Part shown: positions 1-32,000 of the stretch, one piece after another | Layout of the letters: every line of letters begins with the position of its first letter | How positions within the stretch are numbered: position 1 is the first letter of the stretch | DNA from: a virus | Virus record (IMG/VR): IMGVR_UViG_3300045988_175865 | Span: 30,001-62,000 of that record | DNA length: 32,000 nucleotides | Direction: 5' to 3' (one strand) | The notes under the pieces: generated by a model | Told to the model about the DNA's origin: nothing | What the model saw: the letters and a program-made list of their open reading frames with translations, nothing else | Databases searched by the model: none | Made by a program: the position numbers and the translations under genes

Positions 1-562
1 TTCTGTTTATAATATTATCCCAAATAAAAATAATAGAATTGTACACTTTCTTATAGAACTTATCTACGCAAATTTTGAGTGTTTTAAAAGCAAATCCATA
101 ATTATACTTTGTTATCTTATTTTTATGAACATGATATATAATATATGGATAATTAGTAAATATATTAGTAGAAGTAGTTATACCAGTAATAGTAAAGCCC
201 TTTCCAACATGTTTCTGAAGATTAAATTCAAGCGGCGAATCAATGTATGTACTTTCAAATTTTAATATACCAGAAGGGGTTAAGTTAACATTGAAATTAT
301 ATTTACCAACATCTCTAATGATAGAATTAAATTCAGTGCATTCTTTAGGGTCTTTATAAAATTTATATGATAAATTAATTTCAGTATAAGCTTTTTTGTA
401 ATATTTATTACTTAATTTCACAAGCCAATTAGGACTTACTTGATGTTTGTCTGTAAATCTATTTCTAGGGTATAAAAAAGGAAATCTAATACACAAGTAG
501 ACACACTTAGGAATTCTAAGTATCCTATTTATTTTATATTTTAATCTATGAAGGTATTTCAT
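1..562 (-). CDS. hypothetical protein (3' end lies beyond left edge of window)
   Basis: Uninterrupted minus-strand frame from ATG 562-560 (MKYLHRLKYKINRILRIPK...) down to position 1, with no TAA/TAG/TGA. Missing from the ORF track only because it is incomplete. Start overlaps the stop of 546..908 by 17 nt. No motif recognised. Confidence 0.45.
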   Translation of the reverse strand, partial: MKYLHRLKYKINRILRIPKCVYLCIRFPFLYPRNRFTDKHQVSPNWLVKLSNKYYKKAYTEINLSYKFYKDPKECTEFNSIIRDVGKYNFNVNLTPSGILKFESTYIDSPLEFNLQKHVGKGFTITGITTSTNIFTNYPYIIYHVHKNKITKYNYGFAFKTLKICVDKFYKKVYNSIIFIWDNIINR

Positions 563-908
563 CTACACATTTTTTAAAATCTAAAAACATCTTATTCTCC
601 GAATGATTTTCAAGTAATTCATCTAATGATGATGCTACATCTGAAACTAATTCAGAATTAGGGTCAGAAAGGTAATCATATAGCTCATTAAATGTAGAGA
701 ACTTGTTTTTATCTGAACCTATAGCATACAACCATATTAACTCAGAGTTGTATTCTCCAAAGTATAGTTCCAATAAAATACATACAGTACCACAAGCTAG
801 TTGTTTTATTTCTATTAAATCTTTAGAGCACTTAGAATCTACAAACCGTGTTTTTTGAATGCATACTATTATAGCTAACAAATCTTCTCTGTTTAATTTA
901 TGTTTCAT
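546..908 (-). CDS. hypothetical protein
   Basis: 120-aa ORF in the track, stop TAG, same orientation as all neighbours. No motif recognised. Confidence 0.5.
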   Translation of the reverse strand: MKHKLNREDLLAIIVCIQKTRFVDSKCSKDLIEIKQLACGTVCILLELYFGEYNSELIWLYAIGSDKNKFSTFNELYDYLSDPNSELVSDVASSLDELLENHSENKMFLDFKKCVDEIPS

Positions 909-1049
909 TATATATCAATTTTATATTTTAAAGTCTTCATAATAAGTAGTTAGGAATAGGCTTATCTGCGGCAGTATAATTAAAATATTTAATTATTACT
1001 AGCTTTATATCTGATTTCGTCCTTGCAGTATCTCTTAAATAAATTAGTA

Positions 1050-2438
1050 TTAAGTATTATCATCCTTTTGATATATAATTAAATCACTTGTAGTACGACT
1101 ACAGGCTACATATTGTAACTGCCGAAGTTCTTCTTTATTTGTACATCTCCAGATATTCTCCATATCTATCATTACAATAGAATATTGAGATGACTGTGAT
1201 TTATGAGTTGATATACAATATCCATAATCTAGTGATTTACGTTTAATTATCCTATTATCGTATCTTATATCAAAAGTAGTTAAAAATGATTCTGATAAAT
1301 CATAATATTTACGCCATAAAGCATTAACTCTTTTTTTATATACATTATTCTTATCAGCATTAACCGTAGATAACCTAAGTCATTCTAACCTATAAGCTAG
1401 ATTATTAATATTTTTTTCTGAATTATCTTTAGATAATACTATTACTTTAAAAGTAGAATCATCTGATTTTAACCCTAATTCCCAAGCATTTAATTCTAAA
1501 TACTTAGTTTTATTTACTGATGTTATAATATAATCACGAGAATTTTCTATTTTTAATCCTAAATAGTTAGTTGTGTCATAACCTGTTAGAACTTCTCCAA
1601 CAACAAATTCTTCTTTATATCCTAAATATTCTCTAATTAATTTATTTAATGCTTTAATTCTATTATTAGTATAAGAAACTAATTTTATTAAATTAGAATC
1701 ACTAAAATCTTTAGATATTTTAAATAAATAACTATACTTTTTAAGCATTTGTACAATATTGTTACATACTGTAATATTAGAATAATCATCAGAAATGCTT
1801 TTAAATTTATATAATGGCTTTTCTCTTAAATAATTTAATACTTTAGATAAACAACTTTCTTTTTGTCTATATATCTTATTTAGATAAATTGTTCTATTAC
1901 TAAATGCTTTAGAAGGTTTATTTTCTTTTACAGAATAAAGCTGTTTAGGATCTCCTACAAATACTATCTTTGATGACTTATATTCTTTTAATAGTAAATC
2001 ATATAGATCACTATTAATCATACTACACTCATCTACAATAAGAACATCATATTTATACACTTGATGTGATCTTTTGAAAGAAGTATCTAAAAATTTAAAT
2101 TCTAATTGTGAAGCATCAAAATTTAATACATTTAAATTAGGTCTAAGATTTAGTAGAGAATGTATTGTTAAAGCTTCTCTTCCTTTCATTCCTTTTGATT
2201 CTAATACTAATTTTGCCTTATTTGTTGGAGCAATAAAAGCAGTCCAGTATCCGTTATCAGCTAATATGTCATATAACATACTAGCAATCATACTTTTAGA
2301 AGTTCCCGCTGACCCAGTTAAACAAATGCAGTGTTCATCACTAGTTATAAAAGAAGTCAAATCGGATAATGCTTTTCTTTGAGCATCGTCCAATCTGACT
2401 TTGTATTCTTTTTCTAATTTATTTATATCATAATTCAT
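1050..2438 (-). CDS. SF1 DNA helicase (Dda/RecD-like)
   Basis: Walker A GSAGTSKS and Walker B LIVDECSM. The C-terminal helicase motif CISTHKSQSSQY is recovered only when TGA 1380-1382 is read through (same frame). True stop is TAA at 1050. Confidence 0.8.
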
Positions 2439-2953
2439 TACTTACCTGTTGATCCAAATCCACCACGAGAATAGGAATCTAAATTATCAACCCATTCAAA
2501 CTTGATTTTAGAAGTAAATAACCACTTAATTTTTTGCCAAATAGTAGCCTTCTGACTTAGTTGAATTCTAAATTGACAAATACGATCTCCCTTTTTAATA
2601 ACAGTACGTTCTAAAGAAATTGCAGGAAATTTCCATTCATCATCATTTCCAGAGTAAGTATTATCGATAATTCCAAGGGAATTAGATTGAACTATTTTAA
2701 AATTCTTAAATGTACTGCTTCGAGGTACTATATGAGCCTCAAATCCTTTTGGAAGAATCATAGCAAATCCGAGTCGTATAAGACAACTATCAAACGACAC
2801 ATCTCTAAATCGCTTACCATTTAACTCATATTGTACCCCAGCTTGCGGTGCTACAAGTTCTATATCTTCGGCTGCATGGAGATCAATCCAATCTCCTTTT
2901 TCAATAATTTCAAATTTACTCCCTTCAATAATTTCTTTAACTTTAATCCTCAT
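2438..2953 (-). CDS. dut: dUTP pyrophosphatase (trimeric dUTPase)
   Basis: 171 aa with GIIDNTYSGNDDEW and the C-terminal motif V SRGGFGSTGK. Stop TAA overlaps the helicase ATG. Confidence 0.85.
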   Translation of the reverse strand: MRIKVKEIIEGSKFEIIEKGDWIDLHAAEDIELVAPQAGVQYELNGKRFRDVSFDSCLIRLGFAMILPKGFEAHIVPRSSTFKNFKIVQSNSLGIIDNTYSGNDDEWKFPAISLERTVIKKGDRICQFRIQLSQKATIWQKIKWLFTSKIKFEWVDNLDSYSRGGFGSTGK

Positions 2954-3314
2954 ATATATGTTTATTTAAATATTTATTTACAACGGATAGTATTTCATGT
3001 AACGTATCCCACTCATCATCATTCAAATCAAGATATCTATCAGATACAAATTCTGCTATATAATCATCATTATATTCGTTATATCTGAAAATTAATATAG
3101 TATAACAATTTTCCTTTGACTTAAAACAGCTTTTGTGTACTCTGATAGAATGAGTTCCGTCTAAATAAAATTCACCTTGTTTTTCAAAATTTGACTCAGT
3201 GCCATAATAACTATTCGGATAATACTTTACAATTTCAAATGAAATATATTTAGGTAATTCTCCAATATATGTACATGGTTTGAATTCTAAATTTTTTATT
3301 CTATATGTTTCCAT
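2943..3314 (-). CDS. hypothetical protein
   Basis: 123-aa ORF, stop TAA, overlaps the dut start by 11 nt. No motif recognised. Confidence 0.5.
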   Translation of the reverse strand: METYRIKNLEFKPCTYIGELPKYISFEIVKYYPNSYYGTESNFEKQGEFYLDGTHSIRVHKSCFKSKENCYTILIFRYNEYNDDYIAEFVSDRYLDLNDDEWDTLHEILSVVNKYLNKHIYED

Positions 3315-3335
3315 ACTTATATCTTAAATAAAATA

Positions 3336-5876
3336 TTAGTTACAACGACTTCAGCCGCAGGACATACAGCTTACACATCCTGAAGTAGCAACCAATGGTT
3401 CCCCACATTCTGGACATACGTTTTTATTATCATGATTGGCATTTATTGAAGGTTTTGTATCTGGAACACTAATCTGCTCTTTTTGAGGAATTTTTACATT
3501 ATCTTTTATAGCTTCTGTAATTACTCTTGATATAATATCTGGGCATGACAAACCATCAATATTAATTTTTCTAGCCTTACATGTACTACAAGCAGGACAA
3601 TTAATTCCTCTTATCTGATCAATTATCTCATCGACTTTAACACCACTTCTAAGATTAAGAGAAATTAATCTTGTTACAGCATTCATGTTAGCTTGACAGA
3701 TACCACCTTTAGATGTATGTGTGAACACTTCTACAAGATTACCCTTATTATCCTTATTGCAAGTTATATATAATGTTCCACATGCACATTTTTTACAAAA
3801 AGTTGCACCATGTGTTGTACCAAGTGTTTTGCGTGAAACTGGTGCAATGGAATCAAATTTGAAAGATTGTTTTTCTTCTTCAACTTTAATAGATTCCCCC
3901 ATAATAGCTGGTCTACTATTTTCCCTAAATATCGTTAACCCTTTTAAACCAGCTTTCCATCCAGCTAAATATAATTTTTCTACATATTCTTGTGATGTAT
4001 CTTTCTTAAGATTAATTGTAGAACTTATTGCTGTATCAATATACTTTTGTAATGCTGCTTGAAGCTTTATACGATCATATGAATCAATATCATATGCTGT
4101 TACAAGAATATCATCATCTATAGAAGAATTAGGAACAGAATCAAGATATTCTTTTACAATTTTAGCATAAACATCATATACCTTTTCTTCTTTATTAAGA
4201 GATACTGTTTTTCTCTGAAATTTCTTCATAAACAGGGGTTCCAAACCGCCCGATACTCCAAGCATAGTTGAAATTGACCCAGTTGGTGCTATCGAAAGTA
4301 GTGAACAGTTTCTAAGACCAAATTTTTTCATTTTTTCAAGTTCATCGCTTGAAAAGGCTTCTTTCATTATACTAGATTCAAATACCTTGTCTGAATAGCC
4401 AGGAAATGTTCCAAGTTCTTTAGCAAGATCATATGAGGTAAATACAGAATTTCTGAAAATAAGTCTCATAATATTTTCTGCAAGTTTTATCGACTCTAGG
4501 CTTCCATATTTAATATTCAATTTTATAAACATATCATGAAGTCCCATAATTCCTATGCCAAGGTTTCGGTATTTAGCAATTTGTTCTTGTTGTTCCTTAA
4601 GAGGGTGGTTATGAAGATTTTCATCTATAATCCTATCCATTTCCCTAACAATAATCTTTATATCTGAAACTAGTTCAGAATAATTAACTGTTGCAAATTT
4701 TGTAAAAGGATCTTTTACATATTCAGATAGATTTATTGAGGATAAGTTACAGGACATATTTTTTGGCAAAGGTTGTTCCTATATATTACCTATTTAGCTT
4801 TTTATCTAGATATTCTGGAAGTTTCCTTCATACTCTTTATTGCCATTAGAGATACGTCTGTCAATTCAGACCAGTTTAGCATATATTTTCACTATAAAGT
4901 GTTGGGCACTCTTGGTGGAATTATATTTATTCATCCACTATGCGTTACAATGTTTCATAGCCTATTCGTAATCTATGAAATTATCTCGGTATTATCATGC
5001 AATAATTTGTTTAGACTTCACCGATTTTACCCAATTTTTTACATGAGGCAAACAATACAACTAACTGATAACCAGCCATTTACTACCACATGGATTACTA
5101 GTATCTATTTGATACTCAGTAATATACTCCATCAAATTATAATTTCTGAATCTATTCATAAACATGACTCCAGGCTCTGCATGTTCATATGCATTTTTCA
5201 TCATAAGTTTATAAATTTCAATTGGAGTTATATCATAATCAGGATATCCCTTAAACTTAGATTTAATATGAAGGGTTATAACTTCTCCTGTCTCATAAAA
5301 CTTATCTACGGCATTCATAAAGTTATCATCAACTTCCACAGAAAGGTTTGCATTATTGATCTTTCCAAGATTGCTTTTAATAGTTATGAAATCTTTTATT
5401 TGTGGATGATCTGCTGAAAGAGACATCATTAATGCGCCTTTACGTGATCCACCCTGAGAAACAGAAGCAGTTACAGTATTAAATATCTCCATAAATGGAA
5501 CAATACCATCTGTTTCATATCCTGAAGAAAGTTTTGATCCTTTTGGACGAATATCAGATAAAGATAATCCTTGACCTCCCTGAGCTTTGAACGTTAATCC
5601 TATATTTTTTGCCGTTTGAAGAATATCATCAAGATTATCTGCAATTTTACCAGACGAGTAGCAATTTGAGTACGAAGCCTGTCTGTCTGTTTGTCTGTTT
5701 GATAGAGTTCTTCCTCCAAATAAGAACTTTTTAGCAACAATTAACTTTCTTAGTTCTTCATTTCCACCACTAACTCTATCAAACCACTCGTCTAAAGACT
5801 CATTATTATATCTATACTTTTTATTTCAAATATCAATTCCTAATTGATCATTATTAAGCCATTCTTCAACAGTCAT
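3336..5876 (-). CDS. nrdJ: class II (adenosylcobalamin-type) ribonucleotide reductase, split by a group I intron (exon 1 5085..5876, exon 2 3336..4778)
   Basis: N-terminus MTVEEWLNNDQLGIDIW(TGA 5826-5828)NKKYRY. Other motifs: QGGQGLSLSDIRPKGS and SQGGSRKGALM. Joining the exons restores the catalytic motif TSNPCG|EQPLPKNMSCNLSSINL. Cys-rich tail CPECG...SGCVSCMSCGW(TGA 3351-3353)SRCN, then TAA at 3336. Confidence 0.85.
4779..5084 (-). ncRNA. group I self-splicing intron (ORF-less) in nrdJ
   Basis: 306 nt separate NPCG from EQPL. The 5' exon ends in U (GGT|) and the last intron nt is G (4779). The segment has stops in the exon frame. It shares sequence blocks with the other introns: 4877-4892, 4938-4949, 4984-5000. 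Confidence 0.75.
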
Positions 5877-5899
5877 ATATTATATACTTAATTAATAAT

Positions 5900-6451
5900 T
5901 TATTCAAACTCTCTATTTTTTCTTTTACTTATTCTCACATCTGCTTCATCTACTCCAAACACAATATACTGACCTAATTGAGTTCGTACTGAAGGAGTAT
6001 ATTCCATCTCAAAATCAATATCACTAGAATAGTACACTGTTTTCCCATATATATTCTCTTGACACTTCTTTATTAGTTCTTTTGATAACTCTATTGCTTC
6101 TGTTTTATTACTAGCAGTTCCTAAGAGTTGATTATCTTTTTGAGTTCGAATTTCTATAACCCGCTTAAGTTTACAACGACCTTTTCTACGGACACTGTTA
6201 ATTTTAAAAGGATTTTTTCTAGTATCTTCAACTCCAGAAGTAACGGTAATAATTATACCTGCTCCTTTAAAATCAAACATACCCTTTTCCTCTAAAAAAT
6301 CTGCGGCGTATATATTTAAGTCTTTCGTAAGTATAGGAGAGCCTGCTTTCTTCCAATTTTTTGTAGCATCTTGTACTACGGTAATACCTGCTTGAAAAGC
6401 TATAAGTTTTGCCTCCTCTAAGGAGTGAGCTTGAATTTCTATCTTCTGCAT
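5900..6451 (-). CDS. hypothetical protein
   Basis: Track ORF 5900..6472. The ATG at 6451-6449 (MQKIEIQ...) lies 1 nt after the upstream gene's TAG, so it is the preferred start. Stop TAA. No motif recognised. Confidence 0.5.
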   Translation of the reverse strand: MQKIEIQAHSLEEAKLIAFQAGITVVQDATKNWKKAGSPILTKDLNIYAADFLEEKGMFDFKGAGIIITVTSGVEDTRKNPFKINSVRRKGRCKLKRVIEIRTQKDNQLLGTASNKTEAIELSKELIKKCQENIYGKTVYYSSDIDFEMEYTPSVRTQLGQYIVFGVDEADVRISKRKNREFE

Positions 6452-6452
6452 A

Positions 6453-7493
6453 CTAAACAAATATAATATCATCGGAATAATAATTCATCTCACAATATGC
6501 AACCATCTTAAGAAGTTTACAAAATTCTTTACGCCCTTGTTCTAGTACCTCCTTGTTAATTGGGTATACTCCAACACTATTAGTAGATGTAGTTTCAACA
6601 ACAATAACATTACATTTTACAGTTCATTCTTCTGAATTGTATCCATACTTTTTTTCACAATATCTAAGTAGAACTCAAATATAATATGCGAATTGTCTTG
6701 AATAAGAAAATATTTCAAATGATCCACCAGGTTCCATAAATTGATATAATAAATGACCTGTTGTTTTTAAATCATTTAAGGTGATAATTTTATTTTCAAG
6801 ATCAATTGTTCAATTATCAGCTTTCATTTTAAGCTTAAGAGTATGTTGATTACCATTATAAGATGCGTTTATATCAATAAAGAATGCTTCCTCATTATAT
6901 GTTTCAATAGCATCTCCAAAGATATCAGTAGGATATAATAGATTATTTACTTGTCTATTAGAATTAAGATTATTAATACACTTTTCTACTGTATCTCGAT
7001 CCTTAGATGATAGAATAATAGTATTATTATCTGTTATAAGTTTAAGATTATAGTAATATCTAAACCCATCTTTAATAATACTTTTTATTCTAGAAGGGGT
7101 TAAGCTTAATTCATAATAATGTATCTTTCCACAAGCTTCTACTATGGCACTATATATAGGTAGATTCTTTTTTCGTAGCTTAAATATTTCATCAATTACC
7201 AGTCCTAACTTAGCTGAGGGTTTACCTATGTCTGGGCCTAAAGTAAAGACATCTTTCTGGAGTAGTAGTTCATGGATTGCACTGCCAATACTTAATGATA
7301 TTGTGGTTTCTCCAGTAAATCCTTCTTTATATTTGCTTGGAGACCCATTTTGATTAGGATTAATCAACTTTAAACGAGAATTTGATATATAGTTGGTATA
7401 TTTACTTGAAAAATATTCCTCATCAGACATTTTCTCACGACGGACACTTTCTAAATTAGGAGATAGTTTTATATCATTTAAATTAACTGTCAT
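6453..7493 (-). CDS. PD-(D/E)xK exonuclease (Cas4/RecB-like phage recombination nuclease)
   Basis: Track ORF 6810..7493 continues in frame through TGA at 6810, 6675 and 6624 to TAG at 6453. The extension carries ITLNDLKTTG (D-x-K core) and SRQFAYYIW, as expected for this fold. Confidence 0.6.
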
Positions 7494-7582
7494 AATGTTT
7501 TATAAAGTGGTACTTATTATTAGAAATACCCATAAGAACTTTGTTAGCTTCTTCTACTTTATATTGTGAAACTAAATTATAT

Positions 7583-7828
7583 TTAACTTTCAAGTTTCCT
7601 TTTTGGTCTATCATCTTCTATCTTTGTATCTCCTGTTTTATTCATATTAACTAAAGCAGTTAAAAATAGCTCGCATAGTCTCGCAGAAAGACCTAAATTT
7701 GCTTTTAAATCTGTGATTTTTGGTTCAAAGGAAGGTTTATAGTCCAAGTTTCCTTTATCGTCTAGACTAAAATCTAGAACGATTTTCTGTCCTGTGCTGT
7801 GAATAAATTCTACTTTACAAGTTTCCAT
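7583..7828 (-). CDS. hypothetical protein
   Basis: 81-aa ORF, stop TAA. Its start overlaps the end of the upstream gene. Confidence 0.45.
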   Translation of the reverse strand: METCKVEFIHSTGQKIVLDFSLDDKGNLDYKPSFEPKITDLKANLGLSARLCELFLTALVNMNKTGDTKIEDDRPKRKLES

Positions 7829-8234
7829 ATTTCTTAATTAATTCATAAAAAAAATCTTTCGGTATCATAACCACTTCTCCAACTGACCTAAATGTAGACT
7901 CTGTTGGTTTAATTTTTTTTCAAAAGATAACAAATGGTTTATCTTTAAAAGGACATGAGTTTAAAATTCCAAAATAATCTGGAGTATTAATAGTTGCTTT
8001 TAACTGAGGATTAAAAAATAGTTTATTTTCAACATCAACTAAATCAACCTTTCTATCATCCATACTTTTACTTTCTGATCTAGAGGTAACAACACCTGTA
8101 AAACCAAGGTCTCGTAACTCTTTTGCTATCTGTACCTCATAAGCATTTCCTCTAGCTCTATTCCTCTTTAAATTTCTTGATTTCTTCTCTTTCCCCCTCT
8201 GATTTTCCTTTAATATATTCTTTTGCGCTTTCAA
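7815..8234 (-). CDS. resolvase-like PD-(D/E)xK nuclease (Hjc-like pattern)
   Basis: Basic N-terminus, then GNAYEVQIAKELRDLGF...DDRKVDLVD...NPQLK, an E...D...(D/E)xK layout. Continues through TGA 7920-7922 to TAA at 7815. Confidence 0.5.
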
Positions 8235-9195
8235 TTAGACTAACAGTTTTATCATGTTTATATTTGGCATAAAAGTCAGATATATCTTTAGCTTTATATT
8301 CTCAAGGTATTCATATTGGAATAACTTCAGGGAATTTCTTTTTAATAGATATCATTGCTCTCAATCCTGGACGATCATTATCATATAATAAGATTATATG
8401 TTTAAATCTTTCTTTAAGACGATGATATTGAGCCTCAGATAAGAAACAATTTTCTGATATTGGGGCTATTGCGGGAATTCCTAAATTATACAATGTCATT
8501 ACATCTTTTAATGACTTAGTAACAACAAGATATTCTCCCATTTTTGGTAACATGTGAGATCCTTGTAGTCTTAGTGATTTTCAATTAGATATAAATTTAT
8601 ATTTTCTATTATTAGGGAAATAAATCCGTCAACGTTCAATATCTTCTCTTATACCTCCATAATATCCAAATACTAATTGTTTATCTTTAAACAAATGAAA
8701 CAAATTATTATTAAGGAATACATTTTTACAAGAAAATACCTTGAACTTGTTTAGTGTTCGCAAATCAATACCAAACTTAGCCCATCAATCTAACTCATAT
8801 TGTTCGAAATCTTTTATTTCAACTTGAATAATAGCATCAGTAGTATCTTCAAGTTTTGTATTAGAATACTTAATCTCCTGCGGTATATTATTTTGTCTGG
8901 GAATTAAACCTATATCACTTGCAACTATGTTTAATGCCTTATAATACCCACAGCCATATTTATTCATAACCACATATACTCAATCTCCGCAATAATTACT
9001 TCCAAAGTCTTTTATAATAATCCTACCCATGCGATTTTTATAATATGCTACAGTAGGTTTTGAATCGTTTCTTACTTTAGACCTAAAAAGACCCTTTTTT
9101 ACAGGTTGCCCATAATAAGTATACATTAATGTTTCTTGAGAAACCTTAGATTCAATTAAATCTCTAGTTATAACAGCAGGAAACTTGTATTCCAT
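8158..9195 (-). CDS. DNA primase (TOPRIM domain)
   Basis: Track ORFs 8980..9195, 8785..8973 and 8311..8553 are all in one frame. They fuse through TGA at 8980, 8785, 8629, 8581, 8311 and 8302, ending at TAG 8158. TOPRIM signature EYLVVTKSLKDVMTLYNLGIPAIAP...ILLYDNDRPG. Confidence 0.7.
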
Positions 9196-9240
9196 ATCTT
9201 ACCTCTTTATACATAAGTTTACGATTATTTATAATATAAT

Positions 9241-9284
9241 GTACAAGCATACTTCTTTCAGTAACGAAGAAGATATGCTTGTAC
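9241..9284 (-). terminator. long hairpin between ssb and primase (possible intrinsic terminator or attenuator)
   Basis: gtacaagcatacttcttt / cagtaac / gaagaagatatgcttgtac forms an ~18-bp stem with one bulge. It is followed on the minus strand by an A/U-rich stretch. Confidence 0.45.
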
Positions 9285-9314
9285 ATGCGTCATATAACTA
9301 TAACTTATTTATTA

Positions 9315-9977
9315 TTAGAAAGGCAGATCACTGTCGTCATTGTTCATACTATCTTCTTGAGGAGAAAAGTCTTCACGCAGATCATCAAGTTCATTATTAC
9401 GTTGGCGCATATCAGTAGGCTTTGCATTTGCTGCACTGTCAATAGCTGTTTTTTCTTTTGCGGTTAATACAAGATCATGACCAATTATTTTTGTAGTCAT
9501 ATAAATTGCGTTATCCTTACTGAGACGTGCTACAAACCCAGGAAAACCTACAAAGTTCCCAGTAGTTGGCACAAGCTTAATTTGTGTCTGAGTTCCAACT
9601 TTCTTATCAAGATATTTCTTAAGAAGAGCAATGAAGGAGTCAAAATCTGGAGCAGCAAACTTATCTCCATCTGCTTCAATCTTATGTGCAAGTTCAGGAT
9701 CAAGAGCATCAATTACTTGCTTGATTTTACACATAAACTGCTCAGATTCAGATGGATTTGTACCATATTGACTTTGGGTTCTTTCTTCTGAGCGGGGTTC
9801 GAAAATTCGTTCATTGTGAATACCACTACCATCTACTGCCTCAAAACGAAGTTCAATTGCATTAAATCCATCCGCTTTATCAATTCCTTTAAAGATTACA
9901 TTGTGAATTCCAGCACGAAGGAAATTATTAGATACTACCTTAGCGTCCTTGACGCCACCCATATTAAACATACTCAT
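9315..9977 (-). CDS. ssb: single-stranded DNA-binding protein
   Basis: 220 aa ending in an acidic tail, DDSDLPF. This resembles the bacterial and phage SSB C-terminal DDDIPF-type tip. The gene sits within the replication module. Confidence 0.6.
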   Translation of the reverse strand: MSMFNMGGVKDAKVVSNNFLRAGIHNVIFKGIDKADGFNAIELRFEAVDGSGIHNERIFEPRSEERTQSQYGTNPSESEQFMCKIKQVIDALDPELAHKIEADGDKFAAPDFDSFIALLKKYLDKKVGTQTQIKLVPTTGNFVGFPGFVARLSKDNAIYMTTKIIGHDLVLTAKEKTAIDSAANAKPTDMRQRNNELDDLREDFSPQEDSMNNDDSDLPF

Positions 9978-9984
9978 ATTATTA

Positions 9985-10440
9985 TTAAATTAAAGTTAAT
10001 TCATTATTTTCAGTAATTAAACTAAGATCAGCGGGGATGAGGTCTGCCTCGTTAATTGGATCCATTCTAAACATCCCAGGTTTATACTCCTTAATTTTAA
10101 ACAACTGACCATATTTAGTTAAGATTGTTTTCTGTGTTCCCTTAAAAGACACAGTATTGTTCTTGCTTACTTTATTACCAGCATTTGGATCAGCAAAAGC
10201 TTCCGCTTTACCAATTACAGGAATTGTAATTTCATTATTTTTTTGAATATAATTCACAGCAATTCTATCTCCATATTTGACTGACATAAGTTCTATTGCT
10301 TTAGGGGAGATAATTAGTCTACTATCTTCAACTTCAACAACTGGTAAGTTTATGTTATCATACTTAGGAGGTACATCTACTACCTTAACGTTAGTAACAG
10401 CCCGTGATTCTATATCAAAATCAAAAGATATTTTTAACAT
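9985..10440 (-). CDS. hypothetical protein
   Basis: 151-aa ORF, stop TAA. No motif recognised. Confidence 0.5.
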   Translation of the reverse strand: MLKISFDFDIESRAVTNVKVVDVPPKYDNINLPVVEVEDSRLIISPKAIELMSVKYGDRIAVNYIQKNNEITIPVIGKAEAFADPNAGNKVSKNNTVSFKGTQKTILTKYGQLFKIKEYKPGMFRMDPINEADLIPADLSLITENNELTLI

Positions 10441-10447
10441 AAAATTT

Positions 10448-11188
10448 CTATTTTACAAGAGATGGGTAAATACGTTCCCAATGTGGTACAAATGTTCCAT
10501 CTTCTTTACGTTCAGCAATAATAATATCTTTACCAGCTAAATGTTTGCATCGAGACCCAGTTAAGATTTCACCATTGTTTCCAAAATTAACACATAAATT
10601 ACCATCTAGATCTCTATGACAGAACCCAATACCATCTGACTTAGCGGAAAGAATTCGTTTTGTTTTTCCAACAAGATCAAGATCTTTTACACTACCTTCA
10701 AGTCCCTCGTTCAATGATATATCTTTTACATGGCCACATAAGATGATATTTGGAGCACATTTTGATACCATATCAATAATCTTTTCTAAGGCTAAGCGCG
10801 TCCACATATATCCCTGACCAGAAGGGAGATGAGTTACATCCGTAACATCGGCGTATTTATCACTATACACAGGAGAAGCCTTATATAAATTCAAAGCTAG
10901 AGGTTTTACCATTTCCTCTAGAGCAGTAATAGTATCAATCGTTATGTACTTATAAGGCTTCCCTGCATCGATAATTGCTTTACAGACCTCTTTAATTTCT
11001 TTAACTGTATTTACTTTAATCTTAAGTGCATCGATGTAATCAGTTCCTGACTCACAATCGATAATTAGATTGTTATCAAGAGTTGAAAGAGTTGTAGTCT
11101 TCCCGCACTTTGGCAATCCATAGAGAATCAAGTACTTAGGGTCTTGTATAGATGCTGGAATTTTACTTTTTGGTAATTCAATAGCCAT
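10448..11188 (-). CDS. AAA_24 / Sak4-like RecA-fold ATPase
   Basis: Walker A LYGLPKCGKTT near the N-terminus. Size (~246 aa) and overall layout match phage AAA_24 nucleotide-binding proteins. Stop TAG. Confidence 0.7.
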   Translation of the reverse strand: MAIELPKSKIPASIQDPKYLILYGLPKCGKTTTLSTLDNNLIIDCESGTDYIDALKIKVNTVKEIKEVCKAIIDAGKPYKYITIDTITALEEMVKPLALNLYKASPVYSDKYADVTDVTHLPSGQGYMWTRLALEKIIDMVSKCAPNIILCGHVKDISLNEGLEGSVKDLDLVGKTKRILSAKSDGIGFCHRDLDGNLCVNFGNNGEILTGSRCKHLAGKDIIIAERKEDGTFVPHWERIYPSLVK

Positions 11189-11190
11189 AT

Positions 11191-13735
11191 TTAAAAACTA
11201 AATTTATTTTTATTTCTGATATCTTTTACTTCTGTATCTTTTACAGTTGCATCTTTTATTTCTTTTTCTCTTCATGAAAGATAATCTTCATAATTTATTT
11301 CATCAGATTTAGGTAAAGGATAGAACATACCAATACTACCTTTGAAAGCAGACATGATAATTCTATTAGAAATACCATATCTATTTTTAAGAATAATAAT
11401 AGATCTACAAATATCTTGTAAACCATATCCTTCGTTATCATCCATTATTTTATATCCTCTATAACTTTTTAGTTGGGTTTTAAATGGACTAAATAATGCA
11501 ATACAAATATCAGCAGCTTGTAATGGTTCACCTGACTGTTGAATTTCATCCGCAGTAGGCTCTTCCATACCAGCTTTTCTCCTATCCATAGTTGTACTAT
11601 TTCTATTTTCTTGCATTATAATATCAAAACTAGTCTGACATAGTTCTCTAAATCTGACACAATAAGTTGATATAAGATCCATTTCTTCTTTTTTAGTTCT
11701 CCCTTTTTGAGGATTTACTAAAAGTAAATGATCAATAACAACATTAACTATTTGATTAGGATTATTTGGGGTATATATAGTTCTTTTTCCATCAGGACTT
11801 TTTTGAAAGGTTCCTAAACTTTTGTGGAGTTCCATCATTTCTGCATAAAAAGAATCTGCAGAGAGCTGTTTATCATATATAATAAACTTATGACTTATAG
11901 ATTCTAATCACTCACGAGCTTCAATTACATACTTATGTATATCATCTGGTAACTTATTAGTAAATGACATTAATTGCATATATGTAACTTCAATACCATA
12001 AGTTTCATATAAATATAAGCTTAATAATTTCGCCAACAATGTATTAGCACTTAGTTCAAGAGAAAAATAAACTATAATTATATCTTTATCTGGATAATCT
12101 TTTAAAATACGATATATATCTGTATATATAACAAAAGAGCTTTTCAATTTGTTATCTTACTTGCTTTTTATCAAGTAATTCTTATAGTTTCCTATAAGTT
12201 CAGCATATATTTTCATCTCTTTGAGATGTCGGATACTCTTGGGAAAATTATATTCTGTATAACAGGTTCATTTCCTATGCGTTACAATATAAAATAACTG
12301 TTAAATTACTTTATTATCTCGGGGTTAACATGCTTATATACAAAATTTGGATAATTATTCTGTACATATAGTTTAGCCTTCTCCGATATTACCCGATCAT
12401 TATCTCTAAAATCACTTTTAGAGACGGCAAAATTATGATTTTTAAAACACAAATATCTATAATATTTCCTATTTAAATAAATTGTAGAATTTTCATAAAT
12501 TCACTGTAAAAATTTAATACTATTATTTATATTACTTTTTATATCAAATATTAGATCACTTGTTTTATTTGCAACATATCATGTTCATGAAGTATTTGAA
12601 TATACTTCTATATTTTGTAAAATATTTTTAGTTCCAACAATACAACATCTTGGTTTAAAAATATTTTTACTACCTCCATAAGATAAACATCCATCACCAT
12701 CAAAATATCCTCTAATAAAATGTCTTATTAAATCTTTAGATTTAAAAATATTTTCATCAGGAAATTTTAAGACATAACTTTTATTTGGAACACATCCTTT
12801 TTCTATTAGAGCATCTTTAATATGTTTACAAGAAATAGCAAATCTACATCGTTGCAATTTATTATCAGTTCTTGGTAATCTGAAAATATTTAAGGCACTA
12901 TATAATTTTTCTAGATGTTCAATATCATCAATATGTAAATCACATGAGATATGGTAAGAATTTGTAGAAACATTACCATCAGCATATAAAAATCCCAATC
13001 AATATGCTTTTGTTTCTGTGTCTATTACATCAAAAAATGATTCATTTACTGTTTTACGATTTAGGTTGAAATTATGTTTTTTTAGAAACTTTGAAATAAC
13101 ACAACCTTGAGTATTATATAATTTACCTATTTCTTTCAGAGACATACCGTTATTAAAACAATCAATCATATTTTTTAAATCATTTAATTTAAACGTATAT
13201 GATATCCTATTACTTTTATGTGATAAATAAATTCCGCATCGTTTAAATAAATTACCTAATGCAGCAGATGTACAATTGCACAATTTAGAAACAGATTTAA
13301 GTGATATTTCAGGATTTTCATGAAATTTACATAAGGCTTCTTTAACTTTTACATCATTTACTTTATGTTTTCTAACATTCTTAAAATAAAAATCTAAAAG
13401 AATTAAATCTACAGCTTGTTTTGAAATATTTAATTTGTTGGATATTTCAAATGAATTTAAATTTTGTTTTCTTAGTTCTATTATTTTGTTTATCATAGTA
13501 AAAATTATTTTAATTTTTACTACAAAAATAACGCAATTTATTTATATTTACAAATATCTGCGTTGGAAATTATTAATGTTTTACCAACACTACTTTTGCT
13601 GAATATTAACTTATATACACCCTTTTTAAATCCTCCAGTATAAAAATCCAATTTTAAAAGTCCTGTTTTAAGACCTATATTTTTACCTTCTCGCCCGTCT
13701 TCTATTTTAGAATATAATTCACCTACCAAACTCAT
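11191..13735 (-). CDS. DnaB / T7 gp4-like replicative helicase, split by a group I intron (exon 1 13583..13735, exon 2 11191..12144)
   Basis: Exon 1 reads ...GLKTGLLKLDFYTGGFKKGVYKLIFSKSSVG. Joining to exon 2 completes the P-loop as SSVG|KSSFVIY. Exon 2 passes through TGA at 11908 and 11272 to TAA at 11191. Confidence 0.75.
12145..13582 (-). mobile_element. group I intron with LAGLIDADG homing-endonuclease ORF, inserted in the helicase P-loop codons
   Basis: The 5' exon ends GGT| and the intron ends ...GATAACAAATTG| (G at 12145). Core blocks at 12201-12216, 12275-12286 and 12317-12333 are shared with the nrdJ and ferritin introns. The ORF is in a different frame from both exons. Confidence 0.7.
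12306..13496 (-). CDS. LAGLIDADG homing endonuclease with N-terminal HTH repeats (intron-encoded)
   Basis: Track ORFs 12999..13496 and 12585..12998 are in one frame. Motif 1 is KAYW(TGA 12999)LGFLYADGNV and motif 2 is IRGYFDGDGCL. The frame continues through TGA at 12585, 12579 and 12501 to TAA at 12306. Confidence 0.8.
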
Positions 13736-14340
13736 TAAGCAGTTGTATAAACATCATAAGTACTGGTCTTACCTTGTATTCCCTTTATTTTCATTTCTTC
13801 AAATTCGTTTCACTTACAAGAAGCAACAAATTCAATAATAGGAATATGAATAAGATCGTTCATCTTAGCTCATTCTAATATTTCTAATACTTCTCGATGT
13901 TTACTTATACTATGTCCAATAGTTGATGCGTATCAAAAATAAAATTCTTGTAGGTCTCTAAATTTCTTAGAAATATTCTTTAAACTTACAATCTTACCAT
14001 TTAGATACAACGTTGTTGGATATGCATCCATTAACTCTTGTCCTAGTTCTCCAGTTAATTTGAAATACTGTTTAATAAAGTTTTGATTAAACTCTATTTC
14101 ATCAGGATCATAACAATTAGGATTATAATTTTTCTTAATAATACCTTTATCTTTGAGAGAATTAAATAAACTTTTTAATCGTTTATTACCACCGCCGTCA
14201 TATCATTTTTTGAAATAAATACGATGCTCTTCGGGATTTCCATTCTCCGTTTGTGCAATAAAAGTTAAATATATTAACAAAACTTCATCAGCTGTTAACT
14301 GATATTTAGTCATAATATTTAAAATCGTATCTAACTTCAT
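13735..14340 (-). CDS. hypothetical protein (position suggests a helicase-associated or loader role, unproven)
   Basis: ATG 14340-14338 to TAA 13737-13735, 201 codons, with four in-frame TGAs (for example 14203-14205). Invisible in the standard-code ORF track. The stop overlaps the helicase ATG (TAATG). Confidence 0.55.
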
Positions 14341-14388
14341 ATAATACGATTAAAAGTAAACATAACGTATTACGTTAGATCTTTTAAA

Positions 14389-15612
14389 TTAAAATCTATG
14401 CTCTATATCTATTATGCCTTTTTTGGGTCTAGTAGAAATTTCACCACCTTTTAATATAACATCTAACTGATCCTCAGTAATAGTTATATAAGATTGATTT
14501 TTATTAGCATTATTATACCAAGTTTCTTCTATAGAACCTGCAATCACTAATGTAAAAAACTCTGCAACTTTATTTTCTTCAGCTCTGATCACACGGCCAA
14601 TACGTTGTAAATCAGTCACTTGAGAAGAATTACAAGTTAAAGCTATACCTACAGATAATCCTCTAACATCGACACCAGCATCTAAAGCTTTAGGAGAAAC
14701 AATATTAGCAATATCTAATTGATTAAATGTTTCAAGAATTATCCTATTCTCCTTTTTCTTTTTCTGACTATGCAATACTAAAGCTCTGGATTTAAATAGC
14801 TCTGCATCTTTTACAGTAGCAGTAAACAATATACATTTCTTGTCTCGTCTAAAGTCTAGAATTTTATTTGCAACTTCAAACTTTTTAGGATGAGTCATGA
14901 CAAAAGTTTTTCTTAGCTTTAAGTATTTCATAAACTGAGCTAAGTAACCTCTTGTAGCATTATCACTTTTCCCATATTTTTGGGCCCAAATTTTCACTTT
15001 TTTGGGTGATTTGACTAGCTCCATCACCAGTTTAAAATCGTGATTAAAATAAGCAAATAATTGTTGGAATTTAGCATTATACTCTCAATATTTCTCCATA
15101 TCAACATGTAGAAGAACTTTATATTTTCTGTATGAAGATACTCAGTTATTTTCTAATGCTTCTTGTAATGTAATTGTATCACAAACGGACATAAACTGTT
15201 CAAGATATTTTTCACTTCCGTCTAGACGAGTTCAGGTTGCAGTTAATCCTAAAAGATATTTATATTCTACACAGTTATAGATATTGATAAACGTTGGACT
15301 TGCAGATAAATGACATTCATCTACTACTAATAGGTCAACTTGATATTGCTGTTTAATGATAGTATTAAATATTTCTACTTTACAGATAGAAAAGAGTTGG
15401 TTTTTAGCCAACTCTCTATTTCACTGTTCTTTCAAAACATCTGTTGGAACAGCAACTAATACTACGATGTTAGGATTATGCTTATATAACGATTTAATAA
15501 CCATTATACTACCATTTGTTTTACCTGTGCCAGTAGCCCATTCAAGTACACCTCTACCACCACTATCAATTCAGCGTCTTATACCTAATTTCTGACGTTC
15601 ATCTCGGTTCAT
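14389..15612 (-). CDS. SF2 (DEAD/DEAH, ResIII-type) DNA helicase
   Basis: The N-terminal half is recovered with five in-frame TGAs (the first at 15571-15573). Motif I is ATGTGKT, motif II is VVDECH and motif III is GLTATW. Motif VI QRIGRVIR is in the track ORF 14389..15027. Stop TAA. Confidence 0.8.
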
Positions 15613-15648
15613 TAAAGATACAAAAAATTGATTAGATATAAAAATAAG

Positions 15649-16494
15649 CTACTCTTTACTTGTCTTTTCGAATATTGGTAATGAAATATTTCTTGCTTCA
15701 GCCACTCGTTGAATATTAGACATTAAAGTATTCCACTTATTTATATGATAATTTAAATCATTATCTAGTAATAATAATATTTTATCTCTTAATGTCTTTA
15801 GTGCTATAGTTGACAATGATGTTATCTTAGGTAAAGAGGTAAGCTGAACTAATGAACGAAATTCAGAAAAAGATAATCCTGTTGGACTAACTCGAAGTTT
15901 AATATCAGGATTCAAACATAATCTTTCCTTAATTACTTCCATTCTGTTACGTACTCTACCATTACTATCGACTTCAGTTAACTCAACTTTTTCATTATCC
16001 GTTAACCAGATTCCCTGTGCTAAAATAAACTTATCAGTAATCATTTTCTTATTTAAAATATCAAGTTTATCAAAACAAGCATCCATGAGACGACTAACAG
16101 TTACCTTTTCAAAAATAGGCTCAAGTCCGTTAAATAGAACTGAAATAGATTCATTAAGTATATCCTCTTCATGGGAGGATCTTTGACTATTTATATAGTC
16201 AAGAATATCTTTCTTTGTTTTTATATCAGTGTCGCAGTCATGTAAAAGATATCTTACAAATAACTCTGTATTACAAGCATCCCATGTTTTATGAATATTT
16301 TCTCGAACGACATATTTGCCAGGGGACCATGGATATGCATTGTATAACATCTCATAACAGTGCTTATATCATTTCCTAATATCCTCTTCAGGAGCTGTCA
16401 TAAGTTTTACATCGTTACCACTTTTATCTTTCCACGTTAATGATTCAATAGAATCCATTGCATTTTGCAATTTTTCACCAAATTCTGTACACAT
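15649..16494 (-). CDS. hypothetical protein
   Basis: Track ORF 15649..16350 extends upstream through TGA 16369-16371 to ATG 16494-16492. Stop TAG. Confidence 0.55.
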
Positions 16495-16495
16495 A

Positions 16496-16846
16496 CTATT
16501 CAAAATCAAATTTGTCTTGTTTACATATATCTTTTTGTTTAAAGAAATTTATAAAATAATTATTACTATAATTATAAACTTCAAAATCTTTTAAATTTTT
16601 GTTAAACCATTGAGTAATACCACCTTCTACATATTGAAATTGTAAATAACCAATATCACCAACTTCAAATGTGTCAGCAGTATCCCAGTTTGGAAGTCTA
16701 ACTATTGTAACATATTTTAAATCGTCTGTTATATTACGATTTAGGTCTTCAACAACTATTTCAGTATATTGTCCTTCTTGAATAACTAAGACTTTACAAT
16801 ATATTGTTACTGCTTGAGGGGTCATAATATCTACAGGTTTCTCCAA
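16496..16846 (-). CDS. hypothetical protein
   Basis: 116-aa ORF. It overlaps the 3' end of the phosphoesterase gene by 53 nt, or 32 nt if it starts at the second Met. Stop TAG. Confidence 0.4.
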   Translation of the reverse strand: MEKPVDIMTPQAVTIYCKVLVIQEGQYTEIVVEDLNRNITDDLKYVTIVRLPNWDTADTFEVGDIGYLQFQYVEGGITQWFNKNLKDFEVYNYSNNYFINFFKQKDICKQDKFDFE

Positions 16847-17600
16847 TGTTAAGTAATCGAAAACAGATATTATCTACAATTTGAGTATTGCTTTGATGGA
16901 AATGTCCGTAATACCAATTAGTAATATCATCTTTATAATCATTATAGACCATATCCATAACAGCTCTCTCCTCTTCTATATCCTTTAATAATTCATTATC
17001 GTATTGAGAGTATTCTTGTACAATACTCCCCTTATCTGTTGGAAAACAGAATGAAGGAGCTGTATGAGAACAGATAATATCTATTTTCGCGTCAACTTTA
17101 GGTCGATATTGAACAATCTCATCTTCCCAATACGTCTTAGGAGCATTTAGTTCTGCTGTTTTATAGTCACAATTGTGGTATTTCATATATCTAACTATAT
17201 TAATAGAATCATTTTGCTTCCTAATAATTCTATCTACAGATGTAGCTCCTCCAATACAAAGAATATTAAGATTACAAGTATTTATTATAGTATAGTCAGG
17301 AACACACTTAACATAATTAGTATTAATAAGTTGATTATTGTAATACTTTGGGTTACTGTGATTTCCTCTAATCCAAATAAATATATCATTAAACTTTTTT
17401 AATACTTTATGTAATTCAGGAATTACATGATCTGTATAATGTTTCAACCGCTCAAATCCTATTCCCACATCTCCGCAGAAAATAAATACTGAATTTTTTA
17501 TTTTATATTGTCGAATGTTATGTATAACTGAATTCCATTCTCCATGTACATCTCCAACTATGTAGAGGTCTTTAATTGTATCAGGAAGATTAATTGTCAT
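16794..17600 (-). CDS. calcineurin-like metallophosphoesterase
   Basis: Motifs GDVHGEW, CGDVGIG, RGNHSNP and YGHFH occur in the canonical order. Confidence 0.8.
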   Translation of the reverse strand: MTINLPDTIKDLYIVGDVHGEWNSVIHNIRQYKIKNSVFIFCGDVGIGFERLKHYTDHVIPELHKVLKKFNDIFIWIRGNHSNPKYYNNQLINTNYVKCVPDYTIINTCNLNILCIGGATSVDRIIRKQNDSINIVRYMKYHNCDYKTAELNAPKTYWEDEIVQYRPKVDAKIDIICSHTAPSFCFPTDKGSIVQEYSQYDNELLKDIEEERAVMDMVYNDYKDDITNWYYGHFHQSNTQIVDNICFRLLNIGETCRYYDPSSSNNIL

Positions 17601-17606
17601 AACTTT

Positions 17607-17975
17607 TTATATTTTAAACCCTCCGATTGGAAGGGAATAAATATTATATATTTTGTTGTTAATCTCTATATAATATCTATAAGAGTTAAAGATATTAATA
17701 CAATAAAAGAAATCATTCTTATACTTAATATCACTAAGATAAAAACCTGATTCCTCAGGATTACTAAGGAGGTTTATATCAAATTTTAGAAGATATGGTG
17801 GCAAGATATTCACATTACTAACTCTAAAGACTATTTTTAGTCCAAAACTAGAGTTGAATTTAGTTTTTGGTACATATGCTAAAACCCCCATTCCAATATT
17901 TAAACAGGCTTTAATATAATTAGGATCGTTTCTGTAGACAATTATGTTATGCTGTTCGAGCTCCAGTATAGACAT
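17607..17975 (-). CDS. hypothetical protein
   Basis: 122-aa ORF, stop TAA. Its ATG lies 1 nt downstream of the ferritin TAA (TAATATG). Confidence 0.45.
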   Translation of the reverse strand: MSILELEQHNIIVYRNDPNYIKACLNIGMGVLAYVPKTKFNSSFGLKIVFRVSNVNILPPYLLKFDINLLSNPEESGFYLSDIKYKNDFFYCINIFNSYRYYIEINNKIYNIYSLPIGGFKI

Positions 17976-17976
17976 A

Positions 17977-19628
17977 TTAGTCTATGTCCCCCTTATAGGC
18001 ATTCATAATAGATTTTTCCTTTCTAAGCCAAGAGCCCTCAGTTTCTGCTATATCTAGAACAGTACGGCTAATAGATTCTTCTTCTCAATTTTGTTATCGT
18101 ATAGCTTTTTATCTATACTTCTTATACTTCATTTTGTATAAGCTCAGCATATATTTTCACCTTCAGCATTATCTGTTAAGGGTAAATCACTCGTGGGTTT
18201 ATTTTATTCTAATCTGTTATTAATATTTTATAATTGTATATAGCGTTGTATACCTGTTTTGGAAGTATATTTTTATATTTGTTAGCATATTCCTTTAAAC
18301 AAGTTTCTTTCTCTTTCTTATATGCTCTAAATGCTTCTTCAATTGTAGAAAAAGTTCCTATATGTTTTTTCTTATTCATATAATTAATTTGAGCAATTAT
18401 TTTATTGTTTTTGATTCTGACTCCTATTGGAGTATTACCTCTACATTGAAATCTTCAAGTAATAGCAGTATTAATTTCCTTTGGGATAAAACAACAATAA
18501 TTTGGAGAATAAATTTTATTCCCCTTTACCAAGAAATCTTTATCTATAACAAATGATTCGTTATAACAATTATTATAATATCAATCCGCAAAATTCTGAA
18601 AATTTAATCATTCTTTACAAACAGTAACTCCATTTCCTCCATAGTTATTATATTCAGAAACTTTTGGACAATAACATCTTCCAATCATTTCTTTCCAAAT
18701 TTTATAACATCGAGTTTGTTTACCGTTTTTGTCCCTAGAACTATATTGACCTACTCCAAAATAACCTGTATTGTATACAGACGGATAATAAGGATCTTTA
18801 ACAGAGCCCTTTTTTAGATTACCTAGTTCAGCAGTAATAATAGTACCTGTTTGTAAAAATTTTATTATTACATTATATGAATCAATATATTCTAGAATGA
18901 TAAAATCTCCAGAACTATTTGAAGTCATAATTTTATTTTCATAAATTTGTTTGTTATTTGTCATATATCATAATATTTTAATTAAACATAGTACAAATAT
19001 ACAAATTCTTTTTCAGACTCACAAACAAATTAGGTTCAAAACCTATGCGTTACACTGACTTAATATATTACTATTAAGTTTAGCACGGTATTAGCATCTC
19101 AGCCTTCACCGTTTTTGATTTATTCTATTCTACTTATTTCTAAGCAGACAGGCAGAATTCTACCTGCTCGTTCACTAACATTCCTGTCTCTTTATTATGC
19201 CCGTTCAACCAGTTGAAAGTAGCCCAATCACCCTCATTAGCTGCCTGATCAACAATTTCATTAATCATTTGAGTAGTTTCAATTTCAAGATCTACGGTAA
19301 TCTTAAAAGGATCTACCATATCTTCTACTTTCTTATCAAACTGCTCAATAGTAGGATAAATATACTCTGCATCGTTTTCATTTAAATATTTACGAATCCA
19401 GGAATGATGTAAGTATTCTTCATCTGCTCTTTGTTTGTAATACTCTTCAAGAATAACAAATCCTCTAACACCAAAGTAATTTGCAAAATTCATATACGCA
19501 TTATGATTTTGCAATTCATGCTTAAGCTGACGAAGAAGTAGTTTTTGAATTTCAGCACTTAAAGTGCATTCACGCCTACTAACATCCTTTTTTTCTACAG
19601 GATCATTTGCCTCATTTTTAATTATCAT
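17977..19628 (-). CDS. ferritin-like di-iron protein, split by a group I intron (exon 1 19162..19628, exon 2 17977..18085)
   Basis: Ferroxidase-type residues appear in ELQNHNAYMNFANYF...ADEEYLHH...EIETTQMINEI. Joining the exons gives ...MLVNEQV|EEESISRTVLDIAE..., matching the bacterial ferritin segment VSEQHEEEKLF. Stop TAA at 17977. Confidence 0.7.
18086..19161 (-). mobile_element. group I intron with HNH/AP2-like homing-endonuclease ORF, inserted in the ferritin gene
   Basis: The 5' exon ends ...CAGGT| and the intron ends ...GATAACAAAATTG| (G at 18086). That 3' end is nearly identical to the helicase intron's. Shared core blocks are at 19083-19098, 19043-19054 and 18145-18160, with the ORF inserted between the last two. 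Confidence 0.7.
18209..18964 (-). CDS. intron-encoded homing endonuclease-like protein (degenerate HNH plus AP2-type DNA-binding domain)
   Basis: Track ORF 18608..18964 continues through TGA at 18608, 18581 and 18455 to TAG at 18209. Sequence: YKIWKEMIGRCY...VCKEW-LNFQNFADW-...IDKDFLVKGNKIYSPNYCCFIPKEIN...GVRIKNNKIIAQINYMNKKKHIGTFSTIEEAFRAY. The last stretch is an AP2-like pattern. Confidence 0.65.
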
Positions 19629-19665
19629 AAATTAGGTAATTTAAAGTATAAAACATTTCTGCTAT

Positions 19666-20028
19666 CTAGTAAATATGGATCCTATAACTCTCCTTATGAA
19701 AGTTAAAGTTAAATTGATTTTCTAATAACCAGTAAATATCAGAATATATTGTGAATTCATGATTATTAATTACAAATCTAAGATAAAAACTATCATAAGT
19801 AGTTAAATACCTAGTAATATCTTGTTCATTAAAATAGATAATATTTATACCCTCAAGTTCAATACCTAGATTCTCAAACTCTACTGTAAGTTCTTCACTT
19901 CCACAAACATCAATGATAGATAAGTACCTGTCAGTTTTTTTGTCAAATCCATCAATATACCCTCTCATGTGATTAACACAAGGATACCAATGATTACCAA
20001 CTCTTTTCAAAGTTAATTTCTTTTCCAT
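19666..20028 (-). CDS. hypothetical protein
   Basis: 120-aa ORF, stop TAG. No motif recognised. Confidence 0.5.
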   Translation of the reverse strand: MEKKLTLKRVGNHWYPCVNHMRGYIDGFDKKTDRYLSIIDVCGSEELTVEFENLGIELEGINIIYFNEQDITRYLTTYDSFYLRFVINNHEFTIYSDIYWLLENQFNFNFHKESYRIHIY

Positions 20029-20030
20029 AG

Positions 20031-20474
20031 TTAATTCTGTTTAATATCTTCCTTTGGATTGATTACTGTTGCAGCAATATTAGCATAACAATCTGCAAGT
20101 TCATTAAATTTATTATTATTGTGGCCTTTTAATCAAAAGAACTTTACTTTATGAAAGTGTAATAGATTAACTATTTTAACTCATAGATCCATATTCTTCT
20201 TTGAATTATCTTGCTCTGCAATTCATCTATATACATGACCATTGTTAATACTACTAACAATATAACTTGAATCAGAATATATTTCTAAATTCCTAGGTTC
20301 CTTAAAATATTCTAAGGAGTATAGAACTCCCATTAATTCTGCTCTATTGTTAGTAGTATGTATATAACCTTGATATAAAATCTTAATTACTTTGTTGTCC
20401 TCAGTAATTATAGAGGCATAACCCCCTTGGTCTGTTGTTGGTTTGTAACTTCCATCAGTATAGATTCTAATCAT
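20031..20474 (-). CDS. rnhA: ribonuclease HI
   Basis: Sequence: MIRIYTDGS...GGYA...TNNRAELMG...IYSDSSY...RW-...NMDLW-...VKFFW-LKGH...NELADCYA. The three W positions are TGA codons at 20223, 20181 and 20133. Stop TAA at 20031. Confidence 0.8.
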
Positions 20475-20625
20475 CAATAATTTCAGCATCGTCAAACTCA
20501 ATAACTCTTATAGTTCCCTTAAAGGCAGCCTCTCTAGAAACTAGAAAGTTATTAAAATCTTCTATAAATGCATCTTTGTTTTTATCTTCTATACTAATAT
20601 AACCATTAAAAATGATGTCAACCAT
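20467..20625 (-). CDS. small hypothetical protein (52 aa)
   Basis: ATG 20625-20623 overlaps the upstream TAA (TAATG). MVDIIFNGYISIEDK...EIIDD, stop TAG at 20467, overlapping the rnhA start. Too short for the ORF track. Confidence 0.3.
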   Translation of the reverse strand: MVDIIFNGYISIEDKNKDAFIEDFNNFLVSREAAFKGTIRVIEFDDAEIIDD

Positions 20626-21005
20626 TACTCAACAAAATAATTGGAATTAAAAAGCTTAGGATTATGTCTTTTTAAAAGTTTCTTCTCCTTTTCTATCATA
20701 ATACTCATGACTTCATCAGCATAGTCATTTCTACGACCTCCAAAGTTTTCAATAACATGAAACGGATTCTCTAAAGCATTACGCTCAGCAATCTTTCGAC
20801 CAATAGCTTTATTAAAGTTATCTACAGGCTGACATACTGCAAGTCCAAACTTAATAGTATGACTATTATCATCATAAACTGCAGCTATAGTATACCTACG
20901 ACATGGTTTAACATCATAAACAACAGTTTTCTCAATAATAGGATTCACAGAAACAGTGCCTTGATATACAGGAGCACTGTAATAATACTTAACTACTCTA
21001 CTCAT
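20625..21005 (-). CDS. hypothetical protein (pattern reminiscent of the N4 gp49 / Sf6 gp66 family)
   Basis: 126 aa with FGLAVCQPVDNFNKAIGRKIAERNA. The family assignment is from memory of the motif only. Confidence 0.45.
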   Translation of the reverse strand: MSRVVKYYYSAPVYQGTVSVNPIIEKTVVYDVKPCRRYTIAAVYDDNSHTIKFGLAVCQPVDNFNKAIGRKIAERNALENPFHVIENFGGRRNDYADEVMSIMIEKEKKLLKRHNPKLFNSNYFVE

Positions 21006-21042
21006 ATCTTTCTTATTTTTTTATGATTTACATTTTAAATTG

Positions 21043-21291
21043 TTACTTCCTAGAAAGCTTACACCTCCATTTTTCTAGATTTTTACCAAATCTAGCATCA
21101 AATATATAATCACAGTAACTATAATCATTAACTATTGTTCTAGGATTAGGAATATTACAATCAAAGTCTTTATCTTGAAGTTTAAAAAAATTACTTTTTA
21201 AGTAATTCTTTATTCTTCTTTTAACAATTCGATGATAAATATTCTTTATACCTTTATCCTTGTAAACTGGAACCTTATAACTCTTTGACAT
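21043..21291 (-). CDS. hypothetical basic protein
   Basis: 82-aa Lys/Arg-rich ORF, stop TAA. Confidence 0.4.
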   Translation of the reverse strand: MSKSYKVPVYKDKGIKNIYHRIVKRRIKNYLKSNFFKLQDKDFDCNIPNPRTIVNDYSYCDYIFDARFGKNLEKWRCKLSRK

Positions 21292-21313
21292 ATTAAGATA
21301 ATATTAAATATAA

Positions 21314-21817
21314 TTAAGTTACTATATTTTTCATAAATGATATTCTAGCAATGTTTCGTAAATCACTAGATAATACTTTAACAACTATATCTTGTCGGCC
21401 ATTTCTTTGATAATAAGTATATAAAGACCTAGACTTATCTATACTCTTATTTGTTACCTTAGAATCAATTAGTTTAATTATGTCAGTTCGTCTACATACA
21501 ATTCAATCTTTCTCTCCTTCAAATGCTATATAATCAGCCTTTCCAAATAGTCATCCAGGATTTCCTCGAACATTTTTTAGTTCTACTCAGTTGATATTAT
21601 AATCTGGAGTATTATCAGCTCTACGATTTTTTTTTGCGCTCTTGATGTCAAATGTAAAAGTTCTATTATTATATGTTCATATAATATCAATATGATCATA
21701 CATATCTTGATACTTAGATGGAATCTGAACAGTTCCTCCAACCTGAGATAGTAACAATTCAGAAAACTCAGATTCTTTTATCTTTCCTAATTTAGAGCAA
21801 TCTATATATTTATTCAT
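21314..21817 (-). CDS. PD-(D/E)xK nuclease-like protein
   Basis: Start MNKYIDCSKLG at 21817. The frame passes through TGA at 21677, 21587, 21551 and 21503 to TAA at 21314. YDHIDII-W-...FTFDIKSAKK has a D...D-x-K layout. Confidence 0.5.
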
Positions 21818-22073
21818 AATTGTGACCCCATTTTTCAGCTTCTTCAAATGTACTAAAAACAAGATATTCTGGAATCATTGTTACTATATCTTCAAAAGCA
21901 TAAAATATATGAGGACCAGAATCTAAATATGAGACTATAATATCCTTAACTGTTCTAGGAGTAGTATCTACAGTATAAGTATCTACAAAAACTCCTGCTT
22001 CAAATTGATGGGTCTTTTGACAAATAAATACTGTCTGCCCAATATCAAATTTGGTTTCTATACTAATTTTCAT
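21810..22073 (-). CDS. hypothetical protein
   Basis: 87-aa ORF, stop TAA. Confidence 0.45.
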   Translation of the reverse strand: MKISIETKFDIGQTVFICQKTHQFEAGVFVDTYTVDTTPRTVKDIIVSYLDSGPHIFYAFEDIVTMIPEYLVFSTFEEAEKWGHNYE

Positions 22074-22074
22074 T

Positions 22075-22683
22075 TTAGTTATCTATTATTTCAATATATC
22101 TCTGTTTAGGAGTAGTAACGTAAGGATTTTGATCTATAATAATAACTTCTATAACAGTATGTTTTCTAGTAAACCATCGTGGTAGAAACCATTTTCGTGG
22201 TTTAATAGGTTCTTTATGAGAACTTAGAGTTATATACTTTTCATTATTATACTCATTACTTAAAGCTATTGTTCCTGGATAGGAAAGGTGTAGACAACTT
22301 CTGTTTCATTTATCTACAATACAAGTATCTAACACAAACCCAGGTTCTCTAAATATTGTATCTCTAATAACAATAGTATCTTTCTTAGAAAAATGTTCTA
22401 ATTGATATTGTAACGCTTTAATTTTATTATCCTTAACTTTGTTCTCATTAGCTACTTTTTTCATTTTAAGCATTAAAGAATCGCTAAAGTATTCTAATTG
22501 CTCAATTGAAAGCTTAAATACACGATTACTTTCTTTTAATCATGAATTTTCCGCAGCATATGCTTTTTCATTATTTATAGAATTATCTAACGCAATATTC
22601 AGATTTCTAATTTTATTGGTCATAAAAATTATAGCCAATACAAGTAAAGTATAACTTAATATTCTTAAAATTATTTTTTTCAT
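22075..22683 (-). CDS. membrane-anchored coiled-coil protein
   Basis: ATG 22683-22681 overlaps the upstream TAA. The N-terminus MKKIILRILSYTLLVLAIIFM looks like a signal anchor, followed by a heptad-like region. There are two in-frame TGAs (for example 22540-22542). Stop TAA at 22075. Missed by the standard-code track. Confidence 0.55.
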
Positions 22684-23036
22684 TATATTAATTCTCTGTT
22701 AAAAGTTGAAACTACAAAACTTCGGAATAGAATTAAATCTTCTAGAGCATTATCTAACGATGCTACTTGTTTTTTAACTCTTAAATATTTTTCAGTAATA
22801 ATTTGTATAATATTTTTAATATCTCTAATAGAACAAGGATCGTATTCAAACATACATAATCTTCTATTTAAAACACCAATAGGCTCATTTGTTAAAATTA
22901 TAGGAATTCTCTTGTTAGATTGAATTTTTATAACAAAAGGAATAGATCCAAGGTCTACTAATAATTTTAGATATCTTATATCTACATTATTTGGAAATAT
23001 AAATCCTGCCTGTTTAAGATTTCTAGTAATTAACAT
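22683..23036 (-). CDS. hypothetical protein
   Basis: 117-aa ORF, stop TAA. Confidence 0.45.
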   Translation of the reverse strand: MLITRNLKQAGFIFPNNVDIRYLKLLVDLGSIPFVIKIQSNKRIPIILTNEPIGVLNRRLCMFEYDPCSIRDIKNIIQIITEKYLRVKKQVASLDNALEDLILFRSFVVSTFNRELI

Positions 23037-23041
23037 AGTAT

Positions 23042-23073
23042 TAAAAAATAAGGCATTAGAAAACTAATGCCTT
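23042..23073 (-). terminator. rho-independent terminator
   Basis: Perfect 10-bp stem aaggcattag / aaaa / ctaatgcctt (23050-23073). It is followed on the minus strand by AUUUUUU and lies directly after the HNH gene stop. Confidence 0.6.
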
Positions 23074-23079
23074 AATATT

Positions 23080-23649
23080 TTATTGTTTATTAACAGTGTA
23101 TCCATGATGTTCTAAAACTAGTTTACATAAGTTTAAGTACTCTTCTACAGTTAAATCACTTTTAGAATAATTAGCTGCAGGAGTTGTAATACCTAAATTT
23201 GATAAATCATTCGACCCGCCTTTAGAAACTGGTATTATATGATCAAAACAATAATCATCTTTTTCTAAATCAATAGGAGTGCCTGTTAAATAGCACTTTG
23301 TTTTTGTGCCAAATTTATTAATAATATCTAAAGTCTTAATTTTATTTAAACTCTTCATTCCTCTATTTTGAAAATGTTCAATATATCTCCTTAAACGTTT
23401 ACGTCATGTTCTATTAGAGATTCTTCTACATCCATGAGAGATTCTAGCACAAAAAGTACATAGTCTAGATTTAATTCTCCCCTTAAGTGTATTACGTCAT
23501 AATGAAGTAGATTTTCGTTGTTTACTATTAGTTATATCATTACAATAATATCCAACAATACTTTTGCTACATCCAAGTATCTTAGCAATTTCATTATAAC
23601 TTTTATTATCACTTCTTAAAATAAGAATTTGTTCCTTTAACTTACTCAT
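23080..23649 (-). CDS. free-standing HNH endonuclease with N-terminal HTH
   Basis: ATG 23649-23647 lies 14 nt after the tRNA 3' end. HTH is SYNEIAKILGCSKSIVGYY. Two in-frame TGAs at 23497-23499 and 23404-23406. HNH core is CFDHIIPVSKGGSNDLSNLGITTPAANYSK. Stop TAA. Confidence 0.75.
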
Positions 23650-23663
23650 AATCAACTTATTAG

Positions 23664-24101
23664 CACGAGCTCTCCGATTCGAACAGAGACCGTAGGGTTT
23701 GGAGCCCTACAATACGGTTTTGCTTACCACTATAGTTTTCACTACCAGTTTTACTGTTTGTAGTCTGGACTATATCAGCTTGATATACAAGTGTGGCATT
23801 TAGTCTCTACACATTTATAGAGTAAAGTAGGATACATAGAGAAGTGTACGGCTTTAATTTTCGACCTACTAAGCACTCCGCCTATTTTACACGGCATAAA
23901 CAGCCTATGTTCTCTACTGTATTTTACTCTAATTTAGCTCGGTATTATCAGCTATCCATATTTCAGGACCTTAGACTTTCTTAGAAAGCTGATTCGCATG
24001 ATTTTTATCATCTTATTTCGCTTTTACCGAATTTGCCACAATTTTCACGCCAAGCGTGCTCCAATTCGAAGACCGCTGTGCTACCATTACACTAAGCTCG
24101 C
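23664..24101 (-). tRNA. intron-containing suppressor tRNA, anticodon UCA after splicing (tRNA-Trp-like, G73), with a 25-nt extra arm bearing a CUCCAAA loop
   Basis: Exon 1 (24101..24069): GCGAGCU UA GUGU AAUGGUA GCAC A GCGGU CUU. Exon 2 (23722..23664): CAAA ACCGU AUUGUAGGG CUCCAAA CCCUACGGU CUCUG UUCGAAU CGGAG AGCUCGU G. The acceptor stem is 7 bp (G1-U72 wobble). The T-loop is UUCGAAU. U8, A14, GG and A21 are present. No CCA is encoded. Confidence 0.75.
23723..24068 (-). ncRNA. group I self-splicing intron in the tRNA anticodon loop (after U34)
   Basis: P1 is CUU|CG / UGGAG, with a U-G pair at the splice site. P2 is CACGC-UUG-GCGUG. P3 is UGUGGCA (24040-24034) / UGCCACA (23798-23792). P4 is UCGGUA (24030-24025) / UACCGA (23944-23939). 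P7 is GACUA / UAGUC, inside the consensus strings AGAGACUAAAUG and GAUAUAGUCC. P8 is CUUG-UAUAU-CAAG. The terminal G is at 23723. The ligated CUU+CAA pairs continuously with the guide sequence UUGGAG. Confidence 0.75.
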
Positions 24102-24124
24102 ATTTATTATCTTTAGTTATACAG

Positions 24125-24155
24125 CAAAGATAACAAAAATCTGTGAACAATCAAA
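24125..24155 (-). promoter_or_regulatory. candidate Bacteroidota-type promoter (TTTG-N19-TAnnTTTG) upstream of the tRNA
   Basis: The minus strand reads TTTG (24155-24152), 19 nt, then TATCTTTG (24132-24125). The tRNA 5' end is 23 nt further downstream. Confidence 0.35.
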
Positions 24156-24170
24156 AATTTAATTAACAAA

Positions 24171-25376
24171 TTATAAAGAAAATTTGCGAATTTTGGTTAA
24201 ATAAATCTCTTTACGATATTGGTTAACTCCACCATAGTCACCATAACTCATCTGCACTTTACGAAGATGGTATAGCTTACCTCCCTCTAATTTTAATTTA
24301 TCTGCTATATCCTTTGGAAAAGTAAAATCAATAACCTTGTCAACTGTTATTTTTTTATAGTTACTATCCTTTGAATTTATAACATATATTAAGAAAGCAC
24401 TTAATATAAGCAGGTACCACTTAATTTCAGAGTAATCTGTAGTGGGTCTTAAAAATCTGAATTCTACAGTTTTATGGGCATCACCTGAAATTAAATGCAT
24501 TATATTCATATTAAAATATCTACCGTGCACTTCCCACTTACGCTCCTCTGTTGAATCATATGAATTAGGTAAATAAAAACTTTGGTCATCATTATACTTA
24601 TTACCAGTGAACCTTTTGTAGAATGTAGGGAGAGATGCAATACTCGGAAAAGGTTTATTGTAAGCTTTACCATTACTTTTATAGCGTTCTGTATAGTAAC
24701 TATATCTTGGTATGTACATACTAATAGACCATTGAAAATGGCACCAGAACTTACACAGACGATTAATATAACTATTATTAATTGGAAAGTTACCAAAATG
24801 AATATGCAAAGAGCAGTTTTTATCGTAAAACGTGTATCTTTCAAGCAGTTTCAAATGCTGTTTAATAATAGGTAAATCTATATGTGTTAATGGAAAAGTT
24901 ACATATTCATGCCCATTAATTGAACCATCATACAGTGGTACTAGATTTGTATCAATACAACTTAACCAAGGTATGTTTCCTGCGGATGTTTCATATTCAA
25001 GGCCAAAGGTAAAGTCTTCAATATATGTAAATTCTTTATCAGGTATTAATTTAATATACTTAGGTTTTAAAGATAGTTTTGAAAAATTGTAACATCTATC
25101 TATTGGATAATTAAACACATATTTAGAATCTGTAATGATATTATTAGATAGTTTTAAATCTATCGTATAGCAACAAATATTATTTACCCAATATAATGGT
25201 ATTTTGCAGTTCTCGCGTCTTTCCAAATAGGTAATTTTCCCTTCTATTACTAGAGGAATATTTAGTGGGTCTATTTCAAAATAACCATATTCTATATATG
25301 CGTAATCAATATAGATCACACCTCTTAGTAAGGTATCTCCAGTTTCCCACCTTTTTTTAGTATTATTGTACAGCAT
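24171..25376 (-). CDS. glutamine-synthetase-fold amidoligase (Amidoligase_2-like)
   Basis: FTFGLEYETS...LVPLYDGSINGHEYVTFPL...NCSLHIHFG follows the E-x-E / DGS / E-x-V / H-x-H order typical of this family. No in-frame TGA. Stop TAA. Confidence 0.65.
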   Translation of the reverse strand: MLYNNTKKRWETGDTLLRGVIYIDYAYIEYGYFEIDPLNIPLVIEGKITYLERRENCKIPLYWVNNICCYTIDLKLSNNIITDSKYVFNYPIDRCYNFSKLSLKPKYIKLIPDKEFTYIEDFTFGLEYETSAGNIPWLSCIDTNLVPLYDGSINGHEYVTFPLTHIDLPIIKQHLKLLERYTFYDKNCSLHIHFGNFPINNSYINRLCKFWCHFQWSISMYIPRYSYYTERYKSNGKAYNKPFPSIASLPTFYKRFTGNKYNDDQSFYLPNSYDSTEERKWEVHGRYFNMNIMHLISGDAHKTVEFRFLRPTTDYSEIKWYLLILSAFLIYVINSKDSNYKKITVDKVIDFTFPKDIADKLKLEGGKLYHLRKVQMSYGDYGGVNQYRKEIYLTKIRKFSL

Positions 25377-26685
25377 CTAAATTAACAAGTCTATTAGTTA
25401 TAAACTGTAAAATCTGTGTTTCTAGTACTTCAAAATCGAATGTTGTATTTTCTGCATTATTCTTGAAAATTTCAAAAGCGCTAGGAGCATAGGTATATGT
25501 TGTAGAACTTACTCCATCTTTTACATTAACTTTATCAGGAGCATTAAATAGAGTAACATATGATCCTTCCATGTACTTCATATAATTGAAGTCTTTGTCA
25601 ACAGTAGTTAAGACACCATTAATAATTCGAGGATTATATGCAAAGTAATCAATAACTTCGGGACAATAAACAGAAAGAACATCATTTGTAAAAAGGTCAT
25701 CTATATTTTCAAGGAAATCATAACTTTCTTTATTGGGTAACAATCGCCCATAGAAGAAGTAGAAAGTATGTCTATATGCGTTAGAGCTGGCATATGCTTC
25801 GGGTACTAAATGCCCAGAAGGATAAGCTAGATACATACCGTGTGCTGGAATTTCATTTAACATATACGTACCTGTAGTTTGACTGTAATATAAGTTATTA
25901 GAGGTATATGCTGGGGAATTATCCTTATAAGAAGCACCATATACTGGTATGCAAAGGGTTCTCCTTAATTTTTCACGATTAATATTTCTAATACAGTAAA
26001 CCTTGTTATCCTTAATTCGGCATAACTTATTTACAGGAAATTCATAGATTGTTTTTTTACAGTTGATGGAATATAGAGAAGCATACATCGACGAAAAATA
26101 AAGTTTACCCTCGTTAATCATATAAACTAAAGGTCGCTCAGATTTTGTTTTGTTTTCATTATAACAAGAGCTCCCTTTGAACATGAGTACTTCTGGAGTC
26201 AAAGATCTATAATCTACCATTATAAGAACAGCACAACCTGTATATTCTTCTAGAACATCATATCCATGTTCATAAATAATTTCTGCCAAAATTTGAGAAT
26301 CAGACATACCAAGAGTATTAAGTTCTGGAAGATATTTATTAGATAATTCTCCAATATTAAGAATAGTACCATTATGCATTAGTACAAACTCAATTTTGTT
26401 ACCACGTCTAATAACAACTGGCTGAGCCTGATCTAAATTCACAGGATATCCAGGAGAGGCCTTTCGACAATGTAATAAAGCAATAGAAGCTGACTTTGGA
26501 TAATTTATACTAGTAGTAAAGTTCCTAAATAATTTTCTGTCACTGACTCCATATTCTACCTTACCATCAATAAAAATACCACAACTATCTCCCCCTCTTT
26601 CATCGTTTAGGGTTCCAAGTATATTAAAGTGGTTTATGTTAAATTCAGTCTTTTCAGTAGAAATTATTCCAGCTAGTCCGCACAT
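25363..26685 (-). CDS. class II (Ntn) glutamine amidotransferase-like protein
   Basis: N-terminal MCGLAGII (Cys2 nucleophile), then RGGDSCGIF and LLHCRKAS. 440 aa, overlapping both neighbouring genes. Confidence 0.65.
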   Translation of the reverse strand: MCGLAGIISTEKTEFNINHFNILGTLNDERGGDSCGIFIDGKVEYGVSDRKLFRNFTTSINYPKSASIALLHCRKASPGYPVNLDQAQPVVIRRGNKIEFVLMHNGTILNIGELSNKYLPELNTLGMSDSQILAEIIYEHGYDVLEEYTGCAVLIMVDYRSLTPEVLMFKGSSCYNENKTKSERPLVYMINEGKLYFSSMYASLYSINCKKTIYEFPVNKLCRIKDNKVYCIRNINREKLRRTLCIPVYGASYKDNSPAYTSNNLYYSQTTGTYMLNEIPAHGMYLAYPSGHLVPEAYASSNAYRHTFYFFYGRLLPNKESYDFLENIDDLFTNDVLSVYCPEVIDYFAYNPRIINGVLTTVDKDFNYMKYMEGSYVTLFNAPDKVNVKDGVSSTTYTYAPSAFEIFKNNAENTTFDFEVLETQILQFITNRLVNLDAVQ

Positions 26686-27464
26686 ATTCCATAAAGTTTA
26701 ATTAGATGTTCTGCCAGTACTTTATTAGATGTATTAATACACTTTTGAACTAAATCTCCTTCTGGCAAAGGAAATCCTTCATTAAACATATCTACAGCTA
26801 ACATAGTTTGTTTATAAATCATTGGAAGGTATTTGTCATTAAGCATAAAGCTACTTAGACATCTTGCTTCTACTCCCCACTCAGGACAACGGAAACTTCC
26901 TGCTTGACCATATAGAGTTCTTCTAAAAGTATCTCTATCATATAATACAGAAGGAACTCCACAGCATAGATCAAAGAACTTAATAAGCTTAACAGATGTA
27001 TCAAAATTAGGGTTATCATATCCTATGTGAATGTGTGAACCTGCCACTCTTCTATTATCAGGATAACCTTGTGGCTTATCGTTTTCACACTCTGTATAAG
27101 CATCATAATCACTAGAACATCCAATTTCATTTGCTTTAGGATCAAGTAATTGATCTTCAGGCACGGGCATAGATGCACTACAACAAATATCAAGATTGTT
27201 ATCGAATTGTTTAACCCAATTACGAATCCAATCTTTCATATATTTAATAGAATCTACAAATTCATTACTAGAAGTACAAGGTGGGATATTAAATTCTCCT
27301 AAAATACAGTCAATCTCCACACCAAATCCTTTTGGCATGCCTTTAGTATATGGTTTACCTTTTTCTCCTGGAATTATTCCAATTGCAGATACTACTTGGT
27401 TTGTTTTTGTATTAAAAATAAATAACTCGGGGTCTGCTCCAACTGTAATATTTTTAATTTTCAT
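26673..27464 (-). CDS. COOH-NH2 ligase, phage phiEco32-like type 2
   Basis: N-terminal VGADPELFIF, later RRVAGSHIHIGYDNPN. The family assignment is from motif memory. Confidence 0.55.
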   Translation of the reverse strand: MKIKNITVGADPELFIFNTKTNQVVSAIGIIPGEKGKPYTKGMPKGFGVEIDCILGEFNIPPCTSSNEFVDSIKYMKDWIRNWVKQFDNNLDICCSASMPVPEDQLLDPKANEIGCSSDYDAYTECENDKPQGYPDNRRVAGSHIHIGYDNPNFDTSVKLIKFFDLCCGVPSVLYDRDTFRRTLYGQAGSFRCPEWGVEARCLSSFMLNDKYLPMIYKQTMLAVDMFNEGFPLPEGDLVQKCINTSNKVLAEHLIKLYGICAD

Positions 27465-28101
27465 CTGCTATTAATTTATCAATTATTTCATTTATTCTTA
27501 TAACAATTGGTGATTCAGGTCTCATATATTCAGGATGTCCTTGGATAGCCAAACACTTTGGAAGATTTGGTCTGTCATACAAAACAATTTCAGGTTCATA
27601 AGGAGGAGACATAACATTATCTCCCTCATATATACTTGACCGATGACTAGTTGAATAAAACAAACATGTCCAATACTTATATGGTATTATAAATGGATAC
27701 TGCATTTGATGGTGTGTACTGGTAATTTCATACATTTTATTCGTACTTATCTCTGTAATAGAGTGAGTTATTCGAATAGCATGATTTTCCACATTCTGAA
27801 TAAGTATGCCACCATTCATAATACATAAATATTGACTGCCTCGGCAGATCCCCACAGCTAACTGATCAGGTCTGATTTTCTCAAATTCTTTCTTTTCTGC
27901 GAGATCCCTTTGTAAATTAGCACAAGTAGTAGGATGAGGTTTACAGTTATACAAAGAAGGGTGTACATCTTCTCCACCTGTAAAAATAACAATATCTGCA
28001 TCGTTAATATCATCTACTAGCTCACGCTTAGTAATAAAATTAGCATAGTGTACTTGATTACCAACGACATATACTTTTTTTGTTTTTAGCATAGTATTCA
28101 T
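27454..28101 (-). CDS. class I glutamine amidotransferase / peptidase C26 (gamma-glutamyl hydrolase-like)
   Basis: FTGGEDVHPSLY...AVGICRGSQYLCIMNGG...THHQM...IQGHPEY provides the Cys-His catalytic layout. Confidence 0.65.
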   Translation of the reverse strand: MNTMLKTKKVYVVGNQVHYANFITKRELVDDINDADIVIFTGGEDVHPSLYNCKPHPTTCANLQRDLAEKKEFEKIRPDQLAVGICRGSQYLCIMNGGILIQNVENHAIRITHSITEISTNKMYEITSTHHQMQYPFIIPYKYWTCLFYSTSHRSSIYEGDNVMSPPYEPEIVLYDRPNLPKCLAIQGHPEYMRPESPIVIRINEIIDKLIADEN

Positions 28102-28756
28102 TCGCTATAAAATTAATTCCCTTGACAATTTGAGGTAATTGCTTCGAGTTAAATACTCGAAGCAAATGGCACAAACTATTATGTTCAGCCATAATCCTAC
28201 AAAAACTTTCACTATAGTTAAAGTCCCTTCTAATTAAATTAAACTGGCACTTAGGATTAATGTTATAAAATGTTAGGTTATCTAATCCTGGGCAATGACA
28301 TCTTCTTCCATCATGAAACAATGTAATATAAAGTTGCATAATTTGAGTAATATCCAATTCTGGAAAGTTTGCTCTATTTTGCCATGCAGAGTATAATAAT
28401 AACCAAAACGGATTTTCGTATACATATCTAATATATATAGCACTATAGACAAAGAATCTATTGTCAGGAGCACACCTAATTTGTAATTTGTATGAATGTG
28501 TACTCTTTACAAGTGATATTAATGTAAACCCCAGTAGTCTTGAGATTTCCTTAAAGTACTCAATTAATGTTTTCGTATCAAATGTACAGTAGTTAAGCTG
28601 AACTTGTCTACTTCGAGGCCATATAATAGTAGCATAATAATAACCATTAAATTCACCTTGAGAACATCCCCTACTAAAACAAGCCATATTTTCATAAAAG
28701 TAATTACCAGCATAGTAATTACATTTATATTCTTTTCCTCTAAAATCTAGTATCAT
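28058..28756 (-). CDS. hypothetical Cys/aromatic-rich protein within the ligase cassette
   Basis: 232-aa ORF overlapping both neighbours. No motif recognised. Confidence 0.5.
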   Translation of the reverse strand: MILDFRGKEYKCNYYAGNYFYENMACFSRGCSQGEFNGYYYATIIWPRSRQVQLNYCTFDTKTLIEYFKEISRLLGFTLISLVKSTHSYKLQIRCAPDNRFFVYSAIYIRYVYENPFWLLLYSAWQNRANFPELDITQIMQLYITLFHDGRRCHCPGLDNLTFYNINPKCQFNLIRRDFNYSESFCRIMAEHNSLCHLLRVFNSKQLPQIVKGINFIANEYYAKNKKSICRW

Positions 28757-29483
28757 AGTACTTTTTTAAATGATTCCCATAATAAGTTATCCCAAAAGAA
28801 GCCAGAGAAGGAGCTGTATTACTTTCAACAATGATATAACTATTATCACTACACAATATATCAAAGCAGGCAATTGTGAGGTCCATTTGTTTTAATGCCT
28901 TAATACAATCACTAATTATATTTTCCCAACATACAGGTAATTTGTGTTCCTCTGTTACTAAAACAAATATTGAATTATCAGCATGTTTATGCCATTGTAC
29001 TTCAGCGTCTTGTTTCAGCACTTTTTTACAAGCATAAAAACAACCATGATGAACATCAATATGTACTCTATATTCATTTGGGAAGAAGTAATACTTTTCA
29101 AACACGAAATCCCTTATATTAACATTATTACATAGATCGTCTAAAGATTTGGGATTATCAATATAATAAATATTCTTCCCTTTCGATGAATGTTTATGTT
29201 TTGCTATAAGAATTTTGTGCTGCATAAAAAACTTATAAATGCTTGCTTTGTTAGAAGAACTAATCCATTCACTATGAGATACACCCGCTTTGTCAAAGGC
29301 ACGCTTCATTAATATTTTATTCCCAGAAGTTTTAACTCCCTCTATAGTATTAATTTCCAAATATTTATATTTAGAAATTAAAGGAGTTGTGCTCCCTAAA
29401 CGTAGTAGTACTCTTTGATTAAAAGGTATACTACGTAAAGGAGCACAACTTGTATTTGGACTGAAAACTCGAAGTTTTAACAT
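28740..29483 (-). CDS. ATP-grasp ligase (RimK-related)
   Basis: GNKILMKRAFDKAGV...ILIAKHKHSSKGKNIY...EYRVHID...IACFDIL...IVESNTAPSL follows the ATP-grasp order of K-loop, E/R-V-H and E-x-N. Confidence 0.6.
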   Translation of the reverse strand: MLKLRVFSPNTSCAPLRSIPFNQRVLLRLGSTTPLISKYKYLEINTIEGVKTSGNKILMKRAFDKAGVSHSEWISSSNKASIYKFFMQHKILIAKHKHSSKGKNIYYIDNPKSLDDLCNNVNIRDFVFEKYYFFPNEYRVHIDVHHGCFYACKKVLKQDAEVQWHKHADNSIFVLVTEEHKLPVCWENIISDCIKALKQMDLTIACFDILCSDNSYIIVESNTAPSLASFGITYYGNHLKKYYDTRF

Positions 29484-29484
29484 A

Positions 29485-30027
29485 CTATAGTTCTAATGCC
29501 TTATTATAGCAGTACACAGCCAGTTCCTTCTGGGTTAACTTATTATAATCAGCAAATTCAGCCCCATGGTCCTGTAAAAGCTTTGCAATATACTGTAGTT
29601 CGTGTTTTTTTAGTTTGCTAAATTGAGTGGCCGAGAATTCTGCGACCTTCTTATCAAGAGCAATTAATTTGAGGAATACTTTTCCAAATGGTTTATTATT
29701 AAATTTATTAATATATACCTTTTGGTCAATATTATCCTCTACTGGGATAGCTTTAGGTTCAGGGTTAGGAACAACCTCGTCATATGGGATAATCATAAAT
29801 TCAGGTACCCATATGCCTATAGATAGAAAATATGGAATATCTGGGTCATTCTTATCTACATCCTCAATAACAGCAACATTACCAAAATAGGGAAAATCAG
29901 AAAATAAGACATATTTCATGTCTTTGTTACAATAAACACCTTCTAAGTCAGGTGCTTCCTTGAGTAGATTATCCTTAAGTAAACAATCAAGATTTTTAAT
30001 GATAACTTTGTCTCCTTGTTCAAACAT
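29485..30027 (-). CDS. hypothetical protein within the ligase cassette
   Basis: 180-aa ORF, stop TAG, 1 nt upstream of the ATP-grasp ATG. Confidence 0.5.
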   Translation of the reverse strand: MFEQGDKVIIKNLDCLLKDNLLKEAPDLEGVYCNKDMKYVLFSDFPYFGNVAVIEDVDKNDPDIPYFLSIGIWVPEFMIIPYDEVVPNPEPKAIPVEDNIDQKVYINKFNNKPFGKVFLKLIALDKKVAEFSATQFSKLKKHELQYIAKLLQDHGAEFADYNKLTQKELAVYCYNKALEL

Positions 30028-30041
30028 AACTATTTTTATTT

Positions 30042-31118
30042 TTATTTGAAAAATGATAAATATTCTAATGGACTAACAATTCTATATTTAGTCTTTCTAA
30101 ACTCTAAAAGGTCAAAAGAATCTGAATAACTCATCATTGACCTTAAGTAGTCAACGAAATTTTCACACCAATCTTGTAACTTATACAAAACTGGAACTGT
30201 GGTTTCAATACCCTCAGCAGTTTTGAGTTTTTGGTTTCCTATTTCTATCTGTGCTTTTTTAGTAGACATACCATAGTATTTACGTCTGAGTCCTAGATTT
30301 GGATCTGTAACAGGTAGTAACTCTCCACAGGCTTCTTGAGATTGTGCAAAGAGTTTTCCAACCATTACATAATCAGCTCCAAGAGCTAGTGCTTTAATAA
30401 TCTTATCATAATTATCAAATCCTCCGTCCGCAATAATAAATGGAACACTTTTGTATGGATGAGTTATTGAGTTACAACCCAAGTAAAAACCAGAGTCACC
30501 CGCTATATTAACTACTTTTGTTTCTTCAATACATTTTTCTATAGCCCGCTTTTTATCAACAACTTCCTTAATTAAGGAAGCCATTGCATAGTGTATTCCA
30601 CCATTAGCAGAAGTAGTACATACAGAACCTCCCCCTACACCTATCCGTACAAAATCAATTCCTGCTAGTGAATAATCAGCATAAGTATCAGGGTTAGCAA
30701 TATTGCCCGCCATTAATGACAATCGACCTACAAATATAGACTTTGCTTGTGAGCATAAATCAATTAACTTTAACATGTGGCCATTAGCAATATCAACACA
30801 CACATAACGAATATCATTGGTGGTATCATATATATTTTCAAAATCTGTAATAAATCTTTCAAACTCAGATAAGCCAAGTGCAACAAACGTACTTGTAGAC
30901 AACTCCCATCGTTTATCATAATCTACTCCTCTTGGAATAATTGTATTGATCTTATTTCTAAGAAAAACTTCATAATTATTCTCATTAATAACAGAATTCA
31001 TAGGAGCAGTAAATAACGGCAGCATACCATCAAAGTTATATGGATTACAGTCTGCACGATGTTCTATTCTACTGGTTCTAGCTGGTACTAAACAAATATC
31101 ATTTAACCCATATGTCAT
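30042..31118 (-). CDS. IMP dehydrogenase / GMP reductase family protein (GuaC-like, no CBS insert)
   Basis: DICLVPARTS...PLFTAPMNSV...CVDIANGH...GVGGGSVCTTS (catalytic Cys loop)...IADGGF...ALALGADYVMVG. Confidence 0.7.
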   Translation of the reverse strand: MTYGLNDICLVPARTSRIEHRADCNPYNFDGMLPLFTAPMNSVINENNYEVFLRNKINTIIPRGVDYDKRWELSTSTFVALGLSEFERFITDFENIYDTTNDIRYVCVDIANGHMLKLIDLCSQAKSIFVGRLSLMAGNIANPDTYADYSLAGIDFVRIGVGGGSVCTTSANGGIHYAMASLIKEVVDKKRAIEKCIEETKVVNIAGDSGFYLGCNSITHPYKSVPFIIADGGFDNYDKIIKALALGADYVMVGKLFAQSQEACGELLPVTDPNLGLRRKYYGMSTKKAQIEIGNQKLKTAEGIETTVPVLYKLQDWCENFVDYLRSMMSYSDSFDLLEFRKTKYRIVSPLEYLSFFK

Positions 31119-31120
31119 TT

Positions 31121-31261
31121 TTAATCTCTCTTAATTAGTTTATTTTTCTGTTCCTCAGTATCCCTAAATTTTTTTATTTTTCTTTTCTTATTTAGACGAG
31201 CAATCTCTTCCTCGTACCTATTATATTTATCCAATTGATTACCTCGAATAAATTTACCCAT
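31121..31261 (-). CDS. small basic ORF (46 aa), doubtful
   Basis: MGKFIRGNQLDKYNRYEEEIARLNKKRKIKKFRDTEEQKNKLIKRD, with its TAA 2 nt before the GuaC-like ATG. Supported only by position and an open frame. Confidence 0.25.
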   Translation of the reverse strand: MGKFIRGNQLDKYNRYEEEIARLNKKRKIKKFRDTEEQKNKLIKRD

Positions 31262-31291
31262 GATAAAAAACAGAATTTCAATTTTGATTTA

Positions 31292-32000
31292 CTATTGAAT
31301 CTCTAAAGTACCTGGTTCCAGTCCAAGTTCTTTCTCGACTTCTGCGATTGTTTTCTTTACAACCTTATTCTTTACTTTTGGCCAAGCAACATCCATTTTT
31401 GTGTAATCACTAAGTTTAAAACAGTGTGGTGTTGGAACAAAAATCTTCTTAACTTGGTAGAAACTCCCATTTTTAGGGGAATTAAAGCATCCACTTAAAT
31501 AACCCTTAATTTCTCCTTTATTGTTAACATAAACAATAGCTTTAGAAGAAATAATAAATACAAAATACTCTTGATCTTTAACTATTAACTGTACTATTCG
31601 CCCAGGTAAAAACTCAGACTTAAAATCATTATTAAGATTAGAATCTACCTTATTATCCTCAACCTTATTTTTTTCTTTACCTAGAATCTTTTCAAACTGG
31701 TCTATAATAGATATGTCATTTGATTTTAATTCAGGTGATTCAAGTAATTTTAATAGATTCTTTTCTGATTTTAAAATAATATCACTATATAGAGCAAGTT
31801 TATTCTCTTCTATATCATTAATACCTAACTCTTTAAGGATAGTGTTGTCATCATCTGAACAGAAGATATCACTATCTCCAGTAAGGTAATGAATATTCTG
31901 ATTATATGTAACAACATAATAAGATCTTTTATCTGTATCAATTAAGATCTTATAAGGGTGTCCTGAAAGTAATAAAGATATACTTACCTTAGGATAGTTT
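31292..32000 (-). CDS. hypothetical protein (5' end beyond right edge of window)
   Basis: Open minus-strand frame from the window edge to TAG at 31292 (...AEVEKELGLEPGTLEIQ). No in-frame TGA. Not in the track because the start lies outside the window. Confidence 0.5.
   Translation of the reverse strand, partial: NYPKVSISLLLSGHPYKILIDTDKRSYYVVTYNQNIHYLTGDSDIFCSDDDNTILKELGINDIEENKLALYSDIILKSEKNLLKLLESPELKSNDISIIDQFEKILGKEKNKVEDNKVDSNLNNDFKSEFLPGRIVQLIVKDQEYFVFIISSKAIVYVNNKGEIKGYLSGCFNSPKNGSFYQVKKIFVPTPHCFKLSDYTKMDVAWPKVKNKVVKKTIAEVEKELGLEPGTLEIQ

Follow-up and report, generated by a model that had tools for sequence, protein, structure and literature searches.

The 32,000-nt window analyzed here (positions 30,001 to 62,000 of the IMG/VR virus record IMGVR_UViG_3300045988_175865) carries replication genes that appear fragmented under the standard code. 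This raises the question of whether TGA acts as a sense codon in this virus, which amino acid it would specify and what would decode it. All genes in the window lie on the minus strand, which is tiled by open reading frames when TAA and TAG are taken as the sole stops. The initial annotation had reported 43 in-frame TGAs across 1050-23649, and a recount of that strand, considering codons downstream of the first ATG, returned the identical total, spread over 20 genes and accompanied by no in-frame TAA or TAG. Its hand counts were likewise reproduced gene by gene: one TGA in an SF1 (RecD/Pif1-like) helicase (1050-2438, at codon 354, with the UvrD_C_2 domain downstream), one in each of the two exons of nrdJ, three in a PD-(D/E)XK exonuclease (DUF3799-like, 6453-7493), one in 7815-8063, six in a DnaG/Toprim primase (8158-9195), two in a DnaB-like helicase, four in a LAGLIDADG ORF, four in 13735-14340, five in an SF2/SNF2-type helicase (14389-15612), one in 15649-16494, three in an HNH-like ORF, three in RNase HI (20031-20489), four in 21314-21817, two in 22075-22683 and two in a free-standing HTH+HNH endonuclease gene (23080-23649). 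The breaks between fragments were said to consist of TGA only, with read-through ending at TAA or TAG; indeed, no frame is interrupted by TAA or TAG, and the 42 complete genes terminate in TAA (29) or TAG (13) and never in TGA.

The comparison of genetic codes that had been suggested gave a consistent picture. Measured as the share of the minus strand under ORFs of at least 80 aa, coverage of 1-23706 rises from 0.747 under code 11 to 0.933 when TGA is read as sense, and for 23707-32000 it stays at 0.924. Treating TGA as sense fuses nine pairs of open stretches of at least 50 codons, versus two pairs for TAG and one for TAA. For annotation purposes, a quarter of the region is lost or fragmented under code 11. 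It had also been claimed that catalytic motifs appear only past the read-through points, and a Pfam search placed Helicase_C (244-344), Toprim (225-308), UvrD_C_2 (405-455) and PDDEXK (216-336) domains 3' of TGAs.

The identity of the amino acid was addressed through alignments, which bore out the claim that the TGAs coincide with conserved Trp residues for both RNase H and the SF2 helicase. The three TGAs of RNase HI, all at conserved Trp positions, were replaced by X and the query was aligned to PDB RNase HI structures: X89 lies opposite W in 3h08, X103, within the DLW motif, is opposite W in 5/5 of the alignments shown, which represent four distinct RNase HI proteins, and X119 is opposite W of the E. 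coli enzyme. Among 120 homologues of the SF2 helicase, three of its five TGAs fall in invariant-W columns, with columns 14, 64 and 157 presenting W wherever a residue is present (96, 114 and 119 of 120, respectively, the rest being gaps), and column 127 is occupied by F, L or W. In the helicase of Flavobacterium phage FpV4, a standard-code relative that is too distant at 27% identity, column 157 is merely aromatic and a W lies near column 64. Further queries were uninformative: a query with the HNH protein alone returned nothing but near-identical loci and hence no diversity, the primase had no match in the PDB, and the PDB alignment of NrdJ stops short of its N-terminal TGA. Comparison with two syntenic relatives of 45-80% amino-acid identity, L001 and L004, showed TGA or TGG opposite the window TGAs at 28/33 and 16/24 aligned positions, respectively; an unambiguous TGG was found at 10 sites, and each of the three exonuclease TGAs is opposite TGG or TGA. 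Reciprocally, a window TGG lies opposite TGA 10 times in L001 and seven times in L004. The other residues found opposite window TGAs are mostly F/Y/L/M/V/C, with Gly occurring once, and the 33 positions aligned in L001 include one Gly and no Ser. These comparisons support Trp as the probable meaning of UGA in this phage, and all of the phage tRNA(UCA) assayed in E. coli extracts (13/13) put in Trp (PMC12636597).

That the fragments instead reflect pseudogene decay, errors of assembly or sequencing, or expression by low-level natural read-through is practically untenable: although selfish elements abound in the genome, four intron-like insertions being present in 32 kb, the additional stop types and frameshifts that had been named as the mark of pseudogenes are absent from the window genes, whose frames are interrupted by TGA alone; these are not pseudogenes because fused protein lengths match those of homologues (e.g. 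407 versus 405-408 aa); the pattern recurs in many independent assemblies; and leaky read-through would be unworkable with up to six TGAs in one essential gene.

Three of the interrupted loci are protein-coding. The class II ribonucleotide reductase gene (NrdJ-like with a TSCPD tail, 3336-5876, exons 5061-5876 and 3336-4757) carries, after NPCG, a putative ORF-less group I intron (about 5083-4815), which matches RF00028 with 23.3 bits (E 6.8e-4), under the gathering score of 50. One nrdJ TGA, at codon 469/473, is ambiguous taken singly, as read-through gains just WSRCN. The DnaB-like helicase gene (11191-13735) is split after Walker A into exon 1 (13735 to ~13565) and exon 2 (12144-11194, containing both TGAs) by an insertion of ~1.4 kb that holds the LAGLIDADG ORF (12306-13496) and in which Rfam found no intron match. 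A 73-nt Staphylococcus-phage match at 12143-12215, considered as a candidate for the tRNA, was rejected; it lies at the 3' end of this insertion, adjoining exon 2. Lastly, a TGA-free ferritin-like gene (17980-19628; exon 1 19628-19158, exon 2 ~18085-17980) contains an insertion of ~1.07 kb holding the HNH-like ORF with three TGAs (18209-18964).

The initial annotation had further stated that the window encodes a matching tRNA(UCA). The gene is indeed present, at 24101-23664, although it is split by an intron and sits just beyond 1050-23649. On the whole window, ARAGORN reported no tRNA with default settings and noise alone, with no tca anticodon, with relaxed ones, and Rfam reported no tRNA; applied to the 541-nt intergenic region alone, Rfam identified a group I intron between tRNA halves. 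The gene was missed by both tools because this 346-nt intron splits it, and the in-silico spliced RNA, 92 nt long, is recognized by ARAGORN with default settings as a tRNA with anticodon tca. The 5' exon (24069-24101) comprises the acceptor strand GCGAGCT, the D arm, A26, GCGGU and C32 U33 U34; the 3' exon (23664-23722) continues with C35 A36 AA ACCGU, a linker, an extra arm, a 4-nt loop, the T arm, the acceptor strand and discriminator G73, the CCA end not being encoded. The mature RNA is predicted to fold into five helices (7/5, with a 4-bp D stem); across the family, 96.8% of cells are paired and compensatory changes occur at 17/26 pairs, a covariation matched by 0/500 shuffles. Its 5' part resembles annotated tRNA-Trp genes in Bacillus phages. 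G73 is invariant in the family and A1-U72 is found in 18/23 members, most of which start with AGGGG, unlike the window copy, with its acceptor stem GCGAGCU and G1-U72.

Two properties set this RNA apart from tRNA-Trp. Its decoding arm carries U34 C35 A36 instead of C34 C35 A36, with CCA occurring solely in the extra-arm loop, and the anticodon and T arms are separated by a fifth helix (5-9 bp) instead of the 4-5 nt variable loop of the class I fold. In the window, this extra arm at the variable position (23692-23710, GUAGGG-CUCCAAA-CCCUAC) presents a loop that copies the anticodon loop of tRNA-Trp(CCA). Among 23 distinct family members, 4/5 of its pairs covary, and the loop sequence UCCAA, mimicking the Trp anticodon loop, is nearly invariant. 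Under tRNA identity rules, a long variable arm and G73 are features used by SerRS, and the two together could in principle draw that enzyme. Judged by its sequence and fold, the phage encodes a cognate tRNA with anticodon UCA, a Trp-type anticodon arm and G73, which would decode UGA and is probably charged with Trp by the host TrpRS.

The ORF-less intron (23723-24068) interrupts the anticodon loop after U34 and before C35. In P1, a U34-G wobble is formed with the guide sequence GGAGC(A)C, P10 is formed by UUG and CAA, and both the terminal G and the R/S core motifs, AGACUAAA and GAUAUAGUCC, are present. The match to RF00028 reaches 18.5 bits (E 0.023), under the gathering score of 50, and Rfam did not recover the introns of five related loci at E<=0.01. 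The junction is confirmed by intron-less alleles elsewhere: after in-silico splicing, L121 has the same sequence as the intron-less genes of L159 and L161, and L093 is 1 nt away from intron-less L187. The guide sequence is conserved, the intron ends in AAG in 10/10 homologues and a P9 GAAA hairpin covaries. Related tRNA introns include variants bearing homing endonuclease genes, some with an HNH ORF or, by eye, a possible PD-(D/E)XK-type ORF of ~150 aa. The tRNA gene would be transcribed with this intron, which would have to self-splice between U34 and C35 before any suppressor exists. Group I introns are known in the anticodon loop of cyanobacterial tRNA-Leu(UAA) and in tRNA-fMet, where the intron encodes the PD-(D/E)XK endonuclease I-Ssp6803I. 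The window intron occupies the same position as that of tRNA-Leu(UAA), after U34, and both are small and apparently self-splicing in type, yet it differs from bacterial and plastid tRNA introns in that its host gene is a phage opal-suppressor tRNA. The 'enigmatic' phage tRNA introns described in the Lak megaphage paper are not in a suppressor and were not classed as group I.

The same RNA bears on whether UGA might specify another amino acid: Gly, as in code 25, Ser, through recognition of the long arm and G73 by SerRS, Cys or Sec. Although both of those SerRS features are present and ARAGORN labels the tRNA 'SeC', owing to its tca anticodon, we consider this reading very improbable, as the TGAs occupy invariant Trp columns and interchange with TGG, and Ser is absent and Gly nearly so from the L001 comparison. 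The anticodon arm is of Trp type, the acceptor in the family is mostly AGGGGxx with A1-U72 (the window copy again being the G1-U72 exception), the fold lacks the 8/5 arrangement of tRNA-Sec, and the phage tRNA(UCA) assayed to date insert Trp (PMC12636597).

A second reading of the locus is that its product is a normal tRNA-Trp(CCA): the UCA arm would be excised along with the intron and the extra arm would serve as the true anticodon arm, so that no suppressor is made here. In-silico removal of 24075-23711 does produce a perfect 71-nt cloverleaf with anticodon CCA, and the 4-nt stretch past the second arm resembles a class I variable loop. Many intron-less genes, however, carry both arms contiguously, and the gene product must therefore be the two-armed RNA; on the existence of these genes the excised form was rejected, and we regard it as very unlikely. 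A group I 5' splice site requires U, and pairing with the conserved guide sequence is possible for U34 but not for A26. To our knowledge, bacteria have no activity that would excise a 21-nt arm.

Codon usage changes at the tRNA, which marks a code boundary: the 22 genes that precede it in transcription order contain 5 TGA and 45 TGG, versus 43 and 45 in the downstream genes. Within the window, the eight genes of 24171-31118 (IMPDH/GMP-reductase-like, ATP-grasp, Peptidase_C26 GATase, COOH-NH2 ligase, class-II GATase and amidoligase functions among them) have 0 TGA and 21 TGG and are compatible with the standard code, while the 35 genes of 1050-23649 encode replication, nucleotide metabolism and homing endonuclease functions. 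TGA accounts for 0/21 Trp codons upstream versus 43/88 downstream (Fisher p=7.8e-6), and its use in the downstream block differs from gene to gene (permutation p=5e-5). The next 10 kb upstream (L192) are nearly TGA-free too, and gene-wise TGA avoidance is kept in the relative L001. Exceptions occur on both sides, with a LicD gene containing four TGAs upstream of the tRNA and TGA-free ferritin-like, metallophosphatase, AAA_24 and dUTPase genes downstream of it; dividing the map simply into early and late parts would therefore be too coarse. The genes upstream of the tRNA, avoiding TGA, could be translated by host ribosomes unaided, those downstream, mixing TGA and TGG, would need the suppressor, and the partition probably reflects expression timing. 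A promoter-like motif of Bacteroidota type (TTTG-N19-TAtcTTTG, 24125-24155) is located just 5' of the tRNA and is also kept in L001; across the window this motif is seen four times versus 2.3 expected, which is no enrichment.

This distribution also weighs on the possibility that the host natively uses code 4, as Mollicutes do, with the phage mirroring its host and no phage-driven switch taking place. In Mollicutes and mitochondria, where UGA is read by a tRNA-Trp(UCA), code 4 applies to the entire genome and to the host machinery, and RF2 has been lost. The GC content of 24-33% is typical of code-4 organisms, and TGA is never a terminator in the 42 complete genes. Against such a host stand the eight-gene block with TGA at none of its 21 Trp codons, the TGA-poor 22-gene upstream region and the use of TGA by 20/43 window genes, compared with in-frame TGA in ~90% of genes for phages of code 25 hosts and 26-71% for recoded phages of standard-code hosts (Borges et al.). 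The phage, moreover, brings its own tRNA(UCA), and its nearest relatives infect Bacteroidota, the predicted hosts of Zeta phages being Bacteroides, Parabacteroides and Prevotella. We hence deem a code-4 host highly improbable. Recoding by the phage shares with code 4 systems the conversion of UGA to Trp through a tRNA with a U34 anticodon but differs from them in its extent, which is limited to part of a viral genome, and in presumably having to compete with host RF2.

Taken together, the window very probably covers the block for replication and nucleotide metabolism in a Zeta-group crAss-like phage of 166-193 kb, where UGA has changed from stop to Trp in about half of the genes and is decoded by the phage's own intron-split tRNA(UCA), in a host that is probably a standard-code member of the Bacteroidota. 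The assignment to Zeta is based on the gene set of the replication block, genome size, intron density and opal recoding; TerL, MCP, portal and the crAss transcription block lie outside the window and the flanks retrieved. Published Zeta crAss-like phages (Crassvirales) are similarly of low GC and 145-192 kb (PMC7886860; Lera phage paper, PMC12386605), and the features shared with them include the DnaG primase, DnaB and SNF2 helicases, AAA ATPase, dUTPase, RNR and Thy1, very dense group I introns and homing endonucleases, tRNA arrays, and TGA as Trp in intron ORFs and in a replication gene (PolB). The nearest cultured relatives of the SF2 helicase are Flavobacterium, Bacteroides and Cellulophaga phages. 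For the window phage, matches of 27% identity and the one non-enriched promoter-like motif point to Bacteroidota as the likely host phylum. The recoding itself is another documented case of TGA-to-Trp in a crAss-like gut phage. The initial annotation had presented the recoding of replication genes as unusual, a view superseded by the multiple TGAs already published for PolB of the Zeta group (Yutin et al. 2021, PMC7886860).

The arrangement of the window agrees in several respects with the code-switch model of Borges et al. (2021/2022; Jade and Agate clades), in which the standard code suffices for early genes, termination at TGA has been abandoned, the phage suppressor tRNA is encoded in a standard-code stretch that precedes the recoded genes, and intron homing-endonuclease genes prefer TGA. 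In their examples, the genes most affected by recoding are those for structure and lysis, and the lysis genes are preceded by a code-change operon of tRNA, TrpRS and RF1. In the window, the tRNA instead lies ahead of the replication module, and no TrpRS or RF1 was seen within ~10 kb of the window edges. A suppressor tRNA was found in only 35% of the TGA-recoded phages in Borges et al., and the Zeta papers describe several 'opal' genomes without a detectable suppressor, a gap left unexplained apart from speculation on divergent tRNAs in both surveys; in the window, by contrast, the suppressor was found, split by an intron. An intron-split tRNA(UCA) missed by standard tools would offer a concrete, searchable explanation for recoded phages with 'no suppressor'.

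The intron-split, two-armed suppressor tRNA appears to be undescribed, as neither an arm mimicking CCA nor a phage suppressor tRNA interrupted by a group I intron is described in the open-access papers and preprints surveyed. Class II tRNAs and allo-tRNAs, some of which are nonsense suppressors from metagenomes and phages, likewise have a fifth helix, which is inserted between the anticodon arm and the T arm (Mukai et al. 2017, PMC5389517); unlike allo-tRNAs, the window tRNA has a canonical 7/5 acceptor/T branch, Trp-like identity features and a conserved rather than arbitrary UCCAA loop. We tentatively propose that the UCCAA arm might act as a surrogate identity element accepted by host TrpRS or by an anticodon-loop modification enzyme, with the mobile intron adding a maturation step before the code switch. 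If this were so, the parts read by the synthetase and by the ribosome would be separated within one tRNA, and the seeming lack of a suppressor in many opal-recoded phages would be explained. The two-armed family provides a testable hypothesis for how a virus gets an anticodon-reading host synthetase to charge a tRNA with a changed anticodon, and it bears on the evolution of the genetic code and on the engineering of orthogonal UGA-decoding pairs. Near two-armed tRNAs elsewhere, TGA-joined ORFs show a mild rise (2.45 per 10 kb, versus 0.73 for TAG and 1.5 for TAA). The HTH+HNH endonuclease gene, which starts 14 nt past the tRNA and contains no TGG, has a homologue that also follows tRNA(UCA) in the related locus L005.

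All recognisable genes of the window are encoded by its minus strand, which is nearly gap-free with ORFs once TAA and TAG are the sole stops. Twenty genes in 1050-23649, each taken from its first ATG, contain 43 in-frame TGA codons, the same total and the same gene-by-gene numbers as in the initial annotation. That annotation had also held that the reading frames break only at TGA, and indeed no gene has an internal TAA or TAG; the 42 complete genes terminate in TAA (29) or TAG (13) and never in TGA. When genes were re-called with TGA as sense rather than under code 11, the coverage of 1-23706 by minus-strand ORFs of at least 80 codons rose from 0.747 to 0.933, and that of 23707-32000, computed in the same way (0.924), was unchanged. 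Nine pairs of long open stretches were joined when TGA was read as sense; with TAG the number was two, and with TAA one. The claim that catalytic motifs are reached only past the TGAs agrees with Pfam, since the domains defining the proteins lie downstream of these codons: Helicase_C (SF2 helicase, residues 244-344), Toprim (primase, 225-308), UvrD_C_2 (SF1 helicase, 405-455, past its single TGA) and PD-(D/E)XK (exonuclease, 216-336). The in-frame TGA pattern is real and well beyond chance.

To identify the amino acid, TGA positions were entered as X in the queries, so that they exerted no bias on the alignments. In RNase HI, where TGAs had been said to fall at conserved Trp residues including the DLW motif, the masked positions match W: X89 in the Chlorobium enzyme, X103 (DLW motif) in all five alignments shown, representing four distinct RNase HI proteins, and X119 in E. 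coli RNase HI. Columns 14, 64 and 157 of the SF2 helicase hold W in 96, 114 and 119 of 120 homologues, respectively, the rest being gaps; in the same set, column 127 is F, L or W and column 176 is variable. As recoded relatives supply many of these homologues, syntenic relatives were also compared at the DNA level, using loci L001 (65-80% amino-acid identity to the window), L004 and L005 (both about 45%). Window TGAs stand opposite TGA or TGG in 28 of 33 cases in L001 and 16 of 24 in L004, ten of them face an unambiguous TGG in at least one relative, and window TGGs face TGA ten times in L001 and seven times in L004. Where a window TGA faces some other residue, this is usually F, Y, L, M, V or C, once Gly and never Ser. 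Synonymous TGA/TGG interchange is what TGA = Trp predicts, and the reading as Gly (code 25) is thereby excluded; together with the W columns of RNase H and the SF2 helicase, it supports the assignment to Trp. One NrdJ TGA, five codons from the gene end, is individually ambiguous; read-through there completes the C-terminal tail CX2C-X10-CX2C-X2-C-X4-C with its sixth cysteine, which is expected to be needed in a class II RNR.

The initial annotation had further claimed a matching tRNA(UCA). Searches of the whole window with ARAGORN and Rfam returned no tRNAs; when the amidoligase-HNH gap (464-541 nt) was searched alone, Rfam gave a group I intron match between two tRNA halves. The gene is present at 24101-23664 on the minus strand, with the correction that it is interrupted by a probable group I intron. 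The 5' exon (24101-24069) comprises the acceptor strand, the D arm and GCGGU-CUU, the intron spans 346 nt (24068-23723), and the 3' exon (23722-23664) comprises CAAA-ACCGU, a further hairpin, the T arm, the acceptor strand and G73. Splicing after U34 would create the loop CUUCAAA, with anticodon UCA. This U34/C35 junction is supported by the canonical U-G wobble of U34 with the conserved guide sequence GGAGC(A)C, by a P10 in which UUG pairs with the first bases of exon 2, by the terminal G of the intron, and by a 3' P9 hairpin with a GAAA loop and a stem that covaries in ten homologues (TAGT/ACTA, TAAT/ATTA, CAGT/ACTG, CGTG/CACG, CGAC/GTCG, CAAT/ATTG, CGAT/ATCG). Since the Rfam intron score of the locus falls below the gathering threshold, the group I call is based on this ensemble of features and not on the score. 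Many intron-less genes turned up when sequences were scanned for the predicted spliced junction: those of L159 and L161 are the same as the L121 allele spliced in silico, and the L093 allele spliced likewise differs from L187 by 1 nt. At the level of sequence comparison, these natural intron-less alleles are the decisive evidence for the predicted junction. The window gene spliced in silico is called by ARAGORN at default settings as a tRNA with anticodon tca.

Directly 3' of the 5' splice site, some copies of the intron contain an ORF (about 150 aa) judged by eye to be PD-(D/E)XK-like, and others an HNH ORF. The window copy is ORF-less, and a free-standing HTH-HNH gene (23080-23649) starts 14 nt beyond the tRNA. 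Its homologue in L005 (459-1334) also lies directly 3' of tRNA(UCA), and of these two distant relatives one is intron-plus and one intron-less. The arrangement resembles "collaborative homing" between a free-standing endonuclease and an ORF-less intron.

The predicted mature tRNA(UCA) has 92 nt and five helices. An extra arm, GUAGGG-CUCCAAA-CCCUAC, separates the UCA and T arms, and its loop reproduces the tRNA-Trp(CCA) anticodon loop. The same two-armed architecture occurs in 23 distinct sequences from viral and metagenomic contigs. In their alignment (A1), 96.8% of cells are paired and 17 of 26 pairs show compensatory change, values reached by none of 500 shuffles. The extra arm covaries at four of five pairs and its loop UCCAA is nearly invariant; invariance of the UCA arm is uninformative, as that arm was set by the search pattern. 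Most members have an AGGGGxx acceptor stem with A1-U72 and G73, like bacterial tRNA-Trp, and the 5' part has matches among annotated Bacillus-phage tRNA-Trp genes. Tentatively, and against the odds in our estimation, the extra arm might supply host TrpRS or a loop-modifying enzyme with the CCA element lost from the decoding arm. It is not obligatory, since single-armed tRNA(UCA) genes exist too, for instance in L004 and L005. An alternative, with the UCA arm removed and the extra arm serving as the true anticodon arm, was rejected, given the intron-less two-armed genes and the U needed at the 5' splice site. Phage contigs with the two-armed tRNA also encode a tmRNA (L121 7560-7977, 79 bits; L093 8707-9130, 74 bits; both exceed the gathering score) and tRNA arrays with up to about 17 members.

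The position of tRNA(UCA) marks a boundary in TGA usage. The eight window genes that precede it in transcription (24171-31118, minus strand) contain no TGA and 21 TGG, versus 43 TGA and 45 TGG in the genes after it (Fisher p=7.8e-6). This TGA-free cassette encodes an IMPDH/GMP-reductase-like enzyme, a RimK-like ATP-grasp protein, a class-II glutamine amidotransferase, a Peptidase_C26 GATase, a phiEco32-type COOH-NH2 ligase and an Amidoligase_2 protein, and looks like a pathway for small-molecule, peptide or nucleotide modification. The 10 kb further upstream, taken from a near-identical contig, are almost TGA-free too and hold seven ordinary tRNA genes; in total, the 22 genes upstream of the tRNA have 5 TGA and 45 TGG. 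An exception to the before/after pattern is a LicD-family gene upstream of the suppressor tRNA (L192 2226-3104), with 4 TGA and 1 TGG. Within the downstream block, TGA usage is bimodal by gene (permutation p=5e-5). Avoidance is common to the window and L001 for the same genes: amidoligase (0/7 versus 0/8), ferritin-like (0/3 versus 0/3) and metallophosphatase (0/4 versus 0/3). TGA-free and TGA-using genes are interleaved, and hence cannot be told apart by map position alone. The partition fits the published idea that genes needed ahead of the suppressor stay compatible with the standard code.

Contigs carrying these genes measure 166-193 kb at about 30% GC. The window resembles Zeta-group crAss-like phages in its replication block with DnaG primase, DnaB and SNF2 helicases and AAA ATPase, in its dUTPase and RNR with Thy1 just downstream, and in its heavy intron load, with four intron-like insertions in 32 kb (tRNA, ferritin-like gene, dnaB and nrdJ). 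In that group, TGA-to-Trp reassignment is already on record, with a PolB gene and intron ORFs that hold multiple TGAs, and codon reassignment agrees poorly with detectable suppressor tRNAs (PMC7886860; PMC12386605). Borges et al. found recoding of replication genes to be variable and reported a suppressor tRNA for just 35% of the TGA-recoded genomes. The initial observation and its interpretation both hold, but recoding that reaches replication genes, presented there as unusual, is already known and published for Zeta crAss-like phages. Relative to searchable open-access papers and preprints, what appears to be new is a suppressor tRNA concealed by a mobile group I intron that splits its anticodon loop, and a widespread tRNA family with a conserved mimic of the Trp anticodon loop in the variable position; both bear on the puzzle of the missing suppressors in recoded phages. 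Among cultured phages, those closest by SF2 helicase infect Flavobacterium, Bacteroides and Cellulophaga. Each of the three minus-strand occurrences of the Bacteroidota promoter consensus TTTG-N17-23-TAnnTTTG immediately precedes a gene, namely the LAGLIDADG ORF (13523-13554), the HNH-like ORF (18994-19025) and the tRNA (24125-24155); the total count in the window is not above chance. The hosts of the helicase relatives and the promoter-like motif 5' of the tRNA make a standard-code Bacteroidota host likely.

An insertion of roughly 1.07 kb, containing an HNH-like ORF (18209-18964) that matched no Pfam family, interrupts the ferritin-like gene (17980-19628, minus strand); 18085-17980 encodes the counterpart of the last ~35 residues of the L001 orthologue. 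The dnaB insertion gave no group I match in Rfam. At its 3' end, adjoining exon 2, lies a 73-nt stretch (12143-12215) with 86-88% identity to Staphylococcus/Mammaliicoccus phages and a Neotoma gut virus, which may represent a shared intron core. Just past the left window end, between two ORFs, another probable group I intron (L193 14403-15018) carries the motifs AAUUGCGGGAA, CCGCAGCCAAG, GUUCACAGACUA and AAGAUAUAGUC. A related phage contig has a near-threshold c-di-GMP-I-GGC riboswitch match (L103 10453-10528; 54.5 bits versus a gathering score of 59). The RNR of L001 (10001-11224), L004 and L005 is NrdD (anaerobic, class III), and the window phage has the intron-split NrdJ (class II) in its place; the RNR type is swapped inside one syntenic block.

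Follow-up and report, generated by a model that had tools for sequence, protein, structure and literature searches.

A ribonucleotide reductase (RNR) gene, a DnaB-like helicase gene and a ferritin-like gene in this phage are interrupted by group I introns, and it is highly probable that these are old, separate lineages of one widespread family and that a fourth intron, in a tRNA gene, is of a different type. The introns in the protein genes (I1, I2 and I3) form a single structural family, as the original prediction had it, and the pattern is real but ordinary in that they belong to a large and widespread phage family. The window, by which we mean the whole stretch of 32,000 nt that was analysed, lies within a region for replication and nucleotide metabolism in a phage of low GC content (29%). 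This is a gut-type phage that reads TGA as tryptophan: with that assignment, minus-strand ORF coverage in the window goes from 24.0 to 30.1 kb, and TGA and TGG are exchanged 19 times among relatives, compared to at most 2 times for every other codon pair. The count of four group I introns in 32 kb was correct, and we agree that this density is high. Profile and covariance-model scans of the window found no further copies of the I1–I3 family.

The RNR gene carries I1 (4779..5084, on the minus strand as are all features below), a 306 nt intron with no ORF that was placed from sequence and covariance model. It splits the gene between NPCG and EQPL, so that exon 1 (5085..5876) ends ...TSNPCG (TGT GGT) and exon 2 (3336..4778) starts EQPLPKN... 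and holds the C-terminal TSCPD domain. The joined exons give an unbroken Pfam match to Ribonuc_red_lgC over residues 79–548 (E=4e-99), and this continuous match, together with the spliced sequence of one relative, supports the predicted junction. I1 matches our family covariance model, R1, from end to end (159.3 bits, E=3e-45), has a branched P9 region and ends in GGTAATATATAG. Its guide segment lies at 5042-5055. By inspection, P1 consists of GCCUCAUG paired with the exon end CAUGUGGU, is interrupted by a U.U mismatch and closes a loop of 35 nt. P10 is formed by UUGUUU and GAACAA, the first bases of the 3' exon; there is no P2. A 94%-identical relative, L026, lacks I1, and its RNR gene has three introns with a canonical core, including one inserted 5 nt upstream of the position that I1 takes in the window. 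The RNR gene in this lineage thus holds different introns in different relatives. With no ORF of its own, I1 would need either recombination or a trans-acting endonuclease in order to move.

The helicase gene is split by I2 (12145..13582, 1438 nt) in Walker A, between the G and the K. Exon 1 (13583..13735) encodes 51 aa ending ...FSKSSVG (GTT GGT), which includes the first half of Walker A, and exon 2 (11191..12144) starts KSSFVIYTD... and encodes the DnaB_C domain. The ribozyme core is at about 12403-12145, ends in GATAACAAATTG and matches R1 with 174.6 bits (E=1e-49). The P1 loop, which separates the 5' splice site from the guide sequence, contains an ORF of 396 aa with 4 in-frame TGA codons (12306..13496), whose 3' end overlaps P3-P5-P4'. 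It encodes a LAGLIDADG-type homing endonuclease (Pfam LAGLIDADG_3, E=1.3e-5; phrog_4645 endonuclease, E=2.6e-53). After the guide, UUUU-GCCG, and just before P3 comes a P2 of 10 bp capped by a GUGA loop; by inspection, the guide pairs as GCCG/UGGU in P1 and as UUUU/AAAA in P10. L026 has a 99% identical copy of I2, and I2 also occurs in L087. The intron-less helicase allele of L147 reads ...GSAKSSYVIYTDLYRILKDYP and confirms the predicted junction exactly; it has GCA before the site and AAA after it, and so lacks the GGU.

The ferritin-like gene is split by I3 (18086..19161, 1076 nt) between EQV and EEE. Exon 1 (19162..19628; Pfam Ferritin, E=4e-14) ends ...LVNEQV (CAG GT) and exon 2 (17977..18085) reads EEESISRTVLDIAETEGSWLRKEKSIMNAYKGDID to the stop, in agreement with the intron-less alleles. 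I3 ends in GATAACAAAATTG and matches R1 in two halves of 61.7 and 69.0 bits. An ORF of 251 aa with 3 in-frame TGA codons (18209..18964) is inserted in the P7.1/P7.2 loop. It encodes an HNH-family homing endonuclease by its matches to phrog_953 (E=3.8e-57) and phrog_374 (E=1e-52), and it has no Pfam match. The guide UUCU-GCCUG pairs, by inspection, with AGAA in P10 and with CAGGU in P1, and P2 has a GAAA loop. I3 is present in L119, L124 and L132. In L121 and L137 it is missing, and the genes there run EEQ(V/R)EEESISRT across the site. These two alleles have AGT or CGT before the site, and they confirm the exact junction that we predicted.

All three introns interrupt motifs that are catalytic or highly conserved in their host genes, and the cargo differs from one to the next (none, LAGLIDADG-type and HNH), both as had been claimed. 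A survey of related genomes had been proposed as a check, and among the related contigs (95–178 kb) we found intron-plus and intron-minus alleles for all four introns: I1 is absent from L026, I2 from L147, I3 from L121 and L137, and the tRNA intron, I4, from L134 and others. The exon junctions predicted for I2, I3 and I4 are those of the intron-less alleles of L147, L121, L137 and L134. All four introns are preceded by U and end in G.

The original prediction rested on short strings on the plus strand, all of which are found where it had placed them. The first two are far above chance, with CTATGCGTTACA and AGCATATATTTTCA each occurring three times where shuffles give 0.01 and 0.00. The third string does less well: exact copies of the 13-mer CTCGGTATTATCA are confined to 4985 (I1) and 23938 (the tRNA intron), and its supposed variants have 3 mismatches at 12318 and 2 at 19084, a tolerance at which the window has 14 matches compared to 10.4 expected. 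Since these variants are near chance, string matches are not sufficient for them and their homology rests on the structural alignment. Because the genes and RNAs are on the minus strand, the strings are reverse complements of RNA elements, and they are the conserved core (the Q, R and S elements) of three group I introns. For I1, Q (the P5 3' strand and P4') is at 4984-4997, R (J6/7 and the P7 5' strand) at 4938-4949 and S (J8/7 and the P7 3' strand) at 4877-4891.

A structural alignment, the other check that had been proposed, showed strong covariation, but the tRNA intron fell outside the family model. We aligned 44 non-redundant family members, I1 and I2 among them, and 95.2% of cells were paired, compared to 33–44% with the partners slid. 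Both sides had changed in 41 of the 54 pairs, and none of 500 shuffles reached the observed values. The covariance model R1 is built on this fold. These double changes are spread over P3 (6/6), P4-P5 (5/8), P6-P6a (8/8), P7.1 (4/5, with 98.6% of its cells paired) and P8 (3/4). The fold has P4, P5, P6, P6a, P7.1, P7.2, P8 and P9 and the P3/P7 pseudoknot topology; P7.2 is optional, occurring in about half of the members with 76% pairing. The 5-bp P7 opens with G-C and reads GCAUA/UAUGC, not GACUA/UAGUC, so that it departs from the textbook G-site helix in the second and third base pairs. P7 is invariant and without covariation support because our search pattern fixed it, and the sample is skewed toward members that carry precisely this pair of R and S sequences. 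Helices P7.1/P7.2 between P7 and P3' mark the family as IA-type, and it shares homology with the orf142 introns of phage Twort. IA2, the label used for Twort and T4 introns, is our own subgroup assignment and not one from a curated classifier. From structure and homology we infer catalysis; homing and endonuclease activity are predicted.

We give almost no credence to the reading in which the shared strings arise by coincidence in AT-rich DNA or are regulatory repeats between genes, with the neighbouring ORFs being independent genes and not exons. The window is only 29% GC, and both Rfam and default ARAGORN were silent; Rfam 15 found no group I intron in the window at gathering score or even at E<=10. 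This silence is weak evidence, because the L026 introns with a canonical core escape that search too. Three occurrences at a chance expectation of 0.00–0.01, the covariation, homologs whose uninterrupted genes are the predicted spliced product and homology to the proven Twort introns rule this reading out.

The original prediction went further and proposed that one ribozyme scaffold had recently spread within this genome, by homing, here of the ectopic kind, or by reverse splicing, so as to reach all three genes, and had then gained different cargos. We consider this very unlikely. The introns are indeed one family with identical core blocks of 12–15 nt and GGT before all three, but the identical blocks are invariant throughout the family, in more than 100 unrelated contigs, and every variable stem (P3, P5, P6a, P7.1, P8, P9 and P9.2) differs among I1–I3. 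Over 225 model columns, I1-I2, I1-I3 and I2-I3 are 70%, 61% and 65% identical, and random family pairs from unrelated contigs have a median of 65%; in the variable columns the values are 55, 39 and 46%, the background being 48%. The I1-I2 pair is a little more similar than average (ranks 7 and 12 of 81), and the two have in common a P5 of the form CUAAAC...GCAUG and CCAAGAG instead of CCACGAG. As a neighbour, I3 ranks only 70 of 81 for I1 and 63 of 81 for I2. The nearest neighbours of the window introns are in other contigs, and additional family copies in 92–95% identical relatives are equally divergent, at only 55–65% identity to I1–I3. As the three are no more alike than random members, recent intragenomic spread is not supported and we regard it as largely refuted. 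Their divergence instead indicates that I1, I2 and I3 are separate, old, site-specific lineages and not recent copies of one another.

The family extends well beyond this genome. Its R...S core occurs at more than 114 IMG/VR loci, and the family is spread over more than 114 viral contigs and at least 80 insertion sites, with members also in the GenBank crAss-like phages cr131_1, cr7_1 and cr128_1. It had been noted that the introns always follow G-U. This is true of all three protein-gene insertions, which come after GGT (TGTGGT, GTTGGT and CAGGT), but it does not set this genome apart: group I introns as a rule have U at position -1, and the GG before it follows from the guide sequence GCC, which stands just 5' of P2 in 57 of the 77 members (18 of 77 when shuffled).

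In the standard group I mechanism, the 5'-GCC-3' guide would pair with the exon end GGU to form P1, with a G.U at the splice site, and the bases just 5' of GCC would pair with the start of the 3' exon to form P10. An exogenous G would attack the 5' splice site, and the terminal G of the intron would then take the G site in P7 for exon ligation. Ligation would restore the NPCGEQPL, Walker A G-K-S and EQVEEE motifs. When phages co-infect a cell, the I2 and I3 endonucleases presumably carry each intron into copies of its site that lack it.

Over a long timescale, the family may have entered new genes by reverse splicing through its GCC (often UUUU-GCC) guide, with homing endonucleases only maintaining each lineage at its site afterwards. 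Such a guide would match GGU followed by AAA(A), which in AT-rich genomes encodes the Gly-Lys of Walker A loops. We think this rather doubtful, although it has some points in its favor. The GCC guide is kept in those 57 of 77 members, in a family that occupies at least 80 different exon contexts, and stays constant while the endonuclease cargo differs or is absent, and AAA starts 13 of 89 distinct 3' exons (AAG starts 8 more) against a background of 4.2%. The empty helicase allele, GCA then AAA, also lacks GGU. However, the enrichment is modest, AT-rich genomes simply prefer GGT for Gly, and conserved motifs containing Gly are favored endonuclease targets as well. The AGT and CGT of the empty ferritin alleles may be cause or consequence.

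The fourth intron, I4 (23723..24068, 346 nt, no ORF), lies in the anticodon loop of a tRNA(UCA), between U34 and C35. The 5' exon (24069..24101) has the acceptor strand, the D arm, the 5' strand of the anticodon stem and CUU; the 3' exon (23664..23722) has CAAA, the 3' strand of the anticodon stem, the extra arm (GUAGGG-CUCCAAA-CCCUAC), the T arm, the acceptor strand and G73. The junction between CTT and CAAA is confirmed by the intron-less allele of L134, and ARAGORN reports a 93-nt tRNA(tca) only once the intron is removed. I4 is a group I intron of a different type from I1–I3. It has P3 (GUGGC/GCCAC), P4 (UCGGU/ACCGA), a canonical P7 (GACUA/UAGUC) and large P5 and P6 extensions, and lacks P7.1/7.2. 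At this site related phages have at least five different introns, or none, and P3 covaries among the variants (GUGGC/GCCAC, AUGGC/GCCAU and AUAGC/GCUAU). The P4 block that had been said to link I4 to the others is real to the extent that I1 and I4 share this P5'/P4' (Q-element) 13-mer, but nothing else is shared with the family: R1 gives I4 5.6 bits (E=2.5), compared to 159–175 bits for I1 and I2, and the family profile gives no nhmmer match at E<=10. With different R/S elements and no P7.1/7.2 as well, we rejected a single family of four.

We believe that the split tRNA(UCA) gene is itself more unusual than the protein-gene introns. The tRNA is phage-restricted, and its extra arm is Trp-anticodon-like. 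For a tRNA-Trp, G73 and an A1-U72-type acceptor end are the identity rules; in our set, G73 occurs in 18 of 18 tRNAs and A1-U72 in 16 of 18, with 95.5% of cells paired, and the window tRNA has G1.U72. By these features it is a candidate opal suppressor derived from tRNA-Trp, with charging by Trp predicted. It sits where TGA-free genes give way to TGA-recoded genes. A free-standing HNH endonuclease gene (23080..23649; Pfam HNH_4; phrog_6050, E=5e-21) starts 14 nt past the tRNA. The block of tRNA, intron and HNH gene (23087-24143) is about 96% identical across L118, L127 and L136–L139, and outside the block these loci are about 75% identical to the window or scarcely resemble it.

The closest known relatives of the family are the Twort orf142 introns, which belong to subgroup IA2 and include one with a crystal structure. 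R1 matches the three over the full model length with 57.8, 39.6 and 15.1 bits (E=1e-16, 2e-11 and 3e-4), and the GenBank record (AF132670) notes that orf142 "contains group 1 introns". Like the family, they have the order P3-P4-P5-P6-P7-P7.1/7.2-P3'-P8-P7'-P9, a GAAA-capped P9 hairpin and a second 3' hairpin, and a tail UAACAnAAUUG ending in G, and several related introns occur within one phage. Their Q element is a more divergent form, AAUCCUGAGCUAA. The family differs from them in P7 (GCAUA/UAUGC, Twort GACUA/UAGUC), in P4 (CGGU/ACCG, Twort CAGG/CCUG) and in the last hairpin loop (GAUAAAAAGC, Twort GAGUAACGAA). The Twort host genes and host phage are unrelated to those of the window, and in Twort the three introns are in one gene while here they are in three.

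Phage group I introns in nucleotide-metabolism genes are known from T4 (td, nrdB and nrdD) and Bacillus SPbeta (bnrdE/bnrdF). By description, these presumably resemble the window introns in interrupting catalytic motifs of RNR and related genes, in carrying optional endonuclease ORFs in peripheral loops and in their sporadic presence among close relatives. Bacterial tRNA genes also have group I introns, such as those of cyanobacterial tRNA-Leu(UAA) and Azoarcus tRNA-Ile. I4 is, we assume, like them in its anticodon-loop insertion, its short P1 (3 exon pairs and 1 intron pair) and its canonical AGAGACUAAAUG...GAUAUAGUCC core without P7.1/7.2. It is unlike them in its host, a phage opal-suppressor-type tRNA, in its large P5 and P6 extensions and in the range of introns at one site noted above.

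Stop-codon-recoded gut phages that are dense in introns and inteins have been described in the crAss-like Delta and Zeta groups (Yutin et al. 2021, PMC7886860), and recoded phages also by Borges et al. (10.1101/2021.08.26.457843). Both papers identified introns through endonuclease domains and not the ribozyme, and describe neither this RNA family, its guide nor a suppressor-tRNA intron. The likeness of the window to crAss-like phages is one of common features, which does not by itself establish membership in Crassvirales. These features are a low GC content, the decoding of TGA as Trp, numerous group I introns within core genes and intron endonuclease ORFs that themselves hold recoded stops.

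Group I introns interrupt three protein genes on the minus strand of the window. The first (I1, 5084 to 4779, 306 nt) splits the RNR gene at the junction NPCG|EQPL, the second (I2, 13582 to 12145, 1438 nt) splits the Walker A motif of the DnaB-like helicase at SKSSVG|KSSF, and the third (I3, 19161 to 18086, 1076 nt) splits a ferritin-like gene at NEQV|EEES. All three end in G. When the RNR exons are joined, they give a single continuous match to Ribonuc_red_lgC (E=4e-99), and the RNR of a 94%-identical relative (L026), which does not have I1, reads SNPCGEQPLP once its own different intron is removed. A survey of relatives for alleles with and without the introns had been proposed earlier, and the intron-less alleles match the predicted junctions: the helicase is uninterrupted in L147, where it reads ...GSAKSSYVIYTDLYRILKDYP, and the ferritin genes of L121 and L137 are uninterrupted and read EEQ(V/R)EEESISRT. 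We rejected L148 as an intron-less helicase allele, since its match (residues 1-63) was tblastn read-through into the intron.

The introns had been noticed from three short repeated blocks, which are the plus-strand reverse complements of conserved group I core elements (Q, R and S), and all of the blocks are where they were reported. Two of them, CTATGCGTTACA and AGCATATATTTTCA, are each present three times in the window, where dinucleotide-preserving shuffles predict 0.01 and 0.00 occurrences. Only I1 and the tRNA intron contain the third block exactly; the supposed variants in I2 and I3 carry 3 and 2 mismatches, and at that tolerance there are 14 string matches against 10.4 expected, which is not above chance. 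Homology of this block in I2 and I3 rests on the structural alignment.

The combination of R and S, TGTAACGCATAG-N40-70-GAAAATATATGC, is present in more than 114 IMG/VR loci. We sampled the family by exact R/S matches and aligned the fold of 44 non-redundant compact members, I1 and I2 among them. The modelled structure has P3, P4, P5, P6, P6a, P7 (pseudoknot), P7.1, P7.2, P8 and P9, and its terminal hairpin closes a GAUAAAAAGC loop. Pairing holds in 95.2% of alignment cells, compared to 33-44% once the 3' partners have been shifted by 1 to 3 columns. Changes on both sides occur in 41 of the 54 pairs, and 0 of 500 shuffles reached any of the observed measures. Covariation in the I1-I3 family is strong, and AT-rich coincidence with no conserved structure does not account for the blocks. 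P7 is invariant in the sample because the search pattern fixed it. The family is of group I architecture, and we assign it to the IA type. A covariance model built from this Twort-like family (R1) gives 174.6 bits for I2, 159.3 bits for I1, and 61.7 and 69.0 bits for the two halves of I3. It also aligns from end to end with each of the three introns in orf142 of phage Twort (57.8, 39.6 and 15.1 bits), in a record that we located via a Twort sequence (98.6% match) and that is annotated 'contains group 1 introns'.

Rfam 15 finds none of the window's four introns at the gathering score or at E<=10. We consider this silence uninformative and do not count it against the introns, because at these thresholds Rfam 15 likewise misses the I2 homolog and three canonical-core introns of L026. 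Nothing about this RNA family is unusual apart from its variant P7 and the failure of Rfam to see it. It is a very common phage intron family, found on more than 114 viral contigs and at 80 or more insertion sites, so phage metagenome surveys based on Rfam would not pick it up. R1 could recover these introns and thereby mend gene calls that are fragmented in recoded gut phages.

The original prediction held that the introns always follow G-U. GGT does precede each of I1, I2 and I3, but U at -1 is general for group I introns, and the GG is explained by a 5'-GCC-3' guide just 5' of P2, which we found in 57 of 77 family members versus 18 of 77 shuffled. The bases on the 5' side of the GCC are complementary to the respective 3' exon (P10); we assigned both the P1 and the P10 pairings by inspection. 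Many guide segments consist of a U-rich stretch followed by GCC. The guide of I2 is placed after its ORF, and therefore the ORF lies in the P1 loop. CCAAC near the 5' splice site of I2 was discarded as a guide, since it would give U.U there, while UUUU-GCCG beside P2 fits the family layout. The family has at least 80 different 3' exons, including those of RNR, NrdD, RecA, PolA, AAA_24 and P-loop ATPases, and terminase is also among the hosts by GenBank annotation. AAA begins 13 of the 89 distinct 3' exons in L001-L114 (background 4.2%) and AAG begins 8 more. The counts suggest a modest bias towards GGU|AAA, the Gly|Lys of Walker A motifs, which is compatible with colonisation of new sites by reverse splicing and is no proof of it. 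Together with the GCC guide, this modest preference is a testable rule for where the family inserts.

The cargo differs from one intron to the next. I1 has none, the I2 ORF is LAGLIDADG-type (Pfam; phrog_4645, E=3e-53), and the I3 ORF is HNH-family (phrog_953, E=4e-57) and located in the P7.1/7.2 loop. Both ORFs have in-frame TGA, and intron ORFs with in-frame recoded stops have been reported for recoded phages (10.1101/2021.08.26.457843).

It had further been proposed that all four introns, including the one in the tRNA(UCA) gene (I4), are one family that spread recently within this genome. Neither half of this proposal survives the comparison. I4 has no nhmmer match to the family at E<=10 and only 5.6 bits with R1; its core is the textbook AGAGACUAAAUG...GAUAUAGUCC, it has no P7.1/7.2, and its P5 and P6 carry large extensions. 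The P4 block common to I1 and I4 is indeed a 13-mer exact in both, but it is the P5'/P4' (Q-element) segment and does not indicate family membership; Twort, too, has a Q element, of more divergent sequence. As for the three that do belong together, identity over 225 model columns (and over the 150 variable columns) is 70% (55%) for I1-I2, 61% (39%) for I1-I3 and 65% (46%) for I2-I3, against a median of 65% (48%) for pairs from different contigs. By neighbour rank I3 is 70th of 81 to I1 and 63rd of 81 to I2, and all variable stems differ between the three introns.

Three relatives that are 92-95% identical (L117, L124 and L125) bear insertions at ~27038 and ~27835, sites which are empty in the window. 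At both sites the L124 insertions are additional Twort-like introns (R1 104-114 bits), and the one at 27038 is also present in L125; the L124 copies share only 55-65% identity with I1-I3. The two sites lie in a COOH-NH2 ligase-like gene (26673-27464) and in the neighbouring ORF (27454-28101). The RNR of L026 carries three other group I introns (L026 7586-8431, 8939-10163 and 10511-11675, equivalent to window 5090, 4277/4276 and 3930-3881), each with a canonical GACUA/UAGUC P7 and an endonuclease ORF, and one of them is inserted 5 nt upstream of where I1 sits in the window. One NPCGE codon cluster in RNR is contested by two different introns, and intron content turns over fast among relatives. 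Judged from these sequences, the introns form many old, site-specific lineages exchanged between related phages. Core blocks shared by group I introns within one genome reflect conservation at the family level and should not be taken for recent copying within that genome.

The window is 29% GC, and its minus strand carries nearly all of the genes. ORF coverage of that strand rises from 24.0 to 30.1 kb once TGA is counted as sense. We take TGA to encode Trp in this phage because TGA<->TGG exchanges dominate the in-frame differences between the window and its relatives (n=19, with any other codon pair at 2 or fewer). The genes form a replication and nucleotide-metabolism module with primase, RecE-like exonuclease, Dda-like and SF2 helicases, RNase H, a Sak4-like protein, RNR and the DnaB-like helicase. 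A megablast of 16.7 kb of the window found no close relative among GenBank phages; relatives in IMG/VR are 75-96% identical on contigs of 95-178 kb. Inside the primase gene, 73 nt (8844-8916) have 86-88% identity to sequences of Staphylococcus phages and of a rodent-gut virus, much more than the remainder of the gene.

I4 (24068 to 23723, minus strand) is, by its core and junctions, a real group I intron. U precedes it and G terminates it, its junction CTT|CAAA is confirmed by an intron-less allele (L134), and P3 covaries among variants (GUGGC/GCCAC, AUGGC/GCCAU, AUAGC/GCUAU). Its host is a split tRNA gene (23664-24101, minus strand) that is 93 nt after I4 removal, with G73 and the anticodon UCA, which reads UGA. 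The tRNA has an extra, fifth arm, GUAGGG-CUCCAAA-CCCUAC, whose 7-nt loop equals the Trp(CCA) anticodon loop. The same two-arm design is found in 51 viral contigs, among which there are 27 distinct 3' exons. In 18 sequences the four core pairs of the extra-arm stem are always paired, and three of them have 6-9 double changes. The loop was not imposed by our first scan, which searched only the 5' half. Scanning 185,579 species genomes gave 11 matches, of which 9 were chance in non-tRNA sequence; the single convincing copy was on a small contig, probably of phage origin, and cellular genomes thus have next to no copy. A literature search turned up no suppressor tRNA described as intron-split or two-armed.

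Other readings of this gene fit less well. Default ARAGORN reports no tRNA in the window, and with its intron option it calls tRNA-Ala(cgc) with a 344-nt intron, which is an ill-fitting call; we prefer the UCA reading because the intron-less L134 reads CTTCAAA. We also considered a Trp(CCA) tRNA in which an insertion separates the D arm from the anticodon arm, but no U|...G| splice pair gives that product, and intron-less relatives retain both arms.

Across L115-L177, the site of the tRNA(UCA) intron, U34|C35 (window 24068/24069), holds at least 5 different introns (192-707 nt) or none, and L151 and L176 have identical tRNA exons with and without a 606-nt intron. All of the tRNA introns with 3' ends examined finish GUAGUGAAAACU(A/G)U(A/G)GU(A/G)GUAAG. 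Some of them (L151, L166 and L175) reach 40-44 bits against R1, which I4 does not. The block 23087-24143, which comprises the tRNA, I4 and a free-standing HNH gene next to them, has ~96% identity across six loci (L118, L127 and L136-L139) that elsewhere match the window at ~75% or not at all. We suggest that this cassette moves horizontally as a unit, with the HNH enzyme possibly acting in trans. Another odd tRNA-like gene is in L122 (IMGVR_UViG_3300020048_000119, minus strand, offset 4398); it has the same acceptor and D-arm 5' half and then a different, unusually long anticodon region (AATCAACCTCTGAGAGTATTGAT...).

The minus-strand genes before the tRNA (24171-31396) have 22 TGG and 0 in-frame TGA in 2370 codons, and those after it (1-23649) have 45 TGG and 43 TGA in 7169 codons. 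We tentatively raise the possibility, which we consider rather unlikely as a whole, that the tRNA is a phage-restricted, five-armed opal-suppressor tRNA-Trp(UCA) and that intron and tRNA together gate a genetic-code switch during infection. The extra-arm loop CUCCAAA, a copy of the Trp CCA anticodon loop, might serve as a decoy identity element through which the host TrpRS charges a tRNA that actually decodes UGA; alternatively, the extra arm might permit a second fold reading UGG. Gating comes to mind because the tRNA gene sits exactly between the TGA-free block and the TGA-recoded genes, and because maturation of the tRNA would need the predicted self-splicing. Suppressor tRNAs are often undetectable in recoded genomes (PMC7886860; 10.1101/2021.08.26.457843). 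If the proposal is true, split and oversized tRNAs would explain this in many recoded phages. The intron-split two-arm tRNA(UCA) is one concrete explanation for the 'missing' suppressors of TGA-recoded ones. It also gives a testable hypothesis on how the TrpRS of a standard-code host might come to charge an opal suppressor.

Several related IA introns within one phage are classic for Twort, and the window likewise has multiple related IA introns in one phage. Dense group I introns and inteins with TGA/TAG recoding have been described for crAss-like Delta and Zeta phages (PMC7886860), and high intron and intein density with recoding for other recoded gut phages (10.1101/2021.08.26.457843). Given these intron-dense recoded phages and the multiple introns of Twort, I1-I3 add members to an already known kind of intron. 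The recoded block differs from what has been published: in the window it is the replication module, whereas published models concern late or lysis genes.

Follow-up and report, generated by a model that had tools for sequence, protein, structure and literature searches.

An intron-split UCA suppressor tRNA gene between TGA-free and TGA-recoded genes of a probable crAss-like phage

The gene for a UCA suppressor tRNA in this phage is located on what appears to be the boundary between two coding regimes. Within the window, as we call the whole analysed stretch of 32,000 nucleotides (positions 30,001 to 62,000 of IMG/VR record IMGVR_UViG_3300045988_175865), all genes lie on the minus strand; upstream here denotes higher coordinates. 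With TGA read through, and after over-extended gene starts had been trimmed back, we counted 22 TGG and no in-frame TGA codons in the genes upstream of the tRNA versus 43 TGA and 43 TGG in the 35 genes downstream (Fisher's exact test, p = 3e-6). The explanation that we favour, with moderate confidence, is that a standard-code early block is followed by the suppressor tRNA and then by recoded genes, as in the published model. As a pattern, this is a clear instance of a strategy already known from phages. The novelty resides in the tRNA itself, which combines a tRNA-Trp body carrying C34U with a group-I-like intron at 34/35 and an added arm whose loop is anticodon-like.

TGA encodes Trp in this phage, as was shown by PDB alignments in which X was placed at the TGA positions. 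For RNase H, X coincided with conserved W residues (DLW and WVKGH), the other sites being W or K/F, and for XPB-type helicases X likewise coincided with conserved W (eqW and erW). Because TGA sits at Trp positions, we infer that the tRNA(UCA) is charged with Trp by TrpRS. Among the window genes of at least 100 aa, domain searches revealed no TrpRS or other aminoacyl-tRNA synthetase and no release-factor gene.

The upstream set comprises a partial gene, a small ORF and eight cassette genes.
31292..32000, minus strand: 3' part of a partial gene cut by the window end, without Pfam match; 0 TGA, 1 TGG
31121..31261, minus strand: small ORF of 46 aa without Trp codon, 87-100% conserved in relatives L001-L006
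30042..31118, minus strand: IMPDH/GMP-reductase-like dehydrogenase (PF00478, E = 6e-35; phrog_9582); 0 TGA, 2 TGG
29485..30027, minus strand: cassette gene without Pfam or PHROG match, conserved in all relatives; 0 TGA, 1 TGG
28740..29483, minus strand: RimK-like ATP-grasp ligase (phrog_2599, E = 6e-21; weak Pfam RimK match); 0 TGA, 3 TGG
28058..28756, minus strand: cassette gene of unassigned function; 0 TGA, 4 TGG
27454..28101, minus strand: Peptidase_C26/class-I glutamine amidotransferase (PF07722, E = 1e-12; phrog_7218); 0 TGA, 1 TGG
26673..27464, minus strand: phiEco32-like COOH-NH2 ligase, type 2 (PF14395; phrog_3815, E = 9e-55); 0 TGA, 3 TGG
25363..26685, minus strand: class-II (Ntn) glutamine amidotransferase without Trp codon (PF13522, E = 2e-12)
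24171..25376, minus strand: Amidoligase_2 enzyme (PF12224); 0 TGA, 7 TGG

Thus 21 of the 22 TGG codons belong to the cassette and one to the partial gene, close to the roughly 21 reported, also with no TGA, by the first-pass annotation. Pfam and PHROG together place Amidoligase_2, the COOH-NH2 ligase, the class-II amidotransferase, the Peptidase_C26/amidotransferase and the ATP-grasp ligase in one cassette, a gene set that was reportedly described for phages by Iyer, Aravind and colleagues in 2009. The COOH-NH2 ligase gene is intact in the window and interrupted by an endonuclease-bearing insertion in L001-L007.

Downstream of the tRNA unit, TGA use is mosaic.
546..23036, minus strand: replication and nucleotide-metabolism block; 41 TGA, 43 TGG, with the HNH gene left out

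This block includes genes for RNase H, ferritin, a phosphoesterase, an SF2 helicase, an AAA_24 ATPase, primase, a PDDEXK protein, dUTPase and an SF1 helicase, and some of its genes are interrupted (DnaB by a LAGLIDADG ORF; RNR is also split). The earlier tally of two TGAs in the HNH gene and 41 further downstream agreed with the 43 counted, as did that of TGA at five of the eight Trp positions of the SF2 helicase (5 TGA, 3 TGG). TGA was absent from 19 of the 35 downstream genes. Four of the five genes previously listed as TGA-free bear this out, namely those for dUTPase (0 TGA/5 TGG), the AAA_24 ATPase (0/2), the phosphoesterase (0/4) and ferritin (0/3), and they were TGA-free in all lineages examined; the fifth, a putative ssb, is uninformative as it has no Trp codon at all. 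Position relative to the tRNA is, given this mosaic, not the sole determinant of TGA use. The endonucleases of the window carried 9 TGA versus 1 TGG. The per-gene table of TGG and TGA that had been proposed as a check, drawn up here for the window, gave a sharp contrast across the tRNA, together with significant heterogeneity among the downstream genes, which makes the window by itself only moderate evidence. Permuting the gene order gave p = 0.03 for the TGA-free run measured in Trp codons and p = 0.006 for the same run measured in bp.

On the opposite strand, three large genes of a relative (L036) total 20 TGA and 11 TGG, and one of them alone has 14 TGA versus 6 TGG (19 versus 5 in its L027 homologue). 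These genes, with TGA at about two thirds of their Trp codons, are presumed to be late genes. They were not recognised by any library, and PHROG gave no useful match for the proteins of 1466 aa and 677 aa.

Four related IMG/VR lineages, designated A to D, showed the same contrast. The TGA/TGG counts upstream versus downstream of the tRNA were 13/43 versus 17/21 in lineage A, 7/58 versus 19/25 in B (p = 2e-4), 1/55 versus 13/23 in C (p = 1e-5) and 2/37 versus 29/23 in D (p = 1.5e-7). Homing-endonuclease ORFs account for all upstream TGAs of lineages C and D, over 11-20 kb, and in the relatives the upstream region also contains small early-type genes and an array of tRNA genes. The upstream genes of lineage D are different ones (IMPDH-like, 391 aa and 648 aa) and yet TGA-free, which indicates that TGA avoidance is a property of the region and not of the amidoligase cassette. 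The polarity around the tRNA noted earlier therefore stood as a contrast but not as an absolute rule. Lineages A and B have a leaky upstream block, and in L001, a relative with 99% identity, TGA encodes the Trp of the partial-gene homologue, just upstream of the cassette. Same-strand genes lying 2-13 kb further upstream in the L001 lineage carry one to four TGAs each, among them a gene of 292 aa with four TGAs that is LicD-like by eye only and had no PHROG match.

Alignment of nine genomes from three lineages (63-99% identity) revealed TGG at 27 of 27 cassette Trp columns, with newly gained Trp residues all encoded by TGG, while TGG and TGA replaced one another across these genomes in the downstream genes g14, g16, g26, g27 and g28. 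Judged by this codon pattern, purifying selection maintains the absence of TGA upstream of the tRNA.

Between the two gene blocks lies a tRNA unit that appears to be self-contained.
24125..24155, minus strand: Bacteroidetes-type promoter-like site TTTG-N19-TAnnTTTG, its end 23 nt ahead of the first tRNA nucleotide
24069..24101, minus strand: tRNA(UCA) 5' exon, with acceptor strand, D arm and anticodon stem up to U34
23723..24068, minus strand: group-I-like intron of 346 nt without ORF, between U34 and C35, its boundaries fixed by intronless homologues
23664..23722, minus strand: tRNA(UCA) 3' exon, with C35 and A36, anticodon stem, long variable arm, T arm, acceptor and G73
23692..23710, minus strand: extra arm at the variable-arm position, stem GTAGGG/CCCTAC, loop CUCCAAA (23704..23698)
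23080..23649, minus strand: free-standing HNH homing endonuclease with N-terminal HTH (Pfam HNH_4 and HNH; phrog_6050); 2 TGA, 0 TGG
23049..23074, minus strand: 11-pair intrinsic-terminator-like hairpin with a trailing T run, the strongest site in the 12-32 kb scanned

The promoter-like site has no second strict match in the 32-kb window, where chance would give 0.29, and is preserved at 23 of the 45 related tRNA loci, lineages A to D included; its type gives a hint as to the host. With a promoter-like site of its own and a strong terminator-like site, the tRNA is more than the end of the cassette operon. While the location of the tRNA and the HNH start codon (ATG at 23649, 14 nt past the tRNA) were as first described, the HNH gene does not qualify as the first recoded gene. 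In L001-L008 it is absent from this place and an endonuclease ORF sits inside the intron instead, and in L001 the same terminator-like hairpin directly follows the 3' end of the tRNA. From these arrangements, the HNH gene is a mobile insertion that separates the tRNA from its terminator, and not the first replication gene.

The tRNA(UCA) of 93 nt at 24101..23664 was found by ARAGORN when introns were allowed or the spliced sequence was supplied, but was missed by ARAGORN at default settings and by Rfam; an intronless homologue scored 61.6 bits as tRNA in Rfam. The spliced product folds into a 7/5 cloverleaf with the anticodon UCA, and its CCA end is not encoded. From the D arm through the 5' strand of the anticodon stem to U33 it is identical to bacterial tRNA-Trp(CCA), with U for C at position 34, and a 28-nt stretch spanning the D and anticodon arms equals that of 76 bacterial tRNA-Trp(CCA) genes except for C34U. 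In 17 distinct sequences G73 and U72 were invariant, and pair 1-72 was A-U in 13 and G-U in the other four, the window having G-U. On sequence grounds, the molecule is a tRNA-Trp body with C34U. The loop of the extra arm, CUCCAAA, is the anticodon loop of ordinary tRNA-Trp. Across the 17 sequences this loop was invariant and the helix displayed two-sided changes at four of five core pairs; the acceptor, T and extra arms were all supported by covariation. All 76 bacterial tRNA-Trp genes retrieved have a short, normal variable loop, to which the phage arm adds roughly 20 nt. Our literature search found no paper describing a tRNA-Trp with C34U, an intron at 34/35 and a CUCCAAA arm.

Several unrelated intron variants share the one insertion site. 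Their lengths range from 346 to 707 nt, some contain an endonuclease ORF and others do not, and all obey the splice-site rule, a U preceding the 5' site and a G the 3' site. Putative core motifs (AGACUA and GAUAUAGUC) that resemble the RF00028 consensus by eye were noted in the 346-nt variant alone; Rfam RF00028 itself gave no match over the tRNA intron in the window and five relatives, even at E <= 1-10. Gating of the downstream genes by self-splicing, as had been suggested, is unsupported, given that the intron varies in this way and that intronless homologues of the suppressor tRNA exist.

Under the reading that we favour, the upstream region, which in the window carries the amidoligase cassette, is kept TGA-free by purifying selection. 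Since the block is TGA-free, standard-code host ribosomes could translate it before the suppressor becomes available, and its expression would come earlier. Next comes the tRNA unit of promoter, intron-split tRNA-Trp(UCA) and terminator, into which the HNH gene landed in this phage. Past this unit lie replication genes with TGA at about half of their Trp codons and then the presumed late opposite-strand genes, with a still larger TGA share, and the level of mature charged tRNA would limit translation of downstream genes. Immediate firing of the tRNA promoter by host RNA polymerase could make the delay between the blocks short.

A different cause, efficiency or accuracy and not timing, seems to us unlikely though worth weighing. 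The suppressor would then always compete with host RF2, and genes with high output or a critical need for full-length product would avoid TGA regardless of when they are expressed. Such a bias agrees with the heterogeneity of the downstream genes and with the four informative ones that lack TGA in every lineage. It also agrees with the GC3 data, in that GC3 correlated weakly and negatively with TGA use (rho = -0.39, p = 0.02) and was higher in TGA-free than in TGA-using genes (0.19 versus 0.16, p = 0.018). Given this correlation, TGA use may have a compositional or expression-level component. Among the downstream genes alone, however, the GC3 difference was not significant (p = 0.23), and in lineages C and D the 11-20 kb of unrelated, often small genes are TGA-free whatever their content. 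Such a contiguous stretch is easier to explain by a shared expression class, as in the early-block reading, than by gene-by-gene demand.

It is less probable still that the upstream genes are code-neutral modules exchanged by recombination among standard, TAG-recoded and TGA-recoded phages, of which only TGA-free versions survive. The window is indeed a mosaic, with a cassette 96-100% identical to that of lineage A and with a tRNA acceptor stem, intron, 3' exon and HNH gene of lineage D type; not every lineage carries the cassette, other genes taking its place where it is missing. The Zeta group is moreover known to switch codes within short distances (Yutin 2021, PMC7886860). Yet the cassette was not found in any standard-code or TAG-recoded genome searched, and between lineages its genes are 48-83% identical versus 44-88% for flanking core genes, a similar divergence that suggests vertical co-descent.

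That the cassette recently arrived by horizontal transfer from a standard-code donor, and has not had long enough to gain TGA, had been offered as an alternative and is, on codon evidence, largely refuted; we regard it as very improbable. The G+C content (0.317) and GC3 (0.217) of the cassette are slightly above the downstream averages (0.290 and 0.176), and amidoligase homologues occur in unrelated phages. The cassette nevertheless lacks TGA even where protein identity has fallen to 63%, while genes beside it alternate between TGG and TGA, its new Trp codons are all TGG, its codon usage is no outlier (RSCU distance, p = 0.15), and the lineage with other upstream genes repeats the pattern. Chance, by which few Trp codons (22 upstream) and uneven gene-level TGA use would yield a long TGA-free run, fits with the many TGA-free downstream genes and with a gene-order permutation p of only 0.03 for the Trp-codon run but is scarcely credible against a contrast that recurs independently in four lineages (lowest p = 1.5e-7) and zero switches at the 27 cassette Trp columns of the nine genomes.

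This large gut phage, of roughly 100-170 kb, is probably crAss-like and of Zeta type. As the signature crAss proteins (TerL, MCP and RNAP) were not identified, this placement is by architecture and literature description: it is based on size, architecture, intron density and amidoligase matches in crAss-like phages, the structural arm having been sampled at its edge. The Amidoligase_2 matches, found by tblastn in crAss-like phages cr108_1 and Cellulophaga phi14:2, are distant (29-32% identity). Zeta phages have genomes of 145-192 kb, many introns and TGA as Trp mostly in late genes (Yutin 2021, PMC7886860). In line with descriptions of this group (PMC7886860; Lera, PMC12386605), the related contigs measure 100-171 kb (several near 165-170 kb) with about 30% G+C, a tRNA block starts the replication arm, a convergent arm holds very large genes, DnaB, RNR and the tRNA are interrupted by introns or endonucleases, and TGA at Trp positions is enriched in presumed late genes. 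Unlike in those descriptions, the replication genes here are heavily recoded. Suppressors were often 'undetectable' in the Zeta papers, and an intron-split tRNA is not described there (PMC7886860; PMC12386605).

A suppressor tRNA at the 5' end of a recoded block, inferred to be expressed ahead of the recoded genes, is known from Mgcod analyses (Pfennig 2022, 10.1101/2022.06.29.495998). Our arrangement resembles the dual coding of Pfennig 2022 and Ivanova 2014, in which an early-enriched block readable in both codes precedes the suppressor tRNA and the alternative-code genes. There, the switch occurs at a strand switch, mostly for TAG with Sup-CTA, whereas in our phage accessory/early and replication genes share a strand and the boundary falls between them, with a second rise of TGA at the strand switch. 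According to Borges 2021 (10.1101/2021.08.26.457843), early genes keep the standard code, as does a code-change module located upstream of the recoded genes; intron endonucleases favour TGA, and in the crAss-like and Agate examples the replication genes are standard-coded too. This last point differs from the phage studied here, where replication genes are recoded. As with the Agate intron endonuclease, homing-endonuclease ORFs inside standard-coded genes carry TGA, and as with the Jade module, a code-change component with standard-coded surroundings immediately precedes the recoded genes. The Jade module, however, consists of tRNA, TrpRS and RF1, while no TrpRS or RF1 adjoins our tRNA, and replication genes follow it instead of a lysis cassette.

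Group I introns occur in the anticodon loops of bacterial tRNAs, such as cyanobacterial tRNA-Leu(UAA), where the intron is inserted between positions 34 and 35, and Azoarcus tRNA-Ile. The phage intron shares with these the 34/35 site, the U/G splice rule and, in some variants, an endonuclease ORF, with putative core motifs by eye in the 346-nt variant, but its host gene is a phage opal-suppressor tRNA-Trp and RF00028 does not score it. Finally, the tRNA-Trp body, UCA anticodon, G73 and U72 are also those of the Mollicutes code-4 tRNA-Trp(UCA) and of the classic opal suppressor tRNA-Trp, from both of which the phage tRNA is set apart by its arm of roughly 20 nt with a CUCCAAA loop at the variable-arm position.

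Open reading frames in the window (~30% G+C, all credible genes on the minus strand) require read-through of TGA. TGA positions were set to X and the products searched against solved structures. In the RNase H (20031-20474) X aligned to the Trp that is conserved in DLW and, at the WVKGH position, to W (or K/F), and in the XPB-like SF2 helicase (14389-15612) it aligned to eqW and erW; TGA is therefore read as Trp. Upstream of tRNA(UCA) in transcription order, between 32000 and 24171, lie ten units: one partial gene, an ORF of 46 aa and the eight genes of the amidoligase-type cassette. Together they contain no in-frame TGA and 22 TGG, confirming the TGA-free stretch described in the first-pass annotation. 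The 2 + 41 downstream TGAs counted there are matched by 43 TGA, next to 43 TGG, in 35 downstream genes, as counted once over-extended starts were trimmed. This upstream-downstream difference was significant (Fisher exact, p = 3e-6), and permutation of gene order gave p = 0.03 for the run in Trp codons and p = 0.006 for its length in bp. Since the downstream genes are themselves heterogeneous in TGA use, the window by itself is suggestive, not conclusive. GC3 is slightly higher in TGA-free window genes than in those with TGA (0.19 vs 0.16), and across all window genes it correlates negatively with the TGA fraction (Spearman rho = -0.39, p = 0.02).

The same contrast was found in four related lineages, A to D, of IMG/VR contigs.

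TGA/TGG codons on either side of tRNA(UCA), by lineage
Lineage A: upstream 13/43; downstream 17/21; Fisher p 0.04
Lineage B: upstream 7/58; downstream 19/25; Fisher p 2e-4
Lineage C: upstream 1/55; downstream 13/23; Fisher p 1e-5
Lineage D: upstream 2/37; downstream 29/23; Fisher p 1.5e-7

Cassette genes (31118 to 24171, minus strand), by Pfam/PHROG content
Amidoligase_2
phiEco32-type COOH-NH2 ligase
Class-II amidotransferase
Peptidase_C26-type amidotransferase
RimK-like ATP-grasp ligase
IMPDH/GMP-reductase-like gene
Two genes without assigned function

Within the cassette, 27/27 Trp columns are TGG in 9/9 genomes from three lineages, lineage-specific Trp gains included. Among the same nine genomes the downstream genes g14, g16, g26, g27 and g28 flip between TGG and TGA, g28 even among 99%-identical copies. 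In lineages C and D, upstream TGAs are confined over 11-20 kb to homing-endonuclease ORFs. Lineage D provides a natural control: its tRNA, intron and HNH gene are the same as those of the window, while upstream an IMPDH-like gene is followed by 391-aa and 648-aa genes that replace the rest of the cassette and are equally TGA-free. TGA avoidance is thus a property of the region and not of the cassette, which argues for selection on the region rather than on particular genes.

The polarity proposed in the first-pass annotation is leaky. In relative L001, with 99% identity over this region, the gene that immediately precedes the cassette has TGA as its lone Trp codon, and same-strand genes 2-13 kb further upstream contain TGAs, four of them in a 292-aa gene that had no PHROG match and appeared LicD-like only by eye. 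The TGA share rises from ~0-20% upstream of the tRNA to ~40-50% after it and ~65-85% in the presumed late arm. In relative L036, three large genes of this convergent arm hold 20 TGA and 11 TGG; one of the three has 14 TGA vs 6 TGG, and its homologue in relative L027 has 19 vs 5. We take the arm to be late or structural from its size, orientation and the literature, because PHROGs gave nothing useful for its large proteins.

The best explanation of the boundary is the published temporal model, with expression timing that we infer: early genes would be kept readable by the host code, and the suppressor tRNA would stand where the recoded block begins (Pfennig et al., 10.1101/2022.06.29.495998; Borges et al., 10.1101/2021.08.26.457843; Yutin et al., PMC7886860). 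The main rival is that UGA decoding is costly in particular genes regardless of timing. Such a cost would suit the mosaic of TGA-free genes downstream, the unevenness among downstream genes and the weak association of TGA use with low GC3, but it accounts less well for a long TGA-free stretch that is independent of gene content. Recent horizontal acquisition of the cassette, offered earlier as an alternative, was rejected: its codon usage is no outlier (RSCU permutation, p = 0.15), its TGG-only columns extend across lineages, and the different genes of lineage D show the same pattern. That such a TGA-free stretch arose by chance is ruled out by the 27/27 columns and by the recurrence of the contrast in all four lineages (p 0.04 to 1.5e-7). 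The original observation is thus confirmed and its interpretation partly supported.

We also considered how the tRNA itself might be transcribed. A sigma-70 promoter scan performed no better than shuffles (141 found vs 130 expected), and a Bacteroidetes consensus was therefore used instead. The 70-nt spacer before the tRNA contains TTTG-N19-TAnnTTTG, the Bacteroidetes promoter consensus; the window has no other strict match (0.29 expected), and the promoter-like site is kept in 23/45 related tRNA loci. The terminator-like hairpin at 23074..23049 is the strongest in 12-32 kb, and in L001-L006 the same hairpin lies directly 3' of the tRNA. With this site in the spacer and this hairpin, the tRNA looks like an autonomous unit. 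Co-transcription with the cassette, suggested by the position of the sole strong terminator after the tRNA, is less likely given the conserved promoter-like site; some read-through from the cassette is possible. The HNH gene (23080..23649, minus strand), previously read as the first recoded gene and starting 14 nt downstream of the tRNA, lies between tRNA and hairpin. Relatives have no HNH gene at this place, with endonuclease ORFs inside introns instead; the gene is a mobile insertion.

Neither the tRNA nor its intron was detected in the window by ARAGORN at default settings or by Rfam at gathering or E-value thresholds. With introns allowed, or with spliced input, ARAGORN reported a 93-nt tRNA with anticodon UCA (24101..23664) and a 346-nt intron between U34 and C35. 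The intron boundaries are not a guess, since intronless IMG/VR homologues read across the junction as GCGGTCTT/CAAAACCGT. All intron variants have U before the 5' and G before the 3' splice site. The 346-nt intron carries AGACUA and GAUAUAGUC, motifs resembling the group I core, yet the Rfam group I model matched the tRNA intron neither in the window nor in five relatives; we hence term it group-I-like. When L001-L008 and L047-L090 were compared, the U34/C35 site was seen to hold several variants (346 nt without ORF; 360 nt; 527-707 nt with endonuclease-like ORFs), and intronless versions exist, some of which encode the CCA end. All split versions were missed by standard tRNA finders. With introns this varied, and intronless versions at the same site, the earlier idea that self-splicing gates the downstream genes is unsupported.

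Apart from C34U, the D arm and anticodon arm equal those of bacterial tRNA-Trp(CCA) genes (76 matches), and G73 and U72 are invariant among aligned homologues. tRNA(UCA) is a tRNA-Trp derivative. A Ser, Leu or Sec identity, prompted by the long arm, was rejected because the body is that of tRNA-Trp, the geometry is 7/5 with a 4-bp D stem, and the TGAs fall at Trp positions.

The long arm is a hairpin, GTAGGG-CUCCAAA-CCCTAC (23710..23692, minus strand), between anticodon stem and T stem, the position of the variable arm. An alignment of 17 distinct spliced or intronless homologues (the window and L047-L090) showed its 7-nt loop, CUCCAAA, to be invariant, while 4/5 core pairs of the stem vary on both sides, one of them as GC, CG, UA and AU. 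Pairing holds in 95.9% of cells overall, vs 37-47% with partners slid. Ordinary tRNA-Trp has this same CUCCAAA as its anticodon loop; the anticodon loop of tRNA(UCA) itself, CUUCAAA, departs from it solely at position 34. Over its whole length the hairpin of some homologues, CGGGU-CUCCAAA-ACCCG, resembles the anticodon arm, GCGGU-CUUCAAA-ACCGU, which suggests that the extra arm may be a duplicated anticodon arm that retained CCA. The relative L079 lacks the extra arm, and the variable loop is short in 76/76 bacterial tRNA-Trp genes retrieved. The opposite reading, with the CCA loop in the genuine anticodon arm and the UCA hairpin as the inserted one, was rejected, since position 26 would then carry an arm of 21-23 nt, the variable loop would be down to 3 nt and TGA would still have no decoder.

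The main identity elements for bacterial TrpRS are the anticodon and G73. It is conceivable, if somewhat doubtful in our estimation, that these phage opal suppressors are tRNA-Trp with two anticodon-type arms, in which the UCA arm would decode UGA (and UGG) and the CUCCAAA arm would present the CCA identity to host TrpRS, allowing efficient Trp charging without a phage synthetase; together with the intron, this would explain the undetected suppressors in most code-4 phage genomes. The geometry may argue against this proposal. Neither an intron-split Sup(UCA) nor a CCA-loop arm turned up in a literature search of incomplete coverage, so that an earlier description is possible.

The endonuclease-like ORFs of the window (23080-23649, 12306-13496 and 18209-18964) use TGA for 9/10 Trp codons, and an Agate-phage intron endonuclease is similarly TGA-biased (Borges et al., 10.1101/2021.08.26.457843). 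In the otherwise TGA-free upstream region of relatives, TGA occurs only in such ORFs, for instance L008 1134-1955 (5 TGA / 0 TGG). A relaxed Bacteroidetes promoter pattern (spacer 18-20) has three other matches in the window, 2/3 of them just upstream of free-standing or intron-borne endonuclease ORFs; such selfish genes may bring along host-type promoters of their own.

Relaxed promoter matches before endonuclease ORFs
13523-13554 (-): before the LAGLIDADG ORF starting at 13496
18994-19025 (-): before the ORF starting at 18964

The window is also a recombinant over the region compared (23080-25376): in its cassette it shares 96-100% identity with lineage A (L001), but in the acceptor stem and T arm of the tRNA, the intron and the HNH gene it is of lineage D type (compared with L083/L086). 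This mosaic would be consistent with intron/endonuclease homing in which flanking exon sequence was co-converted. Other genes are interrupted too. A DnaB-like helicase is in two pieces (13538-13735 and 11191-12147) around a segment with a 396-aa LAGLIDADG ORF, and a ribonucleotide reductase (5061-5876 and 3336-4769) is split by ~290 nt without a long ORF. Both interruptions look like further introns; Rfam matched nothing in the window to group I. The COOH-NH2 ligase, intact in the window (26673-27464), is broken in relatives by a 265-282 aa endonuclease-bearing insertion, and L003-L005 have a split Peptidase_C26 gene as well.

COOH-NH2 ligase interrupted in relatives
L001: 6786-8704
L003-L005: about 6644-7553

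Just upstream of the window's end (L001 1265-2122 and the L009 upstream region, ~3-13 kb past window position 32000), relatives encode an HD-domain protein weakly similar to tRNA nucleotidyltransferase and an array of 3-6 tRNA genes (types Gln, Thr, Ser, Phe, Cys, His, Asn, Lys, Leu and Arg); an ordinary tRNA-Trp(CCA) was not observed. L064 (IMGVR_UViG_3300031998_000017) has an intronless two-arm tRNA(UCA) with ~17 other tRNA genes, and an OLE RNA match at 5210-5602 (85 bits; Rfam gathering score 50) that covers chiefly the model's 3' half.

In published surveys, just 35-40% of recoded phage genomes yielded a suppressor tRNA, and non-canonical structures were suspected. The tRNA(UCA) described here is a concrete class that standard tools miss on account of its 346-707 nt intron, and we consider it a more useful result than the boundary. 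Its invariant CCA-loop arm suggests how an anticodon-reading host synthetase could charge an anticodon-changed tRNA, an idea relevant to how codes evolve in nature and to suppressor tRNA design.

Megablast found no close relative in INPHARED. IMG/VR yielded contigs of 100-171 kb with the cassette at 63-99% identity, and a scan with the tRNA 5' exon hit at least 44 contigs. The relatives share one layout: a tRNA array and small genes, the cassette or other accessory genes, tRNA(UCA), replication and nucleotide-metabolism genes, and then a convergent arm of very large genes, with many genes broken by endonuclease-bearing insertions. A protein-mode search of phages returned distant amidoligase homologues in the crAss-like phages cr108_1 and Cellulophaga phi14:2 (29-32% identity) and nothing else. 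This architecture and these interruptions match the Zeta-group crAss-like phages (Yutin et al. 2021, PMC7886860; Lera phage, PMC12386605), where we provisionally place the window phage by architecture. The code-block phenomenon is already known, and the boundary is a well-replicated extra case for the existing model; the position of the boundary, within one strand and with the replication genes on the recoded side, where such genes evidently can sit, and the architecture of the tRNA form a new variation on it.

Follow-up and report, generated by a model that had tools for sequence, protein, structure and literature searches.

An opal-suppressor tRNA gene of a TGA-recoded phage, split by a predicted group I intron and bearing a second arm with a copy of the anticodon loop of tRNA-Trp

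The window, the whole 32,000-nt stretch of phage DNA analysed here (IMG/VR record IMGVR_UViG_3300045988_175865, positions 30,001 to 62,000), carries on its minus strand a gene that our evidence supports as an opal-suppressor tRNA with anticodon UCA, which is split by a group I intron and holds a second arm that copies the anticodon loop of tRNA-Trp. We refer to the decoding arm as arm A and to the second arm, which occupies the variable-arm position, as arm B. The arrangement lies far beyond chance: 41 distinct sequences share it, and every helix shows covariation. With a confidence slightly above even, we propose that arm B is a cis-acting Trp identity element on this intron-split UGA suppressor. 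We infer splicing, charging with Trp and recognition of arm B by TrpRS from the sequence.

Two exons, five arms and a predicted group I intron

The tRNA is encoded by two exons on the minus strand, 24101-24069 and 23722-23664, which are separated by a 346-nt intron. The 7-bp acceptor pairing, the arms and all coordinates and sequences of the first-pass annotation of this DNA were found to be correct when rechecked on the window. In order along the minus strand, the features are:

24069..24101, minus strand: 5′ exon of the tRNA, 33 nt; homology to related loci ends exactly at 24069 (BLAST)
24101-24095, minus strand: acceptor 5′ strand GCGAGCU, pairing over 7 bp with AGCUCGU at 23671-23665, including G1-U72
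24092-24078, minus strand: D arm, in the 5′ exon, followed by A26 at 24077
24076-24072, minus strand: 5′ strand of arm A, GCGGU, followed by CUU at 24071-24069 (anticodon-loop positions 32-34)
23723..24068, minus strand: predicted group I intron, 346 nt, ORF-free, beginning after a U able to pair with a guide G and ending in a terminal G at 23723
24064-24059, minus strand: intron guide UUGGAG
about 24041-24035 with 23797-23791, minus strand: intron helix P3
23808-23797, minus strand: intron element AGAGACUAAAUG
23776-23767, minus strand: intron element GAUAUAGUCC
23714..23722, minus strand: first part of the 3′ exon, with CAAA at loop positions 35-38 and then the 3′ strand of arm A, ACCGU
23689..23713, minus strand: arm B, the pseudo-anticodon variable arm, AUUGUAGGG-CUCCAAA-CCCUACGGU, with the loop CUCCAAA at 23704-23698
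23688-23672, minus strand: T arm CUCUG-UUCGAAU-CGGAG, within 23664..23688
23671-23665, minus strand: acceptor 3′ strand AGCUCGU, followed by the discriminator G73 at 23664; the terminal CCA is unencoded

Ligation of CUU to CAAA would produce the loop CUUCAAA with the anticodon UCA, and the predicted ligated junction reads ...GCGGUCUU|CAAAACCGU.... The resulting 92-mer forms a five-arm cloverleaf in which UCA is the anticodon and the variable arm is the hairpin with the CUCCAAA loop. In ViennaRNA this exact cloverleaf is the minimum-energy fold of the 92-mer, at -34.1 kcal/mol (z = -3.6), a stability matched by 1 of 200 shuffles. ARAGORN reads the spliced sequence as a tRNA with a long variable arm and anticodon tca, in agreement with the first-pass annotation. 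That annotation had also claimed that a tRNA-Trp(CCA) remains once the UCA arm is left out, and the 71-mer obtained by removing arm A is indeed called tRNA-Trp(cca) by ARAGORN. Like class II tRNAs, it has an additional paired arm that separates the anticodon arm from the T arm; in the window the stem of this additional arm has a 5-bp core, UAGGG/CCCUA, that is extendable to 9 bp in this lineage. The anticodon CCA is absent from the decoding arm: the arm after position 26 carries UCA, and CCA is present solely in the variable-arm hairpin.

The whole gene was missed in a scan of the window by default ARAGORN and by Rfam at gathering thresholds, because of the intron and the extra arm. In its intron mode, ARAGORN placed the intron of the precursor two bases off and returned tRNA-Ala(cgc); we set this call aside, since the junction is fixed by homologues that lack the intron and the intron must end in G.

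These homologues, together with intron variants whose first base is T or A, set the intron boundaries. The predicted ligation occurs as such, GCGGTCTT|CAAAACCGT, in eight intron-free homologues on other phage contigs; across the junction they read GCGGTCTTCAAAACCGT, with the 346-nt stretch missing base for base. They thereby reproduce exactly the junction of 24069 to 23722 that had been predicted at first pass. Moreover, at least five distinct intron variants (341-707 nt) share this one insertion site, with introns of 341, 346, 360, 527, 605-609, 629-633 and 706-707 nt all located at CTT|CAAA.

The group I assignment, also proposed in the first-pass annotation, is favoured by the P1 and P10 pairings, by P3 covariation and by the terminal G, but its profile score is low: Rfam Intron_gpI (RF00028) aligns over its full model to 24079-23750 with 18.5 bits (E = 0.027), under the gathering score of 50, and related tRNA introns likewise fall below the threshold. 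In P1, CUU pairs with the GAG of the guide UUGGAG, which sets a U34-G pair at the 5′ splice site, and in P10 the CAA of the 3′ exon pairs with the UUG of the guide. P3 shows two compensatory changes (GUGGC/GCCAC, AUGGC/GCCAU and AUAGC/GCUAU). P2, P3, P8, P9 and the peripheral helices are kept among related introns, with both-sided changes at 10 pairs, the two in P3 among them, and P7, read directly from the sequences, is GACUA/UAGUC in the window intron versus GAGCA/UGCUC in L001-type introns. A distant blastn search with the locus returned solely short intron-core matches. For the mature tRNA to form, the intron would have to excise itself from between U34 and C35, joining CUU to CAAA. The relative L007 encodes a PDDEXK_5 endonuclease, of the family to which I-Ssp6803I, the enzyme of the cyanobacterial tRNA-fMet intron, belongs.

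Insertion in the anticodon loop is shared with the group I introns of plastid and bacterial tRNAs, such as cyanobacterial tRNA-Leu(UAA) and tRNA-fMet, Azoarcus tRNA-Ile (PMC13168695) and alpha-proteobacterial tRNA-Arg, as are a P1 built from anticodon-loop bases with a U-G pair at the splice site, the terminal G and the P3-P7-P8 core. Unlike these bacterial and plastid introns, the window intron lies in a phage suppressor tRNA and has weak sequence similarity to the Rfam model, and its close relatives hold several variants, with differing ORFs or none, at one site. A further difference is that its guide is also perfectly complementary to the loop of arm B.

Code switch at the tRNA gene

The tRNA gene stands at the start of the TGA-containing block of the window. 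The 8 ORFs upstream of it hold 0 in-frame TGA and 21 TGG codons, versus 43 in-frame TGA and 43 TGG in the 33 ORFs downstream (Fisher p = 7e-6), and none of the ORFs ends in TGA. In the RNase HI gene, the TGA codons 89, 103 and 119 all align with Trp of E. coli RNase HI (3/3), while chain 3h08_A has Trp at two of these three positions and Lys at the third. The position of the block and the alignment of TGA with conserved Trp agree with the earlier claim that this tRNA would read UGA. The gene is best read as the opal-suppressor tRNA of a crAss-like, TGA-recoded gut phage. The features flanking the tRNA are:

24171..25376, minus strand: amidoligase-like gene, the last of the TGA-free block, with 7 TGG and 0 TGA; marks the code boundary
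24125..24155, minus strand: candidate promoter of the Bacteroidetes type (TTTG, 19 nt, TATCTTTG), with 23 nt between it and the 5′ end of the tRNA
23080..23649, minus strand: free-standing HTH + HNH endonuclease gene (Pfam HNH_4, E = 6e-6; HNH; HTH_38)
23049..23074, minus strand: 11-bp hairpin resembling an intrinsic terminator, with a T run after it

The promoter is treated as a lead only: its pattern has 4 matches in the window against 1.74 expected, a non-significant count, and its position and orientation fit. The hairpin at 23049..23074 likely marks the end of the tRNA transcription unit, and loci L001-L008 have the same hairpin directly 3′ of the tRNA. In the window the HTH + HNH gene, which contains two in-frame TGA codons, is inserted between the tRNA and its terminator. 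The tRNA would be made as a 438-nt precursor, with transcription running probably from the promoter at about 24155-24125 to the terminator at 23074-23049. The intron would add a layer of control, with splicing of the suppressor needed before the recoded block can be translated, including homing-endonuclease genes that themselves contain TGA.

Opal-suppressor tRNA(UCA) genes are known from TGA-recoded phages (crAss-like Zeta/Delta, Jade and Agate; Yutin 2021, PMC7886860; Borges 2021, 10.1101/2021.08.26.457843; PMC12386605). As in the window, these are encoded by the phage itself, carry UCA, lie beside the recoded block in phages that read TGA as Trp, and are presumed to be charged by the host TrpRS. 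The window tRNA differs from them in its second, CCA anticodon-like arm and in being interrupted by a group I intron and missed by standard tRNA finders. There are also recoded crAss-like genomes with clear TGA reassignment in which the suppressor tRNA went undetected (PMC7886860, PMC12386605). The two-arm, intron-split design may account for some of these, and annotation pipelines and code-prediction tools could be corrected for such hidden suppressor genes.

Two-arm tRNA families

The same five-arm architecture was found in 41 distinct sequences from independent IMG/VR contigs, so the arm that had been noticed in the window at first pass does recur in other phage genomes. In the alignment of these sequences (A1), 98.7% of cells are paired and 19/26 pairs are changed on both sides; 0/500 shuffles matched this, and slid controls reached at most 50% pairing. 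Arm B and G73 are present in 41/41 members. Compensatory changes affect four of the five stem pairs in arm A and likewise in arm B, and the U-C-C-A and A38 of the arm B loop are unvarying in all 41. This loop varies at position 32, which is C or G, and at position 37, where the usual A is replaced once by U. We judge from this pattern, an invariant loop on a covarying stem, that arm B is under selection. An unbiased search, anchored on the D arm and the arm A loop only and leaving the second arm unconstrained, recovered the loop NUCCA(A/U)A in 30/30 long variants. The linker between the arms has 4-7 unpaired nt in most members; in the window lineage the linkers pair, which gives the 9-bp stem.

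Arm B is missing from ten distinct related UCA tRNAs of phages, although these share the D arm. An ordinary tRNA-Trp(CCA) is also encoded in at least 17 related loci, often adjoining the two-arm gene, and arm B shares the CUCCAAA loop with these co-resident genes. At least two genuine two-arm members lie on cellular genome contigs, one in a Phoenicibacter MAG and one in Parabacteroides goldsteinii. A 12-kb stretch compared with GenBank phages by megablast gave no match, and six-frame ORF coverage gave no discrimination between two-arm and control loci. In the fetched loci, which are partial genomes, tblastn with an approximate E. coli TrpRS query gave no phage TrpRS.

A second family follows the same pattern. 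Phage tRNA-Ile(UAU) genes of 94-97 nt have the variable-arm loop [C/U]AGAUAA, which holds the pseudo-anticodon GAU. With an anchor constraining neither loop, it was found in 22/23 distinct sequences, and the 19 of these 22 that were extracted full-length (alignment A3) show 99.6% pairing, 18/25 compensatory pairs and an unvarying AGAUAA. The family has A, not U, at pseudo-position 33. In the Trp and Ile families alike, U34 is found in the decoding anticodon and the pseudo-anticodon has the normal base 34 of the synthetase. From these sequences, we regard the tRNA-Ile(UAU) family as an independent instance of the design of the two-arm tRNA(UCA). A dedicated scan for an Arg pattern of the same type (UCU + ACG), used as a negative control, gave 27 hits with 0 pairing as a tRNA arm. 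A single locus, L367, showed a tRNA-Arg(UCU) whose variable loop is ACG-like; that scan did not recover it, and a third, Arg pair is unconfirmed.

Whether phages have at least twice evolved natural two-headed tRNAs, with the decoding anticodon separated from the identity anticodon, seems to us evenly poised. In such tRNAs the U34 arm would decode, UCA reading UGA and UAU reading AUA, and the anticodon-like variable arm would show CCA to TrpRS or GAU to IleRS.

Proposed role of arm B

Changing the anticodon usually harms recognition by anticodon-reading synthetases, and a spare arm with the cognate anticodon would be a natural answer to this problem, one so far explored only by engineering. In the identity-element reading, arm A, directly after position 26, would decode UGA, and probably UGG too, as Trp in the downstream genes. 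Arm B, which lies in the variable-arm position and matches an anticodon stem-loop in size with its 5-bp core and 7-nt loop, would display U33-C34-C35-A36 and, together with G73, offer the cognate anticodon, CCA, to the host TrpRS at its anticodon-binding domain. Charging with Trp would then be efficient and specific despite the U34 of the decoding anticodon. The variable arm is normally out of reach of the anticodon-binding site of a synthetase, and contact could be made from the variable-arm side or by arm B taking over the position of arm A below the D stem. IleRS belongs to class Ia, in which the tRNA turns its variable side away from the enzyme, so the Ile family would need an arm-swapped conformer.

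An identity decoy had been suggested at first pass. The invariant UCCA on a covarying stem, its presence in 30/30 long variants and the parallel Ile family speak for this idea, and the ten UCA tRNAs without the arm speak against it. Opal-suppressor tRNA-Trp is charged in E. coli. The identity elements for TrpRS are the anticodon and G73, with C34 read through O2 and N3, and the structure of the E. coli TrpRS-tRNA complex indicates that the enzyme need not tell C34 from U34 (PMC12135181). Given this tolerance and the charging of the suppressor, the selective benefit of arm B could be modest or host-specific, and the ten arm-less tRNAs together with the lack of C34/U34 discrimination imply that the arm is not an absolute requirement.

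The closest precedent is engineered. In the V-arm tRNAs of Mukai 2020 (PMC7590224), which are also suppressors, a long variable arm mimics the cognate anticodon arm in order to recruit the synthetase anticodon-binding domain, and the pseudo-anticodon enhanced aminoacylation. Those tRNAs are synthetic, built on allo-tRNA scaffolds and used with HisRS fused to an extra binding domain, whereas the design in the window is natural, widespread and presumably served by an unmodified host TrpRS. Apart from this analogue, we found no earlier description of a natural tRNA with two such arms in the literature searched, consistent with the statement to that effect in the first-pass annotation. A hairpin that copies the cognate anticodon loop is also present in the E. 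coli thrS operator (Torres-Larios 2002); as cited in PMC7590224, such mRNA-leader mimics are bound by the synthetase anticodon-binding domain and, unlike arm B, are regulatory elements of an mRNA and not part of a charged, decoding tRNA. If the identity-element reading is true, phages can give a stop codon a new meaning, or bring AUA within the reach of decoding, using unmodified host synthetases. This would be a general natural route to changing the meaning or reach of a codon with the host synthetases untouched and a ready scaffold for genetic code expansion, useful for suppressor tRNAs that are to be orthogonal or charged efficiently.

A mechanistic variant of the identity-element reading, which we consider unlikely, places the two arms at a five-way junction with either arm able to sit under the D stem. 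The tRNA might be charged as tRNA-Trp(CCA) via arm B before decoding through arm A, or arm B might read UGG and arm A UGA. The layout is compatible with this: arm A is joined canonically to what precedes it, the D stem and A26; arm B is joined canonically to what follows it, a 4-nt NGGU that resembles variable-loop positions 45, 46 and 48 and then the T stem; ARAGORN still finds tRNA-Trp(cca) once arm A is deleted; and most members have unpaired linkers of 4-7 nt. However, reading of UGG by arm B would be superfluous, since UCA can read UGG and the tRNA-Trp(CCA) genes in at least 17 related loci leave arm B unneeded for this codon; the 9-bp stem formed by the paired linkers of the window lineage would hinder an exchange; and we know of no ribosome precedent for a tRNA with an extra arm between positions 26 and 27.

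About as improbable is a partner for arm B other than TrpRS, such as a host anticodon nuclease or other defence factor that attacks tRNA-Trp and for which the arm would be a protective decoy, an enzyme modifying the anticodon loop or a tRNA-Trp sensor. The strict U-C-C-A and A38 on a covarying stem show sequence-specific recognition and leave the partner unnamed. Enzymes needing A37 or C32 are less likely candidates because these positions vary, and the genes seen near the tRNA include no candidate for the partner. Moreover, the Ile arm carries the anticodon of its own synthetase; synthetase identity covers both families, whereas two unconnected defence decoys, one for Trp and one for Ile, would have to be coincidental.

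It is very improbable that arm B is a neutral relic of a duplicated anticodon arm or of a tandem UCA/CCA tRNA-Trp fusion, with no sequence-specific role. An origin by duplication or fusion is plausible, as arm B, the 4-nt segment and the T arm resemble the 3′ two-thirds of a bacterial tRNA-Trp, and tandem UCA and CCA genes are present in these phages. A mere relic would, however, hardly have its stem replaced many times by compensation while 5/7 loop bases stayed fixed in 41 variants, nor would an unrelated Ile family show the same arrangement with its own cognate anticodon.

A serine acceptor or selenocysteine-type tRNA, inserting Ser or Sec at UGA, is hardly credible and was rejected: ARAGORN gives the label tRNA-SeC(tca), and the long variable arm, G73 and UCA fit, but tRNA-Sec has an 8-bp acceptor stem, a 5-bp T stem and a 6-bp D stem closed by 4 nt, against 7, 5 and 4 bp here and a D loop of 7 nt. 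In addition, 40/41 members have U-A at 11:24, where serine tRNA has C11-G24, the RNase HI TGA codons lie at Trp positions of E. coli RNase HI (all three) and of a second solved enzyme (two of the three), and 43 in-frame TGA over 33 ORFs are far too many for Sec. The window tRNA does share with tRNA-Sec, allo-tRNAs and nematode nev-tRNAs (PMC3333845) a long variable arm joined to an anticodon atypical for class II identities; in those tRNAs the variable arm acts by shape or length (SerRS, LeuRS), without a copied anticodon loop.

Structure of the two-arm tRNA gene

No tRNA is found by ARAGORN in the 32-kb window, and Rfam at gathering thresholds gives no match there. Standard tools thus overlook the two-arm gene, which is recognised after removal of 346 nt. 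The acceptor pairing, the D and T arms, the discriminator and the positions of both anticodon-like arms described in the first-pass annotation all match the minus-strand sequence.

Parts of the two-arm tRNA gene
24101-24095 and 23671-23665, minus strand: acceptor stem, GCGAGCU base-paired with AGCUCGU
3' of the acceptor 5' half, minus strand: D arm, 4 bp
ending at 24069 and starting at 23722, minus strand: halves of arm A, the decoding (UCA) arm, GCGGU-CUU and CAAA-ACCGU
23713-23689, minus strand: arm B, AUUGUAGGG-CUCCAAA-CCCUACGGU, between arm A and the T arm
5' of the acceptor 3' half, minus strand: T arm, 5 bp, CUCUG-UUCGAAU-CGGAG
23664, minus strand: discriminator G73

For the spliced sequence ARAGORN reports a tRNA with a long variable arm and anticodon tca, under the label SeC, and in ViennaRNA the five-arm cloverleaf is both the minimum-energy and the centroid structure (-34.1 kcal/mol, z = -3.6). 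The further claim that the remainder forms a tRNA-Trp(CCA) when the UCA arm is left out also held, the 71-mer being called tRNA-Trp(cca) by ARAGORN. Thus, the initial observation is confirmed and its structural interpretation is supported.

The intron and its splice junction

Eight related IMG/VR loci were retrieved via the neighbouring amidoligase-like protein. Their similarity to the window covers the 5' exon, ends exactly at 24069 and restarts at the 3' end of the intron. A pattern combining the D arm with the 5' half of arm A matched 44 loci, with 18 distinct two-arm tRNAs among them and intervening lengths of 0, 341, 346, 360, 527, 605-609, 629-633 or 706-707 nt, always between CTT and CAAA. 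The intron-free loci (n = 8) read GCGGTCTTCAAAACCGT, exactly the ligation product that had been predicted for the 24069/23722 junction. In the window one base is ambiguous, as a C begins both the intron and the 3' exon; the ambiguity is removed because some intron variants start with T or A.

The intron guide UUGGAG allows a U-G pair at the 5' splice site, CAA/UUG pairing is possible as P10, and the last intron base is G. Among five ORF-less variants, P3 occurs as GUGGC/GCCAC, AUGGC/GCCAU and AUAGC/GCUAU, and over the whole intron 10 pairs are changed on both sides. The Rfam group I model RF00028, named earlier as a check, aligned over its full length, with 18.5 bits (E = 0.027) against a curated threshold of 50, which the score does not reach. 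Collectively, the full-length match, the splice-site pair, P10, the terminal G and the P3 covariation support, at the level of sequence, the group I intron that had been proposed.

Several longer introns bear ORFs:

L005:7302-7935: HNH/EndoVII-like ORF
L007:7305-8011: PDDEXK_5 endonuclease ORF (E = 2e-14)
L001:7308-7917: broken ORF

In L002 the ORF is partly deleted. The L005 and L007 ORFs contain in-frame TGA codons, so their translation requires the very suppressor tRNA whose gene they split. They are unrelated, yet have their C-terminal 30 residues in common, which are the ribozyme core read through.

Other intron-like elements were observed. A separate group I intron in a related phage (L010:3660-3925, minus strand) scores 84 bits against RF00028, so canonical and divergent group I introns both occur in these genomes. 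The ribonucleotide reductase gene of the window is split (~4760-5068, minus strand, between the end of one ORF at 5061 and the start of another at 4757), and the ~300-nt gap has GATAATACCGAG in common with the tRNA intron. The gap, which has no Rfam match even at E = 1, may be another group I intron. At 13496-12306 there is a LAGLIDADG-like ORF.

Conservation and proposed role of the second arm

With only the D arm and arm A loop as anchors, and the second arm left free, a search returned 40 distinct UCA tRNAs, of which 10 have ordinary lengths (71-73 nt) and 30 are long (92-95 nt). In every one of the 30 long tRNAs the second arm has the loop N-U-C-C-A-(A/U)-A, so that the same arm, which the first-pass annotation had suggested seeking in other phages, is indeed found there. 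These and sequences from other pattern searches were pooled into an alignment of 41 distinct sequences. On the five-helix structure 98.7% of its cells are standard pairs and 19 of 26 pairs change on both sides, values reached by 0 of 500 shuffles, while slid controls gave 36-49% pairing. Compensatory changes affect four of five pairs in arm A and likewise four of five in arm B, whose stems include UAGGG/CCCUA, CGGGU/ACCCG, GGGGU/ACCUC, CUGGC/ACCAG, ACGGU/GCCGU, CCUGU/GCAGG and others. In the arm B loop U33, C34, C35, A36 and A38 are invariant, position 32 varies between C and G, and A stands at position 37 in all but one sequence, which has U. All members share one order of parts. The D stem is followed by A26 and arm A (a 5-bp stem with the loop CUUCAAA); after a linker of 4-7 nt come arm B (a stem of 5-6 bp with a 7-nt loop), NGGU, the T stem and G73. 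By these comparative criteria the second arm is conserved and under selection. An ordinary tRNA-Trp(CCA) is also encoded in at least 17 loci, often adjacent; reading of UGG therefore does not depend on arm B, nor are the two-arm genes damaged copies of tRNA-Trp.

At least two contigs filed as bacterial genomes also carry two-arm UCA tRNAs, with the loop GUCCAAA; such contigs could be prophages, or phage contigs assigned to the bacterial genome during binning. Among the matches listed are:

L191: 6.6-kb contig of a Phoenicibacter MAG
L242: 90.8-kb contig of Parabacteroides goldsteinii

A second family came to light among the long tRNAs of the fetched loci, where a 91-nt tRNA-Ile(UAU) (L157:11311-11401) has the variable-arm loop CAGAUAA. 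Pattern searches yielded many further such genes (IMG/VR loci L308, L315, L318, L320, L327, L333, L343, L348, L376, L379, L394 and L424-L451), of about 89-101 nt, with discriminator A73 and a variable stem of 4-6 bp plus a 7-nt loop. With the acceptor and D arm as the sole anchors and neither loop constrained, 22 of 23 distinct sequences were two-arm, with anticodon loop CUUAUA(C/A/U) and variable-arm loop [C/U]AGAUAA (pseudo-anticodon GAU). In 19 full-length sequences 99.6% of cells pair, 18 of 25 pairs show compensatory changes and AGAUAA is invariant. GAU with A37 and A38 after it characterises the anticodon loop of the major tRNA-Ile, which IleRS reads. In both families the decoding arm carries U34 and the spare arm carries the base 34 normally seen by the synthetase.

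ARAGORN labels for the Ile two-arm genes are often wrong (Gly, Glu or '???'). An Arg pattern of the same type (UCU + ACG) gave 27 matches, none pairing as a tRNA arm. The variable loop is AUACGAA in one 93-nt tRNA-Arg(UCU), from L367; a scan designed for this type returned no more. L069 has an 86-nt tRNA-Gly(UCC) and an 86-nt tRNA-Cys(GCA). In tRNA-Arg(UCU) genes of 86-88 nt the variable stem covaries (GGCU/AGUC, GAGC/GCUC) and the loops are unlike an anticodon loop:

L014:3087-3172
L020:6744-6831
L034:2403-2488
L040:10873-10960

TrpRS belongs to the TyrRS-like subclass and approaches tRNA from the variable-arm side, so contact with a flexible variable arm is conceivable. In the best-supported reading the precursor would be spliced, arm A would decode UGA as Trp, and arm B with G73 would offer TrpRS its recognised anticodon, arm B thus serving as an identity element; bacterial TrpRS reads C34, C35, A36 and G73 (PMC12135181). 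Against this, 10 related UCA tRNAs lack arm B, U34 is tolerated by E. coli TrpRS (PMC12135181), and the geometry of a TrpRS-arm B contact is hypothetical. The earlier suggestion that arm B acts as an identity decoy appears strengthened but is unproven. Arms A and B may instead exchange places under the D stem, since each has canonical connectivity on one side. That arm B serves a partner other than TrpRS is less probable; the Ile family would then need a separate explanation.

The guide UUGGAG (24059-24064, minus strand) is also fully complementary, by Watson-Crick pairs, to the bases CUCCAA in the loop of arm B (within 23698-23704), a better match than to the true splice site CUU/CAA, where a U-G pair is needed. 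Arm B could compete for the guide or aid folding; this is not its main role, because intron-free relatives retain it.

The components are already known: phage opal suppressors, group I introns in tRNA anticodon loops, class II tRNAs and engineered pseudo-anticodon V-arms. The latter were built artificially (Mukai 2020, PMC7590224), with mRNA anticodon mimicry cited as the natural model (a synthetase RNA-mimicry review and the ThrRS operator), whereas the phage two-arm tRNA is natural. In agreement with the first-pass annotation, full-text searches, whose scope does not extend to many subscription journals and so gives no guarantee of priority, returned no account of any natural tRNA that carries a pseudo-anticodon arm; nor did targeted reading of papers on crAss-like phages, recoding and metagenomic suppressors. 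The two-arm design is widespread, occurs in two independent families and is directly testable, and may account for suppressor tRNAs undetected in earlier surveys.

The code switch at the tRNA

Every gene in the window lies on the minus strand (G+C 29%), and the primase is 31-44% identical to primases of crAss-like phages of Bacteroides. Without exception the ORFs terminate at TAA or TAG. Upstream of the tRNA (32000 to 24171) eight ORFs contain no in-frame TGA and 21 TGG codons, while the 33 downstream ORFs contain 43 of each (Fisher p = 7e-6). In the RNase HI gene (20489-20031) TGG is absent and TGA occurs three times; each TGA aligns with a Trp of E. coli RNase HI, and two of the three with Trp in chain 3h08_A, where the third position is Lys. 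Codon counts and alignments thus indicate that TGA is read as Trp and that the tRNA lies exactly at the code boundary.

The switch falls at 24171/23649 (minus strand). The TGA-free ORFs serve nucleotide and amidoligase metabolism, and the recoded ones encode helicases, primase, RNase H, ribonucleotide reductase and endonucleases; the recoded block in the window therefore comprises replication genes, not late structural genes. Three features flank the tRNA:

24125-24155, minus strand: candidate Bacteroidetes-type promoter (TTTG, 19 nt, TATCTTTG), 23 nt 5' of the tRNA
23080-23649, minus strand: gene for a free-standing HTH-HNH endonuclease, containing TGA in frame twice, located between the tRNA and the hairpin
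23074-23049, minus strand: strong terminator hairpin

Promoter motifs of this type number four in the window against about 1.7 expected, and the one upstream of the tRNA is a weak lead that fits a Bacteroidales host. In L001-L008 the terminator hairpin lies directly 3' of the tRNA; the HTH-HNH gene looks like a mobile insertion beside an ORF-less intron.

Follow-up and report, generated by a model that had tools for sequence, protein, structure and literature searches.

A phiEco32-type amidoligase module of the crAss type in a gut phage with TGA recoding

Results

The window analyzed here, a stretch of 32,000 nucleotides, stems from a gut phage with a tightly packed set of genes whose enzymes form amide (peptide-like) bonds and trim them. 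Eight co-directional ORFs lie on the minus strand (Table 1), and our ORF check of the window reproduced every coordinate and junction of the initial annotation, with overlaps of 17, 44, 11, 13, and 14 nt and gaps of 1 nt (29484) and 14 nt (30028-30041). Conserved N-termini anchor at least three of the overlaps (MIL of g5, M1 of g3, and MCG of g2), and those of g5 and g3 are invariant among homologues. The 44-nt overlap shortens to 35 nt if the second Met is the start of g4, and tight packing by itself is ordinary within the window. What goes beyond chance is the family order, which is conserved across 80 independently fetched loci. Inspection of the translations by eye revealed no signal peptide or membrane segment.

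Table 1. Positions of the genes and transcript features at the locus
Feature	Position	Strand	Size
g8	30042-31118	-	358 aa
g7	29485-30027	-	180 aa
g6	28740-29483	-	247 aa
g5	28058-28756	-	232 aa
g4	27454-28101	-	215 aa
g3	26673-27464	-	263 aa
g2	25363-26685	-	440 aa
g1	24171-25376	-	401 aa
tRNA(UCA) UGA-suppressor gene, split by group I intron	23664-24101	-	
tRNA(UCA) 5' exon	24101-24069	-	
tRNA(UCA) intron	24068-23723	-	346 nt
tRNA(UCA) 3' exon	23722-23664	-	
Intrinsic-terminator-like hairpin with T-run	23049-23074	-	11 bp

The six enzyme families that had been named from the letters alone were all recovered in a profile check with Pfam and PHROGs, namely Amidoligase_2, GATase_6/7, COOH-NH2_lig, Peptidase_C26, RimK-type ATP-grasp, and IMPDH/GMPR. 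The g1 product is an Amidoligase_2 protein (GS-fold carboxylate-amine ligase; Pfam 24.2 bits, cut-off 22; PHROG 2443 at 1.5e-8) with an N-terminal extension of ~115 aa, and 85-88 of 85-88 homologues retain the residues of its E/E/E/H/H/E/R motif. In g2, an Ntn (class II) glutamine amidotransferase domain (residues 1 to ~240; GATase_6 47.9 bits, GATase_7 25.7 bits) precedes a C-terminal domain of ~200 aa for which there were no matches; the protein begins with MCG, Cys2 is conserved in 87/87 homologues, and matches to the GlmS, AsnB, and PurF N-domains were only weak. By its sequence, g3 is a predicted phiEco32-type COOH-NH2 ligase (type 2, GCS2/YbdK-like fold), with 30.8 bits to Pfam COOH-NH2_lig, a full-length match to PHROG 3815 at 9e-55, and invariant D11, E13, E57, R181, E199, and R201. 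For g4, which has the Peptidase_C26/class I amidotransferase fold, the Peptidase_C26 score (48.7 bits) exceeds that of GATase (15.5 bits), PHROG 7218 matches at 5e-29, and Cys86, His189, and Glu191 are conserved in 86-87 of 87-88 homologues; we propose that it acts as a gamma-glutamyl hydrolase, and a function as ammonia donor is the alternative. No close solved structure was found for these ligase and amidotransferase families. Over the whole module, all catalytic and metal-binding residues that we tested are conserved, in ~55-95 homologues.

The ATP-grasp protein g6 belongs to PHROG 2599 (6e-21) and most resembles carboxylate-amine ligases of the RimK/MptN/CofF kind, as which we assign it on sequence grounds, with scores of 18.5 bits to Pfam RimK (cut-off 21) and of 31 and 29 bits to NCBIfam rimK_fam and MptN, both far under their cut-offs. 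The presumed catalytic K/E/R/D/E/N positions are conserved in ~55 homologues. An ATP-grasp gene is present in 56/93 loci, that is, it is missing from ~40% of the sampled loci.

The 180-aa and 232-aa products, g7 and g5, had been left as unknowns, and this stands insofar as neither matches Pfam, PHROGs, or NCBIfam, and for g5 none of the profile libraries searched gave a match; however, neither protein is an orphan. The g7 product has two domains, an SH3-like barrel at the N-terminus and a helical domain at the C-terminus, joined by a variable linker; its AF2 model has a mean pLDDT of 81 overall with a disordered linker and no significant PDB match. We found 70 homologues, and in other lineages a separate ORF of ~70 aa that directly precedes the ATP-grasp gene encodes the C-terminal domain on its own. 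As g7-like ORFs occur in 21/93 loci, in every case adjoining ATP-grasp, g7 is likely a partner or adaptor of the ATP-grasp ligase. The g5 family is a widespread accessory family of the amidoligase module, found by iterated HMM search in 78/93 loci (51 ORF hits in the first round); in crAss-type modules, one or two members directly precede the C26 gene. No PDB fold matched g5, but both cr108_1 hypotheticals in the equivalent slot aligned with it (hhalign probability 76-81%; Foldseek against BFVD, E = 3e-6 and 3e-5, TM-scores 0.64 and 0.45). Within the family, C26, R110, and E114 are conserved at 96-99%, N55 and P116 at 90%, and H154 at 81%, and the polar residues among these suggest that g5 may be an enzyme.

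Homologues of the g3 ligase were found in 313 phage records, and the enzyme set is known from hundreds of phages; g7 to g1 constitute a crAss-type version of the phiEco32-type module, equipped with g5 and g7. The order C26, COOH-NH2 ligase, Ntn GATase, Amidoligase_2 is kept in nearly all of the 80 IMG/VR loci, which contain g3 in 80/80, g2 in 78/80, g1 in 77/80, and g4 in 74/80 cases. In PA11 and UFV-P2 the gene order differs, and fixed GATase-ligase pairings therefore cannot be assumed. UFV-P2 and its relatives carry an AIG2/GGCT gene immediately after ATP-grasp in place of C26. For Pseudomonas phages, the total of 121 records with the ligase equals the sum of 105 with GGCT and 16 with C26, so that, judged from these totals, the two are roughly complementary there; one Alcaligenes phage has both, and in most Escherichia phage modules neither is detectable. 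In cr108_1, PA11, CVT22, and UFV-P2, the module immediately precedes primase/helicase within the early or replication region. As the initial annotation had stated, co-occurrence of these ligases and amidotransferases in phages is established knowledge and a substrate is not: we found no experimental function, substrate, product, or phenotype for any module member in the literature, and as far as the available text of papers up to 2025 goes, the 2009 prediction remains the only source cited for the module.

The gene g8 belongs to the IMPDH/GMP-reductase family (Pfam IMPDH, 121 bits). Like GMP reductase (GuaC; human GMPR2, PDB 2a7r/2bzn), it has a TIM barrel that lacks the CBS subdomain, a GxGxGSVCTT loop with the catalytic Cys, a flap Glu, and the YGMS motif; the alignment with human GMPR2 spans the GGGSVCTT Cys loop, YGMST, and TAEG, and 20-21 homologues retain the Cys, Thr, and Glu. 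Unlike GMP reductase, however, g8 has an insert of ~30 residues near residue 200, the identity is only ~25-30%, and the scores are far under the equivalog cut-offs (112 versus 397 for NCBIfam GMP reductase). In relatives with ~54% identity the gene follows isochorismatase, NAPRTase, and NAD synthase genes and precedes an ADP-ribosylglycohydrolase gene, with no amidoligase genes nearby, and because of these NAD-salvage and ADP-ribosylglycohydrolase neighbors the substrate could differ from that of GMP reductase. At locus L078, the amidoligase module directly follows NAD/HD genes without a GuaC-like gene, which is also absent from cr108_1 and from the cultured phages; it adjoins the module in ~10 related loci. 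Since relatives carry either without the other, g8 is independent of the module and, although co-transcribed with it, part of an adjacent NAD/nucleotide-salvage island. The initial annotation had treated the GuaC/IMPDH-like enzyme as a step of one eight-gene pathway and had suggested comparing neighborhoods across phages; in that comparison the g4-g1 families were ordered alike in nearly all IMG/VR loci and g8 and the module occurred separately, and the single pathway had to be rejected. The region is a seven-gene module (g7 to g1, 24171-30027) plus g8 from the neighboring block.

Outside the gene block the phage is TGA-recoded, and the block itself is in the standard code: it contains 0 in-frame TGA and 21 TGG codons, as compared to 42 TGA and 41 TGG in the rest of the window (42/83 Trp-type codons; Fisher p = 6e-6). 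The earlier observation that the genes are readable in the standard code and adjoin a recoding tRNA thus proved correct. The tRNA(UCA) gene was not detected by ARAGORN or by Rfam at the gathering threshold and became visible only once the group I intron was excised in silico; standard tools miss this suppressor because the intron splits the gene. It forms the 3' end of the module's transcription unit and the boundary between standard-code and TGA-recoded genes, and 9 relatives have the same boundary at the tRNA. The hairpin after the tRNA is the sole strong terminator candidate within 23000-32000, and in relatives the same hairpin lies directly 3' of the tRNA (AAGGCATTAG...CTAATGCCTTATTTTTT in L002, L003, L017, and L085). 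Being in standard code, the block can be translated before the co-transcribed UGA suppressor is available, and the codon usage thus indicates that the module is probably expressed early.

Discussion

We propose that g7 to g1 encode a cytoplasmic, early, ATP- and glutamine-using system for gamma-glutamyl or peptide-type amide conjugation and trimming on a small molecule, a reading to which we assign a probability of about 0.45. With the roles of the individual enzymes assigned by analogy and the order of steps following the chemistry of the families, the acceptor would be a small-molecule amine or carboxylate. The GS-fold ligases g3 and g1 and the RimK-like g6, the latter together with the helical domain of g7, would each convert a carboxylate via an acyl phosphate into an amide with an amine; as many as three amide bonds would form in succession, one or more of them of the gamma-glutamyl type. 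The Ntn amidotransferase g2 would hydrolyze glutamine and supply ammonia for the amidation of an activated carboxylate, the C26 enzyme g4 would take off a gamma-glutamyl group, as PuuD or gamma-glutamyl cyclotransferases do, and g5 may contribute an additional catalytic component with its conserved Cys, Arg, Glu, and His; the GMP-reductase-like g8 is a neighbor outside the pathway. The characterized members of these families are mostly small-molecule enzymes (GS/GCL/YbdK, PuuA/PuuD, PurF/GlmS/AsnB, MptN/CofF). The boundaries with other readings are soft, because RimK itself acts on a protein and because peptidoglycan precursors, too, count as small molecules.

The ligases and amidotransferases could build or alter the peptide on such peptidoglycan precursors, for example by adding extra amide-linked residues or by amidating iso-Glu or mDAP, and an altered surface or wall would then block superinfection. 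The stem peptide contains three unusual linkages, which the three ligases would match, and peptidoglycan amidation offers precedents for both GATase classes (MurT/GatD; AsnB1/LtsA); early expression would fit superinfection exclusion, and Firmicutes are among the predicted hosts of Zeta-group phages. We nevertheless regard an envelope function as unlikely. In none of the loci examined is the module linked to a Mur-ligase, transpeptidase, flippase, or membrane component, and it is always found among replication and nucleotide genes and never among lysis or envelope genes. Moreover, the pair of amidoligase and Ntn GATase has also been described from viruses ascribed to Poseidoniales archaea, which to our knowledge have no murein. 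Papers that cite Iyer et al. (2009) name that work as the origin of the envelope idea, which later genome papers repeat.

A protein as the target appears more doubtful. Here, g6 and the GS-fold ligases would attach glutamate or a peptide to a protein of the host or the phage during host takeover, for example to a ribosomal protein, a polymerase, or a defense protein, and the C26 enzyme would trim the tag. The nearest named relatives of g6 are RimK-family alpha-L-glutamate ligases, the PHROGs label of its family is 'ribosomal protein S6 glutaminyl transferase', the constant position of the small C-terminal domain of g7 beside ATP-grasp recalls protein-substrate or carrier systems such as LysW/LysX, and linked ligases in phage conflict systems have been proposed as protein modifiers. 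However, the RimK matches are far under the family cut-offs, ~40% of the modules have no ATP-grasp, and g7 and g5, which end with L or LNV and with CRW, respectively, lack the conserved C-terminal Glu/Asp used by RimK or LysX; an Ntn amidotransferase and a gamma-glutamyl cyclotransferase would also be atypical for protein tagging. We consider it improbable that the module and the GuaC-like enzyme together generate a purine nucleotide decorated with an amino acid, or a hypermodified base of DNA or RNA, as had been suggested initially. Replication and nucleotide genes do surround the module in all lineages examined, metagenomic thymidine-hypermodification clusters with amidoligase and amidotransferase Pfam matches have been noted, and the GuaC-like gene is adjacent in the related loci mentioned above, but the purine idea depends on precisely this gene, which occurs independently of the module. 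In addition, no DNA-base-modifying enzyme was found in the 32-kb window: at Pfam E <= 1e-3, none of its genes matched a hydroxymethylase, 5-hmdU kinase, aGPT-Pplase-like, TGT/DpdA-like, glycosyltransferase, or methyltransferase family. Nor was a nucleic-acid-binding domain detectable in any module protein.

Conjugation and trimming on a small molecule has a parallel in the Puu pathway of E. coli, in which the GS-like ligase PuuA gamma-glutamylates an amine and the C26 hydrolase PuuD later removes the gamma-glutamyl group. The Puu enzymes and P. aeruginosa PauA enzymes share with the module the logic of an ATP-dependent GS-fold ligase paired with a Peptidase_C26 protein (here g4), but the similarity is at the superfamily level only: the module has two divergent GS-fold ligases, an ATP-grasp protein, and an Ntn amidotransferase, and there are no oxidase or dehydrogenase steps. 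In the biosynthesis of the butirosin side chain, the ATP-grasp enzyme BtrJ and the gamma-glutamyl cyclotransferase BtrG handle a gamma-glutamyl protecting group on a carrier protein, that is, the group is added, processing takes place, and the group is removed. UFV-P2 and LUZ24-like modules likewise encode ATP-grasp beside an AIG2/GGCT enzyme, and crAss-type modules encode a small protein beside ATP-grasp; however, g7 has no acyl-carrier-protein features, a PLP or monooxygenase partner is missing, and removal in this window would fall to the C26 hydrolase and not to GGCT. Peptidoglycan amidation (MurT/GatD; AsnB1/LtsA) combines a glutaminase with an ATP-dependent carboxylate-activating subunit to yield a carboxamide. 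The module resembles these enzymes in that both GATase classes are represented, whereas its activating subunits are of the GS-fold or ATP-grasp type and not Mur-ligase/PP-loop proteins, and the envelope context is lacking. According to papers that cite it, the phiEco32-type module of Iyer, Abhiman, Burroughs and Aravind (Mol Biosyst, 2009), for which the name 'putative peptidoglycan modification module' was used later, shares five enzyme families with the present one: COOH-NH2 ligase type 2, Amidoligase_2, Ntn GATase, the class I/C26 GATase fold, and ATP-grasp. Its genes are likewise co-directional and belong to the early or replication part of tailed-phage genomes. The present module differs by its fixed order ATP-grasp, g5, C26, ligase, Ntn GATase, Amidoligase_2, by the addition of the g5 family and the g7 partner, neither of which was detected in PA11, CVT22, or UFV-P2, and by its position in a TGA-free block that ends at a suppressor tRNA.

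Results

The eight minus-strand open reading frames of the cassette, g8 to g1 in transcription order, lie at exactly the positions given in the initial annotation, and the junctions agree as well: a 14-nt gap, a 1-nt gap and then overlaps of 17, 44, 11, 13 and 14 nt, three of which are fixed by conserved start regions (the invariant MIL of g5, the invariant M1 of g3 and the Met-Cys of g2). Profile searches with Pfam, PHROGs and NCBIfam returned the families that had been proposed for g1, g2, g3, g4, g6 and g8 (see table) and gave no match for g5 or g7; PDB sequence searches with g1, g2, g3, g4 and g6 found no meaningful relative and no close solved structure. The motif residues of g1 are kept in 85-88 homologues, the Met-Cys start of the Ntn amidotransferase g2 is obligatory, with Cys2 conserved in 87/87 homologues, and g4 has the conserved Cys-His-Glu triad (Cys86, His189, Glu191) of a class I GATase fold. 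The role of g4 may be that of a hydrolase or of an ammonia donor. The g6 gene adjoins and overlaps g5 in the same co-directional cluster, and by score its product does not belong to the RimK-family alpha-L-glutamate ligases (TIGR00768, 31 bits vs 143; Pfam RimK also under its cut-off); it is predicted to be an ATP-grasp ligase outside the RimK family that may work in a RimK-, MptN- or CofF-like manner. The catalytic and metal-binding residues that were checked are conserved in essentially every homologue, and for this reason we take the proteins concerned to be working enzymes.

Features of the window, with the profile matches of the cassette proteins (positions are window positions)
Feature	Position	Strand	Assignment or remark
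Cassette, g8 to g1	24171-31118	minus	eight genes
Unknown gene	31304-31732		201 aa
g8	30042-31118	minus	IMPDH/GMPR; Pfam IMPDH 121 bits
g7		minus	180 aa
g6		minus	ATP-grasp; PHROG 2599, 6e-21; Pfam RimK 18.5 bits, under cut-off 21
g5		minus	232 aa
g4		minus	Peptidase_C26, 48.7 bits, cut-off 20.5
g3		minus	COOH-NH2 ligase type 2 (PF14395), 30.8 bits, cut-off 25; PHROG 3815, 9e-55, full length
g2		minus	GATase_6/7; GATase_6 47.9 bits; starts MCG
g1	24171-25376	minus	Amidoligase_2 (PF12224), 24.2 bits, cut-off 22, marginal pass; PHROG 2443 'amidoligase', 1.5e-8
UGA-suppressor tRNA(UCA), whole gene	24101-23664	minus	split gene
tRNA(UCA) 5' exon	24101-24069	minus	
tRNA(UCA) intron	24068-23723	minus	346-nt group I intron after U34
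tRNA(UCA) 3' exon	23722-23664	minus	
Extra stem-loop (long variable arm)	23681-23712	minus	alignment A4, columns 48-66
HTH-HNH homing-endonuclease gene	23083-23649	minus	two in-frame TGA
LAGLIDADG-type endonuclease ORF	12309-13496	minus	four in-frame TGA
DnaB_C-like ORF	11194-11979		short
Class II ribonucleotide reductase, two pieces	3339-4757 and 5064-5876	minus	Ribonuc_red_lgC profile positions 8-213 and 226-522
Gap between the reductase pieces	4758-5063		
120-aa ORF	549-908		left out of the Pfam ORF scan

The g7-g1 core is a known, widespread and uncharacterised module. The co-occurrence of these families in phages, already pointed out when the cassette was first noticed, is seen in the annotated clusters of cr108_1, PA11, CVT22 and UFV-P2, which hold the same enzyme families and sit in the early/replication region, immediately ahead of primase/helicase. 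The module is homologous to the clusters of phiEco32-like, LUZ24-like and PA11-like phages and has the phiEco32-type composition of COOH-NH2 ligase type 2, Amidoligase_2, Ntn GATase with N-terminal Cys and co-directional ATP-grasp. A g3 homologue occurs in 313 of 50,697 phage records (Pseudomonas 121, Escherichia 94, Vibrio 22, and others), and at least 439 IMG/VR stretches encode one. Among 80 IMG/VR loci picked with a COOH-NH2 ligase profile, tblastn detected g3 in 80, g2 in 78, g1 in 77 and g4 in 74, and the order of C26, COOH-NH2 ligase, Ntn GATase and Amidoligase_2 genes was always the same; with an iterated profile, the ATP-grasp gene was detectable upstream in 56 of 93 loci. The invariant order had suggested fixed 'GATase + ligase' heteromers (g4 with g3, g2 with g1), an idea that was dropped because PA11 and UFV-P2 have a different order. 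In the relatives L002-L007 and L017-L023, inserts of 0.26-1.1 kb that are absent from the window break the COOH-NH2 ligase gene and in some cases also the C26 gene; they lie after about residue 147 of g3 and between residues 88 and 89 of g4. In L003, the insert in g4 is a genuine group I intron (59 bits, E = 5e-14), and Rfam did not detect the g3 insert of the relatives.

The claim that g8 contributes a step to the same pathway was not borne out. Its 358-aa product aligns with GMPR chains of 360-370 aa and carries GMP-reductase hallmarks (no CBS insert, a GGGSVCTT loop, YGMST and a flap Glu); the catalytic Cys and the Thr of the GSVCTT loop, together with the flap Glu, were assigned by alignment with GMPR2 and are conserved in 20-21 homologues. 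The scores stay far under the curated equivalog cut-offs (112 bits vs 397 for NF003470, 101 vs 492 for TIGR01305), and g8 is a predicted member of the IMPDH/GMPR family, not a demonstrated GuaC equivalog. The subfamily is large and is present on many contigs of 100-180 kb. Relatives that are about 54% identical to g8 follow isochorismatase, NAPRTase, NAD synthase and two unknown genes and precede an ADP-ribosylglycohydrolase gene, with no amidoligase genes within 10 kb, and in the related locus L078, NAD genes and HD are followed directly by g7-g1, without a GuaC-like gene. The window's own lineage has the NAD island (the neighbouring NAD-salvage genes) first, then HD, the 201-aa unknown, g8 and g7-g1. 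Hence, g8 is a neighbour and not a pathway member, an exclusion that is new here.

A Preiss-Handler-type NAD-salvage set is found upstream of the GMPR-like gene in the related loci L008-L010, L017, L078 and L097-L099. It comprises isochorismatase/PncA-like, NAPRTase, NadD-like, NAD synthase, YqeY, NUDIX and HD genes, sometimes also an R2K ATP-grasp gene, and an IMPDH-family enzyme is its constant member; the window stops at 32000, part-way through this region. Genes for ADP-ribosylglycohydrolase, HAD, AAA and GroEL come after the GMPR-like gene in more distant relatives. The NAD-salvage set might restore NAD against host defences.

A direct search with g5 gave only 16 close relatives, and a profile search over 1.84 billion representatives found 85, the distant ones covering the N-terminal ~150 residues. 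In hhalign comparisons, g5 matched both hypothetical proteins in the same slot of cr108_1 at 76-81% probability, and its AF2 model (pLDDT 79, pTM 0.83) retrieved these two proteins and two of another crAss-like virus from BFVD (E = 3e-6 to 4e-4). With an iterated HMM, 78 of 93 loci were found to have one or two g5-family ORFs immediately 5' of the C26 gene. Across 68 non-redundant members, residues C26, R110 and E114 are conserved at 96-99%, N55 and P116 at 90% and H154 at 81%, a pattern that would suit an active site better than a scaffold. Foldseek against the PDB gave nothing significant for the g5 or g7 models, Pfam gave nothing for ten distant g5 relatives, and no g5-family member was detected in PA11, CVT22 or UFV-P2; a comparison of g5 with PA11 ORF009 gave no sign of kinship. 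The AF2 model of g7 shows an SH3-like barrel at the N-terminus, joined through a linker that varies in length to a helical C-terminal domain. This last domain is elsewhere, in other lineages, a standalone ORF of ~70 aa directly upstream of the ATP-grasp gene, and g7-like ORFs are present in 21 of 93 loci, in each case adjoining ATP-grasp; judged by eye, the 80-aa ORF upstream of the ATP-grasp gene of cr108_1 does not clearly resemble g7. Newly recognised here as module parts are the g5 family and the g7 partner domain, and the module thus gains a sixth family, earlier unannotated and apparently catalytic, plus a small ATP-grasp partner. A role of g7 or g5 as RimK/LysX-type substrate with a C-terminal Glu was rejected, the C-termini being L/LNV in g7 and CRW in g5.

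The recoding tRNA that had been placed beside the cassette is present in the form of a split tRNA(UCA). ARAGORN and Rfam at the gathering threshold reported no tRNA or other RNA in the window, missing the gene because the group I intron splits it, and with a wider E-value limit, Rfam returned nothing for 21000-32000 beyond a chance miRNA match; the tRNA was revealed by reading the sequence and scanning a 551-nt stretch. Intron_gpI of Rfam aligned over its full model length (18.5 bits, E = 0.023, under the gathering score), and ARAGORN calls the in-silico spliced sequence tRNA(tca). The same 5' exon was found on 44 IMG/VR contigs, 29 of which are split at the same site by inserts of 346-707 nt, while 8 are intron-less with the junction exactly as predicted, GGTCTT/CAAAACCG (slash at the junction). 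A copy of the window's tRNA intron, 85% identical, is found elsewhere in relatives, for example in L002 at 4427-4719. The tRNA looks derived from tRNA-Trp; most versions have A1-U72 and G73, and the true anticodon arm is also Trp-like in look. All 37 split or intron-less genes have an extra arm with the invariant loop YCUCCAAAR, which we take to repeat the anticodon loop of tRNA-Trp(CCA). Covariation is seen in the stem of this arm: across 14 distinct sequences, compensatory changes affect five of the six pairs, with good support for four, and pairing holds in 96% of cells vs 81% in shuffles. As a hypothesis, the extra arm might mimic the Trp anticodon arm as a decoy, so that TrpRS goes on charging the tRNA while the UCA anticodon reads UGA; no description of such an arm was found in the papers searched. 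Suppressor tRNAs have been reported to be undetectable in many opal-recoded Zeta crAss-like phages and not found in 65% of TGA-recoded phage genomes (PMC7886860; PMC12386605; Borges et al.), and intron-split tRNA genes may explain part of this gap.

The tRNA gene marks a sharp genetic-code boundary. The cassette is readable in the standard code, as had been claimed, with 0 TGA and 21 TGG codons against 42 TGA and 41 TGG in the other window genes (Fisher p = 6e-6). In the window (1-23650 vs 24171-31999) and nine relatives (loci listed: L002, L003, L005, L007, L010, L017, L051, L085), ORF coverage gains 0-7 points upstream of the tRNA gene and 15-35 points downstream when TGA is read as sense. 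In the direction of transcription, the NAD island, the GMPR-like gene and the amidoligase module lie upstream of the tRNA and the replication genes downstream, and in the window, replication genes are recoded too, not only late genes (the primase has 6 TGA). The only strong terminator candidate is 3' of the tRNA, in the window also 3' of an inserted HNH gene, and in relatives the hairpin directly follows the tRNA. We infer that the NAD island, g8 and the module form one transcription unit that is translatable ahead of suppressor synthesis, in agreement with the standard-code 'code-change' units of Borges et al. On this reading, the module sits in a pre-suppressor, standard-code block, translatable ahead of the phage's code switch, a placement that is new here. 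A sigma-70 promoter scan showed no enrichment (47 found vs 51.5 expected) and is uninformative for this host range. The inserted HTH-HNH gene, between tRNA and terminator hairpin, is absent at that spot in relatives, some of which carry an HNH-like ORF inside the tRNA intron instead. Protein alignments with cr108_1, at only 25-31% identity, gave no readable assignment of the TGA amino acid, and TGA = Trp is taken from the literature on Zeta-group phages (PMC7886860; PMC12386605).

The window has a G+C content of 24-34%, every long ORF is on the minus strand, and long-ORF coverage rises from 24.0 to 30.1 kb when TGA is read as sense. Its remaining genes belong to replication and nucleotide metabolism: SF1 helicase, dUTPase, a split class II ribonucleotide reductase, PD-(D/E)XK-like protein, Toprim primase, AAA_24/Sak4-like ATPase, DnaB_C protein, LAGLIDADG endonuclease, SNF2-type helicase, metallophosphatase, ferritin, RNase H and HNH endonuclease. 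Since megablast of the cassette against 50,697 phage records gave no match, relatives were sought at the protein level. The nearest annotated phage is the crAss-like cr108_1, and the closest relatives are IMG/VR and Logan contigs of 100-176 kb. The window matches the Zeta group of crAss-like phages (PMC7886860; PMC12386605) in genome size, low G+C, TGA recoding and many introns. The two reductase pieces are separated by ~300 nt right after the NPCG motif, and the annotation of cr108_1 likewise shows a split reductase; the gap is probably a further intron, and Rfam at the gathering threshold gave nothing there. The LAGLIDADG-type endonuclease ORF adjoins the short DnaB_C-like ORF, likewise on the minus strand, an arrangement suggesting that a mobile element has split the replicative helicase gene, too.

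Discussion

Our preferred reading, to which we assign a probability of roughly 45%, is that the module encodes a cytoplasmic small-molecule gamma-glutamyl/peptide conjugation pathway. By family chemistry, the GS/GCS2-type ligases g3 and g1 and the ATP-grasp ligase g6 would form one amide bond each via an acyl phosphate, g2 would deliver ammonia from glutamine, and g4, gamma-glutamyl hydrolase-type by its Peptidase_C26 score, would remove a gamma-glutamyl group. This reading is based on the fact that most characterised relatives of the module enzymes act on small molecules, that no signal peptides or membrane segments were seen by eye in the module proteins, and that there is no nucleic-acid-modifying partner in the window. 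LUZ24-like modules have an AIG2/gamma-glutamyl cyclotransferase (GGCT) gene after the ATP-grasp gene and no C26 gene, and in a comparison of totals for Pseudomonas phage records, those with GGCT (105) and those with C26 (16) add up to the 121 that have the ligase. One Alcaligenes phage has both C26 and GGCT, and most Escherichia phages have neither. The replacement of C26 by GGCT suggests that gamma-glutamyl removal is a conserved step, an argument that is new here.

Later literature traces the cluster to Iyer et al. (2009), and papers up to 2025 offer no more than their prediction of cell-wall/peptide modification, possibly against superinfection; an experiment on the module product or on cell-wall modification was not found in the literature searched. 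A modification of peptidoglycan precursors would be in line with that prediction; we consider it rather unlikely. Protein tagging, a variant of the protein modification that the initial annotation had allowed for, is quite improbable. The amino-acid-decorated nucleotide or base that had also been suggested lost its main support with the independent variation of g8 and the module; a Pfam scan of 38 window ORFs of at least 90 aa, including all eight cassette genes, from 32 kb of a genome of ~100-170 kb, found no 5-hmdU kinase, aGPT-Pplase or dUMP hydroxymethylase. We regard modification of nucleotides or DNA as very unlikely. It is conceivable, if doubtful, that the module, with g5 as specificity step, makes a new Gln/Glu-derived amide conjugate, a counter-defence molecule that would arise, in the lineage of the window, in the first, pre-suppressor infection phase alongside the NAD island; a modified nucleotide or a cofactor-, NAD- or ADP-ribose-derived compound would be one possibility.

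In conclusion, what had been observed in the cassette stands, with its coordinates and families, and what falls is the single eight-gene pathway, as g8 is independent. The problem of the module product is narrowed, with g8 out, g5 and the g7 partner in, the gamma-glutamyl-removal argument and the standard-code block. The amidoligase module is among the most widespread phage enzyme sets without a known product, and besides the sequenced phages and IMG/VR stretches counted here, its carriers include several therapy-candidate Pseudomonas phages. The cultured carriers phiEco32, LUZ24 and PA11 open the module question to experiment and are better systems than this uncultured phage. Readers may find more of interest in the suppressor tRNA than in the cassette.

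Thymidine-hypermodification clusters of the 5-HMUDK / aGPT-Pplase type differ from this locus, as their hallmark genes were not found among the scanned window ORFs. The Puu and butirosin pathways include a gamma-glutamyl removal step, and it is in this step that they would resemble the module.
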